Source: Candidatus Woesearchaeota archaeon (GTDB taxonomy: Archaea > Nanobdellota > Nanobdellia > Woesearchaeales > JACJVW01). From it: 64,000 nt of DNA. How positions within the stretch are numbered: position 1 is the first letter of the stretch; each line of letters opens with the position of its first letter. The stretch is taken from positions 433,060-497,059 of the forward strand of contig JACJVW010000001.1 of NCBI GenBank assembly GCA_020637435.1. The letters are read 5' to 3'. Below the pieces are notes generated by a model. That model made no database searches. It saw only the letters and a list, made by a program, of their open reading frames with translations, and was not told where the DNA came from. Position numbers and translations under genes: made by a program. Positions 1 to 64,000 of the stretch are shown piece by piece.

Positions 1-995
1 AGCCAGTTTCTATTGTAATGGTCCAAAGGCGGGTTGATCTCACCGGCAATCAGCATATTCGCGTCAAAGTATTGTCGTACTCGCCCGACGTCCATCCAGA
101 AACCTGCTTCGATGAGCTGAGCACCCTCGACTCGATGGTCACTGAAATCCCAGGCATAGACATCCATACCATCTCTGATTGCTTGAGGGATGATATCAAA
201 TCCAAAATCCCGTAGACTGTACAAAGCAGGATTGTCAATGACCTGTTCCTTTGAACCCATAGTCTTCGAAGCATCTCGCTCAAGCGCCGTTTTCAAAGCG
301 GCAGTCTTGAATGCATAGTTGCCCATCGATGCGAGGCACTTCCCCTCAAGATTAGGGTCATTATGAGGATTGGGAATAGGCGTGGGTCGCTCTGGTTTTT
401 CTTCAAAACCAATAATCCGGTTGTCTTCATTGACTACCAGTACACCATATGCACCGGCTGCCTCTTCTATAGATACTAATTTTGCGCAGACAGTAAGGTC
501 AGCTTGCTTGTGGACATGAGCCCGCTTAAGCTCACGTACATCCATAAAATAGACATGGTCACCTGCAAGTACATAGACATTTTCAGGCGCCCACTCATCT
601 ATAAACTCAATATTCTGCTCGACAGCGTTGGCGGTTCCGACATAACCTATCTTCTCTAGGCCAGGTTTCTCCTCGCTTTGAAGGATCTCGAATGTTCTTA
701 CTCCTTTAATTTCTGGAATCAGCCTAGACCAAGTTTCATTGAGGTAATTTCTGATTGACCTGGCTTTGTACTGAGTCATAACACCGATCTTATCGATACC
801 AGAATTGAATACATTATTTAGAGCATAATCGATTATGCGAAACTTTCCTGCAAAGGGTACAACTGGTTTGCCCCTCCAGTCCGTAAGTTCATAGAGGCGG
901 GAACCCCGCCCTCCTGCAAGGATTAATCCTACATCTTTACTCGTGTCTTTGTAGTCGCAATGACATGCATTCACAGTCGTTTCTAATGATACCAT
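1..995 (-). CDS. glgC: Glucose-1-phosphate adenylyltransferase (ADP-glucose pyrophosphorylase), C-terminus runs off the window start
   Basis: Reverse-complement translation from the ATG at 993-995 gives MVSLETTVNACHCDYKDTSKDVGLILAGGRGSRLYELTDWRGKPVVPFAGKFRIIDYALNNVFNSGIDKIGVMTQYKARSI..., the classic GlgC N-terminal nucleotide-binding signature (GGxGxRL, KPAVPF, RIIDF-like). The frame stays open to position 1, so the gene is truncated. A TATA-like tttatata at 1026-1033 sits about 30 nt upstream. Confidence 0.8.
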   Translation of the reverse strand, partial: MVSLETTVNACHCDYKDTSKDVGLILAGGRGSRLYELTDWRGKPVVPFAGKFRIIDYALNNVFNSGIDKIGVMTQYKARSIRNYLNETWSRLIPEIKGVRTFEILQSEEKPGLEKIGYVGTANAVEQNIEFIDEWAPENVYVLAGDHVYFMDVRELKRAHVHKQADLTVCAKLVSIEEAAGAYGVLVVNEDNRIIGFEEKPERPTPIPNPHNDPNLEGKCLASMGNYAFKTAALKTALERDASKTMGSKEQVIDNPALYSLRDFGFDIIPQAIRDGMDVYAWDFSDHRVEGAQLIEAGFWMDVGRVRQYFDANMLIAGEINPPLDHYNRNW

Positions 996-1086
996 TATTA
1001 TCAATCCCATGCAGTTTAAGGGTCATTTATATACTTTGTCGGAGAAATGCAGAATTTTAGAAGTAATCTTGACGCAACACCAGTTT

Positions 1087-3003
1087 TTAATGTCGGATCG
1101 TAACATTGATGACTTCAGGCTGTGCCCGAAGATTCTTGACGACAGTGTCCAGGATAGTGATGTCTGGTTCCTCAACCTCAAGGAAGATATTGAACAGATG
1201 CTCCTTGCCATGCCTGGTGTTTACGTTCCTGATCACCAGACGATTGTGCACAAAATAATCCAATACTTTAGTCAGGATACCTTCCTTATCCTCAAGCGTT
1301 ATGATAACCAGCATGCGCCGCCGGGGGATCTTCTTCCATTTGATAGGGATCTCCTTACCACCTTGGATGGAAAAGACATTGGCGCAATCTTTCCTGTGCA
1401 CAGTCACCTTCTTATCCTTGGTCTGGTATGCGACGATTGCGTCACCAGCCTCAGGCGAGCAGCATTTTGAGACCTTAAGCTGACCAAGGCGCTTATCATA
1501 GTCCAAAAGGTCAGGAACATGAGGCTCACCGAACAATGACTCTGCATCATGTTTAGTATCAGCCTCTATCGATATGCCAAGCTCACCGCGAATCTTGCTC
1601 TTGGCTTTTGTACTGACGACAAAGTTCAGCCACTGCCTTGATGGTTTGGCATTCTTTGAAGTGATGATCTCAACAACCTCTCCAGGCTTAAGCACGGTAT
1701 TAAGCGCGACCGCTTTACCGTTCACAAGAGCTTTAGAACAATGATTGCCTACCGCAGTATGTACCTCATACGCAAAATCGATAGGTGTTGCACCCTCTCG
1801 AAGCGTTATCGGATCCCCTTTAGGAGTGAAGACTACGATCTCATCCTCAAAAAGGTCAAGTTTCAGCGTCTCGATAAAATCTTGGGCATTCTCACTGTGC
1901 CGCCCCCATTCCAGGATCTGCTTCAACCACGAAATCTTCTGGTCAAACTTCTTGTCCCTATCTGTACCATGGTAACGCCAGTGCGCAGCGACTCCATCCT
2001 CTGCGAAATGATGCTGCTCCTCCGTTCTGATCTGCACCTCGATTATCTTGTTCAACGGTCCTTCAAGGCCAGTGTGCAAACTCTGATACCCGTTACCCTT
2101 AGGATTAGCAATGTAATCCTTGAATCGTCGAGGTATCGGCTTCCAAAGCTCATGAACGATACCAAGTGCCGTGTAGCAATCCTTGATATTCTTCACAAGT
2201 ATTCTGATTGCGATAAGGTCATAGATCTCATCGATGTCAAGATTCTTCTTGATCATCTTCTTGTAGATGCTCATAAAATATTTTGCACGCCCGGTGACCA
2301 GGGCATTCACCCCTTTCTTCTCAAGAGCCCCTTTGATTCGGTTGATGATCTCCTCCGTCGTCTGTTCCCGTTCAGCACGTTTCTGGTTGATCCGTTTTTT
2401 AAGATACTGGTACACTTCAGGTTGCAGATACCTAAGGGAAAGATCTTCAAGCTCACCCTGTATCCAACCCATGCCAAGCTTGTGCGCTATAGGAGCGTAT
2501 ATATCAAGTGTCTCCTGAGCGATACGTTGTCGTTTCTCAGGCCTAAATGTGCTGAGCGTCTGCATATTGTTCAGCCGGTCAGCAAGCTTCACAAGCATAA
2601 TCCTGATATCTTTGGTCGTTGCAAGCAATACCTTGCGCAAGTTCTCAGCGGTGTAATCTTCCTTCGTCTCAAAATGCACTTTATCGATCTTAGTAAGACC
2701 ATCGACGATGCCTGCAACATCAGCTCCAAATTCCTTCTCGATATCCTTGATAGTCCAGGACGTCTCTTCAACCACATCATGCAGCAATGCCGCGCTAAGT
2801 GTAGCGCTCCCCGCTTTAAGTTTCATAAGAATTTCAGCGACCCCAAGAGGATGGATAAAATACGGGTCACCCGTAGAACGTTTCTGGTCTTTGTGCGCCT
2901 CTTTGCTAACCTCGTAAGCCCTGCGAAGCATCTTAAGGTCAGGGCTCGGATTGTACTCCTTGACCCTCCCCAAAAACTCCTCACACGTCATCATCTGCGC
3001 CAT
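1087..3003 (-). CDS. Bifunctional (p)ppGpp synthetase/hydrolase, long RelA/SpoT homologue (HD, synthetase, TGS and ACT-like regions), 638 aa
   Basis: The N-terminus MAQMMTCEEFLGRVKEYNPSPDLKMLRRAYEVSKEAHKDQKRSTGDPYFIHPLGVAEIL matches the HD hydrolase domain. Downstream RelA/SpoT synthetase-like and TGS-like (GDVVEIIT-like) segments follow. A TATA-like atttttaaaa lies at 3032-3041, about 30 nt upstream. Confidence 0.85.
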   Translation of the reverse strand: MAQMMTCEEFLGRVKEYNPSPDLKMLRRAYEVSKEAHKDQKRSTGDPYFIHPLGVAEILMKLKAGSATLSAALLHDVVEETSWTIKDIEKEFGADVAGIVDGLTKIDKVHFETKEDYTAENLRKVLLATTKDIRIMLVKLADRLNNMQTLSTFRPEKRQRIAQETLDIYAPIAHKLGMGWIQGELEDLSLRYLQPEVYQYLKKRINQKRAEREQTTEEIINRIKGALEKKGVNALVTGRAKYFMSIYKKMIKKNLDIDEIYDLIAIRILVKNIKDCYTALGIVHELWKPIPRRFKDYIANPKGNGYQSLHTGLEGPLNKIIEVQIRTEEQHHFAEDGVAAHWRYHGTDRDKKFDQKISWLKQILEWGRHSENAQDFIETLKLDLFEDEIVVFTPKGDPITLREGATPIDFAYEVHTAVGNHCSKALVNGKAVALNTVLKPGEVVEIITSKNAKPSRQWLNFVVSTKAKSKIRGELGISIEADTKHDAESLFGEPHVPDLLDYDKRLGQLKVSKCCSPEAGDAIVAYQTKDKKVTVHRKDCANVFSIQGGKEIPIKWKKIPRRRMLVIITLEDKEGILTKVLDYFVHNRLVIRNVNTRHGKEHLFNIFLEVEEPDITILDTVVKNLRAQPEVINVTIRH

Positions 3004-3146
3004 ACAGACTACTAATATCCCGATATTTTTAAAACTCTCCTTTATAAGGCATATTGGGTGCAGTACAATGGAGCTATGTGTCTAAAGGATAGGGAACCAA
3101 TTAATGCTTTGTTCAGGCGAACAATTTGCCCACAGGGCTCATACTT

Positions 3147-3230
3147 CCGTACTATTGCTTCTTTCTCTTTCAAAACATCATACCTGAGAAACAATCTAAT
3201 TAACGTACACTAAAAGAGAAAGAAGTACGG
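3147..3230. repeat. Long imperfect inverted repeat (hairpin) immediately 3' of the tRNA on the minus strand
   Basis: Arm 3147-3170 ccgtactattgcttctttctcttt is the reverse complement of arm 3213-3230 aaagagaaagaagtacgg apart from a 6-nt bulge. That gives a 6 bp plus 12 bp stem with a 42-nt loop. Confidence 0.6.
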
Positions 3231-3359
3231 GCCTGATGGGATTCGAACCCACGGTCTACAGCTCTCTTTCACCCGGCAGAGTGTAAATGCCCTGCATATG
3301 GTATAGAAGGCTGTCGCCCTATATGCCCAATTTGGATTTCCAGGCTAGGCTACAGGCCC
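3228..3359 (-). tRNA. tRNA-Arg(TCT), about 132 nt, with a predicted anticodon-loop intron (~40 nt after position 37) and a second insertion or intron in the D-loop
   Basis: Minus-strand sequence GGGCCTG TA GCCT AGCCTGG...GGGC G ACAGC CTTCTA [TACCATATGCAGGGCATTTACACTCTGCCGGGTGAAAGAG] A GCTGT AGACC GTGGG TTCGAAT CCCAT CAGGCCC. The acceptor stem GGGCCTG/CAGGCCC, the T-arm GTGGG-TTCGAAT-CCCAT and the anticodon stem ACAGC/GCTGT with loop C-U-UCU-A are all present. The anticodon TCT gives Arg. The overlength D region implies a second intron. Confidence 0.7.
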
Positions 3360-3386
3360 ATATAAGCAATCTGTGTTCCAAAGCGG

Positions 3387-3394
3387 TTTATAAA
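3387..3394 (-). promoter_or_regulatory. TATA box (tttataaa) about 28 nt upstream of the tRNA 5' end
   Basis: The palindromic TTTATAAA lies at the position expected for an archaeal TBP/TFB promoter relative to the tRNA start at 3359. Confidence 0.55.
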
Positions 3395-3476
3395 TATTTC
3401 TGGCAGAGTAGTATGTCCATAGGTGAAGCACAGATTCAGCCCTAGAGATTACACAGAGAGTCAACATGTTGTTGGA

Positions 3477-4124
3477 TCAAATTTGATTTCTATTTCGGTG
3501 TGACAGGTAAAGAATAAGCAAACCCGGTATGATACTTGTCCAAATATGACCAAAGACAACCAGTAGAAAAAAGACAAAAGGATCATATATAGTCTGTTCA
3601 GCCTTCACCCAGAAAAAACCATGTACAAAATTGATATTCTTCTCCGGTGGCGAAACAAGATAAGTAATCGTAAAAACTAAAACCGATTCAAAAAATGCCC
3701 AAATCCCAACGTCCCACGAAAATTTTCGTATCCGTAGTATACAGTAGAGTGTCAAAGGCACAAAAAAAACATGACTAAGTGAGAGGAGATTTCTGATAAA
3801 CGGCCTCCCCTCTTCAAATAAGTATAGTGAATTCCCTGATAAACCAAATCCAAAAGCAAGATAGAGCAGCAGATCAAGCATCCACCACAATTGATACGTT
3901 GCGACCAGAACAAACTGCATACTCACCAGTTTCCAGTTCCTCCGCAGCAGCCCGATACCTGTTAGCAAGAGTACAATCCTGCAAAGGTACATAAGATTGA
4001 CCGCATCTGTATACAACAGTGTAACTACAACGTCAACAGCCCAAAAGAGGATGAAAAAATAACCTATCCACGCTAAGGCATCCCATTTCTTTGGAATGAA
4101 AATATTGAGCAATCTATGTAGCAT
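3477..4124 (-). CDS. Polytopic membrane protein of unknown function (215 aa, about 6 predicted TM helices)
   Basis: Long ORF with several hydrophobic 20-residue stretches (FFILFWAVDVVVTLLY, IVLLLTGIGLL, FVLVATYQLWWMLDLLLYLAFGF and others). No recognisable catalytic motif. Confidence 0.55.
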   Translation of the reverse strand: MLHRLLNIFIPKKWDALAWIGYFFILFWAVDVVVTLLYTDAVNLMYLCRIVLLLTGIGLLRRNWKLVSMQFVLVATYQLWWMLDLLLYLAFGFGLSGNSLYLFEEGRPFIRNLLSLSHVFFVPLTLYCILRIRKFSWDVGIWAFFESVLVFTITYLVSPPEKNINFVHGFFWVKAEQTIYDPFVFFLLVVFGHIWTSIIPGLLILYLSHRNRNQI

Positions 4125-4233
4125 ATACAGACTACCTGCTCCTGAGGTTTATTATACTTTTCTTGAACAGTATCAAGATAAAAAAGGATTACCGTTCAAA
4201 ACCAATAAATAATCCGCCAAAAACCATCAACCA

Positions 4234-5022
4234 ATGGCAAGCCTGCAAACAGAGCATTTCGACCTCGCCCTCACCCTTCGGTCAGGACAGTTCTTCCACT
4301 TCATCGAAGAAGACGGCTGGTTCTATGTCCACCACAAAGACCGAATAATCAAGATTCGTCAGGACCGCAACAAGCTCATGTACCATGGTGCAACGAACAA
4401 AACAATCACTCACTTCCTCTCACTTGACAAAGACCTGACCAACATCAAAAGGAAGTGCAAAACAGGAATTGAAAAAAAGGCCTTCGAGCGCTTCGGCAAA
4501 CTTCGATTGCTCCGCCAGGATCCTTGGCACGCGAGCATCACCTTCATCTGTTCATCCTGCGCCAACATGGCAAAGATTAGAAAGAATATTTTCCTCATCT
4601 CAGAAAAATTCGGCGCTCAGACCAAGCAGCACAGCAAATCATTCTACCTATTCCCAGAAAAAGGCGACCTGACTTGCGAATCAACTCTGCGTTCATGCGC
4701 CACTGGCTACCGCGCCCCGTTCATTGCAGCATTTAACACCAGCTCAACCACATCCCTACAAAACCTAGACTATAGCACCGCAAAAGAACAGCTCATGCAG
4801 TACCCCGGCATCGGCTCAAAAGTAGCTGACTGCATTCTCCTCTTCGGCTATGGTTTTGGCGAAAGCTTTCCACTCGACATCTGGATGCGCCGCATCATGC
4901 AGCGCAAGCTCGGCAACATATCCGATAAAGAAATTCTCAACTACGCAGCACACACCTACAGAAAGGACGCAGGCTACATCCAGCAGTACCTCTACATGTA
5001 TGCCATAGAAAACCATAAATAA
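4234..5022 (+). CDS. ogg: 8-oxoguanine DNA glycosylase / HhH-GPD family N-glycosylase-DNA lyase (262 aa)
   Basis: The N-terminus LALTLRSGQFFHF is the Ogg-type motif. A C-terminal helix-hairpin-helix and Gly/Pro-rich loop with catalytic Asp is present (QLMQYPGIGSKVADCILLFGYGFGESFPLDIWMRR). Confidence 0.75.
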   Translation: MASLQTEHFDLALTLRSGQFFHFIEEDGWFYVHHKDRIIKIRQDRNKLMYHGATNKTITHFLSLDKDLTNIKRKCKTGIEKKAFERFGKLRLLRQDPWHASITFICSSCANMAKIRKNIFLISEKFGAQTKQHSKSFYLFPEKGDLTCESTLRSCATGYRAPFIAAFNTSSTTSLQNLDYSTAKEQLMQYPGIGSKVADCILLFGYGFGESFPLDIWMRRIMQRKLGNISDKEILNYAAHTYRKDAGYIQQYLYMYAIENHK

Positions 5023-5044
5023 AGCAGGGCTCCCATGCACCGTC

Positions 5045-5665
5045 ATGAAAGCACTAGTAGTACTCAGCGGAGGCATCACTCAGGACGGCCTTTTGGAGTG
5101 GACAAAAAATCGATGTGATAAAGCAGTAGAACTCTACACCGGAAACGAGCTCATCATCACATCAAGTGCATACACACCGCACAAACCCCCGTTCCTAAAT
5201 GATGGCAACCCCATCACAGAAGCGCGCCAGATGGCTGACTACATCTTAAGCAAAGGCGTGAAACCTGAACACATGCGCATCGAAGCATTTTCATTAGACA
5301 CCCTTGGCAACGCCATCTTCACCAGACAGCTCATCACCGAACCAGAACAGGTGCATGACCTGACCATCATCACCTCAAGCTTTCACATGCCCCGCTCAAA
5401 ACTCATCTTCGACTACGTCTTCAGCCTCCAACCAGTAGGTAAGTACAATCTCCAATATGTAGAAGTCAGTGACGGCGAACAAAACCAAAAAGCCATAAAA
5501 GCAAGAAGCGTAAAAGAACAGGAACGCATCGAACGCTTCAAAAAAACCATGGCAATAAACCAGGATTTAAAATCACTCATAACCTGGCTCTTCACCATCC
5601 ATAACGCATACAACTACGACCTCATCTATGAGAAATACGACAAGATTCTCGAAGACAGCTATTAG
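5045..5665 (+). CDS. DUF218 (YdcF/SanA/ElyC-like) domain protein, 206 aa
   Basis: MKALVVLSGGITQDG...ITEARQMADYIL...LDTLGNAIFTRQL...IITSSFHMPRSKLIF matches the conserved DUF218 pattern (VVLGGG..., E...S.nT.eNa, VTs.fHm.Ra). Confidence 0.7.
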   Translation: MKALVVLSGGITQDGLLEWTKNRCDKAVELYTGNELIITSSAYTPHKPPFLNDGNPITEARQMADYILSKGVKPEHMRIEAFSLDTLGNAIFTRQLITEPEQVHDLTIITSSFHMPRSKLIFDYVFSLQPVGKYNLQYVEVSDGEQNQKAIKARSVKEQERIERFKKTMAINQDLKSLITWLFTIHNAYNYDLIYEKYDKILEDSY

Positions 5666-6024
5666 GTAAGCGTCTTCACTAGCTCTTCCAGCCGAGGTTC
5701 TAGTGCGCTATTGTAGCAGACGATAGGTATTTCATAAGCAAGCGCCAGTTTGATCTCCTGCTCCATACCTTTTGAGATCACCGGACCGCAGAGCCAGACC
5801 TCATCCATCGTCCTGCGCTCAAAATGCTCCCGATTGGCAAGCATCCCAAGCTCCCGTTCCTCAACCAGATGGTCATCCAGATATTGCAGAGCGACAAGAT
5901 AAGGCGCGAACGGAATGATATCATCATTGTCCATATGCACATCCCGACATATCTCAAGGATATGTCGGACATTTCGTTCAACATTGCCGCTCACCTGATG
6001 AGCGATATATACAAGCTTACCCAT
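5662..6024 (-). CDS. Hypothetical protein, 120 aa, possibly a nucleoside-2-deoxyribosyltransferase-like Rossmann fold
   Basis: The ORF overlaps the upstream stop by 4 nt. A KLVYIAHQVSG N-terminal strand-loop suggests a flavodoxin-like fold, with no strong motif. Confidence 0.4.
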   Translation of the reverse strand: MGKLVYIAHQVSGNVERNVRHILEICRDVHMDNDDIIPFAPYLVALQYLDDHLVEERELGMLANREHFERRTMDEVWLCGPVISKGMEQEIKLALAYEIPIVCYNSALEPRLEELVKTLT

Positions 6025-6132
6025 AAGAAAAGAAAGAGTTCACAGATTTATATGCCTAACCGATGTCCAATGTAAAAGAGACAAAAAGGATATGGGTATC
6101 ATAGTCGACTCTGTGTTTGAAAAAAGAGAGAA

Positions 6133-6882
6133 TCAATAATAATATTCAGCCTTGATGACCTTTTCAGTCAGCTTCATGTAATCCTTAGCGCCGTTGCAGC
6201 TCTTTGCATACTCAAAGATAGTCGTACCTTTTCCAGGCGCCTCCTTAAGTTTACTGTTCACACGGATAGGTTGGCTGACCAGGTCTGAGAATCCTTTCTT
6301 GATCTCTCCAAGAACCTGGATACTGGACTTGATGCGTTTATCATACATCGTCGGGATAACCATAGTTATCTGCAGATTATGACCAAACAATTCATTAATC
6401 TCATCGATGGTCGATTGCATCTTCTTAAGCGCATCTAGTGCAAGATACTCAGTTGCGACAGGGATGAATGCTTCGTGAGCATACAAAAGTGCGTTCTGGT
6501 TCAGTAGACTTATGCTTGGAGGACAATCGACGATAACATAGTCATACCGGGTTATGCTTTGCAGAGCGCGCTTTAGCACAGTCTCTCTGCTTGACACGCC
6601 AGCAAGGATCATCTCTGCCTCAGAAAGCTTGCTGTTGCTGGGGATAATATGCAGAAACTCAGTCACATGCTGAATCGCGTCTTCCGGATCCTCCCCGTTG
6701 ACAAGCACATCATACATCGTCTTATCAGCAGGTAAGCAGAAATGAGTATTGATATTACCTTGAGGATCAAGGTCGATGACCAAAACCTTCTTATTCTTCT
6801 TCGCAAGGCCAGCGGCCAGGCTTATCGTCGTCGTGGTCTTGCCCACTCCACCTTTTTGATTAATGACACAAATCTTCCTCAT
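6133..6882 (-). CDS. parA: ParA/MinD-family P-loop ATPase (Soj-like), 249 aa
   Basis: The deviant Walker A MRKICVINQKGGVGKTTTTISLAAGLAKKNKKVLVIDLDPQGN is diagnostic. No parB or other partner is adjacent. Confidence 0.85.
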   Translation of the reverse strand: MRKICVINQKGGVGKTTTTISLAAGLAKKNKKVLVIDLDPQGNINTHFCLPADKTMYDVLVNGEDPEDAIQHVTEFLHIIPSNSKLSEAEMILAGVSSRETVLKRALQSITRYDYVIVDCPPSISLLNQNALLYAHEAFIPVATEYLALDALKKMQSTIDEINELFGHNLQITMVIPTMYDKRIKSSIQVLGEIKKGFSDLVSQPIRVNSKLKEAPGKGTTIFEYAKSCNGAKDYMKLTEKVIKAEYYY

Positions 6883-7118
6883 CGTTCACCCCTGTCAGCA
6901 AAGTGAGCGAATGCACAATATGAAGATTATTATACAAGGAAGTTTGTTATGGACTTCGGTAAGAGCCAAGAAGTGTCCAACCACTGTATAATAATGGAGC
7001 ATTCGCGAGCTTTGCTGGTGATGTGCACGTAAAAGCACGTACATTCCGTAGAAAGTAACTTAAATATAAAGATATTGGTTTCGTATCACTCACGAGTAAG
7101 AATAAACTATCGAAAATA

Positions 7119-7826
7119 ATGGCAAGAAAAACCAAAGAGAAATGGAAGACCTACGGCAATGTATTCGATGAGTTCACGCTCCGCAATTTGTTCCAGCTAT
7201 CGTCTAGAGGGTTTTTCGAAGAGCTACAAAGCCCGATCAAGATTGGCAAGGAAGCCAACATCTTCACCGCTGTCACCAAAGACAGCACGACAGTCATCGT
7301 CAAGATCTACCGTCTCGAGACCTGCGACTTCAACCGCATGCTGGATTACATCAAGACTGACCAGCGCTACGTCAACATAAGAAGATCGCGAAGGAAAATT
7401 ATCTTTGCTTGGACGCAAAGGGAGTTTCGAAACATCATCAAAGCCCGGGAGGCAGGCGTCAAAGTCCCTACCCCTTACATCTTTAAGGACAATATCCTCG
7501 TCATGGAGCAGATAGGCAGTCCAAAACCAGCACCTCAACTAAAGGAAGCATATCCCGAAGAGCCAGAAGCGTTCTATCAGACGACTATCGACTACATGCG
7601 CATGATGTACCTGCACGGACTCATCCATGGTGACCTTTCACAATTCAACATCTTAAACGACAACGACAATCCGGTATTCATAGATTTCTCTCAAGGCCTT
7701 ACTACCGAAAGCCATGGATGGCAGGACTATCTTAGGCGTGACATCAAAAACGTCGCCAACTTCTTCAAAAAACTCGGCATCGACTCCGATCAGGATGACC
7801 TCTACACCCAGATTACCCATAAGTGA
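7119..7826 (+). CDS. rio1: RIO-type serine/threonine protein kinase (Rio1-like), 235 aa
   Basis: GKEANIFTAV matches the RIO ATP-binding loop. LIHGDLSQFNIL matches the catalytic loop and IDFSQGL the metal-binding loop. Confidence 0.8.
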   Translation: MARKTKEKWKTYGNVFDEFTLRNLFQLSSRGFFEELQSPIKIGKEANIFTAVTKDSTTVIVKIYRLETCDFNRMLDYIKTDQRYVNIRRSRRKIIFAWTQREFRNIIKAREAGVKVPTPYIFKDNILVMEQIGSPKPAPQLKEAYPEEPEAFYQTTIDYMRMMYLHGLIHGDLSQFNILNDNDNPVFIDFSQGLTTESHGWQDYLRRDIKNVANFFKKLGIDSDQDDLYTQITHK

Positions 7827-7859
7827 ACATTATTATACCCACATAATTTCTCCTTCATC

Positions 7860-8109
7860 TATGAGCAATAAATTTACAACAGGCAAAAAAATAGGCTCTG
7901 AGATGCTTGAAGATATACTCAATGATTTCAATCTTCGGCCCTTAAAACTTCCAAAAGAGATTCATGCGCAAAGATATTTCACTATGCTCGATAATTTTTA
8001 CATACCTGAATTTATGGGATTTGTCTACGGACTTTCCTATACCTCAGCTTGCCACCCTGTTGAAACATACAAATTTCTGACAAGAGACAAGAGTACCTCT
8101 CATATATAG
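7860..8109 (+). CDS. Small hypothetical protein (83 aa)
   Basis: Internal Met of track ORF 7714..8109 immediately after the rio1 stop. No recognisable motif. Confidence 0.25.
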
Positions 8110-8239
8110 CCAAACTCAATCAAAAAATCCAGAGACATTCTATGAGTACCCATCAATATTGATTTGTCCTTAAACGGGACCATCTTTTTTCTAAGACCAA
8201 ACCAAAAACTTTTTAAACATCTGAACCCCCAAATCAATC

Positions 8240-8465
8240 TGATTTTCAGAAATATATGTTAAAATTTAGAAGATCAATCAGAAATCAGAAATTTGGGCCC
8301 ATCAATGAAAAAGAATCTTCAGATTTACGAAAATACAATCTTAATTTCTAAAGAAATATCTGAGATTTATAGAAATAATCTGATTTTCAGAAATTTTAAC
8401 GATGATTCAGAATTTTGCGCAGATTACTCCTTAAATTCAGAGCAAAATTCTGAAATTCAGAAACA
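8240..8465. promoter_or_regulatory. Cluster of at least 5 exact TCAGAAAT octamers plus degenerate and inverted copies, upstream of the abrB-like and giant-gene operon
   Basis: TCAGAAAT occurs at 8246-8253, 8278-8285, 8285-8292 (tandem) and 8387-8394. Variants ttcagaatttt at 8406-8416, ttcagag from about 8447, inverted ttctgaa at 8449-8455 and ttcagaaac at 8456-8464 end at the ATG of the AbrB-like gene. Confidence 0.6.
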
Positions 8466-8755
8466 TGAAGAAGTATCCAAAAATAGTGCAATGTGACAAG
8501 CGAGGTCAGATAGTCATACCTAAAGACCTCCGAAATGAGCTCGGCATAGAAGAAGGCACTGGTTTTTGGATGTATGCAATCACCGATGAAGGTATTCTGC
8601 TCAAGAAGGTCGAAAACCCTGAGCTTGGGGAACACACCGACATGCTCCATGAGCTCAATGACAAAGCAGACAAGATAGATCTCTCACGTGAGAATCTTGG
8701 ACAGTCCATCGAGGAATACAAGAAGAAGAGGCAGGGCAACCTGGATGTAATATGA
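8465..8755 (+). CDS. AbrB/SpoVT/MazE-family swapped-hairpin DNA-binding protein (96 aa)
   Basis: KRGQIVIPKDLRNELGIEEGTGFWMY is the AbrB-type N-terminal beta-barrel motif, followed by an acidic C-terminal tail. Its stop overlaps the giant ORF start by 4 nt (ATGA at 8752-8755). Confidence 0.75.
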   Translation: MKKYPKIVQCDKRGQIVIPKDLRNELGIEEGTGFWMYAITDEGILLKKVENPELGEHTDMLHELNDKADKIDLSRENLGQSIEEYKKKRQGNLDVI

Positions 8756-11700
8756 GGGGGCGCACGATACTTGGTTGGTGTATGATACTTTTCGTGCTAG
8801 CTTTAAGCCTCAGCGCTTCTGCCCAGGAGCTTACTCACACCCAAGTCGAGATCGGCAAACCGGTCACCTGGAAGAAAGTCGTTTCAGACGTACCTGCAGA
8901 CGGCACGCTCAATGTCTATGTTGACAAAGATGCCCGGGACGTCAGAGTGGATGGAAGATCTGACATCACTATCAAAGAAGCTTCGATATGGGACACCTTC
9001 GTCCAAAGCTTTGGCTCAGTGACAGGTTTTGCAGTAAGCGAAGCAGGTACTGAGATCGAGTTTGAAGCGAAAGAAGGTGACGCATACACTATTGTCTACG
9101 AAACAGAAGCACCTAAAGTCTACGAATCACAAAAACAAAAGGACGATAAGCTCATCAAAGAGGTAACCATCTCCTCAGACTATCATTATACTGACATCCT
9201 TAGTTACACAGACATTCCGGAAGTGGAAGCAGAGCAAATCAAACTCTACCATAAACAGGGTGGCATCTTCTTCAAAAATAAAATAGACATCACTTCCGAT
9301 GAATCTTACCGGGTAGAATTCATGGATACCAACGGCAATGGACTTATTGACCGTGTAAAATGGGTAACGCCCCACCTTTCCACCCAGGAATTCGAAGTGG
9401 AAATCACAGTCCTTAACGTTCAGAGCTATCCGCTCATAGGTGGCAACTGGACTATCCGGTTTACTACCGCAGGTACCGCAGACCTCGCTATAAGTGCCTA
9501 CATGGGTACAACCTATGGTGAGACGCTGCCGGATGACCTGTGGCCTATTGAACTTCGTTGCGATGATACTCCGTTGGCCCCTATCTTCAACGGAACTCAT
9601 GTCGTCTATGAGGACTTCTCCTGTGATGGTGTCGCCTACCACACAGTGAAGGTCCTCACAGGCGGTAAACATTACCAGGAATTGACCTTCGGCGATGCGA
9701 CAGCGCATGCACAAAACGATGCGGGCACCGTCACGCTCTCATTCCACCATGCGGCAGGATGTAGTGGCCCCTCCACGATAACATCCTCCTCACGGGCGAA
9801 TGAGAGTGATAGTATTTACATCCTGGTTTCTTATTCGAATGATGAGAACGGCGCTGAGAATACGATAGTGGACATTACAGGCTATGTATCTGGCTGTTCT
9901 CTGGCTTCACCCGGTAATTGCTTCGGCGATGACACGCCTGCTGCGAGCACATCATCCTGCTTCCTAAGCAATTTCCCCATTCCAACAGGCCTGAGTGATT
10001 CTGAATCTGTTACAGTATCTGTCCAGAATAGCACTGGTTCCGTTGCAACAACATCCTCTACGCTCTATATCAATCATGCCCCAGGTGTCGCGGTCGCAAT
10101 CACCCCTGCAAGTCCCCTCATAGGTGAGCAGATCACTTGCACCGGAACCGTAACAGACACGGATGCAGGAGACTCTTTTACAGCAAGCTATCTCTTCGAT
10201 GTGATGGGTTCAATTGTCGACAGCGGCAGTGTGGTCTGTTCAGGAACAACCTGTACCGCCACCTGGACTTCCTCAGGGGTCAATGATGGCGACACCATAA
10301 CCTGCAATATGACGGCAATGGACAGTAATGGACTTACTAGTCCTCAGGTCGCGTCATCTGCTGCCACATTCACCACAATAAGCATCAGTCCAACTTCAGC
10401 AAGTATAGAACGTATGGGTACGCAGACCTTCACGGTCTCTGGTAGTACAGCAACTCCTTTTACCTGGAACCTTTCGGGAACTCCCGTGAATGGTTCAGCA
10501 TTCAATCCCGCAAACCCTACTACCTCGTCTGCGACAGTACAGGGACTGGAAGTGGGTTCCTATGTAGTTAATGTAACTGACAACAACGGTGCATGGACCA
10601 CAGCCACATTGACTGTCACTGACACGAACGCTCCAGCGCCTGCAACGAATGTTGTCGCGGCCGACACTCCTGGCGACCAGGGGGATAATATCACGATAAC
10701 CTGGAGCATCTCTACCGATGACGGCCAGGGAGACAATGATGTAGCCAACTATTCTGTCCTAAGGTCGACCAGCCCTACATCAGGATTTGCTGCCGTTTCT
10801 GGAGCGCTTCCCCCAGGCACAGAGATTTTTGTCGACACAACAGTCCTCCCTGATGTCAGCTATTATTACCGGGTCAGGACCATGGACATCAGTGGCAATT
10901 TTGTCGATTCTGATATCTCCGGACCTGTCAATCTCAACGGCCAGCCCATCATGCAGGAGATAATCTATTACCCGTTAAGTCCGTCTGCCCAGGATAATAT
11001 AACCTTTGTAGCATTCGCGACAGATACCGACAACGAGACGGTGACGATGAACTACACGGTAGAAGTCACTGCCTTTGACGGAGGTACTAACTATCAGGAA
11101 AGCGGAGAGGCCTGGTGCTTCTTCCTTGGTCACGGCATGAGTCAATATGGTACGACATATGCAGAGCCGACAACTGAATGTACGGTAACACTAGCATCCA
11201 GCCACTTCACCAAAGCGGACAAAGTGACTATCACTTTCACCCCTCATGACGGACAGGAGGCAGGAGACCCGCTCTCGCTAAATGGATTCATCGTTATCAA
11301 CAACAGCAGGCCAAACGCATCCAATGTATTTGTCTCGCCGATAAATCCTAACCAGTCCTCTGTGCTCAGCTGTAATTATACGTTCACCGACTTCGATGGA
11401 GACATGGAGAATACGTCCCAGGCTCGTTTCAGATGGTACATCAATAATGAAGGACTCAACGACTTTGTACTTGTGCCTGGCTACACCAGCCGGACAATTT
11501 CAGGAATCTTCGACAAAGACGACATTATCAAATGTGCAGTACAGGTCAAAGACATTGATTCCAGTTGGTTAAAACAACCTCTATACGCATCCGCATATGC
11601 TACATCAACAGAGATCACAATAAAAGACAATGCGATCCCTCAGATCATAGATTACTGGATCTCTGCAAATAACACTAACCCTGCGGCACCAGGAGATGAC

Positions 11701-14700
11701 ATCTACTTCAATGTAAGCTGGGTCGACTACGAAGACCCAAGCGACCAGGCTAGGATGTACGTCTGTGACGCATGGGAAGATATTGAGAATCAGTACGATG
11801 GTGGAACCTCTGAGATCTTCTTTGGTGATGATACAGCAAATGCTGATCAAGAAGTAAGACTCTATACGAACGAGACTGGCCAGTACGTCTACACCCTGGC
11901 AATCAAACCTACAAAATTCATCGAAAACTCCTTTACTACATACAGTCCAGGCTCCACCGTCACCGCAGGAGATGTCTTCGTAGGCTCAGCACTCCTCGAC
12001 TTCCCTCCTTATTACACTTATTATGATGCTGACCACAGCGACACATATACCCTCGGTGAGTCCATTATATGGGATAATCAGTCCATGGGAACGAACAAGA
12101 CATACAACGCGCAATACGACGTAGTCATCTACGGTGATGAAGTGGTTGATGGCAGTTCTCTAGTCAGGTTCAACGAGAGCAATATCCACACCTTTTATGA
12201 CTCAGACAGCAGCGGGACTTACACTACAGGAGATGACATCTACCTTGACAGCGGTGCAACCCCTAATCAGGTTGATGCAGGCGATGTAAGGGTAAGTATA
12301 GTCTCCAACCGGCCCTCTGCGGAGACACTTTCAACCTCCTTCATTTACGACATCATCGTCCGTGAAGTGGACAATATCGGTGATACGACCGGTCTAGTCA
12401 TAGCAAGGGACAATGACAATACCTTCACCCTTGGAAAATACAACTATTTTGTCCCGCAGTATAATGCTCAACCACTTCCTGGAAAATATCTCATGTTCAC
12501 CATCTGCATAGATGTTGATAACGACGATACTTGCGACTCAGATTCGGACAATTTCAATGATATGGTCTTTTTCAAAGCAGATCCCGCACCAGGAGCAGGT
12601 TATCAGGCGTACAATGGAACGGGCTCAGTGCACTACAACCCGGATATCAGGTTCAACTATGGTGCAAGCGAAAGCCCAGGTTGTGCGGGAGCAACCTACT
12701 GCAGCACTCCCAATTCTCCTCTCAACGATATTTCCTGCACCTATGAAGCGGTCTTCGAAAATTCGTGGAACAACACAGTCAATCTCAAGGTCTGTGATGA
12801 GCACGATGCTTGCTCTGTCAACAGAGTAGCAAACTTCTTTGTGAATCACATCCCTATAATTTCAGATCTTACCATAAACAGCAGTATAGACGGTGTCAAT
12901 ATTGACGCAGTCAATAATTTCAGCACTAGCAGGAACCTTATATGTAATTACACTGCTTCAGACAGTGACCCGCAAGGCAATACTATCGGCTTAAGCAGCG
13001 TCATCTGGTTTAAGAAAAGCCAGAGCGCAAGTGTCTTCCAGCGTGCGATAGTCCCAAACAGCACTTTACTCGCGAACAGTAATACCGAACCAGGAGACCA
13101 GTGGATCTGCCAGATCACGGTGCATGATGATTTTGATAATTCGCTAGGGACCAACTCATCTCCTGTAACGATCCTAAGTGCGCAGGGTGACGAACTGACC
13201 ATCCTATCAGTTTTTGATGATTCCTCCTTGACCGCACCTGTACTGTTGGATGAAGACGTTACCATCGAGGTCTCCTTCCTCTACACGGGAACCGATGATG
13301 TCAAAGTCTATGTCTGCAACTCTTCGTCCATAACCTCGGGTGGCTGCCTTGATCACACCTACGCAGCCACGGATTTCGTCTCGGACAACCCGATCAATGT
13401 AAGCTGGGAGGCAGATGCTCCTGGAACACACAGATACTACGTCAAGGTCTGTGATGAGTCATTCAGATGTTCAGCGGTGGTAGGGACGTCTACTGAATAC
13501 AATTACACCGTCAATCAGCGTCCTATTGTCAACTCAACGCTCCTTACGACGTATACTGGTTCGACCAACTACACAGACGCTGACCCCCTCAACTGTACCT
13601 ACATAGGCAACGACCAGGATAGCATAGGTACGGGACTAAACGCGACCTACACCTGGTTCCTCAGAAGATCAGGAGGGGCGTTCCAAAAGATTGCATTACC
13701 TCCGACAACCGCAACGATCGCAGAATCACAGACTATTCTCGGCGATGTATGGATCTGCCAGGTTGACCTTTCAGATGGTTACCATAGCGCGGATGCGCTC
13801 AACAGCAGCCCCGCATTCATTCAGAGCCTAAGTACGGGAATTATCGGCATAACTGATGTGAACGATACAGTAGGCAGTGTCGTTGAGCTCGGAGATTCCA
13901 TCGACATCGACGTCTACTGGCAGTCTGCTACCGGCGATAACGCAAAGGCATTTATCTGCAATTCCACGAGAGTGCTCGCAAGCGGTTGTCTTGATGGTAC
14001 CATTATGGAGACGAGTTATACCTCAGCAAATCCTATCTCTGCATCCATCACTCCGACAATAGGGGGGTTGCAGTATTATTATGCCATGGTCTGTGATACC
14101 TCCTGGAACTGCTCATATGTCCAAAGCTTTGACAGCAAAGGCAATAGGTTGAATTACACGGCAAACACCCCCCCTGTCATCGGATATGTTACCGTCAACA
14201 CGACTACTGACGGACTTACCCCGGACGGTCTGCAGAATTACACGGTGGACACACACCTGATCTGCAATTTCTCCATCTCGGACCCGGACATGCTTTCTGA
14301 ACCAAGTTTTGAGATTGCATGGTACAAAAATGGCCAGAAAGTAAATTTCCCTTCAGTCACTGCGATTTCAAAATGGAATACGCAGGGAGGCGAACTATGG
14401 AGTTGTGGGGTCACTCCTATAGACGAATACGGAACTTATCCGGAAATGATTTCACAAAGTGTATTCATCACGGGCATCTCTAATGAAATTGTAGTAGTTG
14501 AGAATATCACTGCTAACTACAATGAGAGCAACCCTCTACTCAATGGACAAGCTGTAACCTTCAACCTAAAGGCGATGAGCCTCAACAGCGTCTCCTGGTT
14601 CGCATACATATGTAATACCTCAAACATAGACGTCACAGGCTGCTGGGATGACCAATTCGCAACAATATCGACTGCAACAGAGGAATCCACAGCATCCTAC

Positions 14701-17700
14701 ACCACAGTCTACGAAGATCACGGAGTGATACCTTATTATGTACTGATCTGTGATACCACGTTCAACTGTTCACAGGTACAGGGAGTTGACACTGCCCTTA
14801 ATTTCACGGTTAACCATCGCCCAGTCCTTACTTATGTGCGGTTGAACACGACAGATCTTACATCAAACTTCACCAGTGACCGCAATCTGATCTGTCAGTT
14901 ATCTTACAATGACCCTTACAGCTACAACAATGGCTACAACATTTCATACACATGGTACAGGAATGGCATCCTGCAGGCATACCCTAGTAGCATGGATGTG
15001 CTCTCCAACACACAGACACAGACGGACGATGAGTGGTACTGTGAAGCTCAGGTCAGCGACGGCTATCATTCAAGTGATGTGGTTGCCGCGGCATTTGTCA
15101 ATATCAGTGACTACGCGCCAGGTTCCGTCTGGATAACGAACTTGACGACAAACAGTAATTCCAGCTCTTACCTCAGGTACCCTTCCAATGTTACCTTTAA
15201 TATTACCTGGAACTCGACAGAGATTCTTGATGTGCGGGCATTTATCTGCAGCAATAGCAGTATCGGCCCTTCTGGATGTCTCCAGACTACTATCGCCCAA
15301 AGCGGATACACCCGCAGTAATCCGATAGAATTGACCTACCTAACAACCAATAATGAATCAGGACCTACTGACTACTATGTGAAGCTCTGTGACACCTCCT
15401 TCAATTGTTCAGGAGTCGCAGGCATTAGTATACCTCAATACTACTACATCAATCAACCCCCTATTGAGACCGCTGTCTGGATGAACACGACAGACGGAAC
15501 AGACAATTTCACCAGTGACAGGAACATCATCTGTAGATATACTGCTATGGACCGGGACGATGTAAATGCGAGCGACCCACTTATACCTGAATATTATTGG
15601 TGGGTGGGATCTACCGATGACAATATGGAGTTGGTGGAAACAAGCACAAGCACACAAGTACTGACAAACAACAACTATGAACCTGGTTACTATGTACAAT
15701 GCGGCGTTCGCACTTCCGATGGGATGCACTTTGGAGACGGAACTTTCAGCCAGGCACAACAGATAAGCACCGAAGTAGTAGAAGGGATAGTTATCTCAAA
15801 TGTCACCCACAACTCGCCAACAGAGACGCCGGTGACCGAAGGCAACGTTATCCTATTCTCCATCGACTGGTACAGCAGCTACGGCCTTCCTGTAAGAGCA
15901 CACATCTGCAGCTCACCAGACTTCAACTACAGTGGCTGCTATAACACTACTCTTGCTGCATCAGGTGGTTTCTCAAGCACAAACCCGCTCATAGTAAGCA
16001 TGGCCACTAATGGATCGGAGCCGACCATACAGAACTACTGGGCAAGGATCTGTGACAACAGTTACAACTGTTCAGAGCCGTTCCCTGAAGCAGGAATAAA
16101 TCTGAATGTATCCGTCAACCACCGACCTAATGCGGTGAATGTGACTGTCAGACAATTTGATCAGTACAGTACTACGGGATTGCTCATCTGCAACTACTCT
16201 TTTAATGACACGGATATGGACCCGGAGAACGCAACTTTAGCTACATTCCTCTGGTACACAGTAACCAACAGCGTCAAATCCCTTATACCAGGACAGAACG
16301 AAAGGTTCCTCGAGGACGCGTTCAGTTATGGAGATGAGATAACCTGTAGCGCAAGAGTCGCAGACAACCATTCAGTCAGCGACAATCAGTTCAGAGATGC
16401 CAATAATACCATAAGATTCAGCGCGATACCACCTAAACCCGTCCTTTGGAATATGCCCTTTGCAGTATCTGCAGCAACAGGTAATAGGATGATAGGGTAT
16501 TTCGGTATACCTAACGTCAATTACTCAGTCCACCTGCGGCAGGAATTCAATGTGACAACGCCCGTCACCAACACAACCTCTACGGATAGCAGGTACTTCG
16601 GTTTCGCTTTCCCGGTCTACAAGGCTGCCAATAAATCTGCGTTCGTCATAGTTCACCGCGACGATCTTGACCTGTTCCAGACTGGAAGATACATCTCCTA
16701 CGACAACCATAACCGGACATACTTTGCACGATACAGGATAACAGGCAACGAAGATCTCTTCGACGATACTTACAAGGTATTTACTTCGCCTGCACTGGAG
16801 CACAATATTACCTCCTCGACCGCGATTTTCGTCTACAACAGTACCTATCCTTCAGGATGGTTCAATATGTCATTGCCATCCTTATTCGTAGGTGAAAATA
16901 CCATCAGGATCAGGGGACTGTCATCCTATGGCAATGGACCTTACCTGAATCAGACCCTCTACCTTGATCTGGAGAACCCGACCATAAACATATCCAAAAT
17001 AGGCAACTACAGTTTCAGCCACATGTCGACCATCTACTGGTCCGTCTATGACAATATCTCCCTTAAAGACATGCTCCTCCAGGTTTCTAACAGTTCAGAA
17101 ATAGTCAACTACACACTCTACGATTACAACTTCAATGACACTGACACTCAGATAGTCTGCGATGGCAATCTGACAGACCAGGACTGCCGGGTGGAGATCT
17201 ACCTCAATAATAATACCCTGCACAACCTCACATTCACAGTCACTGACAGTTCAGGAAGAAGCACGACTGAAGTACGCTATGACTACGTCGTCAATACCTC
17301 AGTGCTCCCGGTCATACTTGTCTACCAGGGTTTCATAGATGATGCTCTTGACGAGCACATCCCCGCGACCATCGCTACCAATACAACATTCACCGCAAAC
17401 TGGACCTCTGATGCACATGCCATAACACGTTACTACGAAGTCAAGATAGTAGAATATGAAGGAGACCTTCTTGTCAAAGACATGACCAACTGGACTGAAG
17501 TTGGCAAAGAGAGAAATTGGACTGCGACCGTGCCTGCACGAAACCAGTATATCTACAAATTCCATGTAAGGTCTCTATACCAGGATCTAAGCTACAGCGA
17601 AGAATTTGTCAGTGAGGGCATGTTTTATTTCGTGGATGAAGCTCCGGTCTGCATTGATTGTGTCAGATTTGTAGGCACAGATAACGGCGGGCAGACATTC

Positions 17701-20700
17701 ACAAATTCACCAGACACCATGAAAGTGGCTTGGAACTTCACAAGCGAAGCTCCTATAACTCGCTACAGGTACGCGATAGGAAAAGTAAAGTACCCTTCGC
17801 CTGGCTACAACTCTCATGCGTACAGCAACGACTATCTCAATGATGAGATAACGATAATTAAGACCATGACCGAAGGTGATCAGTATTACGCCGCTGTCAG
17901 AGCGATGAACGAGAATGGCATCTGGAGCCCCTGGTCAATAACCTTGGGCAATCTTACCGTTGACTTGACAGCTCCACAGGGTGGTTCAATAACATACCCA
18001 ACAGGATTGGTCTCTACAAACTTCTCGGTATCCTACAACGACGGGTATGACGACATCAGCGGAATTAAGTCAAGAGTACTCTATCGTGCTACCGCTCAGT
18101 TGATCAATGGGCAGTGCCAGGGATTGTATGTCTACTACCCTGTCAACAGTACCATCATACCGGGGTCAGGAAGCTACACACAGGTCATAGGCAATGGTCT
18201 TTGTTATCGGTACAAGTACATGGTCACAGACTATGTGAACAACACAGCATCATACTTCAAGGGAGAACCGTACGATGTGAAGACAGACACTACCCCTCCC
18301 AATAGTTTCAGTGTCGTCCTGAACAATGGATATTACATCACCTCATCATCAACCTTCACCGTTGACTGGACAGACAGCGCAGATGCACAGTCAGGACTCT
18401 CTCATTACAGCTACATCATCACTGAGGATGACAAGCAGATAGGCAACTGGACTAACATTACAGTTGGCAACACAACAGTGACATTTGCTCAGGTAACCCT
18501 GCCAGATCCGAGGCACCAGGCAAGCTACAGAGTTATCGTAGTTGCTCACAGCAGGAACGGTCTGACGACCCAAGTCACAAGCAATGCTGTCGCATACATA
18601 GATATTGCACCTCCATCCCCTCTTGAGCTGCTGCAGTTTGAGAATCAGACAAATATCACTACTGATAATCTTGTTGATCAGGTGAACAACAATATGACCA
18701 ATATCACCTTCCGGGGTGAGAATGGTATCAGTTGTGTCGCTTCCGTCTACCCCATAGACTATGAGATGTACGATGTATCAAAAACATACCTGACTAACTG
18801 CTCAACGGCAAACGACAATGTAACATGCAGATTCAATACGACAGAGACAGCATACTACACAAGATACATCGTCTGCAGTGACTACGCAGGCAATATGCAA
18901 TTTGTAGATGATGCTCTCAATATTACTTGGAAAGTCGATTTCATAGGTCCTGACATCAATATGACGACCAGTATACAGGGCGAAGTGCTTGGCGAGATGA
19001 TTCTGTTCAACCTTAGTATTACAGACCTCACCGCTGTCGACACAGTCATCTATGAGATAGTAAACGCGACCAGCATGTCGCAGATATTTGACTCAGGTAA
19101 ACTGACCGGTGATGAGATTTACAGCCTACTGTGGAACAGCACTGAATACTTCGCAGGTCAGACCGAACTGCTTACTATCATAATTACAGCAAATGACACA
19201 AATGGTTTCATCCAGAAATTGTTCACAAACTTCACAGTCGATAACACAAGACCTGTCATCAATATTGTCAGTCCTAATCTCAACAACAGATTCTTCAACC
19301 AGAATTTCACGCTTGATGTGCGGGTAAGAAATCCCTTCTACAACACCTCGCTTGGGATCTACAGTATGAATGGCACAAAGATGCATAGCCTGTATAATGT
19401 AAGCAATGTGCTCAGATCAAGCTATGATTATGCAGGACTTGTCGCAACAGACAGCTGGCCTGATGGAAACTACACCATAAGGGTTAATGCTTCAGGAGTA
19501 AGCAATTCCATGAATAAGAGTCTGACCATATATCTTGACAGGACCGCACCATCTCACCTCCCTATTGTCAATCCAAAAGGTCCCGTCTACAATGATGCCT
19601 CAGTGCTCCTTTGGTCGTATTGGCCTATAGAATACAACTTTGTGGCTAACACCTGCGACATAGAAGAAGTACTTATCCAGCACAATGCTACCGGCACCAT
19701 GACCAACTATACAGTAGGGGCTACAGGCTACAATTTCAGTGTAATCATACCGCCTAGCCAGTTAGACAATCACGAGCAGATAGCATGGCTTGTGCATGCA
19801 AAAGATTTCAGCGGAAACTGGAACACAACTGAGCTAAAGACATTCACAGTATCCAACAGGGCTCCCTATCTGTCTCTGGTAATACCTGACCAGGACTGGC
19901 CCGTCAACATCAACAATTCTCCTGTTGAAGCAGCAATACATCTTATCGACCCCGACCAGGACACTCTTACTTTCAGCATCATCCAGCTTCCCGAGAAATC
20001 AAAGATATATGATGAATTGAACAATCCTTCGACCATAAGTGCGAATGACGGTGAATATGATGCGGTAACCTTCCTTGTGGCAAAGAACGCCAACGGAACT
20101 GCGCTTGAAAAGGCGACGACCAACATGCTTGGCAACCCTACATTTGAAGAGGGCAATATGACCTATTTGAATTCCTGGCAGGTCGTAGGTGAACCGCAGA
20201 AGAACTGGACGCTCAATATTGAAGGTAACTACAGTGTTATTGTCAATAGGAATCACTACTACATGCAGACTGTGCCGGTAACCCCTAACACAGAATACAC
20301 CTTGAGCGCGACCATGAGGTCAGTCAGTGGTACTACTCACGGCAGATTGCATGTTGATTGGCTCGATAGCACCCAGCAATACCTCGGTACCTGCCTCATC
20401 TGTGGGCTAGGTAATACTTGTGCCTTTACGCCTGAATTAACCGTGACACCGGAAAGAAAGTCTGCAAATATGACCAGTCCTTCCGGTGCGGTGTACGCTA
20501 GGATCTATGTTGACGCACAGAACAGCAGTTATACTGTAGTAGATGATATGCAATTCGAGAAAAGTAGCTTCGCTACATCCTTCGTCAATGGATCCAGAGC
20601 TGCAACATATATCGAGTATGATATTAGTTCGCACTACAATGATTCAGCGGGAACGATAGGATTCTGGTTCAGACCTTTCTGGAATACCTCATCAGATGAA

Positions 20701-23700
20701 GACCATCTGCTGCTGCAGATGTCAGCGGATTTCGCATTGTATGCTACCAAAGAAGAGAATGACTACATGCTCAGGCTAGGCGATTCCTCTACGTATACAG
20801 AAATGAATATTACTGGCTGGAATACTGATGACTGGCACTACCTGACTATAACTTATGCATCGACCATATCATGGCTCTATGTTGACGGAAATCTTATAGG
20901 AAGTTCATACAGCGATCCGAACAGTGTTACTACGTTGTATCTTGGTAAAGCCGCATCAGATTCCATCTACGCTAACGGAATATTCGACGATCTCATCTTC
21001 ATAGGAAAGACCTATAACGCGACACAGGTCCTACAGCTCAACACGAGCGGACCTGTGCTTTCATCTCCTAACATCAATTATACGATGAACTCCAGTAACG
21101 CAGTCATTTTCTATTCCTTCGACTACAACTGGTCCGGCAGTGAAGCCGCGTACATAACTGCAGATGATGGTTACGCTATTGCGGGAAGCAACGTCTTTGG
21201 ACTGACCGTCAATCCGCTCAATATAGCACCCGTCATAGCCCCTATTCCAAACCAGACTACTTGGGACAATCAGACGTGGTCCTATACGATAAACGCGACA
21301 GACGCAGACAACCATCCTCTCACCTACGTGGTAAATGCGAGCTGGATCGAGATCAACGAGAGCGGATACATGACATTCAATCAGTCACCTCTACTTAGAG
21401 GCCACTATGGTTTGAAGCTGACGGTCTGCGATAACCAGGATGAGATCAATAGCTGTGTCAATCAGACTTTTAATCTCACGATACTCTATACAGACATGGA
21501 CAGCGATGGAATCTCAGACACCTTTGATTTCATCACAGGCAATGAGACAGGAATAGTCACAAATATACCGATCACGATGATAATCGTGAACTCCAGCTAT
21601 TTCGACAATTCGACTAACACCACTTTCTTCCTTCCTGGTTCGACCAATATTAGCCAGTATTACGGAGGACTGGTGCACATTACTCTCAAGAACAGTAGCC
21701 ATGACTTTGTGGACTTTGATTTCATACTCAATGCAACATCCATCCTTGATCTCGGCAGCATAGTTATTGAAGTGAATAATGCGAACATGAGCGCGATAAG
21801 CGTAAGTGGCCTGATACTTCCAGTAAATATGACCAAGGCAGTACATCTGCAGAAGTATAACACTACCATCATGTCTGTATGCATCAAAGATAATGCGACC
21901 ACCAATATATCAGCAATATCAGTCAACTGCACCGCAGCCGATGAGATTCTCGTGCCTTGCGACAACCAGAACTATTCAGGTTACTTCTGCGAAGACAGGA
22001 ATACCACCTACAGAGTCTCTGGTCTCAACCATTCCGCAGTAAAAGAGCAGGCTGGCTGCACAGACAAAGACGGAGACGGCTACTTCTTTGGAAGTCTGTG
22101 CATAAGTTCGCCGTTGGATTGTCAGGATACTGATCAGAACAGATACCCTGGAGCTACTGATATCTGTGGAAACGGAATCGATGAAGATTGTTCAGGCGCT
22201 GACAAGAAGTGCTCAAGTAGCAGTTCAGGCGGAGGAGGGGGCGGAAGCCGGGGCGGAAGCTCAGGTTTCATCTCAAATAAGAAACAGTGCGAAGATGGCA
22301 AAGACAATGATGGAGACGGTCTTATCGACTTGCAGGACAACGGTTGCACAAAAGAGACAGATGACGATGAGAGCGACGAATGTGTCGAGAACTGGGTCTG
22401 TGGAAACTGGAATCTTTGTGTCGACGGAAAACAGACCAGATCCTGCTATGACACAAGTGAATGCAATACCTACTATGTCAGGCCGCACATGCTGCAGAGC
22501 TGTGAATACACGCCAAAAGTGATTGAGAAAGAGGTCACCTCATGTACTGATTATTCACAGAACTATGGAGAGACAGACGTAGACTGTGGCGGAGACTGCA
22601 AAGCATGCGGACTAGGCAAGAAATGCCTCTCAAATATTGACTGCGACTCTGGTTATTGTGATAGCCTGACCAAAATATGTTCAGAGCTGCTTACGGAACC
22701 TGTCCTGCCTACCTGTTCAGACATGATACAAAACCAAGGGGAAGAAGATGTTGATTGTGGTGGACCATGTGATTCCTGCAAGACTGAAAGTGCATTCTTC
22801 CAGTGGATACTCATGTTCGTCGTAGTGCTCGGTCTTCTCGGTATAGTCGCGGGAATCGCTCTGGCCGGACTGGAAAGCCGCCCAAGAAAAGAAGAACCCT
22901 TCACTGCTGAATCCCTCAAAGCGGCAGCTGAGGATACGGAAGGAAGGATATTCCTTGAATACTACAAAGGCACAGACAAAGAAAAGATCCTTCGCATAGG
23001 CAAAGCCCTTGGCATACCGAAGAAGAGAGTTGAAGACATACTGCACCTCTCCGAGTATGCCCTGCTCATGCTCAAAAGAGGTATAAGTAAAGATGTTATT
23101 GAGAGCAAACTGCTTTCAAGAGGCTGGCCAAAAGAACTCATCGAGCTCTTCTTCATCCACAACTTCATATTCAATGACCTTATGAAGAATAAGTCTATCA
23201 TCTACAAGAAGATAGAAGACAAACGTGCTGAAGGAAAGAGTGATGAGCTGATCGCCATCGAACTTAAAGAGGAAGGGTGGCCGGAAGACGTGGTCACCAT
23301 GGCTTTACTCTTTGAAGAGCATAAAGACACTCCAAAGGAACAGCCTGCGGAAGACCTGGTAGCGGATGAAATGAGCATCCTGCTGGAATTGCATAAGGGA
23401 GCTACACCGGCATCGATCAAATCGATGCTTGCTGAAAAGGGCTGGAAACCCGAAATCATCGACTCTCTTGCAAAACTTGAAGAATCCATAAGGTTGCCGC
23501 TCTCCCGCGGTACAGAACCGGATGAGATAATCAGACAGTTCACCTCCCAGGGTTGGCCTATGGAACTCATCGAGTTTGAGATACTCCTGCAGGATATCGA
23601 AATACGTGTACTTCATGCGATGAAGAACAATATTCCTGTTGAGCAGCTCATCCAGAGTCTGAAAAAAGAAGGTTATCCGGAGAATATGGTCAGGGAAGTC

Positions 23701-23988
23701 CTACAAGCCCATAGAGACACGGACCTGCAGCAGCCAAAACAGGACGAACATATTGTCGCGCTCGAACAGATCTTCCGACTCCTTAAGGAAGGGAAGACCG
23801 CTCAGGAGATTTCTGACTACGCCCAGAAGAAACGATGGCCGAAGAACATTATGTACCAGGCAATAAACACTGAGAAGTATATCAAAGAGATGCGATCGAA
23901 GGGAAATTCAGACGAGAGCATCAGGTTTGAGCTAAAGAAGATGGGTTGGCCCGAAGACCTCAGCGAAAAACTTCTAAGACAGGTCTGA
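8752..23988 (+). CDS. Giant secreted surface protein (5078 aa). It has a signal peptide, an N-terminal module shared with giant 2, Ig-like domains, about 7 tandem ~215-aa Cys-containing repeats, a CBM-like domain, a LamG/ConA-like domain, a cadherin-like domain, MopE-type Cys-rich metal-binding motifs, a Gly/Ser linker, one TM helix, and a cytoplasmic tail of 7 GWP repeats
   Basis: Single uninterrupted ORF. The signal peptide is MRGRTILGWCMILFVLALSLSASA. Repeated ICNYTASDSDP...GDQWICQITVHDD units alternate with YYVKVCDESFRCSAV units between roughly 11.3 and 16.2 kb. GNPTFEEGNMTYLNSWQVVG is CBM-like. WHYLTITYASTISWLYVDGNLIG...FDDLIFIG is LamG-like. IAPVIAPIPNQTTWDNQTWSYTINATDADNHPLTYVV is a cadherin/dystroglycan-type domain. 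CQDTDQNRYPGATDICGNGIDEDCSG is MopE-like. A SSSSGGGGGGSRGGSSG linker precedes the TM helix FFQWILMFVVVLGLLGIVAGIALAGL and a 380-aa cytoplasmic repeat tail. N-x-S/T sequons are extremely frequent. Confidence 0.9.
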   Translation: MRGRTILGWCMILFVLALSLSASAQELTHTQVEIGKPVTWKKVVSDVPADGTLNVYVDKDARDVRVDGRSDITIKEASIWDTFVQSFGSVTGFAVSEAGTEIEFEAKEGDAYTIVYETEAPKVYESQKQKDDKLIKEVTISSDYHYTDILSYTDIPEVEAEQIKLYHKQGGIFFKNKIDITSDESYRVEFMDTNGNGLIDRVKWVTPHLSTQEFEVEITVLNVQSYPLIGGNWTIRFTTAGTADLAISAYMGTTYGETLPDDLWPIELRCDDTPLAPIFNGTHVVYEDFSCDGVAYHTVKVLTGGKHYQELTFGDATAHAQNDAGTVTLSFHHAAGCSGPSTITSSSRANESDSIYILVSYSNDENGAENTIVDITGYVSGCSLASPGNCFGDDTPAASTSSCFLSNFPIPTGLSDSESVTVSVQNSTGSVATTSSTLYINHAPGVAVAITPASPLIGEQITCTGTVTDTDAGDSFTASYLFDVMGSIVDSGSVVCSGTTCTATWTSSGVNDGDTITCNMTAMDSNGLTSPQVASSAATFTTISISPTSASIERMGTQTFTVSGSTATPFTWNLSGTPVNGSAFNPANPTTSSATVQGLEVGSYVVNVTDNNGAWTTATLTVTDTNAPAPATNVVAADTPGDQGDNITITWSISTDDGQGDNDVANYSVLRSTSPTSGFAAVSGALPPGTEIFVDTTVLPDVSYYYRVRTMDISGNFVDSDISGPVNLNGQPIMQEIIYYPLSPSAQDNITFVAFATDTDNETVTMNYTVEVTAFDGGTNYQESGEAWCFFLGHGMSQYGTTYAEPTTECTVTLASSHFTKADKVTITFTPHDGQEAGDPLSLNGFIVINNSRPNASNVFVSPINPNQSSVLSCNYTFTDFDGDMENTSQARFRWYINNEGLNDFVLVPGYTSRTISGIFDKDDIIKCAVQVKDIDSSWLKQPLYASAYATSTEITIKDNAIPQIIDYWISANNTNPAAPGDDIYFNVSWVDYEDPSDQARMYVCDAWEDIENQYDGGTSEIFFGDDTANADQEVRLYTNETGQYVYTLAIKPTKFIENSFTTYSPGSTVTAGDVFVGSALLDFPPYYTYYDADHSDTYTLGESIIWDNQSMGTNKTYNAQYDVVIYGDEVVDGSSLVRFNESNIHTFYDSDSSGTYTTGDDIYLDSGATPNQVDAGDVRVSIVSNRPSAETLSTSFIYDIIVREVDNIGDTTGLVIARDNDNTFTLGKYNYFVPQYNAQPLPGKYLMFTICIDVDNDDTCDSDSDNFNDMVFFKADPAPGAGYQAYNGTGSVHYNPDIRFNYGASESPGCAGATYCSTPNSPLNDISCTYEAVFENSWNNTVNLKVCDEHDACSVNRVANFFVNHIPIISDLTINSSIDGVNIDAVNNFSTSRNLICNYTASDSDPQGNTIGLSSVIWFKKSQSASVFQRAIVPNSTLLANSNTEPGDQWICQITVHDDFDNSLGTNSSPVTILSAQGDELTILSVFDDSSLTAPVLLDEDVTIEVSFLYTGTDDVKVYVCNSSSITSGGCLDHTYAATDFVSDNPINVSWEADAPGTHRYYVKVCDESFRCSAVVGTSTEYNYTVNQRPIVNSTLLTTYTGSTNYTDADPLNCTYIGNDQDSIGTGLNATYTWFLRRSGGAFQKIALPPTTATIAESQTILGDVWICQVDLSDGYHSADALNSSPAFIQSLSTGIIGITDVNDTVGSVVELGDSIDIDVYWQSATGDNAKAFICNSTRVLASGCLDGTIMETSYTSANPISASITPTIGGLQYYYAMVCDTSWNCSYVQSFDSKGNRLNYTANTPPVIGYVTVNTTTDGLTPDGLQNYTVDTHLICNFSISDPDMLSEPSFEIAWYKNGQKVNFPSVTAISKWNTQGGELWSCGVTPIDEYGTYPEMISQSVFITGISNEIVVVENITANYNESNPLLNGQAVTFNLKAMSLNSVSWFAYICNTSNIDVTGCWDDQFATISTATEESTASYTTVYEDHGVIPYYVLICDTTFNCSQVQGVDTALNFTVNHRPVLTYVRLNTTDLTSNFTSDRNLICQLSYNDPYSYNNGYNISYTWYRNGILQAYPSSMDVLSNTQTQTDDEWYCEAQVSDGYHSSDVVAAAFVNISDYAPGSVWITNLTTNSNSSSYLRYPSNVTFNITWNSTEILDVRAFICSNSSIGPSGCLQTTIAQSGYTRSNPIELTYLTTNNESGPTDYYVKLCDTSFNCSGVAGISIPQYYYINQPPIETAVWMNTTDGTDNFTSDRNIICRYTAMDRDDVNASDPLIPEYYWWVGSTDDNMELVETSTSTQVLTNNNYEPGYYVQCGVRTSDGMHFGDGTFSQAQQISTEVVEGIVISNVTHNSPTETPVTEGNVILFSIDWYSSYGLPVRAHICSSPDFNYSGCYNTTLAASGGFSSTNPLIVSMATNGSEPTIQNYWARICDNSYNCSEPFPEAGINLNVSVNHRPNAVNVTVRQFDQYSTTGLLICNYSFNDTDMDPENATLATFLWYTVTNSVKSLIPGQNERFLEDAFSYGDEITCSARVADNHSVSDNQFRDANNTIRFSAIPPKPVLWNMPFAVSAATGNRMIGYFGIPNVNYSVHLRQEFNVTTPVTNTTSTDSRYFGFAFPVYKAANKSAFVIVHRDDLDLFQTGRYISYDNHNRTYFARYRITGNEDLFDDTYKVFTSPALEHNITSSTAIFVYNSTYPSGWFNMSLPSLFVGENTIRIRGLSSYGNGPYLNQTLYLDLENPTINISKIGNYSFSHMSTIYWSVYDNISLKDMLLQVSNSSEIVNYTLYDYNFNDTDTQIVCDGNLTDQDCRVEIYLNNNTLHNLTFTVTDSSGRSTTEVRYDYVVNTSVLPVILVYQGFIDDALDEHIPATIATNTTFTANWTSDAHAITRYYEVKIVEYEGDLLVKDMTNWTEVGKERNWTATVPARNQYIYKFHVRSLYQDLSYSEEFVSEGMFYFVDEAPVCIDCVRFVGTDNGGQTFTNSPDTMKVAWNFTSEAPITRYRYAIGKVKYPSPGYNSHAYSNDYLNDEITIIKTMTEGDQYYAAVRAMNENGIWSPWSITLGNLTVDLTAPQGGSITYPTGLVSTNFSVSYNDGYDDISGIKSRVLYRATAQLINGQCQGLYVYYPVNSTIIPGSGSYTQVIGNGLCYRYKYMVTDYVNNTASYFKGEPYDVKTDTTPPNSFSVVLNNGYYITSSSTFTVDWTDSADAQSGLSHYSYIITEDDKQIGNWTNITVGNTTVTFAQVTLPDPRHQASYRVIVVAHSRNGLTTQVTSNAVAYIDIAPPSPLELLQFENQTNITTDNLVDQVNNNMTNITFRGENGISCVASVYPIDYEMYDVSKTYLTNCSTANDNVTCRFNTTETAYYTRYIVCSDYAGNMQFVDDALNITWKVDFIGPDINMTTSIQGEVLGEMILFNLSITDLTAVDTVIYEIVNATSMSQIFDSGKLTGDEIYSLLWNSTEYFAGQTELLTIIITANDTNGFIQKLFTNFTVDNTRPVINIVSPNLNNRFFNQNFTLDVRVRNPFYNTSLGIYSMNGTKMHSLYNVSNVLRSSYDYAGLVATDSWPDGNYTIRVNASGVSNSMNKSLTIYLDRTAPSHLPIVNPKGPVYNDASVLLWSYWPIEYNFVANTCDIEEVLIQHNATGTMTNYTVGATGYNFSVIIPPSQLDNHEQIAWLVHAKDFSGNWNTTELKTFTVSNRAPYLSLVIPDQDWPVNINNSPVEAAIHLIDPDQDTLTFSIIQLPEKSKIYDELNNPSTISANDGEYDAVTFLVAKNANGTALEKATTNMLGNPTFEEGNMTYLNSWQVVGEPQKNWTLNIEGNYSVIVNRNHYYMQTVPVTPNTEYTLSATMRSVSGTTHGRLHVDWLDSTQQYLGTCLICGLGNTCAFTPELTVTPERKSANMTSPSGAVYARIYVDAQNSSYTVVDDMQFEKSSFATSFVNGSRAATYIEYDISSHYNDSAGTIGFWFRPFWNTSSDEDHLLLQMSADFALYATKEENDYMLRLGDSSTYTEMNITGWNTDDWHYLTITYASTISWLYVDGNLIGSSYSDPNSVTTLYLGKAASDSIYANGIFDDLIFIGKTYNATQVLQLNTSGPVLSSPNINYTMNSSNAVIFYSFDYNWSGSEAAYITADDGYAIAGSNVFGLTVNPLNIAPVIAPIPNQTTWDNQTWSYTINATDADNHPLTYVVNASWIEINESGYMTFNQSPLLRGHYGLKLTVCDNQDEINSCVNQTFNLTILYTDMDSDGISDTFDFITGNETGIVTNIPITMIIVNSSYFDNSTNTTFFLPGSTNISQYYGGLVHITLKNSSHDFVDFDFILNATSILDLGSIVIEVNNANMSAISVSGLILPVNMTKAVHLQKYNTTIMSVCIKDNATTNISAISVNCTAADEILVPCDNQNYSGYFCEDRNTTYRVSGLNHSAVKEQAGCTDKDGDGYFFGSLCISSPLDCQDTDQNRYPGATDICGNGIDEDCSGADKKCSSSSSGGGGGGSRGGSSGFISNKKQCEDGKDNDGDGLIDLQDNGCTKETDDDESDECVENWVCGNWNLCVDGKQTRSCYDTSECNTYYVRPHMLQSCEYTPKVIEKEVTSCTDYSQNYGETDVDCGGDCKACGLGKKCLSNIDCDSGYCDSLTKICSELLTEPVLPTCSDMIQNQGEEDVDCGGPCDSCKTESAFFQWILMFVVVLGLLGIVAGIALAGLESRPRKEEPFTAESLKAAAEDTEGRIFLEYYKGTDKEKILRIGKALGIPKKRVEDILHLSEYALLMLKRGISKDVIESKLLSRGWPKELIELFFIHNFIFNDLMKNKSIIYKKIEDKRAEGKSDELIAIELKEEGWPEDVVTMALLFEEHKDTPKEQPAEDLVADEMSILLELHKGATPASIKSMLAEKGWKPEIIDSLAKLEESIRLPLSRGTEPDEIIRQFTSQGWPMELIEFEILLQDIEIRVLHAMKNNIPVEQLIQSLKKEGYPENMVREVLQAHRDTDLQQPKQDEHIVALEQIFRLLKEGKTAQEISDYAQKKRWPKNIMYQAINTEKYIKEMRSKGNSDESIRFELKKMGWPEDLSEKLLRQV

Positions 23989-24015
23989 TTCTAATCAATT
24001 ATTTTTATTAACAGT

Positions 24016-24321
24016 CTAATCAAACTTTCTAGCGGTATATAGACCAAGGTATAAGACTAGAAGCAGTGCGAAACCGTACACAGCCGTTTGTGATCTGTAT
24101 TCTTCTGGTTTCTCTGTCGTTTTGACCTTCTCCAGACAAAGTTCGACAGGTTCACATGCGTGCCCGTCATCCATAGAGCAGCACACTGCACCATACGCAC
24201 AGTCAGCATCAGATGTGCAGACACAGTCCTCACAACCGACAACTAGCCCGGTTATCGAACCGCTCAGCAAGTACGCAACAACCATAAGCGCACCAAACCA
24301 TCCTATCCAGAATGCCTTCAT
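24016..24321 (-). CDS. Small Cys-rich membrane protein (101 aa) with an N-terminal TM or signal helix, a CxxC/CC-rich ectodomain and a C-terminal TM helix
   Basis: MKAFWIGWFGALMVVAYLLSGSI... CEDCVCTSDADCAYGAVCCSMDDGHACEPVELC ...AVYGFALLLVLYLGLY. The gene is convergent with the giant gene and a TATA-like taatattatta lies upstream. Confidence 0.5.
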   Translation of the reverse strand: MKAFWIGWFGALMVVAYLLSGSITGLVVGCEDCVCTSDADCAYGAVCCSMDDGHACEPVELCLEKVKTTEKPEEYRSQTAVYGFALLLVLYLGLYTARKFD

Positions 24322-24562
24322 ACAAGCATACTACTCACTTACCCTATAATAATATTATGGATTCACTGCCCGACAAAGCCATATCGTTCAGAGAACTTCA
24401 AAACCAGTGGCAGTGACACCTGCCTCCTCTGAAGAAGACTTAGGCAGCATTGGAGAAGGAAGTTAACGTAGTCTAAGAGGGTACATTGTGTACGCACTTT
24501 GCAGTACCCTCCATTTCAGCCCATAGTAAGCTTTTTAAAATACACCAGAACCTTGTAGAAGC

Positions 24563-25183
24563 ATGGCTGAGTACTCCCATGAACTAAAAATACCAAAAGA
24601 ACGCATTGCTGTCCTTATTGGGAAATCTGGAGAAGAGAAGAAAAAGCTTGAAGAAGTGACCAAGACCAAGCTTAATGTCGACTCTACTGAAGGGGATGTC
24701 ACCATATCTGGAGATGATCCTATCACCTTATTCTCAGCCAGAGAGATGATCAAAGCTATAGGACGCGGCTTCAACCCAGAAATAGCTATACTTTTGCTTA
24801 AACAGGACTATGCTTTCGAGCTTATCAATATCCAGGATTATGCCAAGACCAAGAACGATGCTATACGGCTCAAAGGACGAGTTATCGGAAGTGAAGGAAA
24901 ATCCCGCAGAGTTATCGAGAGTCTCTGTGAAGTCTATATTTCTGTATATGGTAAGACTATAGGGATCGTAGGTGAGCTCGGCATGGTATCCATCGCCCGG
25001 CGTGCGATAGAATCATTGCTTTCAGGTAGCCCCCACGCCAATGTATATAGATGGCTGGAAAGGCAGAGACGAGAGGTCAGGCGGACCGAACTTGAAGGCC
25101 CGATAGAACTAAAAGAGGAAGTTAGAGATGGTGCAGACGACATTGGGGAAGAAGACCCCGGAGACACAGACAAAAGCTCATGA
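24563..25183 (+). CDS. KH-domain RNA-binding protein, archaeal Dim2/Pno1 homologue (two type-I KH domains)
   Basis: [22 protein letters not shown] carries the first KH GXXG loop and [17 protein letters not shown] the second. A TATA-like ttttaaaa at 24533-24540 sits about 27 nt upstream. Confidence 0.75.
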
Positions 25184-26825
25184 ACTTGCTGGTAAGCAGC
25201 GTGAGATTGGAGTCGCAGAATTCTTTTCGCGAAACAGACATCTGTTAGGTTTCGATAACAAAAGAAAAGCATTGATGACGACCGTCAAAGAGGCGGTCGA
25301 TAACTCACTGGACGCCTGTGAAGAGGCTAACGTCCTTCCTGAGATAATAGTCGATATCATCGAGATGAATAAAGATCGTTACCGGGTCATCATCGAAGAC
25401 AACGGTCCAGGCATCGTCAAGGCACAAGTAGGTAATATTTTCGCAAAACTACTCTATGGTTCTAAATTCCATAGACTAAAACAGTCCCGCGGACAGCAGG
25501 GTATCGGTATCTCCGCATCTGTCATGTATGCACAGCTGACCACAGGAAGACCTGCGAAGATCACCACAAAGATTGGAAAGGATCACGAAGCACAATTCTA
25601 CAAATTACGCATAGACACCAAGACAAACAAACCTGACATTGAAGAAGAGAAGACAGTCGAGTGGGATAAAGACCAGGGCACTCGTATCGAAGTCGACCTT
25701 GAAGCATCCTACATAGGCGGAGGTCAGTCTGTCGATGAATATCTGCGTGAGACCGCTATCACAAATCCGCACGCGACCATCATCTATACCAACCCAAAAG
25801 CGGAACAGATTATCTTCCCAAGGGTCATAGACCACATACCACATGAGGCGCAAGAGATCCAACCGCACCCGTATGGTGTGGAGCTTGGCATTCTTATCGA
25901 GATGCTCGGCAAATCAGAATGCAAGACTCTGCAGCAATTCCTGACCACTGAATTCTCAAAGGTGTCTGCGACCATCGCAAAACAGATCTGCGAGAACGGA
26001 GCGGTCCTGCCGACCACAAGACCGAAAGATCTCTCAAGAGAGAGCGTTGAGCAACTCCTTGAAGGCATCAAGAAGACAAAGATCCAGGCACCATCTACCG
26101 ATTGCCTCTCACCTATCGGCCAAGAAGCTTTTGAGAAAGGTCTAAAGAAAGAGATCAATGCTGAATTCTACGCCTCTTCGACCAGACCCCCCCAGGTGTA
26201 TAGGGGAAATCCCTTCATCATCGAAGTAGGCCTAGCGTACGGAGGGCAGCAGCCAGGTGATGCACCTATCAGGCTGATGCGTTACGCTAACCGGGTCCCT
26301 CTGCTCTATCAGCAGGGTGCATGCGGCGTCACCAAAGCGATCACCGGATTGACTTGGAGAACCTACGGGCTTAATCAGAGCAAGGGCAATCTTCCTGTAG
26401 GTCCGCTCACTCTTGCGGTCCATATCGCGAGCGTCTGGGTCCCTTTCACTTCAGAATCCAAAGAGGCAGTGGCCCATTATCCTGAGATCATCAAGGAGAT
26501 CAAGCTCGGTATCCAGGAAGTGGGAAGAAAGCTTGCTATGTATGTACGTAAAAAAAAGCGTATCCTTGATGAGGGTAAGAAACGGGGCTATATCGAAAAA
26601 TACATACCCCATGTCCAGGACGCGCTTGTTCAGTTGCTGGATCTCAAAGATACTGATAAAGAGATCATCGCTGAGAACCTCACAGTGATTCTCGAAGAAT
26701 CCAGAGGAAAACTTGAAGACATGAAGTTCGATCCGACGAAGAACGAAGATTACGACGAAGATTTTGCCAAGATAGGCAGGGATGAACCTGAAGAAGACGA
26801 AGAGTCTGAGGAGGATGAAGAATGA
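25128..26825 (+). CDS. top6B: DNA topoisomerase VI subunit B (GHKL ATPase), with an acidic C-terminal tail
   Basis: [36 protein letters not shown] and IEDNGPGI form the Bergerat ATP-binding fold, followed by H2TH and transducer regions. The C-terminal [12 protein letters not shown] stop overlaps the top6A start (ATGA). The 5' end overlaps the aDim2 gene in another frame, so the true start may be an internal Met. Confidence 0.85.
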
Positions 26826-27928
26826 AACCTAAAGACGATCAATCCACAAAAGTGGTCCTGGACAAGATCCACGATATCTCCGAAGACGTTTTTAAGTCAA
26901 TCGAAAAGAAGAAGCAACCTTCAGTCGAATCACCGCTGCGTTCATTGGCTAATGTCGATTACAATCAGGATCAGGGGTATTTCGCGATAAAAGGGAAGAT
27001 GAAGAAGCGTACGCTGACGGCATCAACGATCAAGAGTTTCGCCCAAACTCTACTTATGATGGGCGAGTCCAAAAAGATTGTAGAATCCGATGATATCGCG
27101 ACAAAAAGGGAGATGTACTACATCTCCAAGAATTGGGGAGACGCCCGATTTAAAGAACAGCCAGAATCGGATGCGGTCATGGACGACATGGAAGCCATGA
27201 TGATGCTCAATAGAGAACAACTTGGTTTCATCCCCGAAGAAAAAGGCGGACACGTCGCAGGAGAACTGACAGTAATCGACCATGACAGTGAGACCGGACA
27301 GCAGATAGAGATTGACTGTACAAAATTCGGTTCAGGTGCGTATTCAATCCCTAGTTCAGTTGAGCACCTCCAGTTCAAGACCAAAGCAAAATTCATCCTC
27401 GCTATAGAGACATCGGGTATGTTCGAGCGTCTCAACAAGCACAAATACTGGAAATCTTCAAGTTCAGTCCTCATCGCGATGGGAGGGGTTCCGACCCGGG
27501 CGTGCAGAAGATTTATCAGGAAGCTTAGCGATGACATGAAGATCCCGGTCTACGTCTTTACGGATGGTGACCCGTATGGATTCCTTAACATCTACAGAAC
27601 TCTTAAAGTGGGTTCAGGAAACGCTGCGCACATCAACGAATTCTTCTGCGTGCCGCAGGCAAAGTTCATAGGGATAACTCCAGACGATATCATCAATTAC
27701 AAACTGCCTACGCATCCTCTAAAAGAGGTCGACGTCAAACGTATAAAAGACGGTATCAAGAATGACCCCTTCGTCATCCATTATAAAGAATGGCAAAAAG
27801 CATTGCAGGAAATGACTAAGATGAAGAAGAGGGCGGAGCAGCAGGCCCTTGCCAAGCACGGACTCAACTTCGTCATCAGCGACTACCTTCCGCAGAAGAT
27901 AAAAGATCCTTCAACCTGGCTACCGTAG
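26822..27928 (+). CDS. top6A: DNA topoisomerase VI subunit A (Spo11 family; winged-helix plus Toprim)
   Basis: Toprim motifs [14 protein letters not shown] (E) and [12 protein letters not shown] (DxD) are present. The size (368 aa) and the position directly after top6B fit. Confidence 0.85.
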
Positions 27929-28483
27929 ATCCTTGTACATGCTATGCGGCTGGAATCCGATACCTAGCTTGTTGCCCAGATACATCTGTCGTATCCGGCC
28001 AAGCTTTTCATAGCCCATGTACCTCCAAAAATCAGGATTCCGATTCTTGTTGATGAGCACAGTAAGTCCAAGTTCTCCTGCAAGCTCCTCTCTGGCCTCG
28101 ACCAAAGCTCTGCCGTAGCCTTGACCGCGCAATCTAGGATGGACAAAAATAGTCTCATTAAAAGAGTACCCGTGCTGCACGTCTAATTCAAGATGCATGT
28201 CTAATGATGCATTGCAGTAGTCCACGATGATGATGCGTTCTCCTTGTACCTGTAAAGTTGGACCTTCAGGTAGTCTTGAAAGGATAATACGCCTGATAAG
28301 ATTATGCATAAAAGCAAAGAGATACTTCTGTCTATGTAAACATTTATGAAAACCAAAGTATTCATGTACACTTCCCACTGGACAATCTGCCAGAAAAGTT
28401 ATTTTATCCAATCCAGGAACTACCAATAGGTGAAACGCAATGATACAGCATTTTGACGTAGGAGAGGCGATGGTCAATGGCAT
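27920..28483 (-). CDS. GNAT-family N-acetyltransferase (acetyl-CoA-binding C-terminal half recognisable; true start may be an internal Met)
   Basis: IFVHPRLRGQGYGRALVEAREELAGELGLTVLI matches GNAT motif A (Q/RxxGxG/A). The N-terminal 60 aa of the ORF look non-protein-like. Confidence 0.55.
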   Translation of the reverse strand: MPLTIASPTSKCCIIAFHLLVVPGLDKITFLADCPVGSVHEYFGFHKCLHRQKYLFAFMHNLIRRIILSRLPEGPTLQVQGERIIIVDYCNASLDMHLELDVQHGYSFNETIFVHPRLRGQGYGRALVEAREELAGELGLTVLINKNRNPDFWRYMGYEKLGRIRQMYLGNKLGIGFQPHSMYKDLR

Positions 28484-28781
28484 CGTCTACAATGAAGATA
28501 TCATCATCGATGATGAACAGGTCACGGAATGGATACGGGATGAGACTAACATCATCAAAGAACAAGACATCTCCGAGATACTCGAGAAAAAGCCTGATAC
28601 TATCATCTTCGGTACCGGCACAGAAGAATCCTTGATTCTCCCTGAGAACGGACGTGATGAGATAGAAGCTATGGGGATCGATGTCATCACCGCAGCGACG
28701 GACAAAGCAGTCGACCTTTACAACGAGCTTTCACGAAACAAGCGAAAAAAAATCGTCGCTTGCCTCTACCTGGGTTGCTGA
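28440..28781 (+). CDS. Mth938-like domain protein (DUF498), 113 aa
   Basis: PDTIIFGTGTEESLILPENGRDEIEAMGIDVITAATDKAVDLYNELSRNKRKKIVACLYLGC follows the Mth938-domain pattern (GtG..., T..A...yN.L..EgR...A.lHlTC). Confidence 0.55.
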   Translation: MIQHFDVGEAMVNGIVYNEDIIIDDEQVTEWIRDETNIIKEQDISEILEKKPDTIIFGTGTEESLILPENGRDEIEAMGIDVITAATDKAVDLYNELSRNKRKKIVACLYLGC

Positions 28782-29053
28782 TGGAAGACGACGAGCTCAT
28801 CAAGAAGTCTGCAAAAAAATATCTCGCAATCCTTCATCAGATCCTCCCAAATGCAAAAGTCAACTTGATAGGAGAAGATGAATTCCAGTTCGCCCCGACA
28901 GTTCAGATTCTGGTCGAGACTGACAATGTCAAAAACGCATACGCCAGACTCAAGTCCTTCGGTTTCACCATGAGCTCCGAAGTCACTGACGAATGCTACG
29001 CGACTTCTGAACAGTACAAAGTAAAATGTGAGCTCCATATAATCAAAAAATGA
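28760..29053 (+). CDS. Hypothetical protein (97 aa)
   Basis: ORF overlapping both neighbours (22 nt upstream, 4 nt downstream). No motif recognised. Confidence 0.3.
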   Translation: MPLPGLLMEDDELIKKSAKKYLAILHQILPNAKVNLIGEDEFQFAPTVQILVETDNVKNAYARLKSFGFTMSSEVTDECYATSEQYKVKCELHIIKK

Positions 29054-29802
29054 AGACAATCACAAAAAAAGAGATTCGACTTCCAAGAAAAAAAACCGAT
29101 GCAAAAAAAGGCGATGCAGGCAGAGTGCTCATCATAAGTGGTTCCGAATACTACGTAGGTGCCCCCTTTCTAGCGGCCATGGCAGCACTTCGCACCGGTT
29201 GCGATTGGGTAACTGTTGCCGCCCCTGAAAAAGTGGCATGGGCCATCAATACCATGTCCCCTGACATCATTACCATAAAACTCAAGGGCACCCACATCAC
29301 GAACGCTCACAGAACAACCCTTCAGGATCTCATCAAAAAACACGATGCTATTCTCATAGGCCCCGGCATCGGAACCAAAAACACCACCTCATACCTCATA
29401 AAAAACCTACTGAAATATGGAAAAGCCCCTTTTGTTCTTGACGCAGATGCTATAAAACTCATACAAGGCACAACACTCAAAGACACAGTACTAACACCGA
29501 ACCAAAACGAATTCAAACTCCTCACTGCGGACCCGATAAAAAACAACATTATTATCCAAAAAGGCCCGATCGACATCATCCACACCCCTCTAACACTGTA
29601 CAAGAATACAACAGGTGTGCCACGCATGGCCATAGCCGGAACAGGAGACGTGTTAGCAGGTTGCGTTGCCTCCTGGGTAGCACAAGGCCTTAACCAGGAA
29701 CAGGCAGCGATCAATGCTGTATATCTTGTTGGGAAAGCCGGAGAGGAAGCAGCTAAAGACGATAGCAGATTCATAGCAAGCGACATCCTTTACTACCTCT
29801 AG
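29050..29802 (+). CDS. ADP-dependent NAD(P)H-hydrate dehydratase (YjeF C-terminal / Nnr2 carbohydrate-kinase fold)
   Basis: KKGDAGRVLIISGSEYYVGAPFLAAMAALRTGCDWVTVAAP, GPGIGT, LDADAI and AIAGTGDVLAG are the conserved YjeF-C motifs. Confidence 0.75.
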   Translation: MKTITKKEIRLPRKKTDAKKGDAGRVLIISGSEYYVGAPFLAAMAALRTGCDWVTVAAPEKVAWAINTMSPDIITIKLKGTHITNAHRTTLQDLIKKHDAILIGPGIGTKNTTSYLIKNLLKYGKAPFVLDADAIKLIQGTTLKDTVLTPNQNEFKLLTADPIKNNIIIQKGPIDIIHTPLTLYKNTTGVPRMAIAGTGDVLAGCVASWVAQGLNQEQAAINAVYLVGKAGEEAAKDDSRFIASDILYYL

Positions 29803-29905
29803 AAAGAAGATTTGTAGCTACAGCCCCTATGAAGGGAAAATTATGCACCCAAACCTTTATAAAATAATCCCGTTTCTACCAGAAATGTTCTATAGGTGAG
29901 CATGA

Positions 29906-30307
29906 ATGAGTGGAGAAAAGACATTAAAATCCATCGGAACCCTCAACAAGGGCAATTACGTTATCATTGATGGTGTTGCGAGCATCGTCGGAGACACATC
30001 AACATCACGACCAGGAAAGCATGGTCACGCTAAAGTAAGGATGGAAGCTACAGGCATCCTCGACGGCAAGAAGCGGGTCATCGTCATGCCCGGTCACGAC
30101 AACATCGAAGTCCCTATCATCGAGAAGAAGACCGCACAGGTCCTCTCCATCTCCGGTGAAACGGCGAATGTCATGGATGCTGATAGCTATGAGACATTCG
30201 ATCTGCAGATCCCGGAAGACCTCAAAGACAAATGTGTCGAAGGATGCAATGTACTTTACTGGATCATCCTTGAAGACAAAGTCATGAAACAGGTCAAATC
30301 AGAATAA
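29906..30307 (+). CDS. eif5a: Translation initiation factor 5A (aIF5A)
   Basis: STSRPGKHGHAKVRMEATGI contains the hypusine loop (GKHGHAK). The size (133 aa) is correct. Confidence 0.9.
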   Translation: MSGEKTLKSIGTLNKGNYVIIDGVASIVGDTSTSRPGKHGHAKVRMEATGILDGKKRVIVMPGHDNIEVPIIEKKTAQVLSISGETANVMDADSYETFDLQIPEDLKDKCVEGCNVLYWIILEDKVMKQVKSE

Positions 30308-30318
30308 AGTGATATAGT

Positions 30319-30480
30319 ATGGCTAAATTTCCAGAAGCTGAAGCAAGACTCCTAAAGAGGAAGTTCGTCTGCAGAAAATGCAAGAGCTCTATTAGCACAT
30401 CCAATATGTTGGTGCTGCAAAAGAAAGTGAAATGCAGAAAATGCGGATCCCCTGAACTTCGTCCGGTCAGAAAGAAATGA
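30319..30480 (+). CDS. rpl40e: Ribosomal protein L40e (53 aa, C4 zinc ribbon), not in the ORF track because it is under 60 aa
   Basis: MAKFPEAEARLLKRKFVCRKCKSSISTSNMLVLQKKVKCRKCGSPELRPVRKK closely matches the archaeal L40e consensus. The stop overlaps the GlyRS start (ATGA). Confidence 0.8.
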   Translation: MAKFPEAEARLLKRKFVCRKCKSSISTSNMLVLQKKVKCRKCGSPELRPVRKK

Positions 30481-31976
30481 TTCCCATCGATGAGATGGCC
30501 ACCTTCTGTAAGAAGAAGGGCTTCGTGTATCCCAGTGCGGAGATATACAACGGCATCTCCGGTTTCTTTGATTTTGGCGCGCTTGGTGTTGAACTGAAGA
30601 ACAATATCAAGCAGGCATGGTGGCAGTTCACCGTCAGGTCTAGAGACAATGTCGTAGGCCAGGACGGCAGCATCATCACCAATCCAAAAGTGTGGAAAGC
30701 CTCAGGGCATGTCGACAATTTCGCGGACTTGATCCTGACAACAAAAAAATCGCGCACGAAATTAAGGGCTGACCATTTCATTGAGGACGAACTTAAGATT
30801 CCTGCCGACGGACTGAGCGCAAAAGATATCCAGGAACTTATCGACACGAACAAGCTCACCTACAAAGGAGAGGAGTTCGAAGAGATAAGAGATTTCAACC
30901 TTATGTTCCAGACAAACGTAGGCGCCTCGAACGACAAAGAGGCTACAGCCTACCTCAGGCCGGAGACCTGCCAGAGTATCTTCCCCAATTTCCGTTTGAT
31001 CCAGGAACACAACCGGCTCAAAGTACCATTCGGTATCGCGCAGATTGGTAAAGCCTTCAGAAACGAGATATCTCCAAGGGATTTTCTTTTCCGTTCACGT
31101 GAATTTGAACAGATGGAGCTTGAATTCTTTACTGACCCGCAAGAGAAGACTTGTCCGGCTCTCACAGATGTGCACAAGAACACAACGTTTCAGTTCCTTT
31201 CAGCTCAAGAGCAGGACGCTGGCACAAACAAGATGGAAACAGTATCCATCCAGAAGCTTCTGGACAAAGAGAAGCTCACCGAATGGCATGCCTACTGGCT
31301 AAGCGAGTACTACAACTGGTATACCAAAACCCTCAGTATAAAATCGGAAAATCTACGGATACGTGAACATGTCAAGACTGAGCTTTCACATTACTCCTCA
31401 GCAACATTCGACATAGACTATAATTTCCCCTTTGGTTTCAAAGAAGTGCATGGCTCAGCCAACCGGGGAAGCTTTGATCTTTCCCAGCACGAGAAAGAAT
31501 CCAAGACTAACATGACCTATTTTGATGAAGCCGAACAGAGGAAATACATCCCCTCGGTAATTGAACCTTCACAGGGTCTTGACCGACTGTTCCTGCTTAT
31601 GCTCTATGACGCGTACGATGATGATAATGAACGCGGAAACATTGTGCTCAAACTGACAAAGTCCGTAGTGCCGATCCAGTGCGCAGTCTTCCCCTTGCTT
31701 GGAAAAGAACATCTCATGGCCAAAGCCACCGAAATCTACAAGGACTTACAGCAAGAATTCACCTGCACTTTCGACAAATCAGGATCAATCGGAAGAAGGT
31801 ACGCCAGACAGGACGAACTAGGCACGCCATTCTGTATCACCGTCGATTTTGATACTCTGGAGAACGACGACGTTACCATCCGTGATCGGGACTCCACGAA
31901 ACAGGTACGCGTACCTGTAGCAGAGCTTAAAGAACGTCTCAGAAATCTCCTTAAAGAAAACATCGAGTTCTCATAA
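30477..31976 (+). CDS. glyS: Glycyl-tRNA synthetase, archaeal/eukaryotic alpha2 type (class II)
   Basis: FVYPSAEIYNGISGFFDFGALGVELKNNIKQAWW at the N-terminus, class II motifs (FRNEISPRDFLFRSREFEQMELEFF) and a C-terminal anticodon-binding domain. Confidence 0.85.
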   Translation: MIPIDEMATFCKKKGFVYPSAEIYNGISGFFDFGALGVELKNNIKQAWWQFTVRSRDNVVGQDGSIITNPKVWKASGHVDNFADLILTTKKSRTKLRADHFIEDELKIPADGLSAKDIQELIDTNKLTYKGEEFEEIRDFNLMFQTNVGASNDKEATAYLRPETCQSIFPNFRLIQEHNRLKVPFGIAQIGKAFRNEISPRDFLFRSREFEQMELEFFTDPQEKTCPALTDVHKNTTFQFLSAQEQDAGTNKMETVSIQKLLDKEKLTEWHAYWLSEYYNWYTKTLSIKSENLRIREHVKTELSHYSSATFDIDYNFPFGFKEVHGSANRGSFDLSQHEKESKTNMTYFDEAEQRKYIPSVIEPSQGLDRLFLLMLYDAYDDDNERGNIVLKLTKSVVPIQCAVFPLLGKEHLMAKATEIYKDLQQEFTCTFDKSGSIGRRYARQDELGTPFCITVDFDTLENDDVTIRDRDSTKQVRVPVAELKERLRNLLKENIEFS

Positions 31977-32900
31977 TCGTACATAAGTGCCAGTGATAGT
32001 TTGACAATACATATCCCGAAGAATATGGGGAGTGTTGCCATTGGCTATAAGCAGAGGAATATTCGATGCGATTCTTGCTGCTCCTGCTTTTGAAGCCATC
32101 CCACCCTTACCATTAGGTGTCTGTTCGTTGACAACTTGCGCATTGAAATAGTCCAGGTTATCGATATGTTCAATGACCTGCTTGGTACCTGCTTCATATT
32201 TGGCCCTGTCATAGACACCATCGACTGATGTGAGAATGACCAAAAGATCTGCTAAGAACGCGTTGGCTGCGTATGCAGCAAGCGCATCGTTATCCCCGAA
32301 ACTTATCTCTTCTATCGCAAGCGTATCATTTTCGTTCATGATAGGAATAACATTGTGTTCCTTGTGAAGCAATGCTTCCATAGTCTGTTTTAGACGGTAA
32401 TGACGCTCAAGTTTTCCGTTAAGCAATTGGATGAACGGCTGCATAAGTTCCCTATCCGCTTCATCAAGGTCCGTAGTACTCACCGGTCGATCAGGGGTAT
32501 ACGTAGCGATATATTCTGAGATAGGAAAAAGCTGATGGACACGTTTAGGTATCTGCTTCGCATAGGAAAGCACATCTAGATCCCCTCTGGTCACAAGGAT
32601 AGGGGCGGCATGCAGATTATACGACGCAAGCGCAGACTCATACATCTGTGCAAGCGGTATCTGACCGACAGCCGCAAGCGCCTGATTTCGTGCCATACCT
32701 TCTGCCATATGCAGCGATGTCACCATCTTACCGTTCTTGATAGCGCCGCTGGAGACCACCACAATATCCTTTCCGTCCGCCTTCAGTCCTGCGATATCTT
32801 CGGCATAGCACTGGATGTTCGTCTGATTCACAAGATCAGAACCTATTTTGACGATGATCCTTTCAGCATCTCTTGCAATCTCTTCAAGCATGAACCTCAA
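31971..32900 (-). CDS. proB: Amino-acid-kinase family protein, most like glutamate 5-kinase (ProB) without a PUA domain
   Basis: Ordered motifs IIVKIGS, VVVSSGAI, AAVGQ, GDNDALAAYAA, LLVILTSVDGVYD and GKGGMASKAGAA match the ProB-type carbamate/amino-acid kinase fold. No proA is adjacent. Confidence 0.6.
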   Translation of the reverse strand: MRFMLEEIARDAERIIVKIGSDLVNQTNIQCYAEDIAGLKADGKDIVVVSSGAIKNGKMVTSLHMAEGMARNQALAAVGQIPLAQMYESALASYNLHAAPILVTRGDLDVLSYAKQIPKRVHQLFPISEYIATYTPDRPVSTTDLDEADRELMQPFIQLLNGKLERHYRLKQTMEALLHKEHNVIPIMNENDTLAIEEISFGDNDALAAYAANAFLADLLVILTSVDGVYDRAKYEAGTKQVIEHIDNLDYFNAQVVNEQTPNGKGGMASKAGAARIASNIPLLIANGNTPHILRDMYCQTITGTYVRL

Positions 32901-33081
32901 GAAACATAATAAGGTTTTTAATCCTTATTCATCGATTCATCCATATCAAGAGGTGTGCTTCATTATGTGCAACCAGAACAAAGAACTCCCTAAGGGAATG
33001 TGAACACAAGTGAGACGGTTTAATAATCTTTTGTTTGCTTCGAACACCATGTTCCTATCTATACATTTCTGACAAAAAACT

Positions 33082-33089
33082 TTTATAAA
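33082..33089 (+). promoter_or_regulatory. TATA box (tttataaa) preceded by an A-rich BRE-like stretch, about 30 nt upstream of the pyrG ATG
   Basis: gacaaaaaacTTTTATAAAcacc, with the ATG at 33115. The spacing implies a leaderless or very short-leader mRNA. Confidence 0.55.
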
Positions 33090-33114
33090 CACCTGGAGCA
33101 AGGAGAATCCTTGG

Positions 33115-34737
33115 ATGTCCTACGCAAAATTCATCATAGTCACCGGCGGTGTCCTTTCCGGCCTTGGAAAGGGGATCATATCTGCTTCTATCGCAAGACT
33201 GCTCTCATCCAGCAACAGAATAGTCACAATAAAGTGTGACGGGTATCTAAACGTCGATCCTGGAACCATGAACCCTATCGAGCACGGAGAAGTTTTTGTG
33301 CTTGACGACGGCGGCGAAGTGGACCTTGATTTCGGACACTATGAGCGTTTCCTTAATATCGACGCAAAATTCACCTGGAATCTGACTTCAGGAAAGATTT
33401 TCAAAGAAATAATCGACAAAGAACGCAAAGGAGATTACCTAGGCAAGACCGTCCAGATGATTCCCCACGTCACGGACCTCATCAAGAGCAAATTCTTTCA
33501 GATAGCAAAATCTGAAGATGCGGACATTGTGCTTATCGAGATGGGAGGTACCATAGGGGATATGGAGATGATGCTCTTCAATGAAGCTGCACGACAGCTC
33601 AAGATGGACGTTGGCGCAGACAATATCCTCTACGTGCACCTGACTTATGTCCCAGAACTGGAATGCGTAGGCGAACAAAAGTCAAAACCCACGCAGCAGA
33701 GCACAGAACTGCTTAGAAAGATAGGCATACAGCCGAACATAATCATCGGCAGATCAAGAAGGATGCTAGACGATGACATAAAAGAAAAGATTGCGCTCTT
33801 CTCAAACATCGACAAAGCTCATGTCGTCTCTGACCCGGACATTCAGACAGTCTATGAATTGCCGCTCATCTTCCAAAAAGAAGGCTTGCCCTATCTGCTT
33901 CGAAATATGCTCAAAGTCAAGGACAAGGCAAACCTCACAAAGTGGTCCAGACTCGTCTCCGCGATAAAGAATCCAAAACATGAAGTGACGATAGCTATCT
34001 GCGGAAAGTATACAAAATTGCATGATTCTTATCTTAGCATAAGTGAAGCGCTCGTGCATGCAGGCGCGCACTATGAGACCAAAGTCCACCTCAAATGGTT
34101 GGAGACAACAGACATTGAGAACGGCAGACGTACTGTCGAGGAGTCCCTCAAAGGCATCGACGGAGTCATCGTACCGGGAGGCTTTGGCAGCAGAGGTACA
34201 GAAGGAAAGATAGAGGTCATCCGCTACGCACGAGAGAATAAGATTCCTTTCCTCGGGATCTGTCTGGGTTTCCAGTTGGCAGTCATAGAGTTCGCAAGAA
34301 ACGTCTGTGGACTCAAGAAGGCGAATAGTACAGAGATTGCGGACACACCAGAACCCGTCATATGCCTCCTGCCCGAACAGATGAAGGTGGAGACAAAAGG
34401 CGGGACCATGCGTCTTGGCGGAAGGGATATAAGGATATCAAAAGATTCTCAGGCATACAAGATCTACAATGCAGAATCCATCAGAGAACGATTTAGGCAT
34501 AGATACGAAGTGAATCCTGAGTATGTTGAGACACTCGAAAAGAAAGGTATAGTCTTTAGCGGAACAACCCCTGATAAAAGCATCATGCAGATAATGGAAC
34601 TGCCGGACCACCCTTGCTACGTATCCGGCCAGTATCATCCTGAACTTTCTTCAAGACTTGAACGGCCGGCACCGCTCTTCCTTAATCTGGTGAAAGCTGC
34701 AAGATCATTTGCCGAACACCGTTCGCGCACGAACTGA
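33115..34737 (+). CDS. pyrG: CTP synthase (amidoligase plus class I glutamine amidotransferase)
   Basis: MSYAKFIIVTGGVLSGLGKGIISASIARLL is the canonical PyrG N-terminus. The GATase triad region GICLGFQ is present. Confidence 0.9.
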   Translation: MSYAKFIIVTGGVLSGLGKGIISASIARLLSSSNRIVTIKCDGYLNVDPGTMNPIEHGEVFVLDDGGEVDLDFGHYERFLNIDAKFTWNLTSGKIFKEIIDKERKGDYLGKTVQMIPHVTDLIKSKFFQIAKSEDADIVLIEMGGTIGDMEMMLFNEAARQLKMDVGADNILYVHLTYVPELECVGEQKSKPTQQSTELLRKIGIQPNIIIGRSRRMLDDDIKEKIALFSNIDKAHVVSDPDIQTVYELPLIFQKEGLPYLLRNMLKVKDKANLTKWSRLVSAIKNPKHEVTIAICGKYTKLHDSYLSISEALVHAGAHYETKVHLKWLETTDIENGRRTVEESLKGIDGVIVPGGFGSRGTEGKIEVIRYARENKIPFLGICLGFQLAVIEFARNVCGLKKANSTEIADTPEPVICLLPEQMKVETKGGTMRLGGRDIRISKDSQAYKIYNAESIRERFRHRYEVNPEYVETLEKKGIVFSGTTPDKSIMQIMELPDHPCYVSGQYHPELSSRLERPAPLFLNLVKAARSFAEHRSRTN

Positions 34738-35605
34738 ACTGCTCTTTCTCTAGATCAGTCATGCTTAGCTCGATGATCGCATCAACCCCTTTTTTGCCAA
34801 GCCTTACCGGAACCCCTACAAACACGCCTTCTTCACCATACTCACCTTCAAGTAGGACACTGCACGGAAGTACCTCTTTAGAATCCTTGATGATGGCGCG
34901 AACCATATCGAGAACAGCGACAGCAGGTGCATAGTACGCACTGCCTGTCTTAAGAAGCCCTACTATCTCGGCACCTCCTTGTTGCGTCCGTTCAACAAGA
35001 GCTGCGATCTGTTTCGTTGAGAGCACTTGACTAAGAGGTTGATTTCTAATCGTGCAGTGAGAGATGAGCGGCACCATCAGGTCACCGTGACTGCCAAGTA
35101 CCATGGCATCTACATCGCTAAAACTGCAACAGGCTTCCTTCGCCAGGAAAGTCTTGAATCTTAGTGTATCTAGGACACCAGCCATACCGATGACCCTTTC
35201 CTTCGGTAGACGGCTGACCTGATGTGCGATATGCACCATCACATCAAGAGGATTGGACACGATGATTAGGATGGGATTCTCGGTGTGATGCATCACTTGA
35301 GGAACTATGCTTTTCATGATACCTGCATTTGTAAAGACCAGGTCATCTCTGCTCATGCCGGGCTTCCGCGGCACACCTGCGGTGATGACGACAATATCCG
35401 CTCCCCTAAGCGCTGCATAATCATCCCCGCCCTTCACGATAACTTCGGTCCCTAAACTTGGTACGGCCTGCTGGATATCGAGTGCTTTACCCGCTGCCAT
35501 GTCGCCCGAGATATCGACTAGAGCGATATCTCCAAGTCCCTGTAATGCTGCGTAGAACGCCACCGTACTACCTACATTACCTGCTCCCACCACACCTATC
35601 TTCAT
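34682..35605 (-). CDS. mdh: Malate/L-lactate dehydrogenase (LDH/MDH family), 307 aa
   Basis: MKIGVVGAGNVGSTVAFYAA Rossmann motif, ITAGVPRKPGMSRDDL substrate loop and catalytic His region. The 3' end overlaps pyrG convergently by 56 nt. Confidence 0.85.
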   Translation of the reverse strand: MKIGVVGAGNVGSTVAFYAALQGLGDIALVDISGDMAAGKALDIQQAVPSLGTEVIVKGGDDYAALRGADIVVITAGVPRKPGMSRDDLVFTNAGIMKSIVPQVMHHTENPILIIVSNPLDVMVHIAHQVSRLPKERVIGMAGVLDTLRFKTFLAKEACCSFSDVDAMVLGSHGDLMVPLISHCTIRNQPLSQVLSTKQIAALVERTQQGGAEIVGLLKTGSAYYAPAVAVLDMVRAIIKDSKEVLPCSVLLEGEYGEEGVFVGVPVRLGKKGVDAIIELSMTDLEKEQFSSCANGVRQMILQLSPD

Positions 35606-36798
35606 GAAAGATCACCTATCGCTTTTGCAATATTCCCGAATAATCGGGGAAGTTTTTTTTTACTTGCACCTGAGAATGCGACCCTTATCTGATCACCTAA
35701 CCGCACCACTCCCGTGTCATAAGCTTCGAGCAGGCGTAGGCGCACCTTCTCCGCATCCACAGGAGGGCTTACGCACATAAAATATCCTGAGTTAAAAGGA
35801 AGTGTTGTTAGCCCATACTGATTGACAAGTTGCCTTACAAGCACATAGCGTTCCCGCATCGTATCGAACGCCTTTTGTTTGTCCGCTGCATAGCTGCCGT
35901 CCTTGTACGCTTCGACAAGGAGGCTCTGGCTAAGTTGACTCGCGTTGGACACTGTCCCGCGCACCACTGCTGCTGCCTTATCCTCAAGCGCAGCATAATC
36001 AATATTCTGGCCACCAAAACTTATGAAGCCGACTCGAAGTCCCCAGGCAAGATCCTCTTTGGTAGCTCCATCTATCTTGACCGCAAGAAGGTTTACATGC
36101 GCATCCGCAAGGATACTGAACATGCTCTGCGTAAACGTGTCTTCGAAAAACAATTCAAAATAAGCATCATCACAGAGCACCACCACATCATTGCCTCGTT
36201 CTGCCGACGCCACGAGCACATCTTTGATGGCATATGCAATCTCTCTTGAGGGCGAATAGCCTGTTGGATTATGAGGAAAATTGAGAAGTACTATCTGTTT
36301 ACCCGTTTGCTTCTGTAGAACAGCAGCAAGTCCGGCGACATTGAATGCGCTATCATCAAAAAGAGGGTAAGTCTTGATCTTAGCTCCATACACATCTCCA
36401 AGTGCCAGATCATAATTATCCCAGTAATGGTCCGGAAGGATGACCTGGTCGCCCTCATCGCAGAACAGATAACCGGCGATGCTCACCCCATGCGTCAAGC
36501 CTGCAGTGACTACAGGATTGCTAAAGTCTCCAAGACTTGGATTCTTCAAGCGGATGTGCTCCTTCCAAAGCTTTCGAAGTTCAGGGTTGCCGTAACTTGA
36601 TGCGTACGAGAATACATCCTTTGCGGCCATATCAATCTTATTGCCTATGGCTCCAAGGTGCATCGGTGCGCCGTCATCTGTGAGGGCGATACCTGCGGTT
36701 GCGTTGATAGTCATATCCTTCGCCTCTGCGATCTGAGATATCAGACCCTTCTTTGGAAATTGAATATCCTTGCCTCGTCTTGAAAGAAATCGTTCCAT
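35602..36798 (-). CDS. Class I/II PLP-dependent aminotransferase (about 398 aa from Met at 36798)
   Basis: NFPHNPTGYSPS and the KxxxxxGxRVGF PLP-lysine region. The start is placed at MERFLSRRG because a TATA-like ttttaaata (about 36820-36828) sits about 25 nt upstream, which the longer track ORF would engulf. Confidence 0.7.
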   Translation of the reverse strand: MERFLSRRGKDIQFPKKGLISQIAEAKDMTINATAGIALTDDGAPMHLGAIGNKIDMAAKDVFSYASSYGNPELRKLWKEHIRLKNPSLGDFSNPVVTAGLTHGVSIAGYLFCDEGDQVILPDHYWDNYDLALGDVYGAKIKTYPLFDDSAFNVAGLAAVLQKQTGKQIVLLNFPHNPTGYSPSREIAYAIKDVLVASAERGNDVVVLCDDAYFELFFEDTFTQSMFSILADAHVNLLAVKIDGATKEDLAWGLRVGFISFGGQNIDYAALEDKAAAVVRGTVSNASQLSQSLLVEAYKDGSYAADKQKAFDTMRERYVLVRQLVNQYGLTTLPFNSGYFMCVSPPVDAEKVRLRLLEAYDTGVVRLGDQIRVAFSGASKKKLPRLFGNIAKAIGDLS

Positions 36799-37028
36799 GC
36801 TACAAACATAACATATAATTCTATTTAAAATGCACCTACGGTTGCACAAACTAAAAAAGACGCAACTCAATGAATTGAGCTGCACTAAGTATGTACAGCA
36901 GCACCTAGAGGGGAATGATGAAAAACTAGCATACCTTAATCCGGCAGAATTGTCCCTACAGGCCTCAGAGCGTAAAAATCCAAGGAGAAAGCTTTATAAA
37001 CCAACTTGGGTTTCTCCGCAGTACAGGT

Positions 37029-37347
37029 GTTAGAGAGCATGAAAATACCTAAACTAATGAACAGATACTGCCCGAAGTGCAAAAAGCACACGGAGCACAA
37101 AGTCGAACAGGCGAAGAAAAGGACTGCTAGTTCACTCTCCTATGGTTCTAAGTACAGAGCTCGAGACAGAGGCTCAGCACGAGGTACAGGTAACCTCGGA
37201 CGTTACTCAAAACCAGCCATCAGTAAATTCAAGATGACCGGTGCCAAGGTCTCCAAGAAGACTGATCTCAGATACGTCTGCAAAGAGTGCAAGAAGACGC
37301 ATATGCAGAATAAAGGTATCCGAGCTAAACGAGTAGAGTTTATCTAA
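37029..37347 (+). CDS. rpl44e: Ribosomal protein L44e (eL42), C4 zinc-binding
   Basis: MKIPKLMNRYCPKCKKHTEHKV...KTDLRYVCKECKKTHMQNKGIRAKRVEF matches L44e. TATA tttataaa at 36992-36999 lies about 33 nt upstream of this Met rather than the upstream in-frame Met. Confidence 0.8.
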
Positions 37348-37381
37348 GCATTTTTTATACTTATTAATCCCTTTCTGACGT

Positions 37382-38149
37382 ATGCGAATACACATACTCA
37401 ATAGTCTAGTCGCCATAGTTGTGTTATGCTATATTTTTTTCGGCCTCTTCATAACGCTCAACCAGTCGGGTATGATCTACTACCCGGACAGAACAGACTT
37501 TCGAACATGTCCAGGATTCTTCGACTATGAAAAACATGCATACAACACGACCAGATATTACCAAAAGTCGGGCGATGAAAACTATGTAGTGTTTTTCCAT
37601 GGAAACGCAGGTTCCGCATGTGACAGAGCTGAGTTGCGGCCCATCCTGGAAAAAGAAAACAACACCGTCATCTTCGTCGAATATGCCGGCTATTCAGCAG
37701 ATGAGGCCAGACCTTCAGCAGCAGCTATACTCCAAAACGCAAGAGACATAGTACAGGTCATTCCTGACCACGCTGACATAACAGTCATAGGAGAAAGCAT
37801 TGGTACCGGACCTGCATCCTACTTTGCCAGTATCAGGAGTACTCAAAAGATCATCCTTCGCTCTCCTTTCCACGATCTGCGAGAACTTGTGCAGAAAAAA
37901 TTCCCCCTCTACCCCGTATCATTGCTACTTAAAGAACATTACCCCAATACCGAGTGGTTGGCATCCTCAGATGCGGATATCCTCATAATACATGGTTCAG
38001 CAGACATCGTCATCCCGATGACCTCTTCACAAAAGATAAAAGATCTGCTACCTACCAAGAATATCACCTATGTGACTATTGTGGGAGCCGGACACAACGA
38101 CATATATCTCTTCTCAAAAACAAGAGAATCCATACACAGATTCATCTGA
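37382..38149 (+). CDS. Membrane-anchored alpha/beta-hydrolase fold protein (255 aa)
   Basis: N-terminal TM helix (LNSLVAIVVLCYIFFGLFITL), then VVFFHGNAGSA, a nucleophile-elbow-like GESIGTG and a C-terminal GAGHND. Confidence 0.65.
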   Translation: MRIHILNSLVAIVVLCYIFFGLFITLNQSGMIYYPDRTDFRTCPGFFDYEKHAYNTTRYYQKSGDENYVVFFHGNAGSACDRAELRPILEKENNTVIFVEYAGYSADEARPSAAAILQNARDIVQVIPDHADITVIGESIGTGPASYFASIRSTQKIILRSPFHDLRELVQKKFPLYPVSLLLKEHYPNTEWLASSDADILIIHGSADIVIPMTSSQKIKDLLPTKNITYVTIVGAGHNDIYLFSKTRESIHRFI

Positions 38150-38177
38150 ATGATACGGTGATGACAGAACCATACGC

Positions 38178-38714
38178 TCAATCCGAAGAGAAATATCCTG
38201 CCAGGACTTCTCCAAAGTGCACACAGTTACGCAGCGGGATACTATAATGATCACGCTCCACCAGTGTAGGTGGAAGATCCTTAAGCGATGAACGAAGGAC
38301 CATAGGATCATACACATCAGGCAGCATAAAACTATACCGTTCAGCAGTTTTCTTGACATCAACAGTCCGTTGAGGAGTTATGCTGCATATTTCATCGATA
38401 AATCCTACCGTGATCTCATCCCCTTTTCTAAACGCATAATCTGCGTGAACTCCCAAACCCTCCGAGTAGGAAAAGCGCCCGAACACAGCAAGATCATCAG
38501 TCCATGCAAGATCGCCAAAATAGGGATTCACCAATCGGTCAAGCATACTAAGCCTCAGATAGGAAAATTCTCCGTCTGTTTGCGGCAGATCAAGATGTGA
38601 CAGTATACTGCCCACTTCAGGTTGAGTTGCGGTGATAGTGAATACATGGTTTTCCCCTGGTAAAAAACGTGTCTGAATAGCAGAAATTACTTTGTCTAAA
38701 GGTTGTTTCTTCAT
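38178..38714 (-). CDS. Hypothetical protein (178 aa)
   Basis: Clean ORF between flanking genes. No motif recognised. Confidence 0.4.
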   Translation of the reverse strand: MKKQPLDKVISAIQTRFLPGENHVFTITATQPEVGSILSHLDLPQTDGEFSYLRLSMLDRLVNPYFGDLAWTDDLAVFGRFSYSEGLGVHADYAFRKGDEITVGFIDEICSITPQRTVDVKKTAERYSFMLPDVYDPMVLRSSLKDLPPTLVERDHYSIPLRNCVHFGEVLAGYFSSD

Positions 38715-38758
38715 ATTGCCAAGAAAGAACTAAGTTGTACTTATAAAAATAAATGAAT

Positions 38759-39022
38759 TTAGATAATATCTTCTTCGCTAATTACCATGAAGTCGCCCAT
38801 AGCGATAACAGCACTGAATGGGATCAGTACATTTCCTTCCTTATCCTTCTCCAGTTCAAGCTTGTCCGCATACTGAGTCGGATTTGTAAGTACGATATGG
38901 ATCAGTTCACCAGAGCGAGTCTCGAAGATAACATCTCCTACCTCACCGAACCGTTTACCTGCCTTGCTGACCACCGTTTTTCCGATGATCTGCTTCGAGA
39001 ATTTCTTATCATCATCAGCCAT
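38759..39022 (-). CDS. PRC-barrel domain protein (about 87 aa from Met at 39022; the track ORF extends to 39145)
   Basis: KQIIGKTVVSKAGKRFGEVGDVIFETRSGELIHIVL...GNVLIPFSAVIAMGDFMVISEE is a typical PRC-barrel. The N-terminal 40 aa of the longer ORF are Cys/Ser-rich and unlikely to be coding. Confidence 0.5.
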   Translation of the reverse strand: MADDDKKFSKQIIGKTVVSKAGKRFGEVGDVIFETRSGELIHIVLTNPTQYADKLELEKDKEGNVLIPFSAVIAMGDFMVISEEDII

Positions 39023-39304
39023 AAATATCCTCTCCGGAGATATACCCCTACTGAAACAGGACAAGCCTATCCCGTATTTAAAGGTTACGTTTGCCCCATA
39101 AGAAAGAAATCCAGCCAGGAGGCAGGATGTACGACAATAAGACAATATTCATTCGTTCGCTAATGGGATCCACAGCGAGACTTTCGGACACTGTTAAACG
39201 ACTGAAGATTGTGAGCATCCTGCCGCCAAAAACCAGATGAACCAATATCTCAACCCTGCCACCCTTTGACAACAATTATAACCCCTCCCCACTTTTTCCA
39301 AACT

Positions 39305-39847
39305 ATGAAAATCGCAATTATCTCAGACATCCATGATAACCGTCATAATCTCTTCAAGGCCTTCGGCATCATGAAGAAGGAACGATGCGACGAACTCATC
39401 TGCCTCGGAGACATGGGTTCAGGCTACATTCCAAAATGCTTTGCAGAACTCACCATCCCGGTCTTCGGAATATGGGGTAACAACGACGGCGAGAAATTTA
39501 AGACCATGCAGGCCACCTGCAACACCCGATTCGACATGGCTGAAGCGACATACGGGGACATCACCAGAGACAGCCGAAGGCTCTTCCTCACCCACTATCC
39601 TGACCTCATAGAACCCACTGCAAAGAGTGGCCTCTATGATGCCGTCTTCTATGGCCACACCCACCTCTTCAAAGAAGAGCAGGTGGGCAACACCCTCGTT
39701 GTCAACCCAGGAGAGCTTGCAGCAGCAAGAACAGGTAAAGCCACCTTCGTCATCTACAACACCTCAACAAACACCATAGAAAAAAAAGAGATTCACGATG
39801 CACTCAGCATGCGCACTGAGTACATTGAACAGGTTAAAAAAAATTGA
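39305..39847 (+). CDS. Calcineurin-like metallophosphoesterase (YfcE/MJ0936 family), about 180 aa
   Basis: MKIAIISDIHDN, CLGDMGS, GNNDGE and YGHTH are the four metal-ligand motifs. The start is taken at Met 39305 rather than the upstream in-frame Met. Confidence 0.75.
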   Translation: MKIAIISDIHDNRHNLFKAFGIMKKERCDELICLGDMGSGYIPKCFAELTIPVFGIWGNNDGEKFKTMQATCNTRFDMAEATYGDITRDSRRLFLTHYPDLIEPTAKSGLYDAVFYGHTHLFKEEQVGNTLVVNPGELAAARTGKATFVIYNTSTNTIEKKEIHDALSMRTEYIEQVKKN

Positions 39848-42523
39848 TCAACGAAGCTCGGCAATGATGTCGCCTAACTTCTCGAAGCCTTGGCCAAATG
39901 CGGTCCAGTTACCGCTTCGCATTGCTGCAAGCACCTCGTCATAGTATGCGTTCGCAAGCTCACCAAGGTTCTCGCTGCCGTCAAGCACAACTTTGCTTTC
40001 CGTCTTTCTCTGAGTACCAAACAGCACAGACAACGCCTCATCAAGCGTCTCTTCCATGACTACCTGCTCACCATCAGACACAATGACCCGTTTCAATTGC
40101 GGAAGTTCACCTGTTACAGCTTCTATATACAAAGGCTCAATATAGATTAGACTATTGCCTATAGGTATGACCAACAGATTACCACGTGTGACCGAAGAAC
40201 CCTGCTGTGACCAGAGTGTGAGCTGCTGGCTTATCTCAGAATCCTGGTCGATCATCGCTTCGATCTGCAAAGGACCATACACCAGCGTATCCTTGGGGAA
40301 TTGATATAGGATAAGCTCACCGTACGCATCTCCATCATTCCTTCCAGCGAACCATGCGACCATATTGTCCTTGCGGATAGGCGTAAACGTGGACATGATG
40401 ACGAACTCTTCTGCATCCTCACCAGGAAGTTGCATGATGACATAGTACGGGTCTACACGGACTTCTTTACCTGTGCCGTAGATCTCAGTAGGGATCTCCC
40501 ATGCATCCTCTTTATTGTAGAAAACTTTGGGATCCTCCATATGATAGATGGTGTACACTGACCTTTGGATATTGAAGAGGTCTTCAGGATATCGCAGATG
40601 TGCTCGAAGCCCCTCATCCATCTGGCTCATAGGTTTAAACAAGCCGGGGAAGATGCTCTTATACGTCTGCAGGATTGGGTCAGATTCGTCGATGACATAA
40701 TAATCAACAGTACCGTCATAGGCATTGATCACTACCTTGACAGGATTTCGGATATAATTTATCGTGTTGATCTTCTCAGAGTAAGGGAACGCTCCGCTTG
40801 TCGTAAATCCGTCAAGTACCCAGTAGAGATGGCCGTCTTCCAGGACCATATAGGGGTCGCTGTCAAACTCAAGGAACGGTGTGAGTTTCTGTACCCGGTC
40901 TGTGATGCTTCGGAAATACATGATCTTGCTCTCATCCGTCACATCAGAGGTGAGCAGCACTTTAAGGTCTCTGAAATAGATGGCATAGATGAGTTTCTTG
41001 CCAAAGCTATCCAGAGTTACACCGCCTTTTCCGTCATACTGCACATACTCATTCGAGTTTCCTTTTGGAAAGTCAAATTCAGGTGTTCCTGTGTTCACCA
41101 GCACGTATGAATCCTGCCGTTCACCATAGTAGATACGTGGCTGTTCGACTGCAAGTTCCTCGTGCTTTGAGATAGGCGGAATATCCTTGATCAGATAATT
41201 AGGTAAACCTTCTTTCGTAACTTCGTTAACAGGGCTCATCACGATACCAAAACCATGCGTATACACCATATGCAAGTTAACCCACGTCTGCGCGTTGGAG
41301 GTTATCTGAGCCTGGTCAAGTTCACGCGGAGCGATCATGACCTGTGTGTACTTCTCATCGATAGTATACCGATCGATATCGATACCGCTCAGGTCGTAGT
41401 ATAGTCGTATCTCCTGCGTCTGCTTATAAGTCTGCGTCAGGGGACGCCAGTCAAGAAGGCGGACATTGTCTATAGTATTTTTTGCGCCATCGATGTCATC
41501 CTTAAGCGCAAGATCAAGTGAAGGGATCTCCTCAACCTTCACATCATCAAGTCCATAAGCCTCTTTTGTGAACTCAATATTGTGCTTCAAGTAGGGCTCC
41601 TCAAGATTAATCTCGTTCGGACTCACCCGCACCGCCTGGAACACGCCTTTGATAAGTGTAGGTCCGATAAGTCCAACGAGTAAATAAGCGATAAGCACGA
41701 AAGCGAAAACATGTCGTTTCTGGATCTTCTGCTTTTTCACAAAAGTCCAGAAGAAGACCATTATTCCTGATGCGACAGCCAGTCCGATAAGCACCTTGAG
41801 CAAAGGGAAGAGGACGACGATATCACTGTAACCTGGACCGACAAAAAGCCCCTCATCCAAGTACATGACAGTAAATATGGAAAGGTAGTGCTTAAACCCA
41901 AGCAGGCCAAAAAGGAATAGCGCAAGAACACCCATATGGTGAAGTGCGCTGCTCTTAAGCAAAGACACCATATACGCGAAACTAAGATTTGGCCCCTCTT
42001 CGCCGTACTGCTGCTGCATCACTGACGTGATGAAAGATTGAAGATATTCGAAAAGCACGACGATTGCAGTCACGATGATCGCTGCCACTGCGAATTCCCA
42101 GATGAATTGCAGATAAGGCAACGTGAAGAAGTAAAATGAGATATCTTTGTTGAAGATTGGATCATTCATACCATAAGGTACCTGATGGACAAACTCCTGG
42201 ACCGTTAGCCAGTTGCCAAACGCGAGCATGCCAAACGCCAAACCGAACAGTGCCACGATGCCGAACTTGACTGCAAGAGGTATGCGCGAACGACGTACCC
42301 CTCCAATCCTGTGGGCTATGTACAGATTGATCGCCGCAAAGACGAAGAACACCGCAAAACCTTGGAGGAACAGCGATACCTTTGTTGTCAGTAACGTCAT
42401 GAAAACGCTCTCATAACCAAGAGCGGTAAACCAATGATAGTGGACCAGTACGGGCACTACGACGAACAATGCTATAAGTAGCGTTCCAAGTATGATGTAG
42501 TTCAATATTCTGCCGGCATTCAT
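39848..42523 (-). CDS. UPF0182-family large membrane protein (891 aa; N-terminal multi-TM region plus a large extracytoplasmic domain)
   Basis: The size, 7 or more N-terminal TM helices, and the FTALGYESVF motif near the first helices are typical of COG1615/UPF0182. Confidence 0.6.
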   Translation of the reverse strand: MNAGRILNYIILGTLLIALFVVVPVLVHYHWFTALGYESVFMTLLTTKVSLFLQGFAVFFVFAAINLYIAHRIGGVRRSRIPLAVKFGIVALFGLAFGMLAFGNWLTVQEFVHQVPYGMNDPIFNKDISFYFFTLPYLQFIWEFAVAAIIVTAIVVLFEYLQSFITSVMQQQYGEEGPNLSFAYMVSLLKSSALHHMGVLALFLFGLLGFKHYLSIFTVMYLDEGLFVGPGYSDIVVLFPLLKVLIGLAVASGIMVFFWTFVKKQKIQKRHVFAFVLIAYLLVGLIGPTLIKGVFQAVRVSPNEINLEEPYLKHNIEFTKEAYGLDDVKVEEIPSLDLALKDDIDGAKNTIDNVRLLDWRPLTQTYKQTQEIRLYYDLSGIDIDRYTIDEKYTQVMIAPRELDQAQITSNAQTWVNLHMVYTHGFGIVMSPVNEVTKEGLPNYLIKDIPPISKHEELAVEQPRIYYGERQDSYVLVNTGTPEFDFPKGNSNEYVQYDGKGGVTLDSFGKKLIYAIYFRDLKVLLTSDVTDESKIMYFRSITDRVQKLTPFLEFDSDPYMVLEDGHLYWVLDGFTTSGAFPYSEKINTINYIRNPVKVVINAYDGTVDYYVIDESDPILQTYKSIFPGLFKPMSQMDEGLRAHLRYPEDLFNIQRSVYTIYHMEDPKVFYNKEDAWEIPTEIYGTGKEVRVDPYYVIMQLPGEDAEEFVIMSTFTPIRKDNMVAWFAGRNDGDAYGELILYQFPKDTLVYGPLQIEAMIDQDSEISQQLTLWSQQGSSVTRGNLLVIPIGNSLIYIEPLYIEAVTGELPQLKRVIVSDGEQVVMEETLDEALSVLFGTQRKTESKVVLDGSENLGELANAYYDEVLAAMRSGNWTAFGQGFEKLGDIIAELR

Positions 42524-42622
42524 AGAAATATGTGAAATCCAGACCAGCTATAAATCTTATTAAAAATGACAGCTGCACATGTTAACAGTTCCAGAAATAA
42601 TAGGATAATCGCTCAGTAACCT

Positions 42623-42630
42623 TTAAATAA
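42623..42630 (+). promoter_or_regulatory. TATA box (tttaaata) about 27 nt upstream of the PAN ATG
   Basis: ccTTTAAATAactcc, with the ATG at 42653. Confidence 0.5.
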
Positions 42631-42652
42631 CTCCAAGATTTTTCACAAGGCC

Positions 42653-43798
42653 ATGACCACCAAAGATTCTGAGAAAGTCGATAACATCATCTACAGTTAT
42701 GCGACTGACATCTCACAGCTGGAAGAAGAGAATCGCATCCTAAAAGAGACCCTTGAAAGTATGAAGAGTGAACTCTCCAGGCTAAAAAGGACACCGCTTA
42801 TGGTATGCGAGGTTAAAGAGCTTCTTGGCCAGCAGGCGATCATCAGGATCCCGAACGGTAATTCATTCTTCGTGGAGGTTTCTGAAGAGTGTGATAATCT
42901 TACAGTGGGAGACACCGTCCTTACTGAACAGAAAAATCTCACCATCCTAAAGAAGATCAATGCGACAAAGAATTTCGATGTCGACAAATTTGTTATCATC
43001 GACAAACCCGACATTGACTGGAAAGATATAGGTGGTCTTTCAGACAAAGTCGATCAGATAAAAGAAGTCATCGAGCTTCCACTTAAGAAACCGAAACTAC
43101 TCGAAAAAGTAGGTATCAAACCACCAAAAGGTATCCTTCTTTATGGACCTCCCGGAACAGGTAAGACATTACTTGCTAAAGCAGTTGCAAAAAGCACAAA
43201 CGCAACCTTCATCCAGATTGTAGGTTCAGAGCTTGTGCAGAAATTCATAGGAGAAGGAGCTAAGCTCGTCAAAGAGATTTTCCAGCTAGCAAAAGAGAAT
43301 GCGCCATCCATCATCTTCATCGATGAGATAGACGCGCTTGCAGCTACTCGTATGGACATCGGCACATCTGGTGAACGTGAAGTCCAGCGAACCTTCATGC
43401 AGCTCCTTGCCGAGATAGACGGCTTCAAGAGTTTAAGCAACGTCAAGATAATTGGTTGCACCAACCGAAAAGACATCCTGGATCCAGCCATAACCAGGCC
43501 AGGAAGACTTGATCGACTTATCCATGTACCAAATCCTGATTTAGGCGGTGTAAGGGAGATTTTCAAGATCCATACCAAATCCATGAATACTGACATCAAA
43601 AACCTCGACAAGATAGTCAAGAACATGGAGGGATTCTCTGGCGCCGAGATCCACGCAGTCTGCACTGAAGCAGGTTACTGTGCCATCCGCGACAATCGTA
43701 CCAAAGTCAGCAACAAAGACTTCCTTGATGCCATCCAAAAGATAAAAGACATGGAAGCTACTGAGGACTCCCAAGACTATCTGTCTATCTTTGGATAA
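42653..43798 (+). CDS. pan: Proteasome-activating nucleotidase (AAA+ ATPase, Rpt-like)
   Basis: N-terminal coiled coil, OB-fold segment, Walker A GILLYGPPGTGKTLLAKAVA, Walker B IIFIDEIDA and second region of homology. Total 381 aa. Confidence 0.85.
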   Translation: MTTKDSEKVDNIIYSYATDISQLEEENRILKETLESMKSELSRLKRTPLMVCEVKELLGQQAIIRIPNGNSFFVEVSEECDNLTVGDTVLTEQKNLTILKKINATKNFDVDKFVIIDKPDIDWKDIGGLSDKVDQIKEVIELPLKKPKLLEKVGIKPPKGILLYGPPGTGKTLLAKAVAKSTNATFIQIVGSELVQKFIGEGAKLVKEIFQLAKENAPSIIFIDEIDALAATRMDIGTSGEREVQRTFMQLLAEIDGFKSLSNVKIIGCTNRKDILDPAITRPGRLDRLIHVPNPDLGGVREIFKIHTKSMNTDIKNLDKIVKNMEGFSGAEIHAVCTEAGYCAIRDNRTKVSNKDFLDAIQKIKDMEATEDSQDYLSIFG

Positions 43799-44006
43799 AC
43801 CTTAGGAATACATTAAAATTCTTTCAAAAGAAGTGCACTCGGCAGTTACTTCCGTTTATCATCTCCAGTTGTCGTGGATCAGCGGGTGTTCACTTCCTCA
43901 TCGTGCATAACCCGATAAGTTATACGTATTTATAATTGTATTCTTCCAGGCAGTTTCCAAAAAAACATCATCCTAAGACCTTCTCACCCAGAATCCAATA
44001 GCAAAG

Positions 44007-44014
44007 TTTATAAA
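44007..44014 (+). promoter_or_regulatory. TATA box (tttataaa) upstream of the archaellin gene
   Basis: aaagTTTATAAActagg. A gagaggtga Shine-Dalgarno-like element lies at 44056-44064. Confidence 0.5.
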
Positions 44015-44015
44015 C

Positions 44016-44027
44016 TAGGAATTCCGA
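44016..44027 (+). repeat. 12-nt direct repeat TAGGAATTCCGA, copy 1 (copy 2 at 44991-45002), flanking the archaellin and small-membrane-protein cassette
   Basis: Exact 12-mer with a GAATTC palindromic core found twice, 975 bp apart. The chance expectation in 64 kb is about 0.004. Confidence 0.6.
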
Positions 44028-44052
44028 ATCAGTAACGGGGAATTTCACGAGT

Positions 44053-44676
44053 GTGAGAGGTGAATCTATTTTGAATAAAAAAGCAGAAATGGGTATAGGT
44101 ACCTTGATTATATTTATCGCATTACTTCTGGTAGCAGCAGTCGCCGCTGGCGTCCTTATACAGACAACAGGATCTATGCAGGAAAAAGCATTGACGACCG
44201 GTGATCAGGCCAAAGCGCAGATAGCTACCAACGCATTGACAATAGAAGTCTCCGCGACTGATGGACAATCCGGTGAACTAAGTTATTTCACCCAAATCAT
44301 GAAACTTGCGCCCGGTTCAGACGAGATCAAACTTGACCAGGCTATCCTGACCGTAAGTACATACACAAGATCAGCAACGCTAACCTATGCAGGAGCTGGT
44401 GCTTTGTTGGAGAGAAACACAAGTGACGGTTTCTACACAAATGGTACTGCAGGAAAAGGTAATTATTCTGTAGAATACCTGCAACAAGGCAACAACTGGA
44501 TTGAAGGCAACCTCCAAAGAGGAGATGTTATCAAGATATACTTCGAAGCCCCAGTCAATGTTAGTGAAGACGAAAAGGTAAGGATAAACTTCATTCCAAA
44601 AATCGGAACACCTACACTTACTGAGTTCATAACCCCAGAGGTTATCTCAACTGAAAGAGTGTATCTGTACCCGTAA
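44053..44676 (+). CDS. flaB: Archaellin (archaeal flagellin FlaB-like) with a class III (type IV pilin-like) signal peptide; alternative TTG start at 44071
   Basis: KAEMGIGTLIIFIALLLVAAVAAGVLIQT matches the archaellin N-terminal consensus ([26 protein letters not shown]). The track start at 44053 is GTG. The TTG at 44071 follows the RBS more closely. Confidence 0.8.
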   Translation: MRGESILNKKAEMGIGTLIIFIALLLVAAVAAGVLIQTTGSMQEKALTTGDQAKAQIATNALTIEVSATDGQSGELSYFTQIMKLAPGSDEIKLDQAILTVSTYTRSATLTYAGAGALLERNTSDGFYTNGTAGKGNYSVEYLQQGNNWIEGNLQRGDVIKIYFEAPVNVSEDEKVRINFIPKIGTPTLTEFITPEVISTERVYLYP

Positions 44677-44691
44677 AAAGAGGTGTAATAC

Positions 44692-44907
44692 ATGGCAACA
44701 AGGGTAAAATCTCACGTGCTTGAGAAGATTATTTCAGCCATGATGATTGTCTTTGGTATTTCAGCCATAGTCATTTTTGGAGTAAACTTCGGTAGTCCGA
44801 ACGTGAACCCTGGAGAACTGGCTATCATCGAGATACTGCTCATCATCGTGCTCGCAATTCTCGCACAGACCGTAATCCTCATCAGGATCTACGACAAACA
44901 GGCATAA
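44692..44907 (+). CDS. Small two-TM membrane protein (71 aa)
   Basis: Two hydrophobic helices (IISAMMIVFGISAIVIFGV and LAIIEILLIIVLAILAQTVILI). The ORF follows archaellin after 15 nt. Confidence 0.45.
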   Translation: MATRVKSHVLEKIISAMMIVFGISAIVIFGVNFGSPNVNPGELAIIEILLIIVLAILAQTVILIRIYDKQA

Positions 44908-44990
44908 GCCTTTATTTTTTCATATACTTCTTATTTGGTTCACTAGACTACACATCAAGAAGCGAACCCATCAACAGAATCATGTAGATG

Positions 44991-45002
44991 TAGGAATTCC
45001 GA
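44991..45002 (+). repeat. 12-nt direct repeat TAGGAATTCCGA, copy 2
   Basis: See copy 1 at 44016-44027. Confidence 0.6.
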
Positions 45003-45380
45003 CAATGTGCGGACCCACAAACACAACATAAAGACCACCAGTACAATTCAAGAACCACACCCTAATGACCTCCACCTTTCCAAAAAAGATATCTTTCTGT
45101 CAAAGGCATAGATCTATAGAATAATCAGAATTAAAGCGAGACGACAAAGTCCTATTGCCAGCTTGAACCGACCATTGATCTTGATTAAAAAAAGCATACA
45201 TTTGGGGTAATTAATAGTGCAAGGACACACTGATTTTAGTAAGCAATAGAGATACAATAGAAAAAGCTCCTTAAAGGTAATTTGTGCTGAAGAAATAATT
45301 TATGATGAGTACGTTCAGGCAATGAGATACTGAAGACATCTTATGTCAAAAAGAAGTAGAAAAAAAGGGTTTAAAAAAAT

Positions 45381-46100
45381 TTATTCAATAGCTAGGAAAA
45401 CCCAGTACTGCCTGACTCCGCCATTAGAGGTAGGAACCATGACCTGATAGTCGACGGTTTCACCATTGAAGGAAGTCTTTCCAGACTGATTGATGAACCC
45501 TACATACACAACTGCGCTTGCAGTATAGGTAAGTGCTGTGTCCCAGTCAGCCTGAGCGGATTCATTGTTAGTCTGTACAGCCCAGGTTGCGCCTGAAGCG
45601 ATTCCAGCTGCGTGACCTGTGAAGTTGATCACTGGGTGAGCAGGAGCTGCGGAGAAAGTCTCAGTGATATTATCACTTGCAGCGCCAAGTCCAAGCTGGT
45701 TGTTTTCCTGCTGTAGCTGTGCTACGTTGGAATCTAGACCGTCTAGTGTTGGCCATGCCACAGTCGACTCATTAGAGAAGAATATGTGACCGGTCACAGT
45801 ATTGTCTGGGCTCCAGGTATAAGCTGCATTTGATGATGCATCCTGAAGGACTAGATTTCCTGACACGCTTCCGTAGAAGATCTGCCAGTTGTCTGTCTGT
45901 AGCGGAGCAGTAGCGTTTAGGTAAGTAAAGTTACCGCCGCTTGCGTTCACTCCTGTAGCTGCTGTTGCACCGCCTGTATAAGTTTCACCTGGACCTATGG
46001 TCAGAGTAGCTCCGTCAGGTGTTCCGGGCGCAGCAAATACACTCATAGCTGCAACCAGAAGTGCGACGGCCACCAAAGTTAATTCTTTTGCAAATCTCAT
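45381..46100 (-). CDS. Secreted or cell-surface protein (about 240 aa) with a signal peptide and many N-glycosylation sequons
   Basis: From Met 46100: MRFAKELTLVAVALLVAAMSVFAAPG signal peptide, then a Thr/Gly/Asn-rich domain with 8 or more N-x-S/T sites. The 25 codons upstream in the track ORF are unlikely to be coding. Confidence 0.55.
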   Translation of the reverse strand: MRFAKELTLVAVALLVAAMSVFAAPGTPDGATLTIGPGETYTGGATAATGVNASGGNFTYLNATAPLQTDNWQIFYGSVSGNLVLQDASSNAAYTWSPDNTVTGHIFFSNESTVAWPTLDGLDSNVAQLQQENNQLGLGAASDNITETFSAAPAHPVINFTGHAAGIASGATWAVQTNNESAQADWDTALTYTASAVVYVGFINQSGKTSFNGETVDYQVMVPTSNGGVRQYWVFLAIE

Positions 46101-46189
46101 GATGTTACACCTCTTCATATACGATTTTATTAATATCACCATAAAGGTATTTAGTATCCTTTTATGTATACTCATATATAAATGTTTCC

Positions 46190-46440
46190 CATCCCCCCTC
46201 TTATTACCGGTTATACTAAATTTTTAGTAATTATAGTTAATTTCATGTGTTAATCATTATTTATTTACTTTTTTAGTAAATATAATACAATATAATTTTT
46301 TCTTCCTTTTATTTTATATTTATAGTATAATTAATTATAGAGAATTTCAAAACAATCTAGAAAACCAATAACATAACTTTATAAAGTAACAAATCAAAAT
46401 TTTCCATAGTTTATTTCATTTTTTTTAGTAATTTACGAAG
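46190..46440. promoter_or_regulatory. Extremely AT-rich ~250-bp intergenic region with 3 copies of TTTTTAGTAA, upstream of the recombinase-like gene and giant gene 2
   Basis: aaaTTTTTAGTAAtta, ctTTTTTAGTAAata and tttTTTTTAGTAAttta lie in a region estimated by eye at over 80% A+T. Confidence 0.5.
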
Positions 46441-46450
46441 AGCTGTACGG

Positions 46451-47008
46451 ATGGGAGAAATCAGCTACCTGGAAGAAGCTACAATAAAGAGAGTCATAAC
46501 TAGTGTCCAGAACTCCCGCGACCAGCTGATGATACTCCTTCTCTACGAACTTGGATGCAGCCTCAAGGAATTGCTCAACATCAGGCTCAGAGACATTGAT
46601 CTTGAAAAAGAACAGATTTCTATCACTTCCACATCCGGTACGAGCAGACAAGTCAGAGACAGCCTGATTAGCGCTCCCACAAAGGAACGTATAAGAAACT
46701 ATATAAACGCCAATAACCTTGAAAATCGTAAGACCGCATACCTGTTTACATCCTCCCACAACAGGCAGATGACCTTGCGAAGAGCGACCCAGATTCTCTC
46801 TTCTTCATTGGAATCACAGGGCTTAGGAGACCTTAGTCCGCAAGTGATAAAATATTCACATATTGTGAACGCCTACCGGAGAAATGTACCCATCAGTCTT
46901 ATAAGAGAACAGGTAGGTCTGACCAAAGAAAGACTCATTTCGATCCTATTGAGTATTGATGAGCCGAACGTCGGTTCGTACAAAGAGTTCCTGGAGGGGG
47001 TGCTCTGA
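46451..47008 (+). CDS. Tyrosine-recombinase (phage-integrase family) catalytic-domain-only protein, 185 aa, without a core-binding N-domain. The canonical C-terminal Tyr is not at the expected spacing
   Basis: Colinear with the XerC/D catalytic domain: RDQLMILLLYELGCSLKELLNIRLRDIDLEKEQISI (Arg-I region), KTAYLFTSSHNRQMTLRRATQIL, and LSPQVIKYSHIVNAYRR (HxxR region, with K in place of the first R). In LGHxxxxTTxxYTH the Tyr is replaced by LISILLSI. The stop overlaps the ATG of giant gene 2 by 1 nt. Confidence 0.55.
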   Translation: MGEISYLEEATIKRVITSVQNSRDQLMILLLYELGCSLKELLNIRLRDIDLEKEQISITSTSGTSRQVRDSLISAPTKERIRNYINANNLENRKTAYLFTSSHNRQMTLRRATQILSSSLESQGLGDLSPQVIKYSHIVNAYRRNVPISLIREQVGLTKERLISILLSIDEPNVGSYKEFLEGVL

Positions 47009-50000
47009 TGCGAAAAAGAGGTAACAATAAGACCCTCACGGTCATTTTGTTAGCTTTGCTTCTGACGATATTCACTATTTCTGCAGCTCCAAACATTGAC
47101 ATCAGGATCGACATGGCCACGGAGAACCGAAGCGTCGGCGATACTGTCCAGATAGGCATCTCCACCTACATCAATAATGTCATTGTACTTTCTTTGCCCG
47201 CCAAGGTATTCATCTCAGGCCCGGAAGGCTCATCCGAACTGGCGACCAGCGATACATTCAGAGGATTGCGCATAGGAAACTTCACTCCAACCCGTGCAGG
47301 AACATATACCATCACGGCCCAGGTCATCATCAATGGCCAACCGTATGAACAGTCAGACGAGGTCGAAGTGGCACAGCCACCTTATGCGTTCACCACAGAA
47401 TACCTGGTGAACGGTACTCTGCTACAGGCTCATATCACACAACCTGCAGACCGCACAGTAAGGATAAATCTGATCAGGGAATCGCAGATAATACCTTTAT
47501 GTGAAGCCGAGTGTGCCGCTGACTGCACATTTTCCTGCCCGCTCCCAGAACTAGACAGTGCCATCATACACCTGCAGACGCAGATTGACGCAGAACCGTA
47601 CCTCTACAGCACAACAGATATCGTAACTGCAGCTATGAAGAGTATCGAATGTGAATTCGTCGCCCCGAAATACGGACTCTACACAACAATACAACTCCCA
47701 CAAGAAGACCTTCTCGAAGCCTACATCACTGGCGACCGAACAGAGCAGATAACTGATGGAACGTTTACGACAGACGCACCCGGTGCATACACCCTAATGA
47801 TGCTGTATCTACAGGACAACACAACTGTTTCCTGCAGCAAGGACTTCACGGTCAGCGCTGACGGTGACGAAGCTCGTCTAAACTTGATCGATGACTATTT
47901 TGATCCTATCTACGCAAAGACCTATACCCTCTATAATATCGAAAAAGAAGGACATGCAAACATCTGCGATGAAGCATGGTATATTGATGATACAACGGTA
48001 CAGACCATCTCGTTTCCGGCCAACCTCTCCAGAGGTCAGCTCCTCTGCAAATCAGCTCCTGCCAATATGAGCAAGGCCGATGCTGAAACGTATGTAACCT
48101 TCCTTCGAAGCGGAGCCGCGACATTCTTCAACGTAGGCTTCAGCTCATTTGAATCGTACGCCTACATCCTCAAAGACTCAGTTGCGAAGGAGATACTTGG
48201 CCCCTACAACAAGACCATACATACGCAGAACTTCACCACCATAATCGGTCCGCCTGCTCTGTATGCGGTAGTGCACAAGAATATGGCAGAGTCGGAAACT
48301 GACTTAAGCGTGGGACCGGTACTGGTCATCCCAATGGAAGAGAATGCTTCCATAAGCTACATCAATGGCACTACCCTATTCATCCGGGAAAAGACAGCCC
48401 TGCAAAGAGAAGACATCTTCCAAAGCCAGGGAGTAAGATTTGTCCAAGAGTTGCAGCTAAAACCAAGGGAAGACACCATCACAGAGACAGACAAGCAGAT
48501 ACTCAGTGATGCGCAGACGATCGAACTCATCAGTCCAGAACTAAAGAAGATACATCTGCCCGCAGGCATCATACCCAAGGAGACTCCTCATGGCATGTAC
48601 ATGCTTCACGAGATCTTCTATGGCAACGCAAGCAGAGTAAGCAGGATAACTATCATAGGGACTGAAGCCAATCTGAGCATCAGCGAAGGCAAACAGAAGA
48701 ACGCGACAAAAGGCGATACAGTAAGATTCGTACATACGATCGTCAACTCGATAAGGGACGGTTCAGCCATCATTGAGGTGCAGATAGGAGACACTGCTGC
48801 GCAGGTAAGCGTAAACGTCATCGAAGGATCCATCGAAGTCCCCATCACTGATACGAACAACAACGGCATACCTGACTTAGGCATCATGTTGCCAGGAGAG
48901 GATAAAGAGATCCTGATTACAGCCATCGTCCCTAAGAATGCAAGCGCAGGAAATCACACTATCCCTATCACTGTGCAAGACCTGCAGCGAAGCATTGGAA
49001 ACACGGTCTATGATCTCATCCACGTAGAAGCTGACCTCTTCGAACCAGTCTACAGCAACGACCTTGACCTCTACGCTATCGAAGAGCATGAAGGACAATT
49101 GCAGATCCTTATTCAGAATAATTTCATGGATGAAAAAGAGGCTCAATTGACGTTGCACATAGGCAACAATAGCATTGTCGAGAATATAATCGTCCCAAAA
49201 GACAGCACATTCATGTTCACTTATCCTGTCGAGGATCTCTCCTCCAATGAGAAGATCGAAGCGGTGCTGACTGCATTTGGCGAATCGAACAAGAACAACA
49301 ACCAAAGAACATTCCTGCGTGCTCAGAGATGGACAGAAGACAGAAGTTATAGGAAGACATTGTACCTCACTGAGAAAGAGCATCAGGACCATGAACAGTA
49401 CAGATTCCGTGCATCTGCAGCTCGTGACGGCATGGATCTCTCATCCATCCGCCTTACCTACGCAACAGACACAACAGAAGGTATAGGTTATGCGTATCCA
49501 CTATTTTCTATCACCGCATACGATGAGAAGCAGGTCGACCTCATCATAGAGTTGAGTATGCTACCCAAGAACACGGTAGTTCCGTTATACATCTATTACG
49601 ATAAATCCGAAGCATCAATCCCCCCAAATACAAGCGCTCACCTGCCAGAGATCATCATCGACAACACCAATCGTACGGTGCAGATGAATGGGAGATGGGG
49701 TTCCGACTACGTCTCAAGAGAATACTATGGTTCAGGTTATCTTCATGATTTCGCAAGAGGCAAAGGAGAAAAATCTGTCATCTATGGCTTACAGGTACCT
49801 AAGTCCGACTATGAAGTCTACATGACGTATCCGACAGACCCTACGTTCTCAAAGCATGTACCTGTCTCAATAACAGGCACAGAGGGTACCCAGACTATCT
49901 ATATTGATCAAGACAGACGTCCACAGGATTGGACTTACCTTGGAGTATATGCCCTTGACAGCAACAGTCAGATTACTATCTCAAACGCAAAGACAGAAGG

Positions 50001-53000
50001 CCTCGTCGTAGCTGACGCATTCCGTCTTGTCCAAGTAGGGAGCTATGAACGATTCTCTGACGAAGAGAAATGGTTCATACCTGTACAAAAAAAGACCGAA
50101 TATATCTCTATCTTCGAAAACTCAACCCTCAAAATCAATACAACAGATATGACCAATATTACGGTGACCACCTCGATGCAGACAAACTACACCCTGGAGG
50201 AGAATAGCGTACTACTTGCTCCAATCTCAGATTTGACGGTGATGGTGCGAGGCAAAGTATGCAAAGTAAGTTGTTCATACAAAGAAAATACTTATGTCAT
50301 AGAAGTCATCAGGAAACAGTCACTTCTGCTCAAACCCTTCCCTTCGGTAAAGAAAGGCCAGGACGAGACAGAGGTACTCAATCTCTCTGCCTATCTGAGA
50401 CCCACAACACGCTTGCAGATAACAAATTCGACCATCAATGCATCCCTAAAAGAAAAAGTACTACACCTTGGACCCTCACCCGCCGGAGTCCATCGGATAA
50501 TTTTAATCGCGACAGATACCAATGTCACAGAACAGCTGCCGGCTTTGCTGGTGCAAGTCGCCCCTAAAGACACAGAGCAGACCATACAGGGCCACGCAGA
50601 GATAGGTCACCCGGTGCAATGGAAGAAGATAGTCATCAACGACACCACACAATTGCCTGTAGACGCAGCCAATATACGGGTAAACAACGGTAGCTCTTAC
50701 AGCTTTAGAGTGGACGAAAGGATCATAGATGCTCAGGAGATGGAGAAAGCAAAGGAAGATCGTGAGATTCTCAAAAAACTTAAAGCTTTCGAAGAGGAGA
50801 AACAGAACAGTAATTTCATAAGAGCGATGAGCATCAGCGTACAGAGTCTTGCTGCGCAGACACAAGTCCAGACAGACATAGACCTTACAAAAGTGCAGAA
50901 TACCACACTAGTGATGGAAGAGAATGCTACCTCATACATCATCGAATACACCACCCCCGCTCCAGACATTGCGATAAGGAGTGAAAGTGAAAAAGACTTC
51001 ACAAAGAAAAAAGATATTGTCGTCTTCAGTAATGTCACTTTCCACTACTACAATGTCACCTCCTACACTGATGTGGATGAATCCCTACCGGAACAGCTCC
51101 ACCTCTATTGGCATCGCCAGGAAGGTTCAGTCGATATCATCCATGACCCTCGATTGAAGGAACTTTTGGATGTGCAGCTCATCGACACAAATGCCAACGG
51201 ACTCATCGACAAAGTCCAGTGGCTCACCCCTCAACTTTCAGAACAGAATTTCTCGCTTGAGATAGACCTCACCATCCTCAATCTCCAGAGTTATCCGACC
51301 CTCTACAAGAATTGGACCGTCCTCTTCAACACTACTGGAACTGCCAACCTGACTATTTACACCCTCAACACCAGCTGGTCTGAATTCTACAACGACCTCT
51401 CCTCAACGCATGATGACCTCACCTTCCTCGATGTCAGATGTGGTGCCACCAGTAGATACGATGAGATCATCCTTCTGTTGGAGAATGGAAGTCAAAAATC
51501 TATTACAACAGTTGCTCCTACCGACCAGTTCGTAGTTGATGGCCTAAGAGTAGCTGATTGGAACTGCTCACAGACGGCAAGATGGGACAACCAGATTATC
51601 ACCACCGGTGTGCACATCCAGCGGTTTGAGTTCGGTAACGACATCCTGTATGCACGCAACTATGGTTTCCTTCTCTTTGAAACATTTGAATCCTATGCGA
51701 ACAACACAAATGCAACCGACTGGATAGACTATACTGACGACAGCCCGGTTACGCAGGGTGAGACCGCATTGACCTACGACAACGGCACGACGACCTCCAT
51801 AGTCATAGCCGCGGCCGCTGAAGAGTTCACAGAATACAACGGAACAGGAGCTCTGGCTTGGCATAGTTACGAAGTGAAAGGTGAACTTTGGATAGAGGGT
51901 AATACAAGTGGTAACTACGAGATCAATATCTATGCGTACAGCGATTTCAACGCGCCAGTTTCAAGAGACTATTATTCCCTGGAATTTATTCCATCCTACA
52001 CAGGAGGATTCAGGCTAAATGGCGACTCCAACACTTTCGTCATCAACAATCCAACCATCAACACCAGTGTCACCCCTCAATTTAACGTAACCTACTCTTT
52101 CAGATTCCTGGTCATGAACAATGGTGCGAACCGTGATCTTTACGCGATGATGTGGAAATCTAACGAGACAGAACCTTCATCATGGCAAGCACAGGCAAGA
52201 GATGTCCTGGCAGCAAACTCAGCGGGCACCATAGCATTCTCAGTCGCAAACGCCAAAGTGCACTTCGACAATATCATCGTGCAGAATGCGACCAGCATCC
52301 CGCAGATAACGATCATATCGCCACCTTACGGACCGCATGATGTCATAGACAATCTCTATTTCAACGTCAGCGTCGATAAGGACGCTGCAAACTGTAATGT
52401 CACTATCAATACGACATCCTACAATATGTCCCAGTGGAACACGACCCATTGGTATATGAACGTCACGCTCGGTGTCTATGGTACGCTTCCTGTTACCTTT
52501 TACTGTGAAGATGACTTTGGCAACAGCGGAAACAAATCGACTACCATCAGGCTCGGAACAAGTGCAATAACCATCCTTGCGCCGCTCAATGAGACGACAA
52601 CCGACTATACTCCATTGCTCAATGTCACCCTCAACGACACTTATGATGTATGGTACAGTCTTGACTATGGTGCGAACAGTTCCATAATACCTTCAGTGGA
52701 CAATTTCACCACCATCCTTGGCCCACTCAATCAGAGCCAGCACCTCATCTATGTTTACATTAATGACTCTGGTGTTATCGACTACACCTATGTGTACTTC
52801 TCCATAGATGTCCCGGTACCCAACGCCACCATGACGCTCTATGATGAAGGGATCAACCCCAGCGCCGCTGATGACCCTCTTGTAGACATTAAACTGCAAT
52901 CAATCTATGCGTACACCTACAGATATTCCTGCAACACAACAGCATGGACAGAATGGAGAACATGGACAGGTAATGGTTGTAGCGGTACCTGTGATTGGTA

Positions 53001-56000
53001 TGTCAATTTCAACCTCACCAACGCAAGCCTTGGCTGCAATGTGTCCGACGGTCCTAAATGGGTATACGCAGAGGTCCGTAACTACTTCAATGAGACAGGA
53101 TATGCCAATGACTCCATCAACATAGACCTAAGTCCGCCAAGGATAAACTTGACAACACCGCTGAATTATTCTCTTGCAACAACGCAAAAAGTAACCTTCG
53201 GTGTTAATGCATCAGACCACTACAGCAGCGTGCAGTACTGTCAGCTCTATGTTAATGGGTCTATCTGCGGAGGACTCATCTCCCCAATAGTAGATGATGT
53301 GATAAAAAATGTTACCAAGAACATCACGACCGACTGCAACTTTGTCGGAACAGGAGAGTATGTATGGAGAATGTACTGTAGGGATGACACCAACAGTCAC
53401 TGGTCAAACTACAGCGAGTACAGGACCTTGTTCGTGGATGTGGATGGCCCGGTCATCAACGCATCGTTAAGTACAAATAAGATAGGTTTCAATCAAAGCA
53501 TCCTCATCAACGCGACCATCACCGAACAATACAGCAATATCAGCAATGTCAGTGCTAATATCACCTATCCAAACGGAACTTCAAGACTATTTGCGATGAG
53601 CAATACTTCCTCCACAGATTATTACTACTACTTCACAGACACCTGGGGCGGAGGTTTATACCAGGTCCGCGTCCGCGCGAATGACACCGCCGGATGGAAA
53701 ACCACCTCGTCAGTGAAGCGATTCAATGTCAGCGTAAACGCATCAGTCTACATACGCACAGAACTCGGCATCTATGCACCGGGCATGCAGGTCAACCTGA
53801 CACAAAGGATGCCCGGTTGGATAGATGAGAATTGGTTATACCGATTACCCTTGGCAGTAACAGAAGAAAGCGGCACCGACCTGATACAGCACCAGATCAG
53901 GATAACATTGAACACTTCCGCGCTCATCACTGAAGGCAAAATGAATGCAGACTGTTCAGACATACGGTTCGGTACAGACAATGCATCATCCCTCTACTTC
54001 TGGCTGGAATCAGGATGTAACACCGACTACACCACTTATTGGGTGAAGATGGATGAGCTCGATGCGCTTGACACCAAAGCATTATACATGTACTATGGCA
54101 ATCCAACTGCGACGAACGCATCTAACGGTACAAGGGTATTCCAATGGTTCGATGACATGGAAACCTTCACCGGTTGGGTAGCAGAAGGCACAGGTAGCGT
54201 AGCCCAAAGCACGGCAAATGTCTACGAAAGGGCATACGCTCAGATTAAACAGACCAATTGCGATCCTGCAGGAGGTTCCAAGAATCTGGGTTTCACCCTC
54301 AACAGGACCAACTGGCTAGTGGAGTTCCATAGATACAGGGGTAGTGGTGACATCGCCTCATGTACAGTAGATAGGACTGGCGTTGAGACCGCAGCAGACA
54401 ACGGGTACAGCGGCGCCTTCCAGCACGGCGGTGGCTCGGACATATGGGTCGACCGAAGGACAGGCGGCGGTGCAACTGTTCTGGACAGTTCAAGCATCAT
54501 AGATATACTCGACACCTGGCATATTTCCCAGCTGCTGCTCACAGATGACGAGATAAGGCATGTCATTCTTGATACCAACTACACCATCGTGGAACAGACA
54601 CAGGCGATTGATACAACCTATACAACATTCGACCAGGTAGCTATCCGCGGTGGACGCCCATACTATATCGACATGATTAAGATTAGGAAATATGCAAGCG
54701 CAGAACCTACATTTACTATAGGAAGCGAACAGGGCGTCTTCGAAAACAGATCCCAGGTAAGTGGATCCGACAATTTCACCGCCTATTACTACCTCAGTGT
54801 CTATAATGAATCAGGAGGAAGCTTCCTCCTGGACAAGCACGTAGTAGAGTTCCTGGCAAACACGACTGAGCCGCTCCTGTTGCTTAACCCTATGTGGCTT
54901 GGTTACGGAGCATGGAATACCGGAGCATACTATGACGGCGTCTATCAGGCAAGAGCTACGCTTACCGACCCGAACAACAATACCCTTATCAACGAAGACG
55001 GAGAACTCCTTGAATCAAGATTCAACTTCACCATAGACAGGTATCCCGATATACTTGGCGCAGGCATCACTCCTACGTTCAACGGATGGGGAGAGTCCTT
55101 TACCTTGCAGGCAAATGTAACGTATCCGCTTCCTATAAATAGGGTCTGGGCCAACATCACCTGGGCTAACGGATCAGTACAGGTAGTCAATCTTCCTTTA
55201 GCAGAAGACATAACCTACGAAGCCACATTGACAGATATCTGGGATACCGGCCTGCACAGCATCCTCTTCGCATCAAACAATTCTGCAGGATATACTTCCA
55301 CTGAGGGTCCGTATGGATTCTCTATAAACGGCAACTCATCCATCACGCTTGCGACCGTCAAAGACCTGTACTACCCAAACAAAGTCATCGAGATTACTTC
55401 CCCCTACCAGTGGTGGAACACGTCATGGAGATACAGAGTCATCATCAACCTTGACCAAAAAGGCTATGACAGAGATGATATCTGGATGCGCCACAACATC
55501 AACATATCTGACATACTTGCTTCCTCGGGTGTAAGTGGAACACTCGATTACAATTCTCTTAGATTGGTCGAGTACACTGCCCAGGGTGGTGCAGCCACCT
55601 ACAATGGTACGCTGACCGATGATACGAAGTATCTCGTCCCCTTCGAAGTTGACCAACTCAAGGATTATGACAGTCTATACAACGCCAAGATCCATCTTGA
55701 ATGGATAGCGAACGGCACTACCGAATCTGCGATTTCCAGACAGTGGGCATTGTACTTCGAGATAGACGAGTCCAACACCGGTGTATTTTACAGTATTGAA
55801 CGACCGACTGAGTTCATAGGCTATCCTGGAACGACAAGTGAACACCTCTTCGCAGAAGTCTATGGTGATGGTACCTTTGGTGCTGAGACACTGATAGTGG
55901 ACCTCTTGGGTGATAACCAGATGTATGGAAGTGACCCTGTAGCAGATTTCGACAATGACGGAGATTTTGACATCCTTGTAGGTTACAGCGAAGATACAGG

Positions 56001-59000
56001 TCCCATTTTTGACTACCGTCTCTACGAGCAGATATTTGACAGTCCGCTTACCTTCATCAGCCAAGGTGTCATCTTCGACGGCCTAAACAATCAGTACTTT
56101 GAGGACTCGGTGACGGGTGACTGGAACGATGACGGATGGATGGATACTATCCTCGCTACAGACACTAACCGTCTATATGTCCTCCTCAATAACAAGACAG
56201 GCGGTTTCGAGCTTGGACCAGCCCTTTTTGGAGACCCCAACACCCGTGGCAAAGACGTGGGAGATTTCAACGAAGACGGATTGCAGGACTTCGCCTACAT
56301 GGAATCAGCAGGTATCCTCTATATTTACTTCTCAAATGGAGACGGAACATTCAGGATATACCAGGAAGGGTTCAGCAAATCTGCCCAGGCATGGTCCAAT
56401 TGCCTCGCCGTAGCTGACTTCGATAATGATGGTCATGATGACATAGTAGCAGGCGACAACAATGAGATATATTTCCTACAAGGTAATGGTCTGGGCAACT
56501 TCACAAGCCTGGGCAATGTGCTTAATATGGGGGCCACAAACTATGTTTCGTGCGACAATATTGATGCGGACAGAGACGGTAACCAGGACCTGGTCTTCTC
56601 CCTCTATGGTGAACAGCAACAAGACTACTACAAAGGTTACGGAAATGAGACTTTCACCTATTTCTCAACTTTCGGTAATCAGCAATCGATGGGTATAGAA
56701 GCCCCCGCATATCTTCCTACTGTAATATCACACTCGTCAAGAGCAGAAAAATATGCAAATTCCACAACACAGTCAAGGATCCTAAATACAGGAGCGGCCC
56801 CATTCAAAGGCTATCTCTTCACGCAGATAAGATTCTGGAATAGTTCAGATGTAGTCTGGGAACCTATCGCAACCATAATCAACGAATCAAATGCCTCTAC
56901 TGCAAGAGAGGTAGGCCGTGCATCTGCACTGAACATCAAAGATGCGTTCGACTCGTACAGTCGTTGGAATGTATCGAGTAATAAACTAGGTCAGTACCAA
57001 GTCGTCGTAGAATTCAGGCACCTTAATGGCAGCATTCATGTTATGGACGACGGAACTATGCTCAATATGACCTACAATTTCTCCGTAGAGCTTGATACCC
57101 TGGGACCCGACATACAGGAACTAAGGAAGAATCCATCTACAACGGGCTTTGGCCAGGAAGTTATCATTGAAGCCGTTCTTGAAGATGAAGGCAATGGAGT
57201 AGATAGTGCATGGATGAACATAACACGTCCGGACAATGTGTCTGCAATGTTCAACCTGACACAGATATCGACCAGCTTGTGGAGATACACCTACAATGAC
57301 ACCTGGATTTGGGGCAATTACAGCATCCAGTTCTACACCAACGACACTGGCGGTTACAATTCATCACTAAACTCATCCTTCTTTGTAAGAGGTTCAGTAC
57401 TCATGAACGCTACTACCGAGCAGCTTATCTACAATCCAAATCAGACGGTAAGGCTTACCAGCTCATTCAGCTGGTGGAACCAGACCTGGCACTACCGGGT
57501 ACCACTCATCATGGAATCAGCTGATTTCAACAGGTACAAATCGATCGTAGGTGGATACCTCAACTTTACGGAAAAACTTGCAGAATTGGATTGCGGCGCG
57601 ACCGCATGCTCAGGAGAGTTCATCAACAGCAGCTTGCGTGTCATAGAATATGGCACGGATGGTCAACCCATCATATATAACAGCAGCAAGACTGGGCAGG
57701 AAGCGTATACGATACCCTTCCTCTTTGACTATGAAGCCGGATACCAACGCATAACAAATGCATATGCAGACATCAGATTCAATGCTCCAGGCTTGACTGA
57801 CAGAGACGAAGAAAGGTACTTCATGATCTATTTCGATATCCTTGAGTTTGGCAGTAAGGCCATCTCCCAAAGGACAGATACGCTCATGCCCTCAGATGGA
57901 AGCATATTCTCCTTCATAGCGGTAAGTGATGATGATAATGATGTGTATGTCATAGAGAATTATCAGAATGGCACATGGGGTATCATCGATGACATAGGAG
58001 AGCCTTCAGGCACCAACAACCGCCGAGCCATCATCCAGGGAGATTTCGACAACGATGGTGATGAGGATATCATACTGGGAGTGCCGCAGAATGGTTTCGA
58101 AGTGTATTTCTACAATCATACGACTCCGGGAACCTTCGTAAATGAAGGGGTTATCGCAAACATAACTGATGGAAGCAGCGCAATCTCCATGGGTGGTGCA
58201 GTCGGTGACTTCAACGGCGACGGAAACCTGGACTTCGCCATGTCACCCAATGATATCTATTTTGATGTCTTCTTCGGCGACGGAAAAGCACAATTCATAC
58301 TTGACGCAACATACAATATCTGTGGAGCTAACGACGCCCGTGGGCAGGATGCAGCTGACGTGGATCTTGACGGTGACATAGACATAATTGCAGCTTGTAC
58401 GGGAAACCCTGATCTCTACATTTTGACCAACGATGGAACAGGAACATTCCTTGCTACCAGCCTTACCGTGACAAATGTGCTCAACGACCCTTACGGTCTT
58501 GCGGTTGCGGACTTCGACAACGACACCCTGCCAGACATAGTCGCATCCTACGGCGATACCGACACCATGTATTTTTACAAAGGTAACGGCGATGGAACAT
58601 TTAACAATGGCGGTGCGCTATCGATAACGACACAGGGTTCGTTCTATCCGGGGCTCGATGCATTCGATTTCGACAATGACGGCCTACAGGACCTTGTTGC
58701 TGCTGGCCGATTCCCAAACAATATCTACTACTTCAAAGGTGACGGCGATGGAACATTCACCTACATCAAGAGCATTGGCACAACAAGCGATGATACCTAT
58801 ACCGTGTCCGCGCCTATGGGTACAATCCCTTCATCCTTCAGAACATTGACTACAGAAGAGACGACCAACGTCACGACGCTCTCAAGTATCGTCAACGAGG
58901 GATCAACAGACCTCGGCGGATACCTCTGGGTAGGCATAGACTATCATAATGGCAGTGAATGGTCGCTCAATGACACCATCATTAATGACTTATCCATGTA

Positions 59001-62000
59001 CAATATGACGACCATAGCTCCAGGTGGACTACTTCTGATAAAAGACAGAGTGGAAAAAGCAGGCAATTGGTTCACAAACAGTAGCACCTATGGGTGGTAC
59101 AGATACAGGATCGAGCTCAGGGATATCTACGATAATCTCATCATCGGTGACAATGGTTCCGTTTGGTCAACCACAGCCCAGATCGCATTGAACACGACAG
59201 CGAACTTCTCGCTTGAACCCGATCTTGACGGACCGGATATCCTCTCCTTCGCTGTCAGTCCAAATACCACAGGTTATGGTGATACAGTCACCATTTCAGC
59301 ATTCCTAAGCGACCCCTCAGGTGTCAACAATGCGACAGTAAACTTGACATATCCCAATGGTACAGTGAAAACGCTGCAGCTCATAAATATTTCCAGCTAT
59401 CAGTGGCAGTATGTCTTTAATGATACCTGGAAACGTGGAACGCACAACTTCTCCCTAATCGCTGAAGATATCTACACCAATATCAATACTCAAAACACGA
59501 GCCTCGATATCCTCTCCAACCTTAGCATAGAGATTGCTACCTTGCAAGATACCTATCTGCCCGATCAGCTCGTTACGCTGACCAGTCCATTCTCGTGGTG
59601 GAACAGCACATGGACCTATCGTAAACAGGTTACTATGACTGCACAATCGTACCCTCGGCATAACGCTTACATTAAGCAGATCGTCAACCTGACCTATGAG
59701 CTTGAACAATTGGGCGTTACAGGAACCTTCGAGAACCAGAGCATACGGATAGTTGAATATAATGCCGTCACGGGTGAACCTAAGATATTCAACGGTTCAG
59801 CAAGTGAAAAGTACATAGTGCCGTACAAGCTTACTCTCAACAGCACGCACGATAGCATCAGTAATGCGGTGGTAGCCCTTGAATGGAATGCAAATGCGAC
59901 CACAGAAGCCAATCAGCAAAGAACATACTTCATCTACTATGACATACAGGAAAATTCTCAGAAGCCTGCAACAACATACCTAAGCACCGTCTACAACAGT
60001 CCATGCACAGAAGACTACGTCATCACCGGCGATGTGAACGGAGACCTTTACTATTTAAGATCCTACAGGAATGGGACCTTTGGTCCGCAATCATGGGTAG
60101 GCGATGATGACAGCAACAACTGGGGTATCGGAATCGCTGACTTCGACAACGATGGTGACTGTGACTTCGTCACCGGCGGCAATGATGGTTTCATTGACTA
60201 CTATGAAAAGACCGGTTCAGGAAATTCCTTCTCCGCTACAACGAACCTGCACTTTTTCAACGATGGGGGATACGGTATGGACATAGCCGTCGCTGACTAC
60301 GATAACGATGGTAACTATGACTTTGTAATCTCAGGCAACAACAATGTATTCACTGTTTTCCTTGGTGATGGGGACGGTACATTCACCTCATCTACCTTCA
60401 CAGGCTACGTCGAAGAAGGACGCGGTAAAGATGCCGGTGACATGAACAGAGACGGGTTCATGGACTTTGTCGCAGGCTATGACCTCGGTATGATTTTTGT
60501 CTACTACGGCAATGGAGACGGCACCTTCAATGAATCGGACATCAACTGGGACATAGGTAATACGGCATACGGAATCTCGGTAGCTGACCTTGACAAAGAT
60601 GGCAATCTTGATATCTGTGCTGCACAGAGCAACGGACAGATAAGATGCAGGTTCGGTGATGGTCAGGGTAACTTTGGAAATGAGATCATCACCGGCGCAG
60701 ATCCCGGAGACTACGCTCCGATGGATGCATGGGACATCAACCTTGACGGCTACATCGATATAGTTGCAAATTTCTATAGTAGTGAACAAGTCTTCGTCTA
60801 CTTCGGCAACGGAACAGGCTATCTTACCGCATCGGCATACAACCCGGTAGGTACAGCCATCGGCACGAACAGGATGGGTATCGCTGGCCCACTCATCAAA
60901 GACCCTGAATCTACAGTAACGTACCAAAGCGAGCTCAATGCAGAGAGTCCACTAAAGTCACGAGTACTCAATACTGGTTCCACATCATCAGGTTCATACA
61001 CTTTCATCACCATAGAATACTTCAACACTACAACCGGAACGTGGAACCACACGGCACACATAGTCAATGATCTTCAGAGCTACAGCATGAATAACCCTCT
61101 CGGCATCGGCGGATTGCTAAATTTGCAGGCAGAGTTCGCGACAGCTGGAGCCTGGAATACTTCTAGTTATACCAATGGTACATATCGCGTCCATGCTGAG
61201 CTTCGAAACTTGTACAATGAGACCCTCCATAACGACGATGGTTCAGCTGTCAATATAACCTACAACTTTACGCTTAAATATGACACAGACCCACCTGCAG
61301 TAGAATATCTAAACATCAATCCAGCAGAGACTGGATTCGGAAGCGACGTCATCGTGACCATAGACCTTGATGACGAAACAGGTGTCCACAATGTCTCTGC
61401 GAACATCACGTATCCAAACGGCACTCAATTCAGAGGGGATTTCGCTAAAAGGACGACAAAAAGATGGTCTTTCACCGCATCAGACCATTGGATTGTAGGC
61501 ACCTACAATGTCAGCATAAATTATAATGATACGCTTGGCTTTGCCAATCAGACCAACACCAGTTATCTCATCAATACGAGTATCAATCTGACCATCGCTA
61601 CAGAGCGCAACACGTACTTCGGAAATGAATCAGTTACATTGACCAGTCCATTTGTGTGGTGGAATACGTCCTGGAACTACAGGAACACCTTTACGGTCGA
61701 TCCAAGCCCTGCAGTCAGGCATGATGTCTATGTGCAGAAAATGTTCAACTTTACCGACCTGCTTACCCAGCTTGGCGGCAACGGTATCTTCGACCTAAAT
61801 TCCATACGCATAGTCCAGTACAACAGCGATGGCACGCCCAAAGTATTCAACGCATCCAGAAGCGGCGATGACAGATATAACATACCAGTCTCGTTTGCAC
61901 AGGCTTCCGGGTTCCACACCCAGACCAATGCGTATGGCAAGGTTGAGTTCATAATCAATGGTACGCTGACAGCGAACACGCAAAAGACCTATGCGATCTA

Positions 62001-64000
62001 CTTCGACCGCGAAGAGAACGGTATTAAACCGGTCACATATCTTAGCTACAATGAACCTGAAGAGTTCTACATAGTGTCCAACGACAATGGAAATGTCTAC
62101 CAGCTCCTTCACAACGGAGGTACGAGCTTCGATAGTCCGGTCATCGTCATCGACCTTCCGGGAACTGCAGATGAATCTGCACGAGGTGTAGGCGTTGCCG
62201 ACTTTGATCATGACGGAGACTATGACATAGTTATAGGTGGAGACAATGCGGGAAGTTACGCTCAATTTTATCTCTACAGGAACAATGGAGATGGTTCTTT
62301 CACGCCAATCTGGACTTCAGCCCCAGAGTTCGTCAATGCATTGATAACTCCTATAGGCGTAGGTGACTTCGATGGAGATGGTTACTTCGATTTCTCCGTG
62401 GGAGGAAATAATGATAATCTCCTCGTCTATTTCAACGAGAATGGTACAACCTTCACAAGGACGAAAATTGGAACATCCAACGTGGACCCCAACACTAGAG
62501 GCAAAGACGCTGGCGACATTGATGGTGACGGATTCGACGACCTTATATATGTGGAAAACTCTGACAATGTCTATATCTACTTCTCCAATCAGGACAGAAC
62601 TTTCAGCAGGTCTGCCCTTGACGCTGACGCGATACCGGCCGACCCCTACTGCATAGCGGTAGCGGATTACGACAACGATAACCTTCTCGATATTCTCATC
62701 TCAGGAAACAATGGTGACATATACTGGTACAGAGGTAACCTTACAGGGTCGCTTGGCTACTTTGACAATGATGTGTACACCGGTACTGATGTCAATAATT
62801 ACCAGGGTTGCGACAACTATGACTTCGATGATGATGGCAATATGGACTTCATCATGTCCAGATGGAACAGCGATGAAACATGGTACTATAGGGGAGACGG
62901 AAACGGCGGATTTACAGGTACAATGCTTGGTGACAGTTCTGATGGCATAAATGACGCTATGGGTGCGGCAGCTCCGGACAGGCACGAAGGAAGCATGACC
63001 CTTGCGTCACCAGAAGAGAAGTTCTCATCTACTACTGCATCAAAAGCGCAAGATATCATAGACACACGGTCTAATCTGTATGTCTACATGAGCGTCCAGA
63101 GATGGAATTCATCAGATTCGATATGGGAGAATACGACCTCCATCGTCAACAGCACCTACAACACGATATTCGCAGGAAGCCTTCTCGACCTCAGTTCACT
63201 CTGGCAGGCAGCAGGAGCATGGAATACAACGAGCAGTCCGGAAGGATGGTACCGAGCCTATGTAGCGCTACGTGATCCAGGAAACAAGACCCTTCTCAAC
63301 TATGATGGTAAAGCTCTAAACGCTTCTTACAACTTCAGCATCTCTACTGATAACGTAGGTCCTTCGTACACGAACTTCCTGGCATTCCCCGACCCTGCAG
63401 GTTATACAAACAATATCACAGTCCGGATAGACGCTCAGGATGAGACAGGTATCGGTTCTCTATGGGCAAACATAACCTTCCCCAATGGCACCGTATTGAC
63501 CAAAAATATGACACCGGTAACTGCCGCAAGGTACACAACCTGGTTCAACCAGACCTGGCGATATGGAAGCTACAAGATAGAAGTGTTCGGAAATGATTCC
63601 AATGGCTTCCAGAGCAACACATCCAAGATTATTGTTGTAGCAGCAAATGCGACTTTCTCCACCTTGCTCAACAAACAGCTCTTCTATCCCAACGAGTCCG
63701 TAGTCTTAAGCGGCACCTTGAACAATGGTCAGTATGCTAACTTCACCTATTATCTCAAGATGGGTATTGAGTACTACAATACGACCGACTGGGTCTTGAT
63801 TGATATGGTTGTCAATGAGACCACACCAAGGAAATTAAACGTCACCAAGACCCTGAATCTGGGAGCCGTCTGGAACGCGGCCGGAGCATGGAACACTTCC
63901 CTCAATAAATCGGGCACCTACAGACTTTTCACCAGATTGACAGATGGTGCACAGTATAATGGTACCGAACTTTACCTCCAGCAGATAAACACAACTCAGA
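47008..64000 (+). CDS. Second giant secreted surface protein, more than 5660 aa, open at the window end. It has a signal peptide, an internal module homologous to the giant-1 N-terminus, Ig-like domains, and 5 or more mega-repeats of about 690 aa each (Ig-like 'NITYPNGT', DUF2341 'WWNxSWxYR', ConA-like, FG-GAP beta-propeller)
   Basis: Read through by hand in frame 1 from the ATG at 47008 to position 63999 without a stop, and absent from the ORF track, which lists only closed ORFs. The signal peptide is MRKRGNNKTLTVILLALLLTIFTISAAP. DUF2341-like motifs include WLYRLPLAV...DIRFGTDN...YMYYGNP, ITSPYQWWNTSWRYR, LTSSFSWWNQTWHYR, LTSPFSWWNSTWTYR and LTSPFVWWNTSWNYR. Many FG-GAP repeats are present (VADFDNDGDFDILVG, VGDFNEDGLQDFAY, VADFDNDGHDDIVAG and others). 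Confidence 0.85.
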   Translation, partial: MRKRGNNKTLTVILLALLLTIFTISAAPNIDIRIDMATENRSVGDTVQIGISTYINNVIVLSLPAKVFISGPEGSSELATSDTFRGLRIGNFTPTRAGTYTITAQVIINGQPYEQSDEVEVAQPPYAFTTEYLVNGTLLQAHITQPADRTVRINLIRESQIIPLCEAECAADCTFSCPLPELDSAIIHLQTQIDAEPYLYSTTDIVTAAMKSIECEFVAPKYGLYTTIQLPQEDLLEAYITGDRTEQITDGTFTTDAPGAYTLMMLYLQDNTTVSCSKDFTVSADGDEARLNLIDDYFDPIYAKTYTLYNIEKEGHANICDEAWYIDDTTVQTISFPANLSRGQLLCKSAPANMSKADAETYVTFLRSGAATFFNVGFSSFESYAYILKDSVAKEILGPYNKTIHTQNFTTIIGPPALYAVVHKNMAESETDLSVGPVLVIPMEENASISYINGTTLFIREKTALQREDIFQSQGVRFVQELQLKPREDTITETDKQILSDAQTIELISPELKKIHLPAGIIPKETPHGMYMLHEIFYGNASRVSRITIIGTEANLSISEGKQKNATKGDTVRFVHTIVNSIRDGSAIIEVQIGDTAAQVSVNVIEGSIEVPITDTNNNGIPDLGIMLPGEDKEILITAIVPKNASAGNHTIPITVQDLQRSIGNTVYDLIHVEADLFEPVYSNDLDLYAIEEHEGQLQILIQNNFMDEKEAQLTLHIGNNSIVENIIVPKDSTFMFTYPVEDLSSNEKIEAVLTAFGESNKNNNQRTFLRAQRWTEDRSYRKTLYLTEKEHQDHEQYRFRASAARDGMDLSSIRLTYATDTTEGIGYAYPLFSITAYDEKQVDLIIELSMLPKNTVVPLYIYYDKSEASIPPNTSAHLPEIIIDNTNRTVQMNGRWGSDYVSREYYGSGYLHDFARGKGEKSVIYGLQVPKSDYEVYMTYPTDPTFSKHVPVSITGTEGTQTIYIDQDRRPQDWTYLGVYALDSNSQITISNAKTEGLVVADAFRLVQVGSYERFSDEEKWFIPVQKKTEYISIFENSTLKINTTDMTNITVTTSMQTNYTLEENSVLLAPISDLTVMVRGKVCKVSCSYKENTYVIEVIRKQSLLLKPFPSVKKGQDETEVLNLSAYLRPTTRLQITNSTINASLKEKVLHLGPSPAGVHRIILIATDTNVTEQLPALLVQVAPKDTEQTIQGHAEIGHPVQWKKIVINDTTQLPVDAANIRVNNGSSYSFRVDERIIDAQEMEKAKEDREILKKLKAFEEEKQNSNFIRAMSISVQSLAAQTQVQTDIDLTKVQNTTLVMEENATSYIIEYTTPAPDIAIRSESEKDFTKKKDIVVFSNVTFHYYNVTSYTDVDESLPEQLHLYWHRQEGSVDIIHDPRLKELLDVQLIDTNANGLIDKVQWLTPQLSEQNFSLEIDLTILNLQSYPTLYKNWTVLFNTTGTANLTIYTLNTSWSEFYNDLSSTHDDLTFLDVRCGATSRYDEIILLLENGSQKSITTVAPTDQFVVDGLRVADWNCSQTARWDNQIITTGVHIQRFEFGNDILYARNYGFLLFETFESYANNTNATDWIDYTDDSPVTQGETALTYDNGTTTSIVIAAAAEEFTEYNGTGALAWHSYEVKGELWIEGNTSGNYEINIYAYSDFNAPVSRDYYSLEFIPSYTGGFRLNGDSNTFVINNPTINTSVTPQFNVTYSFRFLVMNNGANRDLYAMMWKSNETEPSSWQAQARDVLAANSAGTIAFSVANAKVHFDNIIVQNATSIPQITIISPPYGPHDVIDNLYFNVSVDKDAANCNVTINTTSYNMSQWNTTHWYMNVTLGVYGTLPVTFYCEDDFGNSGNKSTTIRLGTSAITILAPLNETTTDYTPLLNVTLNDTYDVWYSLDYGANSSIIPSVDNFTTILGPLNQSQHLIYVYINDSGVIDYTYVYFSIDVPVPNATMTLYDEGINPSAADDPLVDIKLQSIYAYTYRYSCNTTAWTEWRTWTGNGCSGTCDWYVNFNLTNASLGCNVSDGPKWVYAEVRNYFNETGYANDSINIDLSPPRINLTTPLNYSLATTQKVTFGVNASDHYSSVQYCQLYVNGSICGGLISPIVDDVIKNVTKNITTDCNFVGTGEYVWRMYCRDDTNSHWSNYSEYRTLFVDVDGPVINASLSTNKIGFNQSILINATITEQYSNISNVSANITYPNGTSRLFAMSNTSSTDYYYYFTDTWGGGLYQVRVRANDTAGWKTTSSVKRFNVSVNASVYIRTELGIYAPGMQVNLTQRMPGWIDENWLYRLPLAVTEESGTDLIQHQIRITLNTSALITEGKMNADCSDIRFGTDNASSLYFWLESGCNTDYTTYWVKMDELDALDTKALYMYYGNPTATNASNGTRVFQWFDDMETFTGWVAEGTGSVAQSTANVYERAYAQIKQTNCDPAGGSKNLGFTLNRTNWLVEFHRYRGSGDIASCTVDRTGVETAADNGYSGAFQHGGGSDIWVDRRTGGGATVLDSSSIIDILDTWHISQLLLTDDEIRHVILDTNYTIVEQTQAIDTTYTTFDQVAIRGGRPYYIDMIKIRKYASAEPTFTIGSEQGVFENRSQVSGSDNFTAYYYLSVYNESGGSFLLDKHVVEFLANTTEPLLLLNPMWLGYGAWNTGAYYDGVYQARATLTDPNNNTLINEDGELLESRFNFTIDRYPDILGAGITPTFNGWGESFTLQANVTYPLPINRVWANITWANGSVQVVNLPLAEDITYEATLTDIWDTGLHSILFASNNSAGYTSTEGPYGFSINGNSSITLATVKDLYYPNKVIEITSPYQWWNTSWRYRVIINLDQKGYDRDDIWMRHNINISDILASSGVSGTLDYNSLRLVEYTAQGGAATYNGTLTDDTKYLVPFEVDQLKDYDSLYNAKIHLEWIANGTTESAISRQWALYFEIDESNTGVFYSIERPTEFIGYPGTTSEHLFAEVYGDGTFGAETLIVDLLGDNQMYGSDPVADFDNDGDFDILVGYSEDTGPIFDYRLYEQIFDSPLTFISQGVIFDGLNNQYFEDSVTGDWNDDGWMDTILATDTNRLYVLLNNKTGGFELGPALFGDPNTRGKDVGDFNEDGLQDFAYMESAGILYIYFSNGDGTFRIYQEGFSKSAQAWSNCLAVADFDNDGHDDIVAGDNNEIYFLQGNGLGNFTSLGNVLNMGATNYVSCDNIDADRDGNQDLVFSLYGEQQQDYYKGYGNETFTYFSTFGNQQSMGIEAPAYLPTVISHSSRAEKYANSTTQSRILNTGAAPFKGYLFTQIRFWNSSDVVWEPIATIINESNASTAREVGRASALNIKDAFDSYSRWNVSSNKLGQYQVVVEFRHLNGSIHVMDDGTMLNMTYNFSVELDTLGPDIQELRKNPSTTGFGQEVIIEAVLEDEGNGVDSAWMNITRPDNVSAMFNLTQISTSLWRYTYNDTWIWGNYSIQFYTNDTGGYNSSLNSSFFVRGSVLMNATTEQLIYNPNQTVRLTSSFSWWNQTWHYRVPLIMESADFNRYKSIVGGYLNFTEKLAELDCGATACSGEFINSSLRVIEYGTDGQPIIYNSSKTGQEAYTIPFLFDYEAGYQRITNAYADIRFNAPGLTDRDEERYFMIYFDILEFGSKAISQRTDTLMPSDGSIFSFIAVSDDDNDVYVIENYQNGTWGIIDDIGEPSGTNNRRAIIQGDFDNDGDEDIILGVPQNGFEVYFYNHTTPGTFVNEGVIANITDGSSAISMGGAVGDFNGDGNLDFAMSPNDIYFDVFFGDGKAQFILDATYNICGANDARGQDAADVDLDGDIDIIAACTGNPDLYILTNDGTGTFLATSLTVTNVLNDPYGLAVADFDNDTLPDIVASYGDTDTMYFYKGNGDGTFNNGGALSITTQGSFYPGLDAFDFDNDGLQDLVAAGRFPNNIYYFKGDGDGTFTYIKSIGTTSDDTYTVSAPMGTIPSSFRTLTTEETTNVTTLSSIVNEGSTDLGGYLWVGIDYHNGSEWSLNDTIINDLSMYNMTTIAPGGLLLIKDRVEKAGNWFTNSSTYGWYRYRIELRDIYDNLIIGDNGSVWSTTAQIALNTTANFSLEPDLDGPDILSFAVSPNTTGYGDTVTISAFLSDPSGVNNATVNLTYPNGTVKTLQLINISSYQWQYVFNDTWKRGTHNFSLIAEDIYTNINTQNTSLDILSNLSIEIATLQDTYLPDQLVTLTSPFSWWNSTWTYRKQVTMTAQSYPRHNAYIKQIVNLTYELEQLGVTGTFENQSIRIVEYNAVTGEPKIFNGSASEKYIVPYKLTLNSTHDSISNAVVALEWNANATTEANQQRTYFIYYDIQENSQKPATTYLSTVYNSPCTEDYVITGDVNGDLYYLRSYRNGTFGPQSWVGDDDSNNWGIGIADFDNDGDCDFVTGGNDGFIDYYEKTGSGNSFSATTNLHFFNDGGYGMDIAVADYDNDGNYDFVISGNNNVFTVFLGDGDGTFTSSTFTGYVEEGRGKDAGDMNRDGFMDFVAGYDLGMIFVYYGNGDGTFNESDINWDIGNTAYGISVADLDKDGNLDICAAQSNGQIRCRFGDGQGNFGNEIITGADPGDYAPMDAWDINLDGYIDIVANFYSSEQVFVYFGNGTGYLTASAYNPVGTAIGTNRMGIAGPLIKDPESTVTYQSELNAESPLKSRVLNTGSTSSGSYTFITIEYFNTTTGTWNHTAHIVNDLQSYSMNNPLGIGGLLNLQAEFATAGAWNTSSYTNGTYRVHAELRNLYNETLHNDDGSAVNITYNFTLKYDTDPPAVEYLNINPAETGFGSDVIVTIDLDDETGVHNVSANITYPNGTQFRGDFAKRTTKRWSFTASDHWIVGTYNVSINYNDTLGFANQTNTSYLINTSINLTIATERNTYFGNESVTLTSPFVWWNTSWNYRNTFTVDPSPAVRHDVYVQKMFNFTDLLTQLGGNGIFDLNSIRIVQYNSDGTPKVFNASRSGDDRYNIPVSFAQASGFHTQTNAYGKVEFIINGTLTANTQKTYAIYFDREENGIKPVTYLSYNEPEEFYIVSNDNGNVYQLLHNGGTSFDSPVIVIDLPGTADESARGVGVADFDHDGDYDIVIGGDNAGSYAQFYLYRNNGDGSFTPIWTSAPEFVNALITPIGVGDFDGDGYFDFSVGGNNDNLLVYFNENGTTFTRTKIGTSNVDPNTRGKDAGDIDGDGFDDLIYVENSDNVYIYFSNQDRTFSRSALDADAIPADPYCIAVADYDNDNLLDILISGNNGDIYWYRGNLTGSLGYFDNDVYTGTDVNNYQGCDNYDFDDDGNMDFIMSRWNSDETWYYRGDGNGGFTGTMLGDSSDGINDAMGAAAPDRHEGSMTLASPEEKFSSTTASKAQDIIDTRSNLYVYMSVQRWNSSDSIWENTTSIVNSTYNTIFAGSLLDLSSLWQAAGAWNTTSSPEGWYRAYVALRDPGNKTLLNYDGKALNASYNFSISTDNVGPSYTNFLAFPDPAGYTNNITVRIDAQDETGIGSLWANITFPNGTVLTKNMTPVTAARYTTWFNQTWRYGSYKIEVFGNDSNGFQSNTSKIIVVAANATFSTLLNKQLFYPNESVVLSGTLNNGQYANFTYYLKMGIEYYNTTDWVLIDMVVNETTPRKLNVTKTLNLGAVWNAAGAWNTSLNKSGTYRLFTRLTDGAQYNGTELYLQQINTTQ

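What the first reader, a model, noticed from the sequence alone, without database searches (positions are those of the whole stretch)
8752..64000. Two giant paralogous surface proteins (5078 aa and more than 5660 aa) bracket a housekeeping island; together they occupy about half the window
Both are single ORFs with signal peptides and long arrays of adhesin-type domains (Ig-like, LamG/ConA, CBM-like, cadherin-like, DUF2341, FG-GAP propellers). Giant 1 ends in a TM helix plus a cytoplasmic tail. Proteins of this size and composition in small archaeal genomes are the hallmark of host-attachment or cell-cell interaction machinery in episymbiotic (DPANN-type) archaea. Most such proteins remain uncharacterised. 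Two of them in 64 kb, each with its own small upstream regulator-like gene, looks like a dedicated surface-interaction locus.
Basis: partly seen in the sequence, partly recalled or inferred. Interest (0 to 1): 0.8.

Follow-up and report, generated by a model that had tools for sequence, protein, structure and literature searches.

The report
Two giant archaeal surface proteins
A small symbiont-type archaeon (Woesearchaeota) spends about 43 kb of DNA on two huge, sugar-coated cell-surface fibres of 5,078 and about 9,370 amino acids that most likely tether the cell to other cells or surfaces; this kind of protein is already known in related archaea, but some of its parts are undescribed.

Summary
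G1 (8752-23988, 5,078 aa) is an intact ORF. G2 (47008 to beyond 64000) has 5,664 aa in the window. A gene table for the source contig gives 9,335 aa from a later ATG, so about 9,370 aa in all.

The host is a Woesearchaeota (DPANN) archaeon. G1 is already in NCBI as a hypothetical protein (MCB9362274.1).

"Paralogous" is only partly right. The two share one roughly 300-aa module with no Pfam or NCBIfam match, modelled as an all-beta fold with beta-sandwich matches, plus generic Ig-like domains.

- **G1:** a type I membrane protein. It has a signal peptide, a long run of Ig/PKD-like domains, CBM-like and LamG modules, a Cys-rich stalk, a TM helix, and a cytoplasmic tail of seven three-helix "GW" repeats.
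- **G2:** carries Golvesin_C, the shared module, DUF2341, and then at least four roughly 695-aa units of Ig-like domains plus a calcium-motif FG-GAP propeller.

N-glycosylation sites are about 9 times denser than in neighbouring housekeeping proteins. No catalytic or ATPase domain was found.

Both giants are start-overlapped by a small gene: an AbrB-family regulator for G1 and a catalytically dead recombinase-like protein for G2. The G2 arrangement recurs in a second metagenome.

Adhesion is inferred, not shown. This is a new member of a known kind, of moderate interest.

The parts
8465..8755 (+). 96-aa AbrB/MazE/SpoVT-family DNA-binding protein. Its stop overlaps the G1 ATG by 4 nt (ATGA).
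   Evidence: TIGR01439 39.6 bits (cut-off 28.3). MazE_antitoxin 30.9 bits. Junction sequence. NCBI name MCB9362273.1.
8752..23988 (+). G1: 5,078-aa giant type I membrane surface protein (560 kDa, pI 4.3).
   Evidence: ORF. NCBI MCB9362274.1 (hypothetical protein, Ca. Woesearchaeota). 175 N-x-S/T sequons. Mass and pI.
8752..8823 (+). G1 signal peptide (aa 1-24, MRGRTILGWCMILFVLALSLSASA).
   Evidence: Hydrophobic segment aa 5-24. Sequence.
8824..9726 (+). G1 copy of the shared conserved module (aa 25-325). It has no Pfam or NCBIfam match and sits at the membrane-distal end of G1.
12835..16431 (+). G1 tandem array (aa 1362-2560): five and a half units of about 217 aa. Each unit is two Ig/PKD-like domains carrying conserved Cys pairs.
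20122..21030 (+). G1 lectin-type region: CBM_4_9-like (aa 3791-3861, below cut-off) and Laminin_G_3 (aa 3962-4093).
   Evidence: Pfam: Laminin_G_3 30.4 bits against cut-off 27.6; CBM_4_9 17-20 bits against cut-off 25.9.
22069..22788 (+). G1 Cys-rich membrane-proximal stalk (aa 4440-4679): MopE-like motif, Gly/Ser linker, and two C-x-D-x-QN-x-GE-x-DVDCGG-x-C repeats.
   Evidence: Cu-binding_MopE 32-34 bits. Motif scan. Conserved in orthologues L003, L004 and L007.
22789..22878 (+). G1 transmembrane helix (aa 4680-4709).
   Evidence: Hydropathy 2.97. Followed by R/K-rich residues. Aligned with the TM of the orthologues.
22879..23985 (+). G1 cytoplasmic tail (aa 4710-5078, 43 kDa): seven ~41-aa repeats with the consensus G-x-s-x-e-e-I...L...GWP-x-E, RecX-type three-helix-like. 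It contains no sequons.
   Evidence: RecX_HTH1 27.5 bits against cut-off 26. Gap-free repeat alignment. Conserved in L003, L004 and L007.
45381..46175 (-). 264-aa secreted protein with no family match, divergent from the recombinase-like gene. The pairing recurs in locus L086.
   Evidence: No Pfam hit. 40% identity (E 2e-46) to the equivalent ORF in L086.
46451..47008 (+). 185-aa tyrosine-recombinase catalytic-domain-only protein with active-site residues replaced. Its stop overlaps the G2 ATG by 1 nt (TGATG).
   Evidence: Phage_integrase 51.8 bits. XerA_Arch 79.6 bits against cut-off 220. Alignment to XerA 4a8e shows R->S, HxxR->QxxK, H->L; the alignment ends before the tyrosine (Y->L is by eye). 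The same residues appear in the homologue P0201. Junction.
47008..64000 (+). G2: the first 5,664 aa of a giant surface protein of about 9,370 aa. The gene runs about 11.1 kb past the window end.
   Evidence: Open frame and start codons. The gene table of Logan contig SRR12358676_115595 gives 9,335 aa from ATG 47113. GGAGG motif 8-14 nt before ATG 47008 and a signal peptide that is present only with that start. 212 sequons.
49651..50031 (+). G2 Golvesin_C domain (aa 882-1008).
   Evidence: Pfam 73.8-76.7 bits against cut-off 31.6.
50575..51666 (+). G2 copy of the shared conserved module (aa 1190-1553).
   Evidence: BLAST to G1 aa 25-322, E 2e-33. BLAST to P0001-P0046.
53539..54165 (+). G2 Big_13-like Ig domain (aa 2178-2240) and DUF2341 (aa 2315-2386).
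   Evidence: DUF2341 66.6-70.6 bits against cut-off 23.4. Big_13 18.8-21.9 bits here (28.9 bits for the C-terminal-half piece), cut-off 27.
54694..63999 (+). G2 super-repeat array (aa 2563-5664): about 4.5 units of about 695 aa. Each unit is Ig-like (Big_13-type) domains plus an FG-GAP propeller with 4-5 DxDxDGxxD calcium-type motifs spaced about 50 aa apart.
   Evidence: Internal BLAST, 26-44% identity. FG-GAP_3 273 bits in 17 stretches. Motif clusters at aa 2980-3186, 3679-3887, 4378-4576 and 5065-5272.

Best explanation
Both genes encode real, intact, Sec-exported and probably heavily N-glycosylated giant cell-surface fibres of a Woesearchaeota (DPANN) archaeon. They belong to two different architectural classes.

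**G1** is a type I membrane protein.
- Its ectodomain of about 4,650 aa is a chain of an estimated 40 or so beta-sandwich (Ig/PKD/FN3-like) domains.
- It carries a conserved, uncharacterised all-beta module at the membrane-distal N-terminus.
- CBM-like and LamG lectin-type modules and a disulfide-rich stalk lie nearer the membrane.
- One TM helix and a cytoplasmic tail of seven three-helix 'GW' repeats hold it in the cell. The tail presumably docks on a cytoplasmic partner.

**G2** (about 9,370 aa) carries Golvesin_C, the same conserved module, DUF2341, and then an array of units, each made of Ig-like domains plus a calcium-motif FG-GAP (integrin-alpha-like) propeller.

**Most likely function (inferred):** long-reach, multivalent, partly calcium-dependent binding of glycans or proteins on other cells or surfaces. 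That is, they act as fibrillar adhesins or tethers for the cell-cell contact that DPANN archaea are thought to depend on.

**Expression (inferred):** each giant gene is translationally coupled to a small DNA-binding-type gene, an AbrB-family protein for G1 and a catalytically dead recombinase-fold protein for G2. These may control or accompany expression.

**Shown:** ORF integrity, topology signals, domain content, sequon enrichment, taxonomy, conservation and synteny of parts.

**Inferred:** glycosylation, extension from the cell, adhesion, ligand, regulation.
For: **ORFs.** Intact ORFs.

**Independent assemblies.** The same genes occur in independent assemblies: Logan contigs, including a 221-kb one, and an NCBI MAG contig of 782 kb.

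**No repeat artefact.** No DNA-level tandem repeats were found, so repeat-collapse artefacts are unlikely.

**Topology.** Signal peptides and a single C-terminal TM in G1.

**Glycosylation signal.** Sequon density is 3.45 and 3.74 per 100 aa, against 0.4 in neighbouring housekeeping proteins and 1.4-1.6 expected from composition. It drops to about zero in G1's stalk and tail.

**Charge.** Acidic pI of 4.2-4.3.

**Domains.** Laminin_G_3, MopE, Golvesin_C, DUF2341 and FG-GAP_3 (273 bits) are above Pfam cut-offs. There are 18 DxDxDGxxD motifs in four regular clusters.

**No enzymes.** No catalytic Pfam/NCBIfam domain and no Walker A motif in either protein.

**Taxonomy.**

**Conservation.**
- The shared module occurs in 46 secreted, sequon-rich proteins of Woesearchaeota/Nanoarchaeota.
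- G1's stalk-TM-tail cassette is syntenic in the three closest genomes.
- G2 is collinear with P0051 (5,700 aa).
- The G2 cassette recurs in L086.

**Literature.**
- Giant Ig-rich, LamG-bearing, C-terminally anchored proteins are linked to host interaction in cultivated nanohaloarchaea (PMC6642349, PMC10266531).
- Laminin_G_3 is the commonest domain in archaeal proteins over 5,000 aa (PMC11573180).
Against: - No ligand, host or expression data exist for this organism.
- No Woesearchaeota has been cultured, to my knowledge (not checked here), so 'episymbiont' is itself an inference.
- The recognised lectin-type domains are few and, in G1, membrane-proximal rather than at the tip.
- About 70% of G1 and the first 2,100 aa of G2 have no family assignment.
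- The shared module also occurs in proteins labelled Nitrosopumilaceae (binning unverified), so it is not obviously symbiont-specific.
- The fold matches are generic beta-sandwiches that fit S-layer or matrix roles equally well.
- The last 3,700 aa or so of G2 were not seen.
Confidence: 0.6

Rival explanations
1. Structural or protective envelope components rather than adhesins. In this reading they form a hydrated, glycosylated outer matrix or S-layer-associated canopy (halomucin-like) that shields the cell or maintains its envelope.
For: - Very high sequon density and acidic pI.
- The shared module occurs in many ordinary-sized secreted proteins, some labelled as free-living Nitrosopumilaceae.
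- Halomucin, of similar size, is interpreted this way (cited in PMC6642349 and PMC11573180).
Against: - No S-layer-specific domain or lattice-forming signature was found.
- FG-GAP propellers and LamG/CBM modules are typical ligand-binding domains.
- A single-copy 9,370-aa fibre is an unlikely lattice subunit.
- A TM anchor with a long repeat tail suggests a discrete anchored fibre.
Confidence: 0.2
2. Polysaccharide-capture scaffolds. In this reading they are cellulosome-like surface arrays that hold glycans, or dock secreted enzymes through cohesin-like modules, for nutrient acquisition.
For: - CBM_4_9-like and Laminin_G_3 are present.
- The G1 repeat resembles CBM/FN3-like modules of cellulases (2c4x, 3pdd).
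Against: - No glycoside hydrolase, lyase or dockerin was detected in either giant or in neighbouring genes.
- The cohesin similarity is at the level of a generic beta-sandwich (7-12% identity).
- CBM_4_9 is below its cut-off.
Confidence: 0.1
3. Members of the nanohaloarchaeal SPEARE / giant VirB4-type class. In this reading a giant ectodomain is coupled to a cytoplasmic secretion ATPase and forms a conduit to the host.
For: - G1 has the same overall topology: signal peptide, giant Ig-rich ectodomain with LamG, a TM near the C-terminus, and a cytoplasmic region (PMC6642349, PMC10266531).
- G2's size (about 9,370 aa) matches SVXNc_0300 (9,409 aa).
- G2's C-terminus is unseen.
Against: - G1's tail is only three-helix repeats. 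It has no ATPase or helicase domain and no Walker A motif.
- The genes downstream of G1 are KH and Topo VI, not a VirB4 ATPase.
- No sequence similarity to anything in the PDB.
- G2's relatives found here are FG-GAP/DUF2341 proteins.
Confidence: 0.06
4. Assembly artefact or decaying pseudogene arrays.
For: Giant repetitive genes are prone to mis-assembly in short-read metagenomes.
Against: - Uninterrupted frames of 15.2 and at least 17.0 kb.
- Repeats are only 25-44% identical at the protein level, with no DNA tandem repeats.
- The same genes were recovered in separate assemblies.
- Collinear or syntenic homologues exist in other genomes.
Confidence: 0.02

Closest known systems
Giant membrane-anchored surface proteins of Nanohaloarchaeota (SPEARE of Ca. 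Nanohaloarchaeum antarcticus, 5,998 aa; SVXNc_0300 of Ca. Nanohalococcus occultus, 9,409 aa)
   Same: DPANN host. Sec signal. An ectodomain of thousands of residues made mostly of Ig-like domains with laminin-G. Beta-propellers are present. A TM lies near the C-terminus with a cytoplasmic portion (G1). Size class is 5,000-9,400 aa (PMC6642349, PMC10266531).
   Different: G1's cytoplasmic portion is seven three-helix repeats, not a VirB4/TraG-like ATPase, and no ATPase gene follows it. G2's propellers are FG-GAP type in a regular array, not WD40/PQQ-like at the N-terminus. The host is a non-halophilic Woesearchaeota lineage.
FG-GAP / VCBS (integrin-alpha-like) repeat surface proteins of bacteria and archaea
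   Same: G2 has strong FG-GAP_3 matches with DxDxDGxxD calcium-type loops about 50 aa apart. 40,787 library proteins match its C-terminal 1,200 aa at E<=1e-3, many of them 3,000-7,000 aa long.
   Different: G2 arranges the propellers in a regular unit of about 695 aa with Ig-like spacers. It combines them with Golvesin_C, DUF2341 and the Woesearchaeota module, and it reaches about 9,370 aa.
Laminin_G_3-containing 'huge proteins' of archaea (PMC11573180)
   Same: Over 5,000 aa, Laminin_G_3 present (G1), uncharacterised.
   Different: That survey describes Laminin_G_3 near the N-terminus as the commonest architecture. In G1 it lies at aa 3962-4093, membrane-proximal.
Bacterial fibrillar/giant adhesins (SiiE, LapA, MpIBP RTX-adhesin, Gram-positive AgI/II and pilins)
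   Different: The export route (Sec signal peptide) and the anchor (TM helix plus cytoplasmic tail) are archaeal/type I, not T1SS or sortase. Homology is at fold level only.
Halomucin of Haloquadratum walsbyi (about 9,159 aa by my recollection; the papers read here give '~9,000')
   Same: An archaeal secreted glycoprotein of the same size class.
   Different: Halomucin is interpreted as a protective mucin-like coat. Its domain content was not compared here.

Membership tests
Nanohaloarchaeal SPEARE / giant VirB4-type surface proteins | N-terminal signal peptide, ectodomain of thousands of residues of Ig-like domains with laminin-G | tested here: met
   Met for G1: signal peptide, Laminin_G_3 at 30.4 bits, Ig/PKD-like models. 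G2 has the signal peptide and Ig-like domains, but no LamG hit in the part seen.
Nanohaloarchaeal SPEARE / giant VirB4-type surface proteins | Cytoplasmic VirB4/TraG-like (P-loop) ATPase domain after the C-terminal TM helix | tested here: not met
   For G1, the tail at aa 4710-5078 gives only RecX_HTH1/DUF7626-type hits and has no Walker A motif. G2's C-terminus lies outside the window and is not testable.
Nanohaloarchaeal SPEARE / giant VirB4-type surface proteins | Second VirB4/TraG-family ATPase gene immediately downstream | tested here: not met
   The genes downstream of G1 are a KH-domain protein and Topo VI B/A. The region downstream of G2 was not available.
FG-GAP / VCBS integrin-alpha-like repeat proteins (G2) | Multiple FG-GAP repeats above the Pfam threshold | tested here: met
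   FG-GAP_3 273.3 bits, 17 stretches. FG-GAP 33.2 bits.
FG-GAP / VCBS integrin-alpha-like repeat proteins (G2) | Calcium-binding DxDxDGxxD loops in successive blades | tested here: met
   18 motifs in four clusters of 4-5, with 48-58 aa spacing inside clusters and about 695 aa between clusters.
FG-GAP / VCBS integrin-alpha-like repeat proteins (G2) | Seven-bladed closed propeller | not tested
Blade number is inferred from the roughly 350-400 aa span.
Archaeal Laminin_G_3 huge proteins (PMC11573180) | At least 5,000 aa and a Laminin_G_3 domain | tested here: met
   G1: 5,078 aa, Laminin_G_3 at aa 3962-4093, 30.4 bits against cut-off 27.6. Not detected in the visible part of G2.
Fibrillar adhesins (stalk + adhesive domain + anchor) | Stalk of tandem repeated Ig-like domains | tested here: met
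   G1 aa 1362-2560: 5.5 units of two Ig/PKD-like domains. G2: Ig-like spacers in each super-repeat.
Fibrillar adhesins (stalk + adhesive domain + anchor) | Recognised adhesive/ligand-binding domain at the end away from the anchor | tested here: inconclusive
   G1's distal end carries the conserved all-beta module, whose function is unknown. The LamG and CBM-like modules are membrane-proximal.
Class II fusion proteins / fusexins (considered for the shared module) | Three-domain class II fold superposable on flavivirus E / HAP2, followed closely by stem and TM | tested here: not met
   [not shown]
Tyrosine recombinases (Xer/integrase) - the ORF upstream of G2 | Catalytic R-K-H-x-x-R-H/W-Y residues and an N-terminal core-binding domain | tested here: not met
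   Alignment to XerA 4a8e starts at XerA residue 105, so there is no core-binding domain. R->S, HxxR->QxxK and H->L are in that alignment; Y->L is by eye, since the alignment ends before the tyrosine. The same residues appear in P0201. The XerA_Arch score is 79.6 against cut-off 220.
AbrB/MazE/SpoVT swapped-hairpin DNA-binding proteins - the ORF upstream of G1 | Match to the family domain model above threshold | tested here: met
   TIGR01439 39.6 bits against cut-off 28.3. PF04014 30.9 bits against cut-off 24.7.

The most novel reading that the evidence does not exclude
Woesearchaeota may carry two previously undescribed, conserved surface-fibre systems.

1. **A G1 class.** Its defining, syntenically conserved anchor cassette is Cys-rich 'DVDCGG-C' repeats, then a TM helix, then a variable number of cytoplasmic three-helix GW repeats. 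This cassette could couple events at a fibre tip 150 nm or more away to a cytoplasmic partner, giving outside-in signalling or cytoskeletal docking, as with integrins.
2. **A three-gene cassette.** A catalytically dead, core-domain-less tyrosine-recombinase-fold protein is translationally coupled to a propeller-array fibre of about 9,400 aa, next to a divergent small secreted protein. The recombinase fold would be exapted as a DNA-binding regulator or co-factor of giant-gene expression.

In this reading the conserved, family-less all-beta module shared by both giants would be the actual partner-recognition element of this archaeal lineage.
Probability: 0.15. Interest if true: 0.6.

Novelty: new member of a known kind. 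Interest (0 to 1): 0.42.

Why it matters
DPANN archaea make up a large share of archaeal diversity, and no Woesearchaeota has been cultured to my knowledge. How they recognise and hold on to partner cells is therefore unknown.

These two genes take up about 43 kb of what is probably a genome of around 1 Mb. That cost implies strong selection.

Three concrete, testable handles come out of this work:
- A conserved module of about 300 aa with no family assignment. It sits at the tip of G1 and recurs in at least 46 proteins labelled mostly Woesearchaeota or Nanoarchaeota.
- A conserved stalk-TM-'GW repeat' anchor.
- A conserved pairing of a dead recombinase-like gene with the G2-type giant.

Any of these could serve as a marker for finding such proteins in MAGs. 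They could also serve as antigens or probes to identify hosts in enrichment cultures.

At about 9,370 aa, G2 is in the size range of the largest archaeal proteins reported in the papers read here (halomucin at about 9,000 aa; SVXNc_0300 at 9,409 aa). The general phenomenon of giant Ig/LamG surface proteins in DPANN is already described.

Tried and rejected
**Searches that failed or were blocked**
1. Whole-protein homology searches with 5,000-aa queries failed or timed out. Shorter segments were used instead.
2. The word-index search never returned G1's own NCBI cluster representative. No hit was longer than 2,133 aa, so very long proteins seem not to be reachable there.
3. AFDB Foldseek was not available.

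**Attempts to recover the rest of G2**
4. An exact 57-nt search in GTDB genomes and in JGI metagenomes found nothing.
5. The exhaustive representative search with G2 aa 4465-5664 did not return G2 itself.
6. The 10-kb flank limit stops at window position 57,008.
7. Only G2's total length could be obtained.

**Searches for relatives of G1's tail and for known structures**
8. G1's tail had no relatives in the word search or in JGI metagenomes. Relatives were then found by tblastn in the flanks of the Topo VI loci.
9. PDB sequence searches of both giants gave nothing for G1 and one marginal CRTAC1 hit (E 0.0012) for G2.
10. NCBIfam gave nothing useful for either giant.

**Interpretations considered and rejected**
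11. Foldseek similarity of the shared module to flavivirus E proteins has TM-scores near 0.1, and the domain position is incompatible with a fusogen.
12. Mobile-element origin of G2, suggested by the 'integrase'. There is no tRNA or repeat nearby, base composition is uniform, the recombinase is inactive, and the cassette is conserved.

**Uninformative**
13. The sigma-70 promoter scan is not informative for an archaeon.
14. A first alignment of overlapping double repeat units aligned only the identical overlapping segments, not homologous repeats, and was discarded.
Full report
**Observation**

The window holds one complete giant ORF, G1, at 8752-23988 (+), 5,078 aa. A second frame, G2, is open from the stop at 46960-46962 to the last base. 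Its first ATG is at 47008, which gives 5,664 aa inside the window. Together they occupy 50.4% of the window. At this base composition, stop-free runs of these lengths have probabilities near 1e-119 and 1e-133. There are no DNA-level tandem repeats and no tRNAs in the window.

The same genes were recovered in independent assemblies. These are Logan contigs carrying the same genes, including one of 221,299 bp, and an NCBI MAG contig of 782 kb. In that MAG, G1 is MCB9362274.1, 'hypothetical protein, Candidatus Woesearchaeota archaeon'.

The gene table of the Logan contig lists G2 as 9,335 aa from the ATG at 47113. The ATG at 47008 is preceded by GGAGGGGG and is the only start that provides the signal peptide MRKRGNNKTLTVILLALLLTIFTISA. 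The protein is therefore most likely about 9,370 aa, and the gene ends about 11.1 kb past the window.

**Organism and surroundings**

The genes between the giants are archaeal housekeeping genes:
- KH-domain protein and Topo VI B and A.
- GNAT and NAD(P)HX dehydratase.
- A class II aminoacyl-tRNA synthetase and an amino-acid kinase.
- CTP synthase, malate/lactate dehydrogenase and an aminotransferase.
- L44e, UPF0182 and the PAN ATPase.
- An archaellin-like protein.

Topo VI B is 62-72% identical to homologues in MAGs named Woesearchaeota, Nanoarchaeota or Nanobdellota. Some records are titled 'uncultured Methanosarcinales'. I take these titles to be placeholders or mislabels, because they interleave with the Woesearchaeota hits.

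**Architecture of G1**

Pfam and NCBIfam see nothing in the first 2,600 aa. From N- to C-terminus, the evidence gives the following parts.

1. **Signal peptide**, aa 1-24.
2. **Conserved module**, aa 25-325. It is the only region clearly shared with G2.
   - It has 46 homologues at 30-53% identity. They are proteins of about 730-2,130 aa, and those with a source name are labelled mostly Woesearchaeota or Nanoarchaeota, with two Nitrosopumilaceae (binning not verified).
   - None of these carries a Pfam assignment over this region. Many have an N-terminal hydrophobic segment, and most have sequon densities of 2-6 per 100 aa.
   - It contains near-invariant motifs (LNVQSYP, a W and a G of GGNW, TPHLS; an invariant D of the DxNxNG loop).
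3. **About 1,000 aa of mixed sequence.** It contains isolated copies of the Ig-like 'A' domain described next.
4. **Tandem array**, aa 1362-2560. Five and a half units of about 217 aa, 25-37% identical.
   - They are modelled at pLDDT 82.3 as two Ig-like domains.
5. **About 1,200 aa** with D-x-T-x-P type Ig-like domain starts and weak FN3-like or Big-like hits.
6. **Lectin-type and Ig-like modules**.
   - CBM_4_9-like (aa 3791-3861, below cut-off).
   - Laminin_G_3 (aa 3962-4093, 30.4 bits against 27.6).
   - Big_9 and Cadherin_4-like (aa 4151-4232, below cut-off).
7. **Cys-rich stalk**, aa 4440-4679. It has a MopE-type motif, a Gly/Ser linker and two C-x-D-x-QN-x-GE-x-DVDCGG-x-C repeats.
8. 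**TM helix**, aa 4680-4709, followed by basic residues.
9. **Cytoplasmic tail**, 369 aa. It consists of seven gap-free ~41-aa repeats (G-x-s-x-e-e-I...L...GWP-x-E). These score as RecX-type three-helix domains, at 27.5 bits against a cut-off of 26.

There are 175 N-x-S/T sequons. All but one lie before aa 4500, with none in most of the Cys-rich stalk or in the tail, as expected for an extracellular glycoprotein with this topology.

**Architecture of G2 (visible part)**

- Signal peptide.
- Weak filamin-like and Big-like hits.
- Golvesin_C (aa 882-1008, 74-77 bits).
- The shared module (aa 1190-1553).
- Big_13-like Ig domain (aa 2178-2240).
- DUF2341 (aa 2315-2386, 67-71 bits).
- From about aa 2563, a super-repeat of about 695 aa, present 4.5 times before the window ends.

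Each super-repeat unit contains Big_13-type Ig-like sequence and an FG-GAP region. FG-GAP_3 totals 273 bits in 17 stretches. Each FG-GAP region carries 4-5 DxDxDGxxD motifs about 50 aa apart, and the clusters start at aa 2980, 3679, 4378 and 5065. I infer one integrin-alpha-like, calcium-binding propeller per unit. The blade number was not modelled.

G2 has 212 sequons, or 3.74 per 100 aa. Housekeeping proteins encoded in the same window have 0.4 per 100 aa.

An exhaustive HMMER search with aa 4465-5664 found 40,787 library proteins at E<=1e-3 and 885 at E<=1e-30. The best hit, P0051 (5,700 aa, from an NCBI record), is collinear with G2 from aa 25 to 5653 and includes the shared module. Another hit, P0057, is named 'DUF2341 domain-containing protein, partial [Candidatus Woesearchaeota archaeon]'. 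So G2 represents a recurring Woesearchaeota architecture.

**Are the giants paralogues?**

Only in part. BLAST of the two proteins gives a single significant region, the shared module at E 2e-33. Chunked searches add weak Ig-like similarity at 24-30% identity. Everything else differs: LamG, the Cys stalk, the TM and the tail in G1, against Golvesin_C, DUF2341 and the FG-GAP arrays in G2. They are better described as two different mosaic surface proteins that share one lineage-typical module.

**The small upstream genes**

*Upstream of G1.* A 96-aa AbrB/MazE/SpoVT-family protein ends in an ATGA overlap with the G1 start codon.

*Upstream of G2.* A 185-aa protein ends in a TGATG overlap with the G2 start codon.
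- It matches only the catalytic domain of tyrosine recombinases. Phage_integrase scores 51.8 bits, and the archaeal XerA model scores 79.6 against a cut-off of 220.
- In the alignment to Pyrococcus XerA (4a8e), three active-site positions are substituted: the catalytic Arg (to Ser), the HxxR motif (to QxxK) and the second His (to Leu). The alignment ends before the nucleophilic Tyr. By eye, the position nine residues after that His is Leu.
- The N-terminal core-binding domain is absent.
- Its only detectable homologue is P0201 (49% identity, on a 2.5-kb JGI contig). P0201 keeps the same non-catalytic residues.
- P0201 sits in the same arrangement:
  - a divergent secreted protein 40% identical to window ORF 45381-46175 (-);
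  - the recombinase-like gene;
  - 3 nt later, a gene that starts with a signal peptide and is 26% identical (E 3e-16) to the first 212 aa of G2.

The pairing is therefore conserved and the protein is under selection. Most plausibly it is a DNA-binding factor rather than a recombinase (inference).

**Conservation of G1**

The flanks of the Topo VI loci fetched for taxonomy show a conserved arrangement in the three closest genomes:
- L003 and L004, with 72% Topo VI B identity.
- L007, with 70% identity.

In each, the gene directly upstream of KH-Topo VI B ends with the same cassette. It has two to five 'QNQGE-x-DVDCGG-x-C' repeats, a TM helix, and a tail of G-x-s-x-e-e-I...L...GW repeats. Identity to G1 is 25-27% over about 510-530 G1 residues, at E 1e-31 to 1e-44. 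These ORFs run off the fetched loci, so their full size is unknown.

G1 is thus a syntenic, clade-conserved gene with a conserved anchor. It is not an isolated oddity, and it is not part of a special 'island' with G2.

**Mechanism**

*Shown:* export signals, topology, domain composition, sequon enrichment, absence of catalytic or P-loop domains, and conservation.

*Inferred:*
- Both are long, glycosylated fibres.
- With about 105 aa and roughly 3.5-4 nm per beta-sandwich domain, G1's ectodomain could span on the order of 150 nm. This is an estimate from domain count, not a measurement.
- G1 presents the conserved module at its far end. Its lectin-type modules lie nearer the membrane.
- G2 presents a multivalent array of calcium-type propellers, which are classic ligand-binding units.
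- The best-supported function is therefore adhesion or tethering to glycans or proteins on partner cells or surfaces.
- The G1 tail would give a cytoplasmic attachment or signalling point.

I put about 0.9 on 'giant exported surface glycoproteins' and about 0.6 on 'adhesin/tether'.

**Comparison with known systems**

- **Nanohaloarchaeal giant proteins.** These are the nearest precedent: SPEARE at 5,998 aa, other proteins up to 8,553 aa, and SVXNc_0300 at 9,409 aa. They share the signal peptide, the Ig-rich ectodomain with laminin-G, the C-terminal TM and a cytoplasmic part (PMC6642349, PMC10266531). Their defining conserved part is a cytoplasmic VirB4/TraG-like ATPase with a second ATPase gene downstream. 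G1 has neither, so it is not a member of that family, although it may work similarly as a tether. G2 could not be tested at its C-terminus.
- **Archaeal huge proteins.** A UniProt survey found Laminin_G_3 to be the commonest domain in archaeal proteins over 5,000 aa, with function unknown (PMC11573180). G1 fits that class.
- **Archaeal proteins over 10,000 aa.** A survey of giant genes found few such proteins in archaea (bioRxiv 10.1101/2023.11.21.568195). G2 lies just under that line, close to halomucin (about 9,000 aa) and SVXNc_0300.
- **Prior description in Woesearchaeota.** I found no paper in the held library that describes such proteins in Woesearchaeota.

**Verdict**

The finding is a new member of a known kind: giant Ig/LamG/propeller surface proteins of DPANN archaea. 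One of the two genes is already deposited as a hypothetical protein.

Three sub-features appear undescribed and give it moderate interest:
- The family-less conserved module of about 300 aa.
- The conserved Cys-stalk, TM and GW-repeat anchor.
- The conserved coupling of a dead recombinase-like gene to the G2-type giant.

The main gaps are the unseen 3,700 aa or so of G2 and the complete lack of functional data.

Noticed in passing
window 1087..3003 (-): A 638-aa long RelA/SpoT homologue with HD_4, RelA_SpoT synthetase, TGS and ACT domains in a Woesearchaeota genome. To my knowledge, full-length (p)ppGpp synthetase/hydrolases are uncommon in archaea, so this could be a bacterial acquisition.
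   Followed up: no
window 46451..47008 (+); locus L086 1142..1735: A catalytic-domain-only tyrosine-recombinase homologue with its active-site residues replaced. It is conserved at 49% identity in a second metagenome, in the same position immediately before a G2-like giant gene.
   Followed up: yes
window 44053..44676 (+), 44692..44907 (+), 45381..46175 (-): An archaellin/type IV pilin-like protein (Arch_flagellin 97 bits), a 71-aa membrane ORF, and a 264-aa secreted protein with no family match lie just upstream of the G2 cassette. The secreted protein is conserved next to the recombinase-like gene in L086.
   Followed up: partly
loci L003 2..1408, L004 29..1408, L007 1..1272: In the closest Woesearchaeota genomes, the gene upstream of KH-TopoVIB ends in the same Cys-repeat, TM and GW-repeat cassette as G1. 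Copy numbers of both repeat types vary: 2-5 CGG repeats and 4-7 GW repeats.
   Followed up: partly
locus L084 16289..18402: Downstream of a 2,133-aa protein that carries the shared module (P0011) lie a Glycos_transf_4 gene and an STT3/AglB oligosaccharyltransferase gene. This fits N-glycosylation of these surface proteins.
   Followed up: no
Genome-contig loci L003, L008-L010 and others: Many MAG records titled 'uncultured Methanosarcinales archaeon' (binchicken/SRP TPA assemblies) carry Topo VI B genes 63-72% identical to this Woesearchaeota gene. They interleave with records named Woesearchaeota/Nanoarchaeota, so the titles look like taxonomic mislabels.
   Followed up: no
window 39848..42523 (-): An 891-aa UPF0182 family membrane protein (908 bits) is encoded in the housekeeping block. 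Its function is unknown.
   Followed up: no
[not shown]
   Followed up: partly

What the first reader, a model, noticed from the sequence alone, without database searches (positions are those of the whole stretch)
8821..9660. A ~290-aa module is shared between the N-terminus of giant 1 and an internal segment of giant 2 (about 50565-51440)
Giant 1 reads EIGKPVTWKKVV...YTIVYETEAPKVY...YTDIPEVEAEQIKLY...FMDTNGNGLIDRVKWVTPHLSTQEFEVEITVLNVQSYPLIGGNWTIRFTTAGTADLAI...LRCDD. Giant 2 reads EIGHPVQWKKIV...YIIEYTTPAPDI...YTDVDESLPEQLHLY...LIDTNANGLIDKVQWLTPQLSEQNFSLEIDLTILNLQSYPTLYKNWTVLFNTTGTANLTI...VRCG. The motif order and spacing are conserved. This marks the two giants as paralogues sharing a common module, possibly an anchoring or processing module. 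In giant 2 it has been displaced about 1190 aa inward by an N-terminal extension.
Basis: seen in the sequence. Interest (0 to 1): 0.55.

Follow-up and report, generated by a model that had tools for sequence, protein, structure and literature searches.

The report
Unnamed surface-protein domain shared by two giants
The two giant genes of this Woesearchaeota archaeon share one real ~300-residue, all-beta extracellular domain that belongs to a large, so far unnamed family found in thousands of big archaeal surface proteins; its function has not been tested.

Summary
Giant 1 (8752-23988, 5078 aa) residues 25-329 and giant 2 (from ATG 47008, runs off the window) residues 1190-1553 align at 29-31% identity. 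E is 2e-33 with low-complexity masking; the real score is 134 bits against at most 28 for shuffles. The module occurs once per giant, and nothing else in the two proteins matches strongly.

The giants are therefore not whole-length paralogues. They are two separate architectures, each with its own full-length orthologues, that share one domain. That domain defines a large family: 2379 protein clusters in an exhaustive profile search. Records carrying it are labelled Woesearchaeota/Nanoarchaeota, other DPANN phyla, Methanosarcinales/Methanoperedens and Nitrososphaerota. It has no Pfam, NCBIfam or PDB sequence match, and the database names seen for the proteins do not refer to this domain.

A confident AlphaFold2 model (pLDDT 88.5) is all-beta. 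It resembles solved structures only loosely, Ig-like adhesin domains at best. Conserved features are a DxNxNGxxD calcium-type loop, a cysteine pair and several N-glycosylation sequons.

My best reading is a constant extracellular connector or attachment unit placed N-terminal to variable binding domains. Naturally split versions, in which an anchored gene and a payload gene each carry part of the module, support this. The "anchoring/processing" idea is only partly supported.

The parts
8752..23988 (+). Giant 1, 5078 aa. It is NCBI MCB9362274.1 (hypothetical protein H6504_02465, Candidatus Woesearchaeota archaeon), whose start is called 10 codons later. Layout: signal peptide, module, about 4350 aa ectodomain, one TM helix, about 370 aa cytoplasmic tail.
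   Evidence: ORF list. Identity to P0003 and its source name. Pfam finds only Laminin_G_3, MopE and a weak CBM_4_9. Hydrophobic segments.
8752..8823 (+). Giant 1 Sec-type signal peptide, MRGRTILGWCMILFVLALSLSASA. Cleavage after ASA is inferred. The module begins at the first mature residue, Q25.
   Evidence: Hydrophobic segment aa 4-24. Profile envelope starts at aa 25. The cleavage site is an inference from the AxA motif.
8824..9738 (+). Module copy 1 (giant 1 aa 25-329).
   Evidence: BLASTP. hmmsearch envelope 25-329. AF2 model pLDDT 88.5.
8848..8877 (+). N-terminal motif EIGKPVTWKK. In the family P, V and W are 76-79% conserved, with about 19% gaps because some members lack the first subdomain.
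   Evidence: Column frequencies.
8986..9039 (+). Variable loop: a short helix (IWDTFVQS) followed by the VTGFAVS motif. It is the only stretch of 7 residues below pLDDT 50 in the model (a 4-residue stretch at segment 198-201 and the last few residues are also low). An [ILVMF]TGx[AVI][ILVTA] motif occurs here in 58 of 151 family members.
   Evidence: pLDDT below 50 at segment residues 66-72, which are aa 90-96. Motif density is 1.55 per 1000 aa inside the module against 0.40 outside.
9325..9351 (+). DTNGNGLID: a DxDxDG-type calcium-binding-like loop. Family conservation: D 99%, N/D 98%, N/D 99%, G/S 87%, D/E 97%. An invariant Trp (W204) follows it.
   Evidence: Column frequencies. Sub-threshold EF-hand hits in 3 of 33 members. 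Ca binding itself is inferred.
9559..9624 (+). Conserved cysteine pair C270 and C291 (96-97% of members), a presumed disulfide in the last beta-sandwich.
   Evidence: The disulfide is inferred.
22783..22878 (+). Giant 1 transmembrane helix (aa 4678-4709), the actual membrane anchor.
   Evidence: Hydropathy 2.97. The orthologue P0005 has the same feature at aa 4358-4390.
22879..23985 (+). Giant 1 cytoplasmic tail with repeated helical '...GWP(E/K)..' units.
   Evidence: Sequence. Only sub-threshold RecX_HTH1-like hits.
47008..64000 (+). Giant 2: at least 5664 aa and open to the end of the window. Signal peptide MRKRGNNKTLTVILLALLLTIFTISA.
   Evidence: Frame analysis. Pfam: Golvesin_C (aa 882-1008), DUF2341 (aa 2315-2386), 17 FG-GAP_3 stretches, sub-threshold Big_13.
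47086..50574 (+). Giant 2 N-terminal extension (aa 27-1189) that precedes the module. It includes Golvesin_C at nt 49651-50031. The extension is conserved in giant 2 orthologues.
50575..51666 (+). Module copy 2 (giant 2 aa 1190-1553). Features: EIGHPVQWKK at 50599-50628, DTNANGLID at 51184-51210, Cys1478 (within VRCGA, 51433-51447) and Cys1520 (within DWNCSQ, 51556-51573). It has no ITGFAV-type motif.

Best explanation
**What it is.** The shared segment is one copy each of a conserved, previously unnamed extracellular domain module of about 300 aa. The AlphaFold2 model is all-beta, with about 24 strands. I infer about three subdomains from where partial matches begin, from the variable loops and from the strand pattern; I could not inspect coordinates.

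**Where it occurs.** The module occurs once per protein, towards the N-terminus, in thousands of large modular archaeal surface proteins.

**Proposed role.** The module is the constant part of these proteins. It is a calcium-stabilised, disulfide-bonded and probably N-glycosylated unit. It joins the N-terminal side (signal peptide, signal anchor or upstream domains) to a variable 'payload' of binding domains. Observed payloads are LamG, FG-GAP, beta-helix, DUF2341 and Ig-like repeats. In doing so it probably serves as an attachment or assembly interface at the cell surface.

**The two giants.** They are independent architectures that both use this unit.
- Giant 1 carries it directly after the signal peptide. 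It would sit at the far end of a type I membrane protein with a C-terminal TM helix and a cytoplasmic tail.
- Giant 2 carries it behind a conserved extension of about 1190 aa.

**Shown:** homology, family size, taxonomic labels of the records, confident all-beta fold, conserved motifs, variable partners, split variants.

**Inferred:** extracellular location, Ca2+ binding, disulfide, glycosylation, and the connector/attachment role.
For: **Homology between the two copies:** E = 2e-33 and 6e-41, and 134 bits against at most 28 bits for shuffles.

**Family size.** An exhaustive profile search of 1.84 billion representatives found 2379 clusters at E <= 1e-3, 1679 at <= 1e-10 and 579 at <= 1e-30. 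Member proteins reach 7665 aa.

**Taxa.** 273 confirmed loci in GTDB species genomes. Their records are labelled Woesearchaeota, Nanoarchaeota, Pacearchaeota, Aenigmarchaeota, Micrarchaeota, Altiarchaeota, Methanosarcinales/Methanoperedens, Halobacteriota and Nitrososphaerota. They include the complete genome of Nitrosotalea devanaterra.

**Once per protein and N-proximal.** The median start is aa 342. A hydrophobic N-terminal segment lies upstream in 107 of 131 Met-starting members.

**Variable partners.** Downstream regions fall into many unrelated clusters. Pfam finds NosD/beta-helix, FG-GAP, Big_7 (sub-threshold), Laminin_G_3 or nothing.

**Structure.** The AF2 model built on 33 sequences has pLDDT 88.5, is all-beta, and shows no catalytic-type fold. 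The only Foldseek hit with probability 1.0 is the Ig-like domains of the adhesin PrgB. AgI/II BspA and the C. perfringens pili protein B collagen-binding domains also appear.

**Conserved motifs.**
- A DxNxNGxxD loop conserved at 87-99%.
- A Cys pair conserved at 96-97%.
- Seven columns that carry N-x-S/T sequons in 46-70% of members.

**Split variants.** Six members end at the variable loop after profile column 250 with a charged tail that I read as helical. In two independent locus types the next large gene starts with its own signal peptide and a charged stretch, also read as helical. It then carries the remaining module columns (about 250-305, iE 6.5e-17 to 6e-23) and goes on to sequence read by eye as a beta-helix repeat in L088; in L082 the full 2412-aa product has Laminin_G_3, LVIVD and Beta_helix on record. 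This places the module at the joint between an anchored part and a payload part.
Against: - No experiment or functional annotation exists for any member. The database names seen are 'hypothetical protein', or names taken from other domains.
- The position relative to the membrane is not constant. In giant 1 the anchor is about 4350 aa away at the C-terminus. A simple 'membrane-proximal base' role therefore cannot hold for every member.
- Structural matches have very low TM-scores (0.1-0.26), so even the 'Ig-like adhesin' label is loose.
- Ca binding, the disulfide and glycosylation are motif-level inferences. Giant 1 has a sequon at only one (NWT) of the seven frequently sequon-bearing positions.
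- The split-gene evidence comes from a few metagenomic contigs. In one locus type 5 kb of toxin-antitoxin-like genes lie between the halves, so those cases could be disrupted genes and not functional two-subunit proteins.
Confidence: 0.55

Rival explanations
1. The module is itself the ligand- or host-binding head: a Ca2+-dependent lectin-like or protein-binding tip. In giant 1 it would be the business end at the distal N-terminus of an extended stalk, used by this DPANN archaeon to bind a host cell or a substrate.
For: In giant 1 and its orthologues the module is the first thing after the signal peptide, at the opposite end from the TM anchor. It has a conserved Ca-type loop and aromatic residues. 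The literature assigns host attachment to giant DPANN surface proteins (PMC10266531).
Against: In most members the module is internal or close to an N-terminal hydrophobic anchor. The family also occurs in records from lineages generally regarded as free-living, such as Nitrosotalea and Methanoperedens (the lifestyle is my own knowledge). The module is the conserved part, while the regions expected to give specificity (LamG, FG-GAP, beta-helix) are the variable ones.
Confidence: 0.2
2. It is a purely structural spacer: a fixed block of beta-sandwich domains with no specific interaction, kept only because it folds well at the start of long ectodomains.
For: The fold is all-beta and resembles the Ig-like stalk domains of Gram-positive adhesins. 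There is no catalytic signature, and weak profile hits to other Ig-like repeats occur inside the giants.
Against: Generic stalk domains are normally repeated in tandem, but this module is strictly single-copy per protein. More than 40 columns are at least 85% conserved across very distant archaeal lineages, which is far more than spacer Ig repeats usually show. The split variants keep both halves.
Confidence: 0.15
3. It is a processing or secretion-related module. The disordered loop that carries the helix and the ITGFAV-type motif would be a recognition or cleavage site, or the module would be recognised by an export or glycosylation machinery.
For: The motif is about four-fold enriched in the module's variable loop (58 of 151 members). 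The same kind of motif follows N-terminal hydrophobic segments in other members, and in a small ORF next to giant 1 at 24016-24321 on the minus strand. In giant 1 that loop is the only 7-residue stretch below pLDDT 50 in the model.
Against: The motif is absent from giant 2 and from about 60% of members. No protease, sortase or archaeosortase signal was found. No conserved partner gene was seen next to the giants or the small members.
Confidence: 0.07
4. It is a class II fusion-protein-like (fusexin-like) ectodomain, as the top Foldseek hits to flavivirus E glycoproteins suggest.
For: Flavivirus E chains dominate the PDB and viral Foldseek lists at E about 1e-5 to 1e-3.
Against: TM-scores are 0.10-0.16 with rmsd about 26 A, and the alignments are longer than the query. 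That is no real superposition, even of a single domain. Probabilities are about 0.2-0.6. There is no sequence similarity. The pattern fits a generic match between elongated all-beta proteins.
Confidence: 0.03

Closest known systems
Giant membrane-anchored surface proteins of DPANN archaea (for example the nanohaloarchaeal 'SPEARE' proteins SVXNc_0300 and BNXNv_0298)
   Same: Both are multi-thousand-residue proteins in DPANN genomes. For SVXNc_0300, PMC10266531 describes a Sec signal peptide, a huge ectodomain rich in Ig-like domains and a cytosol-facing domain. Giant 1 has a similar layout: a signal peptide, a large ectodomain, a TM helix and a cytoplasmic tail.
   Different: No VirB4-like ATPase domain was found in giant 1. 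Nanohaloarchaeota were not among the 80 best GTDB loci carrying the module. The module itself is not described in that paper. Whether SPEARE proteins contain it was not tested.
Ig-like (DEv-IgG type) stalk domains of Gram-positive adhesins: the PrgB Ig-like domains (8beg), the antigen I/II BspA C-terminal domain (5dza) and the C. perfringens pili protein B collagen-binding domains (8gsx)
   Same: All are all-beta, tandem sandwich-like extracellular domains of surface proteins. These are the highest-probability Foldseek hits (probabilities 1.00, 0.80 and 0.94). From my own knowledge, some of these families bind Ca2+ and carry intramolecular isopeptide bonds. The module has a Ca-type loop and a conserved Lys/Asn pair (K136 and N322, 93% and 97%).
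   Different: TM-scores are only 0.18-0.26 and sequence identity 8-10%. The family is archaeal, single-copy per protein and has no sequence relationship to these proteins. An isopeptide bond is pure speculation here.
Conserved N-terminal modules of bacterial giant adhesins (the TPS domain of two-partner-secretion adhesins; the N-terminal retention module of RTX adhesins)
   Same: The logic is the same: one constant N-proximal module, followed by long and highly variable repeat and ligand-binding regions, in many paralogues. This comparison rests on my own knowledge.
   Different: The fold and the secretion context differ. TPS is a beta-helix recognised by an outer-membrane transporter, and most archaea have no outer membrane. 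This is a functional analogy only, with no homology.
DxDxDG calcium-binding loops (EF-hand, FG-GAP/integrin, dockerin type)
   Same: The loop D-x-[ND]-x-[ND]-[GS]-x-[IV]-[DE] fits the motif and is 87-99% conserved. Three of 33 members give sub-threshold EF-hand Pfam hits.
   Different: It is a single loop embedded between beta strands of a larger domain. No Pfam EF-hand, FG-GAP or dockerin model reaches threshold on the module.

Membership tests
Any Pfam-A family (2025 copy) | A match at or above the gathering score on the module. | tested here: not met
   Both copies give only hits at E >= 0.038, far below the cut-offs. Among 33 diverse members no family is shared; the best are FN3_Tor_3rd in 3 members (E 0.044) and EF-hand_5 in 2 (E 0.0088).
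Any NCBIfam family (release 20.0) | A match at or above the curated cut-off. | tested here: not met
   The best hit has E 0.0012 at 18.6 bits against a cut-off of 122, and lies in an unrelated helical insert of giant 2.
Proteins with a solved structure (PDB, by sequence) | A significant profile-to-sequence match. | tested here: not met
   The best E is 0.81.
The new module family itself (as defined here by profile A3) | A full-length profile match with the EIGKPVxW motif, the DxNxNGxxD loop, QSYPxxGxW, the Cys pair and the terminal A-x-N. | tested here: met
   Giant 1 scores 484 bits and giant 2 494 bits on the 4-sequence profile. Giant 1 is the top hit of the exhaustive search, at 1.8e-140. 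All the motifs are present in both copies.
Class II viral fusion proteins / fusexins | A three-domain DI-DII-DIII fold that superposes on E/HAP2-type structures. | tested here: not met
   Foldseek E is about 1e-5, but TM is 0.10-0.16 and rmsd about 26 A.
Ig-like adhesin stalk domains (AgI/II C-domain / PrgB type) | A DEv-IgG beta-sandwich superposing with TM above 0.5. | tested here: inconclusive
   Probability is 0.8-1.0, but TM is only 0.18-0.26 for the whole three-part model. Subdomains could not be searched separately.
Ig-like adhesin stalk domains (AgI/II C-domain / PrgB type) | An intramolecular Lys-Asn isopeptide bond with a catalytic Asp or Glu. | not testable with these tools
   K136 is 93% and N322 97% conserved, and acidic residues are conserved too. 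Their spatial proximity could not be checked.
DxDxDG calcium-binding loops | The sequence motif D-x-[DN]-x-[DN]-G with an acidic residue at position 9 or 12. | tested here: met
   DTNGNGLID in giant 1 and DTNANGLID in giant 2. Family frequencies are 99%, 98%, 99%, 87% and 97%.
DxDxDG calcium-binding loops | Bound Ca2+. | not testable with these tools
   This needs a structure with metal, or a binding assay.
Whole-length paralogy of giant 1 and giant 2 | Significant similarity along most of both proteins. | tested here: not met
   Outside the module the best HSPs have E = 0.003 and 0.013, between generic Ig-like repeats. Each giant has a different set of full-length orthologues.

The most novel reading that the evidence does not exclude
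The module is a dedicated assembly joint of archaeal surface proteins. Its last beta-sandwich can be formed either within one chain, as in both giants, or between two chains. In the two-chain case a membrane-anchored 'base' subunit ends in a charged helix, and a separately secreted 'payload' subunit starts with a complementary helix. The two halves would be locked by what becomes an inter-chain disulfide, with one conserved Cys on each gene. That would amount to a plug-in system that lets archaea exchange surface payloads on a constant base, and it would explain why one constant module precedes so many different payloads.
Probability: 0.15. Interest if true: 0.7.

Novelty: new variant of a known kind. 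Interest (0 to 1): 0.45.

Why it matters
Giant surface proteins take up a large share of the small genomes of DPANN archaea. They are assumed to mediate contact with hosts, yet they are almost entirely unannotated.

This module is a widespread landmark in such proteins. It has at least 2379 clusters in records labelled as DPANN, methanogen/methanotroph-related and ammonia-oxidising archaea. It has no name in Pfam or NCBIfam and no solved relative by sequence.

Defining it gives three things:
- a handle for finding and classifying these proteins;
- a clear boundary between a constant part and variable binding parts;
- through the split variants, a testable idea of how the proteins are assembled on the cell surface.

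It is not a new kind of biology in itself. It is a new domain family within the known class of modular cell-surface proteins.

Tried and rejected
- **Pfam and NCBIfam** scans of both copies and of 33 diverse members found nothing at threshold.
- **PDB sequence profile search** found nothing.
- **First AF2 run** with 4 sequences had pLDDT 53 and was unusable. It was superseded by the 33-sequence model.
- **Foldseek against PDB and BFVD.** The top hits to flavivirus E and bunyavirus glycoproteins were rejected as real similarity because TM is about 0.12 and rmsd about 26 A.
- **Word-index protein search.** It found only 2 hits with a single sequence and 17 with the profile. This badly under-reports the family compared with the exhaustive search.
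- **Conserved neighbour genes.** No consistent partner gene was found next to the giants or next to the small family members.
- **Invertible-promoter-type inverted repeats** near the integrase-family gene upstream of giant 2: only short, weak pairs.
- **The common upstream cadherin-like domain** was not detected in front of the giant 2 module by HMM, despite a resemblance by eye. Giant 1 has it only near aa 4105-4235.
- **tRNA and Rfam scans** of the window were empty.
- **Literature searches** found no description of this module. They found only general accounts of giant DPANN surface proteins and of DUF2341 proteins as putative pilus-tip adhesins.
Full report
**1. The genes**

The window carries archaeal housekeeping genes. 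They include topoisomerase VI subunits A and B, a RIO kinase, a KH-domain protein, a proteasome-ATPase-like AAA protein with the proteasomal OB domain, and CTP synthase.

Giant 1 is the ORF 8752-23988 on the + strand, 5078 aa. It is identical to NCBI MCB9362274.1, a 'hypothetical protein H6504_02465' of a Candidatus Woesearchaeota archaeon on a 782-kb contig. The NCBI start is called 10 codons later.

Giant 2 starts at ATG 47008 in frame 1 and is still open at the end of the window, so it is at least 5664 aa.

Both giants begin with Sec-type signal peptides. Giant 1 also has a single strong transmembrane helix at aa 4678-4709, followed by a tail of about 370 aa made of helical 'GWP' repeats. 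Its predicted topology is therefore type I, with an ectodomain of about 4650 aa. The orthologue P0005 has the same layout.

**2. The observation**

BLASTP of the two full proteins with SEG masking gives exactly one strong HSP. It joins giant 1 aa 25-322 to giant 2 aa 1190-1551, at 29% identity over 371 columns and E = 2e-33. The next best HSPs have E = 0.003 and 0.013 and join generic repeat domains.

The segment-only comparison gives 31% identity and E = 6e-41. Against shuffled copies of the giant 2 segment, the real score is 134 bits and the best shuffle 28.1 bits. A profile of the module finds one copy in each giant and nothing else of note.

It runs to about nt 9738 in giant 1 and about nt 51666 in giant 2, ending in a conserved ...F.FG....A.N motif. 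The giant 2 copy is about 60 aa longer because of insertions at four variable loops.

**3. What it is not**

Neither copy matches any Pfam-A or NCBIfam model. The same holds for 33 diverse relatives. A profile search of all PDB sequences has a best E of 0.81. Source names for members are 'hypothetical protein', or are taken from other domains in the same protein, such as 'MopE-related' and 'DUF2341 domain-containing'.

**4. The family**

The word-index search found only two relatives. The exhaustive HMMER search of 1.84 billion cluster representatives used a four-sequence profile. It found 2379 proteins at E <= 1e-3, 1679 at <= 1e-10 and 579 at <= 1e-30.

The best 150 are mostly large proteins, up to 7665 aa. 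The module is almost always a single contiguous match. Its start ranges from aa 46 to aa 1131 (5th-95th percentile) with a median of 342. A hydrophobic N-terminal segment lies upstream in 107 of 131 Met-starting proteins.

A scan of one genome per GTDB species gave 273 confirmed loci. Their records are labelled as follows:
- Woesearchaeota, Nanoarchaeota and Nanobdellota;
- Pacearchaeota, Aenigmarchaeota, Micrarchaeota and Altiarchaeota;
- Methanosarcinales, including Methanoperedens;
- Halobacteriota;
- Nitrososphaerota, including the complete genome of Nitrosotalea devanaterra.

Some labels on third-party assemblies may be imprecise. Several genomes hold more than one locus. In Nitrososphaerota and many Methanosarcinales hits only profile positions from about 76 onward match, so the first subdomain is optional.

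**5. The two giants are not paralogues as wholes**

Giant 1 aligns end to end with P0005 (4690 aa), P0007 and P0014. Giant 2 aligns with P0050 (5700 aa), P0063, P0042 and P0098. In these the module sits at aa 1194-1404, behind an equally long extension. These are two old, separately conserved architectures that share one domain.

Downstream of the module the family is very heterogeneous. All-against-all BLAST of the 220 aa that follow the module gives many small clusters and 39 singletons. Pfam finds NosD/beta-helix, FG-GAP, Big_7 (sub-threshold), Laminin_G_3 or nothing.

Upstream, 72 of 129 members share a cadherin-like domain of about 110 aa that directly abuts the module. Giant 1 lacks it at that position.

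**6. Anatomy of the module**

AlphaFold2 with 33 sequences gives a confident model, with mean pLDDT 88.5 and pTM 0.62. It has about 24 beta strands and one short helix.

In giant 1 the only stretch of 7 residues below pLDDT 50 is aa 90-96, 'VTGFAVS'; a 4-residue stretch at segment 198-201 and the last few residues are also low. It lies just after the helix, in a loop whose length varies by up to 110 aa across the family.

More than 40 columns are at least 85% conserved, nearly all of them in the C-terminal two-thirds (giant 1 aa 116-322). The notable features are:
- a D-x-[ND]-x-[ND]-[GS]-x-[IV]-[DE] loop at 87-99% conservation, followed by an invariant Trp. This is the DxDxDG calcium-loop pattern. 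Three of 33 members give sub-threshold EF-hand hits;
- a Cys pair at 96-97% (giant 1 C270 and C291);
- the QSYPxxGxW motif;
- seven columns that hold N-x-S/T sequons in 46-70% of members. Giant 1 keeps one of these and giant 2 four.

These features, together with the signal peptides, point to an extracellular, glycosylated, metal- and disulfide-stabilised domain. That conclusion is an inference.

**7. Structural neighbours**

The Foldseek lists are headed by flavivirus E proteins at E about 1e-5. Their TM-scores are 0.10-0.16, their rmsd is about 26 A, and the alignments are longer than the query. I do not regard this as real similarity.

The matches with high probability are Ig-like domains of Gram-positive surface adhesins: PrgB at 1.00, the C. 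perfringens pili protein B collagen-binding domains at 0.94, and AgI/II BspA at 0.80. These also have low TM, 0.18-0.26, as expected when a multi-domain model is compared as a rigid body.

The fold class is therefore 'tandem beta-sandwich, adhesin-like' and no more precise than that. I could not search subdomains separately.

**8. A clue to function: split variants**

Six family members stop shortly after the first conserved Cys. The stop falls at the variable loop after profile column 250, which is the loop where giant 2 has a 21-aa insert. Each ends in a charged tail that I read as helical, for example ...YKIKRRIEEIKKQLEELE.

In two independent locus types the next large gene on the same strand begins with its own signal peptide and a charged stretch, also read as helical. 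It then carries the rest of the module, including the second conserved Cys:

| Locus | Profile columns | iE |
|---|---|---|
| L082 | 250-301 | 6.5e-17 |
| L088 | 236-302 | 4.8e-19 |
| L089 | 236-305 | 6.1e-23 |

In L088 the sequence after the module looks by eye like a beta-helix repeat. In L082 the full 2412-aa product has Laminin_G_3, LVIVD and Beta_helix on record.

In L088/L089 only a 31-aa ORF separates the halves. In L081/L082 about 5 kb of nucleotidyltransferase-type cassettes do.

I read this as evidence that the module is the joint between an anchored N-terminal part and a payload. The two halves may be able to reassemble, possibly with an inter-chain disulfide. The alternative is that these are simply genes disrupted by insertions. 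Both readings are inference.

**9. Best explanation and rivals**

I favour a constant connector or attachment unit of modular archaeal surface proteins (confidence about 0.55). The rivals are:
- a ligand-binding head (0.2), which is attractive for giant 1, where the module is at the distal N-terminus;
- an inert structural block (0.15);
- a processing or secretion signal built around the ITGFAV-type loop motif (0.07);
- a class II fusogen-like domain (0.03).

A connector role does survive.

**10. Novelty**

The kind is known: giant, modular, Ig-rich surface proteins of DPANN and other archaea (PMC10266531). The module itself is an undescribed domain family of considerable size and breadth, comparable to a new DUF with a good structural model. 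The split variant adds an unusual twist. It is interesting for annotation and for archaeal cell-surface biology, but it is not a new mechanism on present evidence.

Noticed in passing
L082 296-2200 with 7598-9200; L088 299-2032 with 2174-2893; L089 103-1836 with 1978-2319; also P0116, P0147, P0157 and P0159: These are naturally split versions of the module. Gene A (TM anchor plus module columns 1 to about 255) ends in a charged tail that I read as helical. Gene B has its own signal peptide and a charged stretch, also read as helical. It then carries module columns about 250-305, followed by sequence read by eye as a beta-helix repeat in L088 (the full L082 product has Laminin_G_3, LVIVD and Beta_helix on record). 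One conserved Cys lies on each gene. This could be a two-subunit assembly, or genes disrupted by insertions.
   Followed up: partly
window 8986-9039 (giant 1 aa 79-96); window 24016-24321 (-): A short motif, [ILVMF]TGx[AVI][ILVTA] (for example VTGFAV, ITGYAV), is about four-fold enriched in the variable loop of the module (58 of 151 members). It is often preceded there by an amphipathic helix. The same motif follows N-terminal hydrophobic segments in other family members. It also follows one in a 101-aa Cys-rich ORF just downstream of giant 1 on the opposite strand (...LLSGSITGLVVGCEDC...). Its meaning is unknown.
   Followed up: partly
window 8465-8755 (+): A 96-aa AbrB/MazE-type (SpoVT/AbrB fold) protein gene ends 4 nt into the start of giant 1, which suggests co-transcription or a dedicated regulator. 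A cluster of 18-nt inverted repeats (TTCAGAAATTT-type) lies just upstream at 8379-8461.
   Followed up: partly
window 46451-47008 (+): A 185-aa ORF matches only the catalytic domain of the phage-integrase (tyrosine recombinase) family (E 1e-13). Its stop codon overlaps the ATG of giant 2 by one base. No convincing inverted repeats for an invertible element were found nearby.
   Followed up: partly
window 22879-23985 (giant 1 aa 4710-5078): The cytoplasmic tail of giant 1 is built of repeated helical units of about 35-45 aa containing 'GWP(E/K)'. Similar units occur at the N-terminal, presumably cytoplasmic, ends of other family members (for example P0060, P0021 and P0062), ahead of their TM segment.
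   Followed up: no
upstream of the module in 72 of 129 family members (for example P0001 aa 25-122); giant 1 aa 4105-4235 (window about 21064-21456): A second unannotated conserved domain of about 110 aa, cadherin-like by eye (...IPNITIEKNSNYTIDLSEYFSDADNDKLSYSV...), directly abuts the module in most members. In giant 1 it is found only near the C-terminal end of the ectodomain.
   Followed up: partly
window 1087-3003 (-): A full-length RelA/SpoT-type (p)ppGpp synthetase/hydrolase gene (HD_4, RelA_SpoT, TGS and ACT domains) sits in this Woesearchaeota window. As far as I know, long RSH enzymes are uncommon in archaea.
   Followed up: no
window 49651-50031 (giant 2 aa 882-1008): There is a clear Golvesin_C domain (E 1.8e-20) in the N-terminal extension of giant 2. 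The same protein also has DUF2341 (aa 2315-2386) and 17 FG-GAP_3 stretches.
   Followed up: no

Follow-up and report, generated by a model that had tools for sequence, protein, structure and literature searches.

Attachment to host cells is the way of life of DPANN archaea, and the leading candidates for mediating it are their very large surface proteins; to our knowledge, almost nothing is known of the cytoplasmic side of DPANN surface proteins. In the SPEARE giant proteins of Nanohaloarchaeota (Hamm et al. 2019, PMC6642349) the intracellular part carries type III restriction-enzyme-like domains. A recurrent C-terminal module behind many unrelated ectodomains of a lineage is typified by the PGF-CTERM/archaeosortase and LPXTG/sortase sorting signals; these occupy the extreme C-terminus with a short motif, a transmembrane (TM) helix and a handful of basic residues, and are cleaved. 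RecX inhibits RecA filament extension, and recA and recX are often linked. This bacterial RecA regulator (Pfam PF21982 / PF02631, COG2137; PDB 3C1D, 3DFG, 3D5L) is a soluble protein of ~150-270 aa with exactly three ~50-aa repeats.

The giant protein analysed here resembles the SPEAREs in being a mostly extracytoplasmic DPANN giant with laminin-G/adhesion domains, a TM helix near the C-terminus and a C-terminal part assigned to the cytoplasm, and it shows the same layout in full (signal peptide, 4655-aa ectodomain with a Laminin_G_3 match, TM helix at aa 4682-4707 and 371-aa tail). The difference lies in the intracellular part, type III restriction-enzyme-like in SPEARE and an apparently non-enzymatic array of helical repeats in the tail; Pfam matched no type III restriction-enzyme-like, nuclease or serine protease domain in either tail or ectodomain.

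Architecture and membrane orientation

The window (the whole stretch of DNA analysed, 64,000 nucleotides) contains an ORF (8752..23988, plus strand) that runs unbroken through 5078 codons, is called in both the NCBI and the Logan assemblies, and translates into a 5078-aa surface protein of Woesearchaeota (DPANN); the NCBI gene model takes a start that lies 10 codons downstream of that of the ORF. The host is archaeal, as indicated by the nearby Topo VI A/B, RIO and KH genes and by the NCBI name Woesearchaeota, and a Pfam scan of the neighbours showed housekeeping genes (RIO kinase, KH protein, Topo VI), which give no functional clue to the tail. The ectodomain shows weak Pfam matches (LamG, CBM_4_9, Big_9 and MopE-like; Laminin_G_3 at 30.7 bits). 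Homologous giant proteins (P0041, P0021, P0074 and P0013) possess the same Cys-rich stalk and TM helix, but their number of repeat units ranges from 2 to 8.

A cytoplasmic location of the tail is well supported by features of the translation, since the protein begins with a signal peptide (Table 1), N-glycosylation sequons and Cys residues are distributed in sharp contrast (174 and 100 in the ectodomain, 1 and 0 in the tail), and K/R residues are enriched on the C-side of the TM helix. The last trend extends to the whole repeat family described below, in which the 15 aa flanking the TM helix contain on average 3.41 K+R on the tail side vs 1.76 outside. These lines of evidence agree with the sequence-only reading of the locus, which had placed the tail inside the cell.

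Table 1. Features of the giant surface protein, in nucleotide positions of the window (LOO, leave-one-out score)
Feature	Position	Strand	Remarks
Signal-peptide-like N-terminal segment (MRGRTILGWCMILFVLALSLSASAQ)	8752..8826	+	Read from translation
Extracellular region, ~4655 aa	8827..22794	+	174 N-x-S/T sequons, 100 Cys
Two Cys-rich modules (…G-E-x-D-V-D-C-G-G-x-C-x-x-C), membrane-proximal, just outside TM	22543..22779	+	Kept in homologues
Single TM helix FFQWILMFVVVLGLLGIVAGIALAGL, aa 4682-4707	22795..22872	+	Followed by ESRPRKEE, consistent with the positive-inside rule
Juxtamembrane linker of tail	22873..22941	+	First 9 residues with pLDDT <50 in model
Unit 0, degenerate (…YYKGTDKEKILRIGKALGIPKKRVEDIL…)	22942..23052	+	LOO 5.5 bits, equalled by 5/1000 shuffles
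Unit 1 (KRGISKDVIESKLLSRGWPKELIELFF)	23053..23166	+	LOO 30.1 bits; family HMM 40.4 bits
Unit 2 (AEGKSDELIAIELKEEGWPEDVVTMALLF)	23197..23322	+	LOO 25.2 bits; family HMM 28.3 bits
Unit 3 (HKGATPASIKSMLAEKGWKPEIIDSLAKL)	23368..23484	+	LOO 16.4 bits; family HMM 29.8 bits
Unit 4 (SRGTEPDEIIRQFTSQGWPMELIEFEILL)	23485..23598	+	LOO 25.8 bits; family HMM 26.8 bits
Unit 5 (KNNIPVEQLIQSLKKEGYPENMVREVLQA)	23599..23718	+	LOO 9.0 bits; family HMM 26.8 bits
Unit 6 (KEGKTAQEISDYAQKKRWPKNIMYQAINT)	23761..23871	+	LOO 8.3 bits; family HMM 12.0 bits
Unit 7 (SKGNSDESIRFELKKMGWPEDLSEKLLRQV), reaches C-terminus	23872..23985	+	LOO 33.4 bits; family HMM 43.4 bits

The repeat array of the tail

The tail measures 371 aa after the TM helix (nt 22873-23985), slightly less than the ~380 aa first estimated, and comprises seven clear repeats and one degenerate eighth, spaced 37-55 aa apart (51, 55, 37, 43, 51 and 37 aa between the G-W or equivalent positions; mean ~46), with the first clear unit beginning 60 aa past the TM helix. 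All seven repeat strings listed in the sequence-only reading are present, and all seven units outscore 1000 shuffles, while the description of their motifs needs to be relaxed: the G-W-P turn, said to be invariant, occurs four times and is replaced by GWK, GYP and RWP in the other clear units (and by GIP in unit 0), and the preceding [KR]G-x-[ST]-x-[DE]-x-I holds as a consensus and fails as a rule, being exact in only 2 of the 7 units.

As the composition of the tail is skewed (K 11%, E 13.5%, L 11%, I 9%), the array could in principle be an artefact, either a chance periodicity in a low-complexity helical region rich in K, E, L and I, or a region that is untranslated. Each unit was scored in a leave-one-out HMM test against 1000 composition-preserving shuffles, in which the seven clear units reached 8.3-33.4 bits (shuffle maxima 5-14 bits) and none of the 1000 shuffles attained the real score. 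An independent family HMM (A3), trained on 113 units taken from other proteins, with the window sequence left out, recovered seven units in the tail (12-43 bits each, full E 1.8e-60). Together with the continuous and twice-called ORF and the many other proteins with homologous tails, these results make an artefact virtually inconceivable: the shuffles, the exhaustive profile search (see below) and the independent family profile have already refuted it, and the repeat array is real. The degenerate unit 0, located upstream of the first repeat of the sequence-only reading, is borderline in the leave-one-out test and was missed by the independent family HMM; it is collinear with a similarly degenerate unit in the homologue P0041. 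The six-frame translation of the window revealed no further copy of the repeat (the C-terminus of a second giant ORF lies beyond the window). At the DNA level the tail contains no tandem repeat, and only the codons of GGNTGGCC recur, from which we infer that the unit duplications are old.

Structure prediction, proposed when the repeats were first noticed, yielded an all-helical repeat scaffold, both for the whole tail (AF2, 21 helices, pLDDT 73.6) and for units 3-5 (pLDDT 83.8, pTM 0.71), in which 10-residue helices alternate with helices of 18-22 residues. According to these models, the unit is a helical domain of ~33-40 aa (helix 1, K-G turn, 10-residue helix 2, G-W-P turn, helix 3), and where units lie 37 aa apart, helix 3 is continuous with helix 1 of the next unit. 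The family consensus reads Y-[IV]-x3-L-x2-G-x-[ST]-x3-I-x3-L-x3-G-W-P-x3-[VI], and its conserved positions (Y5, I/V6, L10, G13, I19, L23, G27, W28, V/I33 and L/F/I37) are residues of the hydrophobic core or the turns, the surface positions being variable and K/E-rich; as conservation is confined to the core and turns, a conserved binding surface is not seen. Foldseek retrieved no significant structural relative for either the full-tail or the three-unit model, so that AF2 models from very shallow alignments are the basis even for the fold class. In unit size and three-helix layout the repeat is similar to UBA-like domains and other small three-helix bundles (UBA, RepB_primase_C, designed HHH miniproteins), to which weak profile matches exist (the designed HHH_rd4_0518, E 4e-6; Cbl UBA, E 0.07; RepB_primase_C for 9 of the 113 units), but none to a natural UBA family is significant, and UBA has neither the G-W-P signature nor a helix 3 fused to the following helix 1.

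Distribution among DPANN surface proteins

The family was found only by exhaustive HMMER profile search, which returned 262 cluster representatives (E<=1e-3). Word-indexed homology searches with the tail, the 8-unit alignment and the 113-unit alignment gave essentially nothing (a single 63-aa match, with the last of these), the tail alone found no relative in the GTDB species genomes, and the PDB, searched by sequence with both the tail and the profiles, yielded nothing but designed helical proteins and marginal UBA matches, and no natural relative. All named family members that were checked are DPANN (Woesearchaeota, Pacearchaeota, Nanoarchaeia). An apparent relative in Streptomyces (locus L008) was a false positive, a UbiE-like methyltransferase with a chance KLQEAGW. 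The matches of family members to DUF732, Colicin_E5, Cation_ATPase_N, EnY2 and others are sums of weak matches with no significant stretch, and for this reason were not interpreted.

Among the 150 top family proteins, 96 display the layout of the giant protein (an ectodomain, one TM helix and a C-terminal tail of 1-9 repeats), and in these 96 the repeats end a median of 5 aa before the stop, with an N-terminal signal-like segment in 58. The repeat is thus found on other membrane proteins of related archaea, a point that the sequence-only reading had proposed to check. Across the family, the median gap between the TM helix and the first unit is 36.5 aa, and the ectodomains ahead of the tails are unrelated (S8 protease, PGF-pre-PGF, NEW3, FN3, LamG, beta-helix). 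The family profile, built without the window sequence, matches the units next to the TM helix of the giant protein, which places it in the family. The repeat domain is an uncurated family, mainly of DPANN, that forms a C-terminal cytoplasmic module behind the single TM helix of many otherwise unrelated surface proteins; no account of it turned up in literature searches on surface and giant proteins of DPANN/Woesearchaeota, on cytoplasmic tails or on TM proteins described as RecX-like. Although it parallels the PGF-CTERM and LPXTG modules in standing behind many unrelated ectodomains, the family lacks a PGF motif and continues past the TM helix for 70-600 aa of folded repeats (in the giant protein, the TM helix has no PGF motif ahead of it and 371 aa behind it).

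Six family proteins have the repeats at the N-terminus, before TM helices and without a signal peptide, an arrangement that counts in favour of the scaffold explanation given below. In a subfamily of Pacearchaeota/Woesearchaeota, two units flank the TM helix, one just outside and one inside, so the domain is not intrinsically cytoplasmic and one cytoplasmic partner cannot account for all of its occurrences. The sequence-only reading saw in the tail a possible link between surface binding and cytoplasmic partners such as cytoskeleton or signalling proteins; an adaptor platform of this kind would be comparable to the cytoplasmic tails of integrins and cadherins. The modularity of the repeats and their cytoplasmic location would suit such a role, and the same tail behind many different ectodomains suggests one common intracellular interaction. 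We nevertheless regard it as unlikely, and nothing in the data points to it: no conserved surface patch is seen beside the core and turn residues, the copy number is free to vary (2-8 among homologues), no kinase, cytoskeletal or signalling gene is linked to the giant protein in the window, and the extracellular unit of the subfamily makes it less likely that the domain as such has a partner confined to the cytoplasm.

A passive topogenic or mechanical stopper, that is, a stable folded cytoplasmic mass that sets how the TM helix is oriented and prevents pull-through with no partner involved, would be compatible with core-only conservation, with the variable copy number and surface charge, and with the fact that most carriers of the module are large extracellular proteins anchored by one TM helix. 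We judge it quite unlikely, as a stopper would be superfluous in many family members, which are either small proteins of two units only or multi-pass in the membrane, and as a generic stopper would not require so specific and widely conserved a domain; it also overlaps with the scaffold explanation given below, from which it is computationally inseparable.

Likeness to RecX

The closest curated family is the three-helix domain of RecX, to which the tail bears a weak likeness in sequence. Both consist of tandem short helical units with a hydrophobic helix, [KR]-G-x-[ST/G], x-x-I/L-x3-L, x3-G and a third helix, and weak matches between the families run in both directions. On the whole protein, Pfam RecX_HTH1 scores 29.7 bits (cut-off 26, E 6.4e-7) as a sum of weak matches with no single stretch significant; it also matches 15 of the 113 family units (E<=0.01) and is the commonest Pfam match for single units. 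The NCBIfam RecX equivalogs, which require 217 and 237 bits, give 23.5 and 17.4. The family profile aligns with repeat 2 of E. coli RecX (hhalign, 71% probability, E 3.7e-5), the repeat profile retrieves a true RecX (P0079), and one JGI pipeline labels a family member RecX. The earlier reading, which did not recognise the repeat as a named family, thus holds insofar as no curated family of its own exists, and is qualified by this faint RecX match in Pfam and hhalign, which is too weak for a confident assignment to a known repeat family.

The tail is not RecX. The near-invariant G-W turn of the tail is absent from the aligned RecX repeat. Whereas RecX is soluble, bacterial and acts on RecA through a three-repeat protein, here 7-8 repeats at 37-55 aa spacing form the C-terminal tail on the TM helix of a 5078-aa archaeal surface protein, and neither recA nor radA occurs among the neighbouring genes scanned with Pfam.

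The RecX matches nonetheless raise the possibility that the tail is RecX/HTH-like in activity, binding DNA or a RadA recombinase filament and tethering nucleic-acid handling to the host-contact site, and the SPEAREs offer a precedent for DNA-directed cytoplasmic parts in DPANN giants (PMC6642349). We consider this very unlikely. The tail is acidic (net charge -10, pI 5.5), helix 3, which would occupy the position of an HTH recognition helix, is dominated by D/E at positions 30, 31 and 34 of the family units, and these units are on average near neutral (+0.8 ± 2.9). Foldseek lends no support either (the full tail brings up RecX at E 2.6, and the three-unit model does not have it in the top 50); the insignificance of every single Pfam stretch, the lack of recA/radA among the neighbours scanned and the subfamily unit outside the cell also speak against it. 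We do not think that the tail is an enzyme or a DNA-binding RecX.

A putative sub-membrane scaffold

On the basis of the conservation pattern and the architecture, we propose that the tail may be a shared sub-membrane anchoring or organising scaffold, in the form of a distantly RecX-like tandem array of helical domains, a proposal whose chances we see as evenly balanced. The array would constitute an elongated, highly charged helical rod beneath the membrane, and this rod would act as a common anchoring/organising module that secures the single-pass anchor of surface proteins which are very large and bear load. Repeated weak protein-protein contacts, be it through self-association or with one common partner, could confer avidity, through which the surface proteins may be retained or clustered.

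Implications

We regard the result as a solid description of a domain family and not as a mechanistic surprise. A far-reaching extension would be a lineage-wide intracellular 'docking code', in which the repeats on DPANN adhesins, proteases and other surface proteins bind one cytoplasmic machine, with the RadA/DNA-handling apparatus as the most interesting candidate by analogy with RecX and the SPEARE intracellular nuclease. We hold this to be highly improbable; if true, host-contact sites would be physically coupled to the uptake/processing of host-derived DNA or other cargo.

What is defined here is a compact and searchable domain, present on at least 262 cluster representatives, that marks the intracellular end of many surface proteins in Woesearchaeota, Pacearchaeota and Nanoarchaeia and that current domain databases perceive only as a faint RecX echo. 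A dedicated profile would mend the RecX mislabels, flag surface-protein repertoires in DPANN genomes and supply a concrete bait for whatever lies under the membrane at the contact site.

Repeats in the tail of giant protein 1

The tail of giant protein 1 (the C-terminal region following its single TM helix) is a cytoplasmic, helical, modular array of a kind reused lineage-wide behind the single-pass anchors of diverse surface proteins. All seven motif strings quoted by the sequence-only reading were found in this tail (371 aa, instead of the 380 aa given there), with G-W or equivalent positions spaced by 51, 55, 37, 43, 51 and 37 aa. The repeats proved genuine: when each unit was held out and scored, together with 1000 shuffles of itself, by an HMM built from the remaining units, the seven units reached 8.3-33.4 bits and 0/1000 shuffles attained the real score, and an independent family HMM (113 units, all from other proteins) recognised seven units at 12-43 bits each (full-sequence E 1.8e-60). 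An eighth, degenerate copy (unit 0, …YYKGTDKEKILRIGKALGIPKKRVEDIL…) upstream of the first is borderline (5/1000 shuffles were equally good) and is collinear with a similarly degenerate unit in the homologue P0041 (P-numbers denote protein matches from our exhaustive profile search). The G-W-P motif, put forward as invariant, is a consensus only (GWP four times, GWK, GYP, RWP and GIP), and the proposed upstream [KR]G-x-[ST]-x-[DE]-x-I also holds as a consensus, with an exact match in only two units. A six-frame translation of the window yielded no further copies elsewhere, and since the repeat leaves no DNA-level tandem repeat we consider the duplications to be ancient.

The window is of archaeal origin; near giant protein 1 it has genes for Topo VI A and B, a RIO kinase, a Dim2-like KH protein and housekeeping proteins of the ProRS type. 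In Logan, the contig is represented by a 221-kb assembly from SRR12358676. The NCBI copy of giant protein 1 (MCB9362274.1) is labelled 'hypothetical protein, Candidatus Woesearchaeota archaeon', and its start codon is ambiguous: the Logan/ORF model begins at 8752 (5078 aa), the NCBI model 10 codons downstream at 8782 (5068 aa), and either retains the signal-peptide-like N-terminus. On the opposite strand, a 101-aa ORF (24016..24321, -; a gene call in the Logan assembly with no Pfam hit on record) starts 28 nt past the stop codon of the giant gene. A second giant ORF (46963..64000, +, at least 5664 aa) continues beyond the window end, where its C-terminus lies; its likeness to giant protein 1 is limited to a stretch of about 370 aa (29% identity).

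Features of giant protein 1 and of the related subfamily loci (nt positions unless stated)
Feature	Position	Strand	Basis or remark
Giant protein 1 ORF	8752..23988	+	5078 aa
Signal-peptide-like segment	N-terminus of giant protein 1	+	translation
Ectodomain	about 4655 aa	+	weak LamG, CBM, Big_9 and MopE-like matches (Pfam)
MopE-like putative metal-binding motif, preceding Ser/Gly stretch	about 22063-22200	+	Pfam PF11617, 32.3 bits
Ser/Gly low-complexity stretch SSSSSGGGGGGSRGGSSG, stalk region	22213-22266	+	sequence
Two Cys-rich modules, adjoining TM helix on outer side	22543-22608 and 22714-22779	+	C-x-D-x-x-Q-N-x-G-E-x-D-V-D-C-G-G-x-C-x-x-C
TM helix, single	22795-22872 (aa 4682-4707)	+	followed by ESRPRKEE
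Tail	22873-23985	+	371 aa
Subfamily loci L002-L007	match at about 6001-6130		ORFs end there

Topology and predicted structure

The indications favour a cytoplasmic location of the tail, the side to which it had been assigned. Besides the signal peptide, the ectodomain contains 174 N-x-S/T sequons (3.7 per 100 aa) and 100 Cys, as against 1 sequon and 0 Cys in the tail (K/E/L/I-rich, with a helix-favouring composition), and ESRPRKEE directly follows the TM helix. In the 96 family members that share the layout of giant protein 1, the mean K+R within 15 residues flanking the TM was 3.41 on the tail side versus 1.76 outside (tail side higher in 65, lower in 12).

For the single tail sequence, AF2 predicts the helical structure that had been expected (all-helical, 21 helices, mean pLDDT 73.6, pTM 0.46), with disorder only at the juxtamembrane start and in two linkers (tail residues 150-162 and 282-289). 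In a model of units 3-5, built on a small pseudo-alignment that combined units of this same tail (pLDDT 83.8, pTM 0.71), 10-residue helices alternate with helices of 18-22 residues; this alternation yields a predicted unit of three helices (helix 1, KG turn, helix 2, GWP turn, helix 3), and at 37-aa spacing helix 3 would merge with the following unit's helix 1 to form an unbroken zig-zag rod.

Likeness to RecX

We found no curated model describing the repeat, in agreement with its having been left unnamed, yet a faint likeness to the RecX three-helix domain, consistently the nearest, had escaped the sequence-only reading. Against Pfam RecX_HTH1 the tail reaches 29.7 bits (whole-protein cut-off 26), solely by summed sub-threshold matches, and other family members reach up to 48 bits, likewise by summation. 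Unit by unit (113 family units, E<=0.01), Pfam returned RecX_HTH1 for 15/113, RepB_primase_C for 9 and RecX_HTH2 for 3, and hhalign placed 37 columns of the family profile on repeat 2 of E. coli RecX (71% probability, E 3.7e-5), the RecX sequence used having been checked against PDB 3C1D. Foldseek gave no support for a structural likeness to RecX. Giant protein 1 itself is ruled out as a RecX by NCBIfam RecX equivalog scores far under the cut-offs and by its architecture, copy number, host and genomic context, all of which are unfitting. In its motif we regard the repeat as RecX-like, and it may be a distant homologue. The JGI pipeline label 'SOS response regulatory protein OraA/RecX' on P0170 (1906 aa, 90% cluster of P0031), a DPANN surface protein, evidently goes back to the repeats in its tail, and the repeat family is probably mis-annotated in this way systematically.

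Distribution of the repeat family

Word-indexed homology searches failed to find the family; an exhaustive HMMER search (8-unit profile against 1.84 billion cluster representatives) returned 262 proteins at E<=1e-3 and 17 at E<=1e-10. The family consensus (223 units, other proteins) reads Y-[IV]-x3-L-x2-G-x-[ST]-x3-I-x3-L-x3-G-W-[P]-x3-[VI]-x3-[LFI], with G13, I19, L23, G27 and W28 reaching about 90% conservation. Conservation falls entirely on hydrophobic core or turn residues, and the surface varies and is rich in K/E. The proposed check whether the repeat recurs on other membrane proteins of related archaea came out positive, as 96 of the top 150 matches carry a TM helix and then C-terminal repeats (1-9 units counted, ending a median of 5 aa before the stop), 58 of these 96 with an N-terminal signal-like segment. 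The other layouts comprise N-terminal repeats ahead of at least one TM helix, without signal peptide (6), proteins without a TM helix (42, of which many are short and some, P0006 among them, represent only part of a longer cluster member) and a remainder of 6. All named members looked up are DPANN (Woesearchaeota, Nanoarchaeia, 'archaeon', and Pacearchaeota in GTDB genomes), a Peregrinibacteria-labelled member of one 90% cluster being probably mis-binned; the few bacterial matches to the profile include P0037, which is a high-GC membrane protein, and P0079, which is a true RecX. The family ectodomains are mutually unrelated (S8 peptidase, PGF-pre-PGF, NEW3, fibronectin III, LamG, parallel beta-helix). 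True homologues of giant protein 1 (P0041, P0021, P0074, P0013, P0107 and P0057) share its ectodomain, Cys-rich stalk and TM helix and carry 2 to 8 tail units, the tail of P0041 being collinear with units 0-5; the membrane-proximal Cys-rich modules, which match no Pfam family, are conserved in all of them in one to several copies.

A Pacearchaeota/Woesearchaeota subfamily (P0106, P0111, P0137, P0075, P0099; loci L002-L007) has a unit on each TM side: an outer one about 10 aa before the helix (extracellular side, after a Cys-rich ectodomain) and an inner one after it, near-identical across species (YPELTSYIKDALAAGATKQEI.AKLQEAGWPK.AIEASFK). A further locus (L008, 5263..6159, +) was rejected, being a Streptomyces UbiE-like methyltransferase that matched the pattern only via KLQEAGW. 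Because the subfamily has units both outside and inside, the domain is an autonomous membrane-proximal module, able to work on either face, and models needing a strictly cytoplasmic partner are weakened. This bears on the earlier proposal that the tail couples the surface protein to the cytoskeleton or to signalling: its intracellular repeat scaffold stands, but the partners, though conceivable, have no positive support, and we consider such coupling unlikely.

Putative function and significance

Net charge per unit ranges from -7 to +3 in this tail (sum -10, pI 5.5) and averages +0.8 ± 2.9 over family units, and the family position equivalent to the HTH recognition helix is predominantly acidic. 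Conservation restricted to the core, free copy number, unconstrained charge and the acidic recognition-helix position speak against DNA binding as well as against any one conserved docking surface, and on these sequence patterns we favour a structural role. RecX-like binding of DNA or RadA by the tail, the most exciting alternative, is disfavoured by the electrostatics and appears very unlikely. In the favoured structural role, the tail would form a stiff rod beneath the membrane, anchoring the surface protein and perhaps clustering surface proteins by avidity, through self-association or one common partner. A purely passive 'stopper' role, computationally inseparable from that of a scaffold, seems to us quite unlikely.

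The nearest known whole-protein analogue of giant protein 1 is SPEARE, the giant surface proteins of Nanohaloarchaeota, both having a huge LamG-bearing ectodomain, a TM near the C-terminus and a conserved cytoplasmic part. Inside the cell, SPEARE carries restriction-enzyme-like domains (PMC6642349), whereas giant protein 1 carries a helical repeat array. Only the discovery of a specific partner would raise the interest of the finding; its value lies in the definition of a domain family and in an annotation fix. The archaeal, membrane-tethered setting is new for a RecX-like helical repeat, and the repeat defines a domain family that is uncurated and typical of the surface proteins of DPANN archaea.
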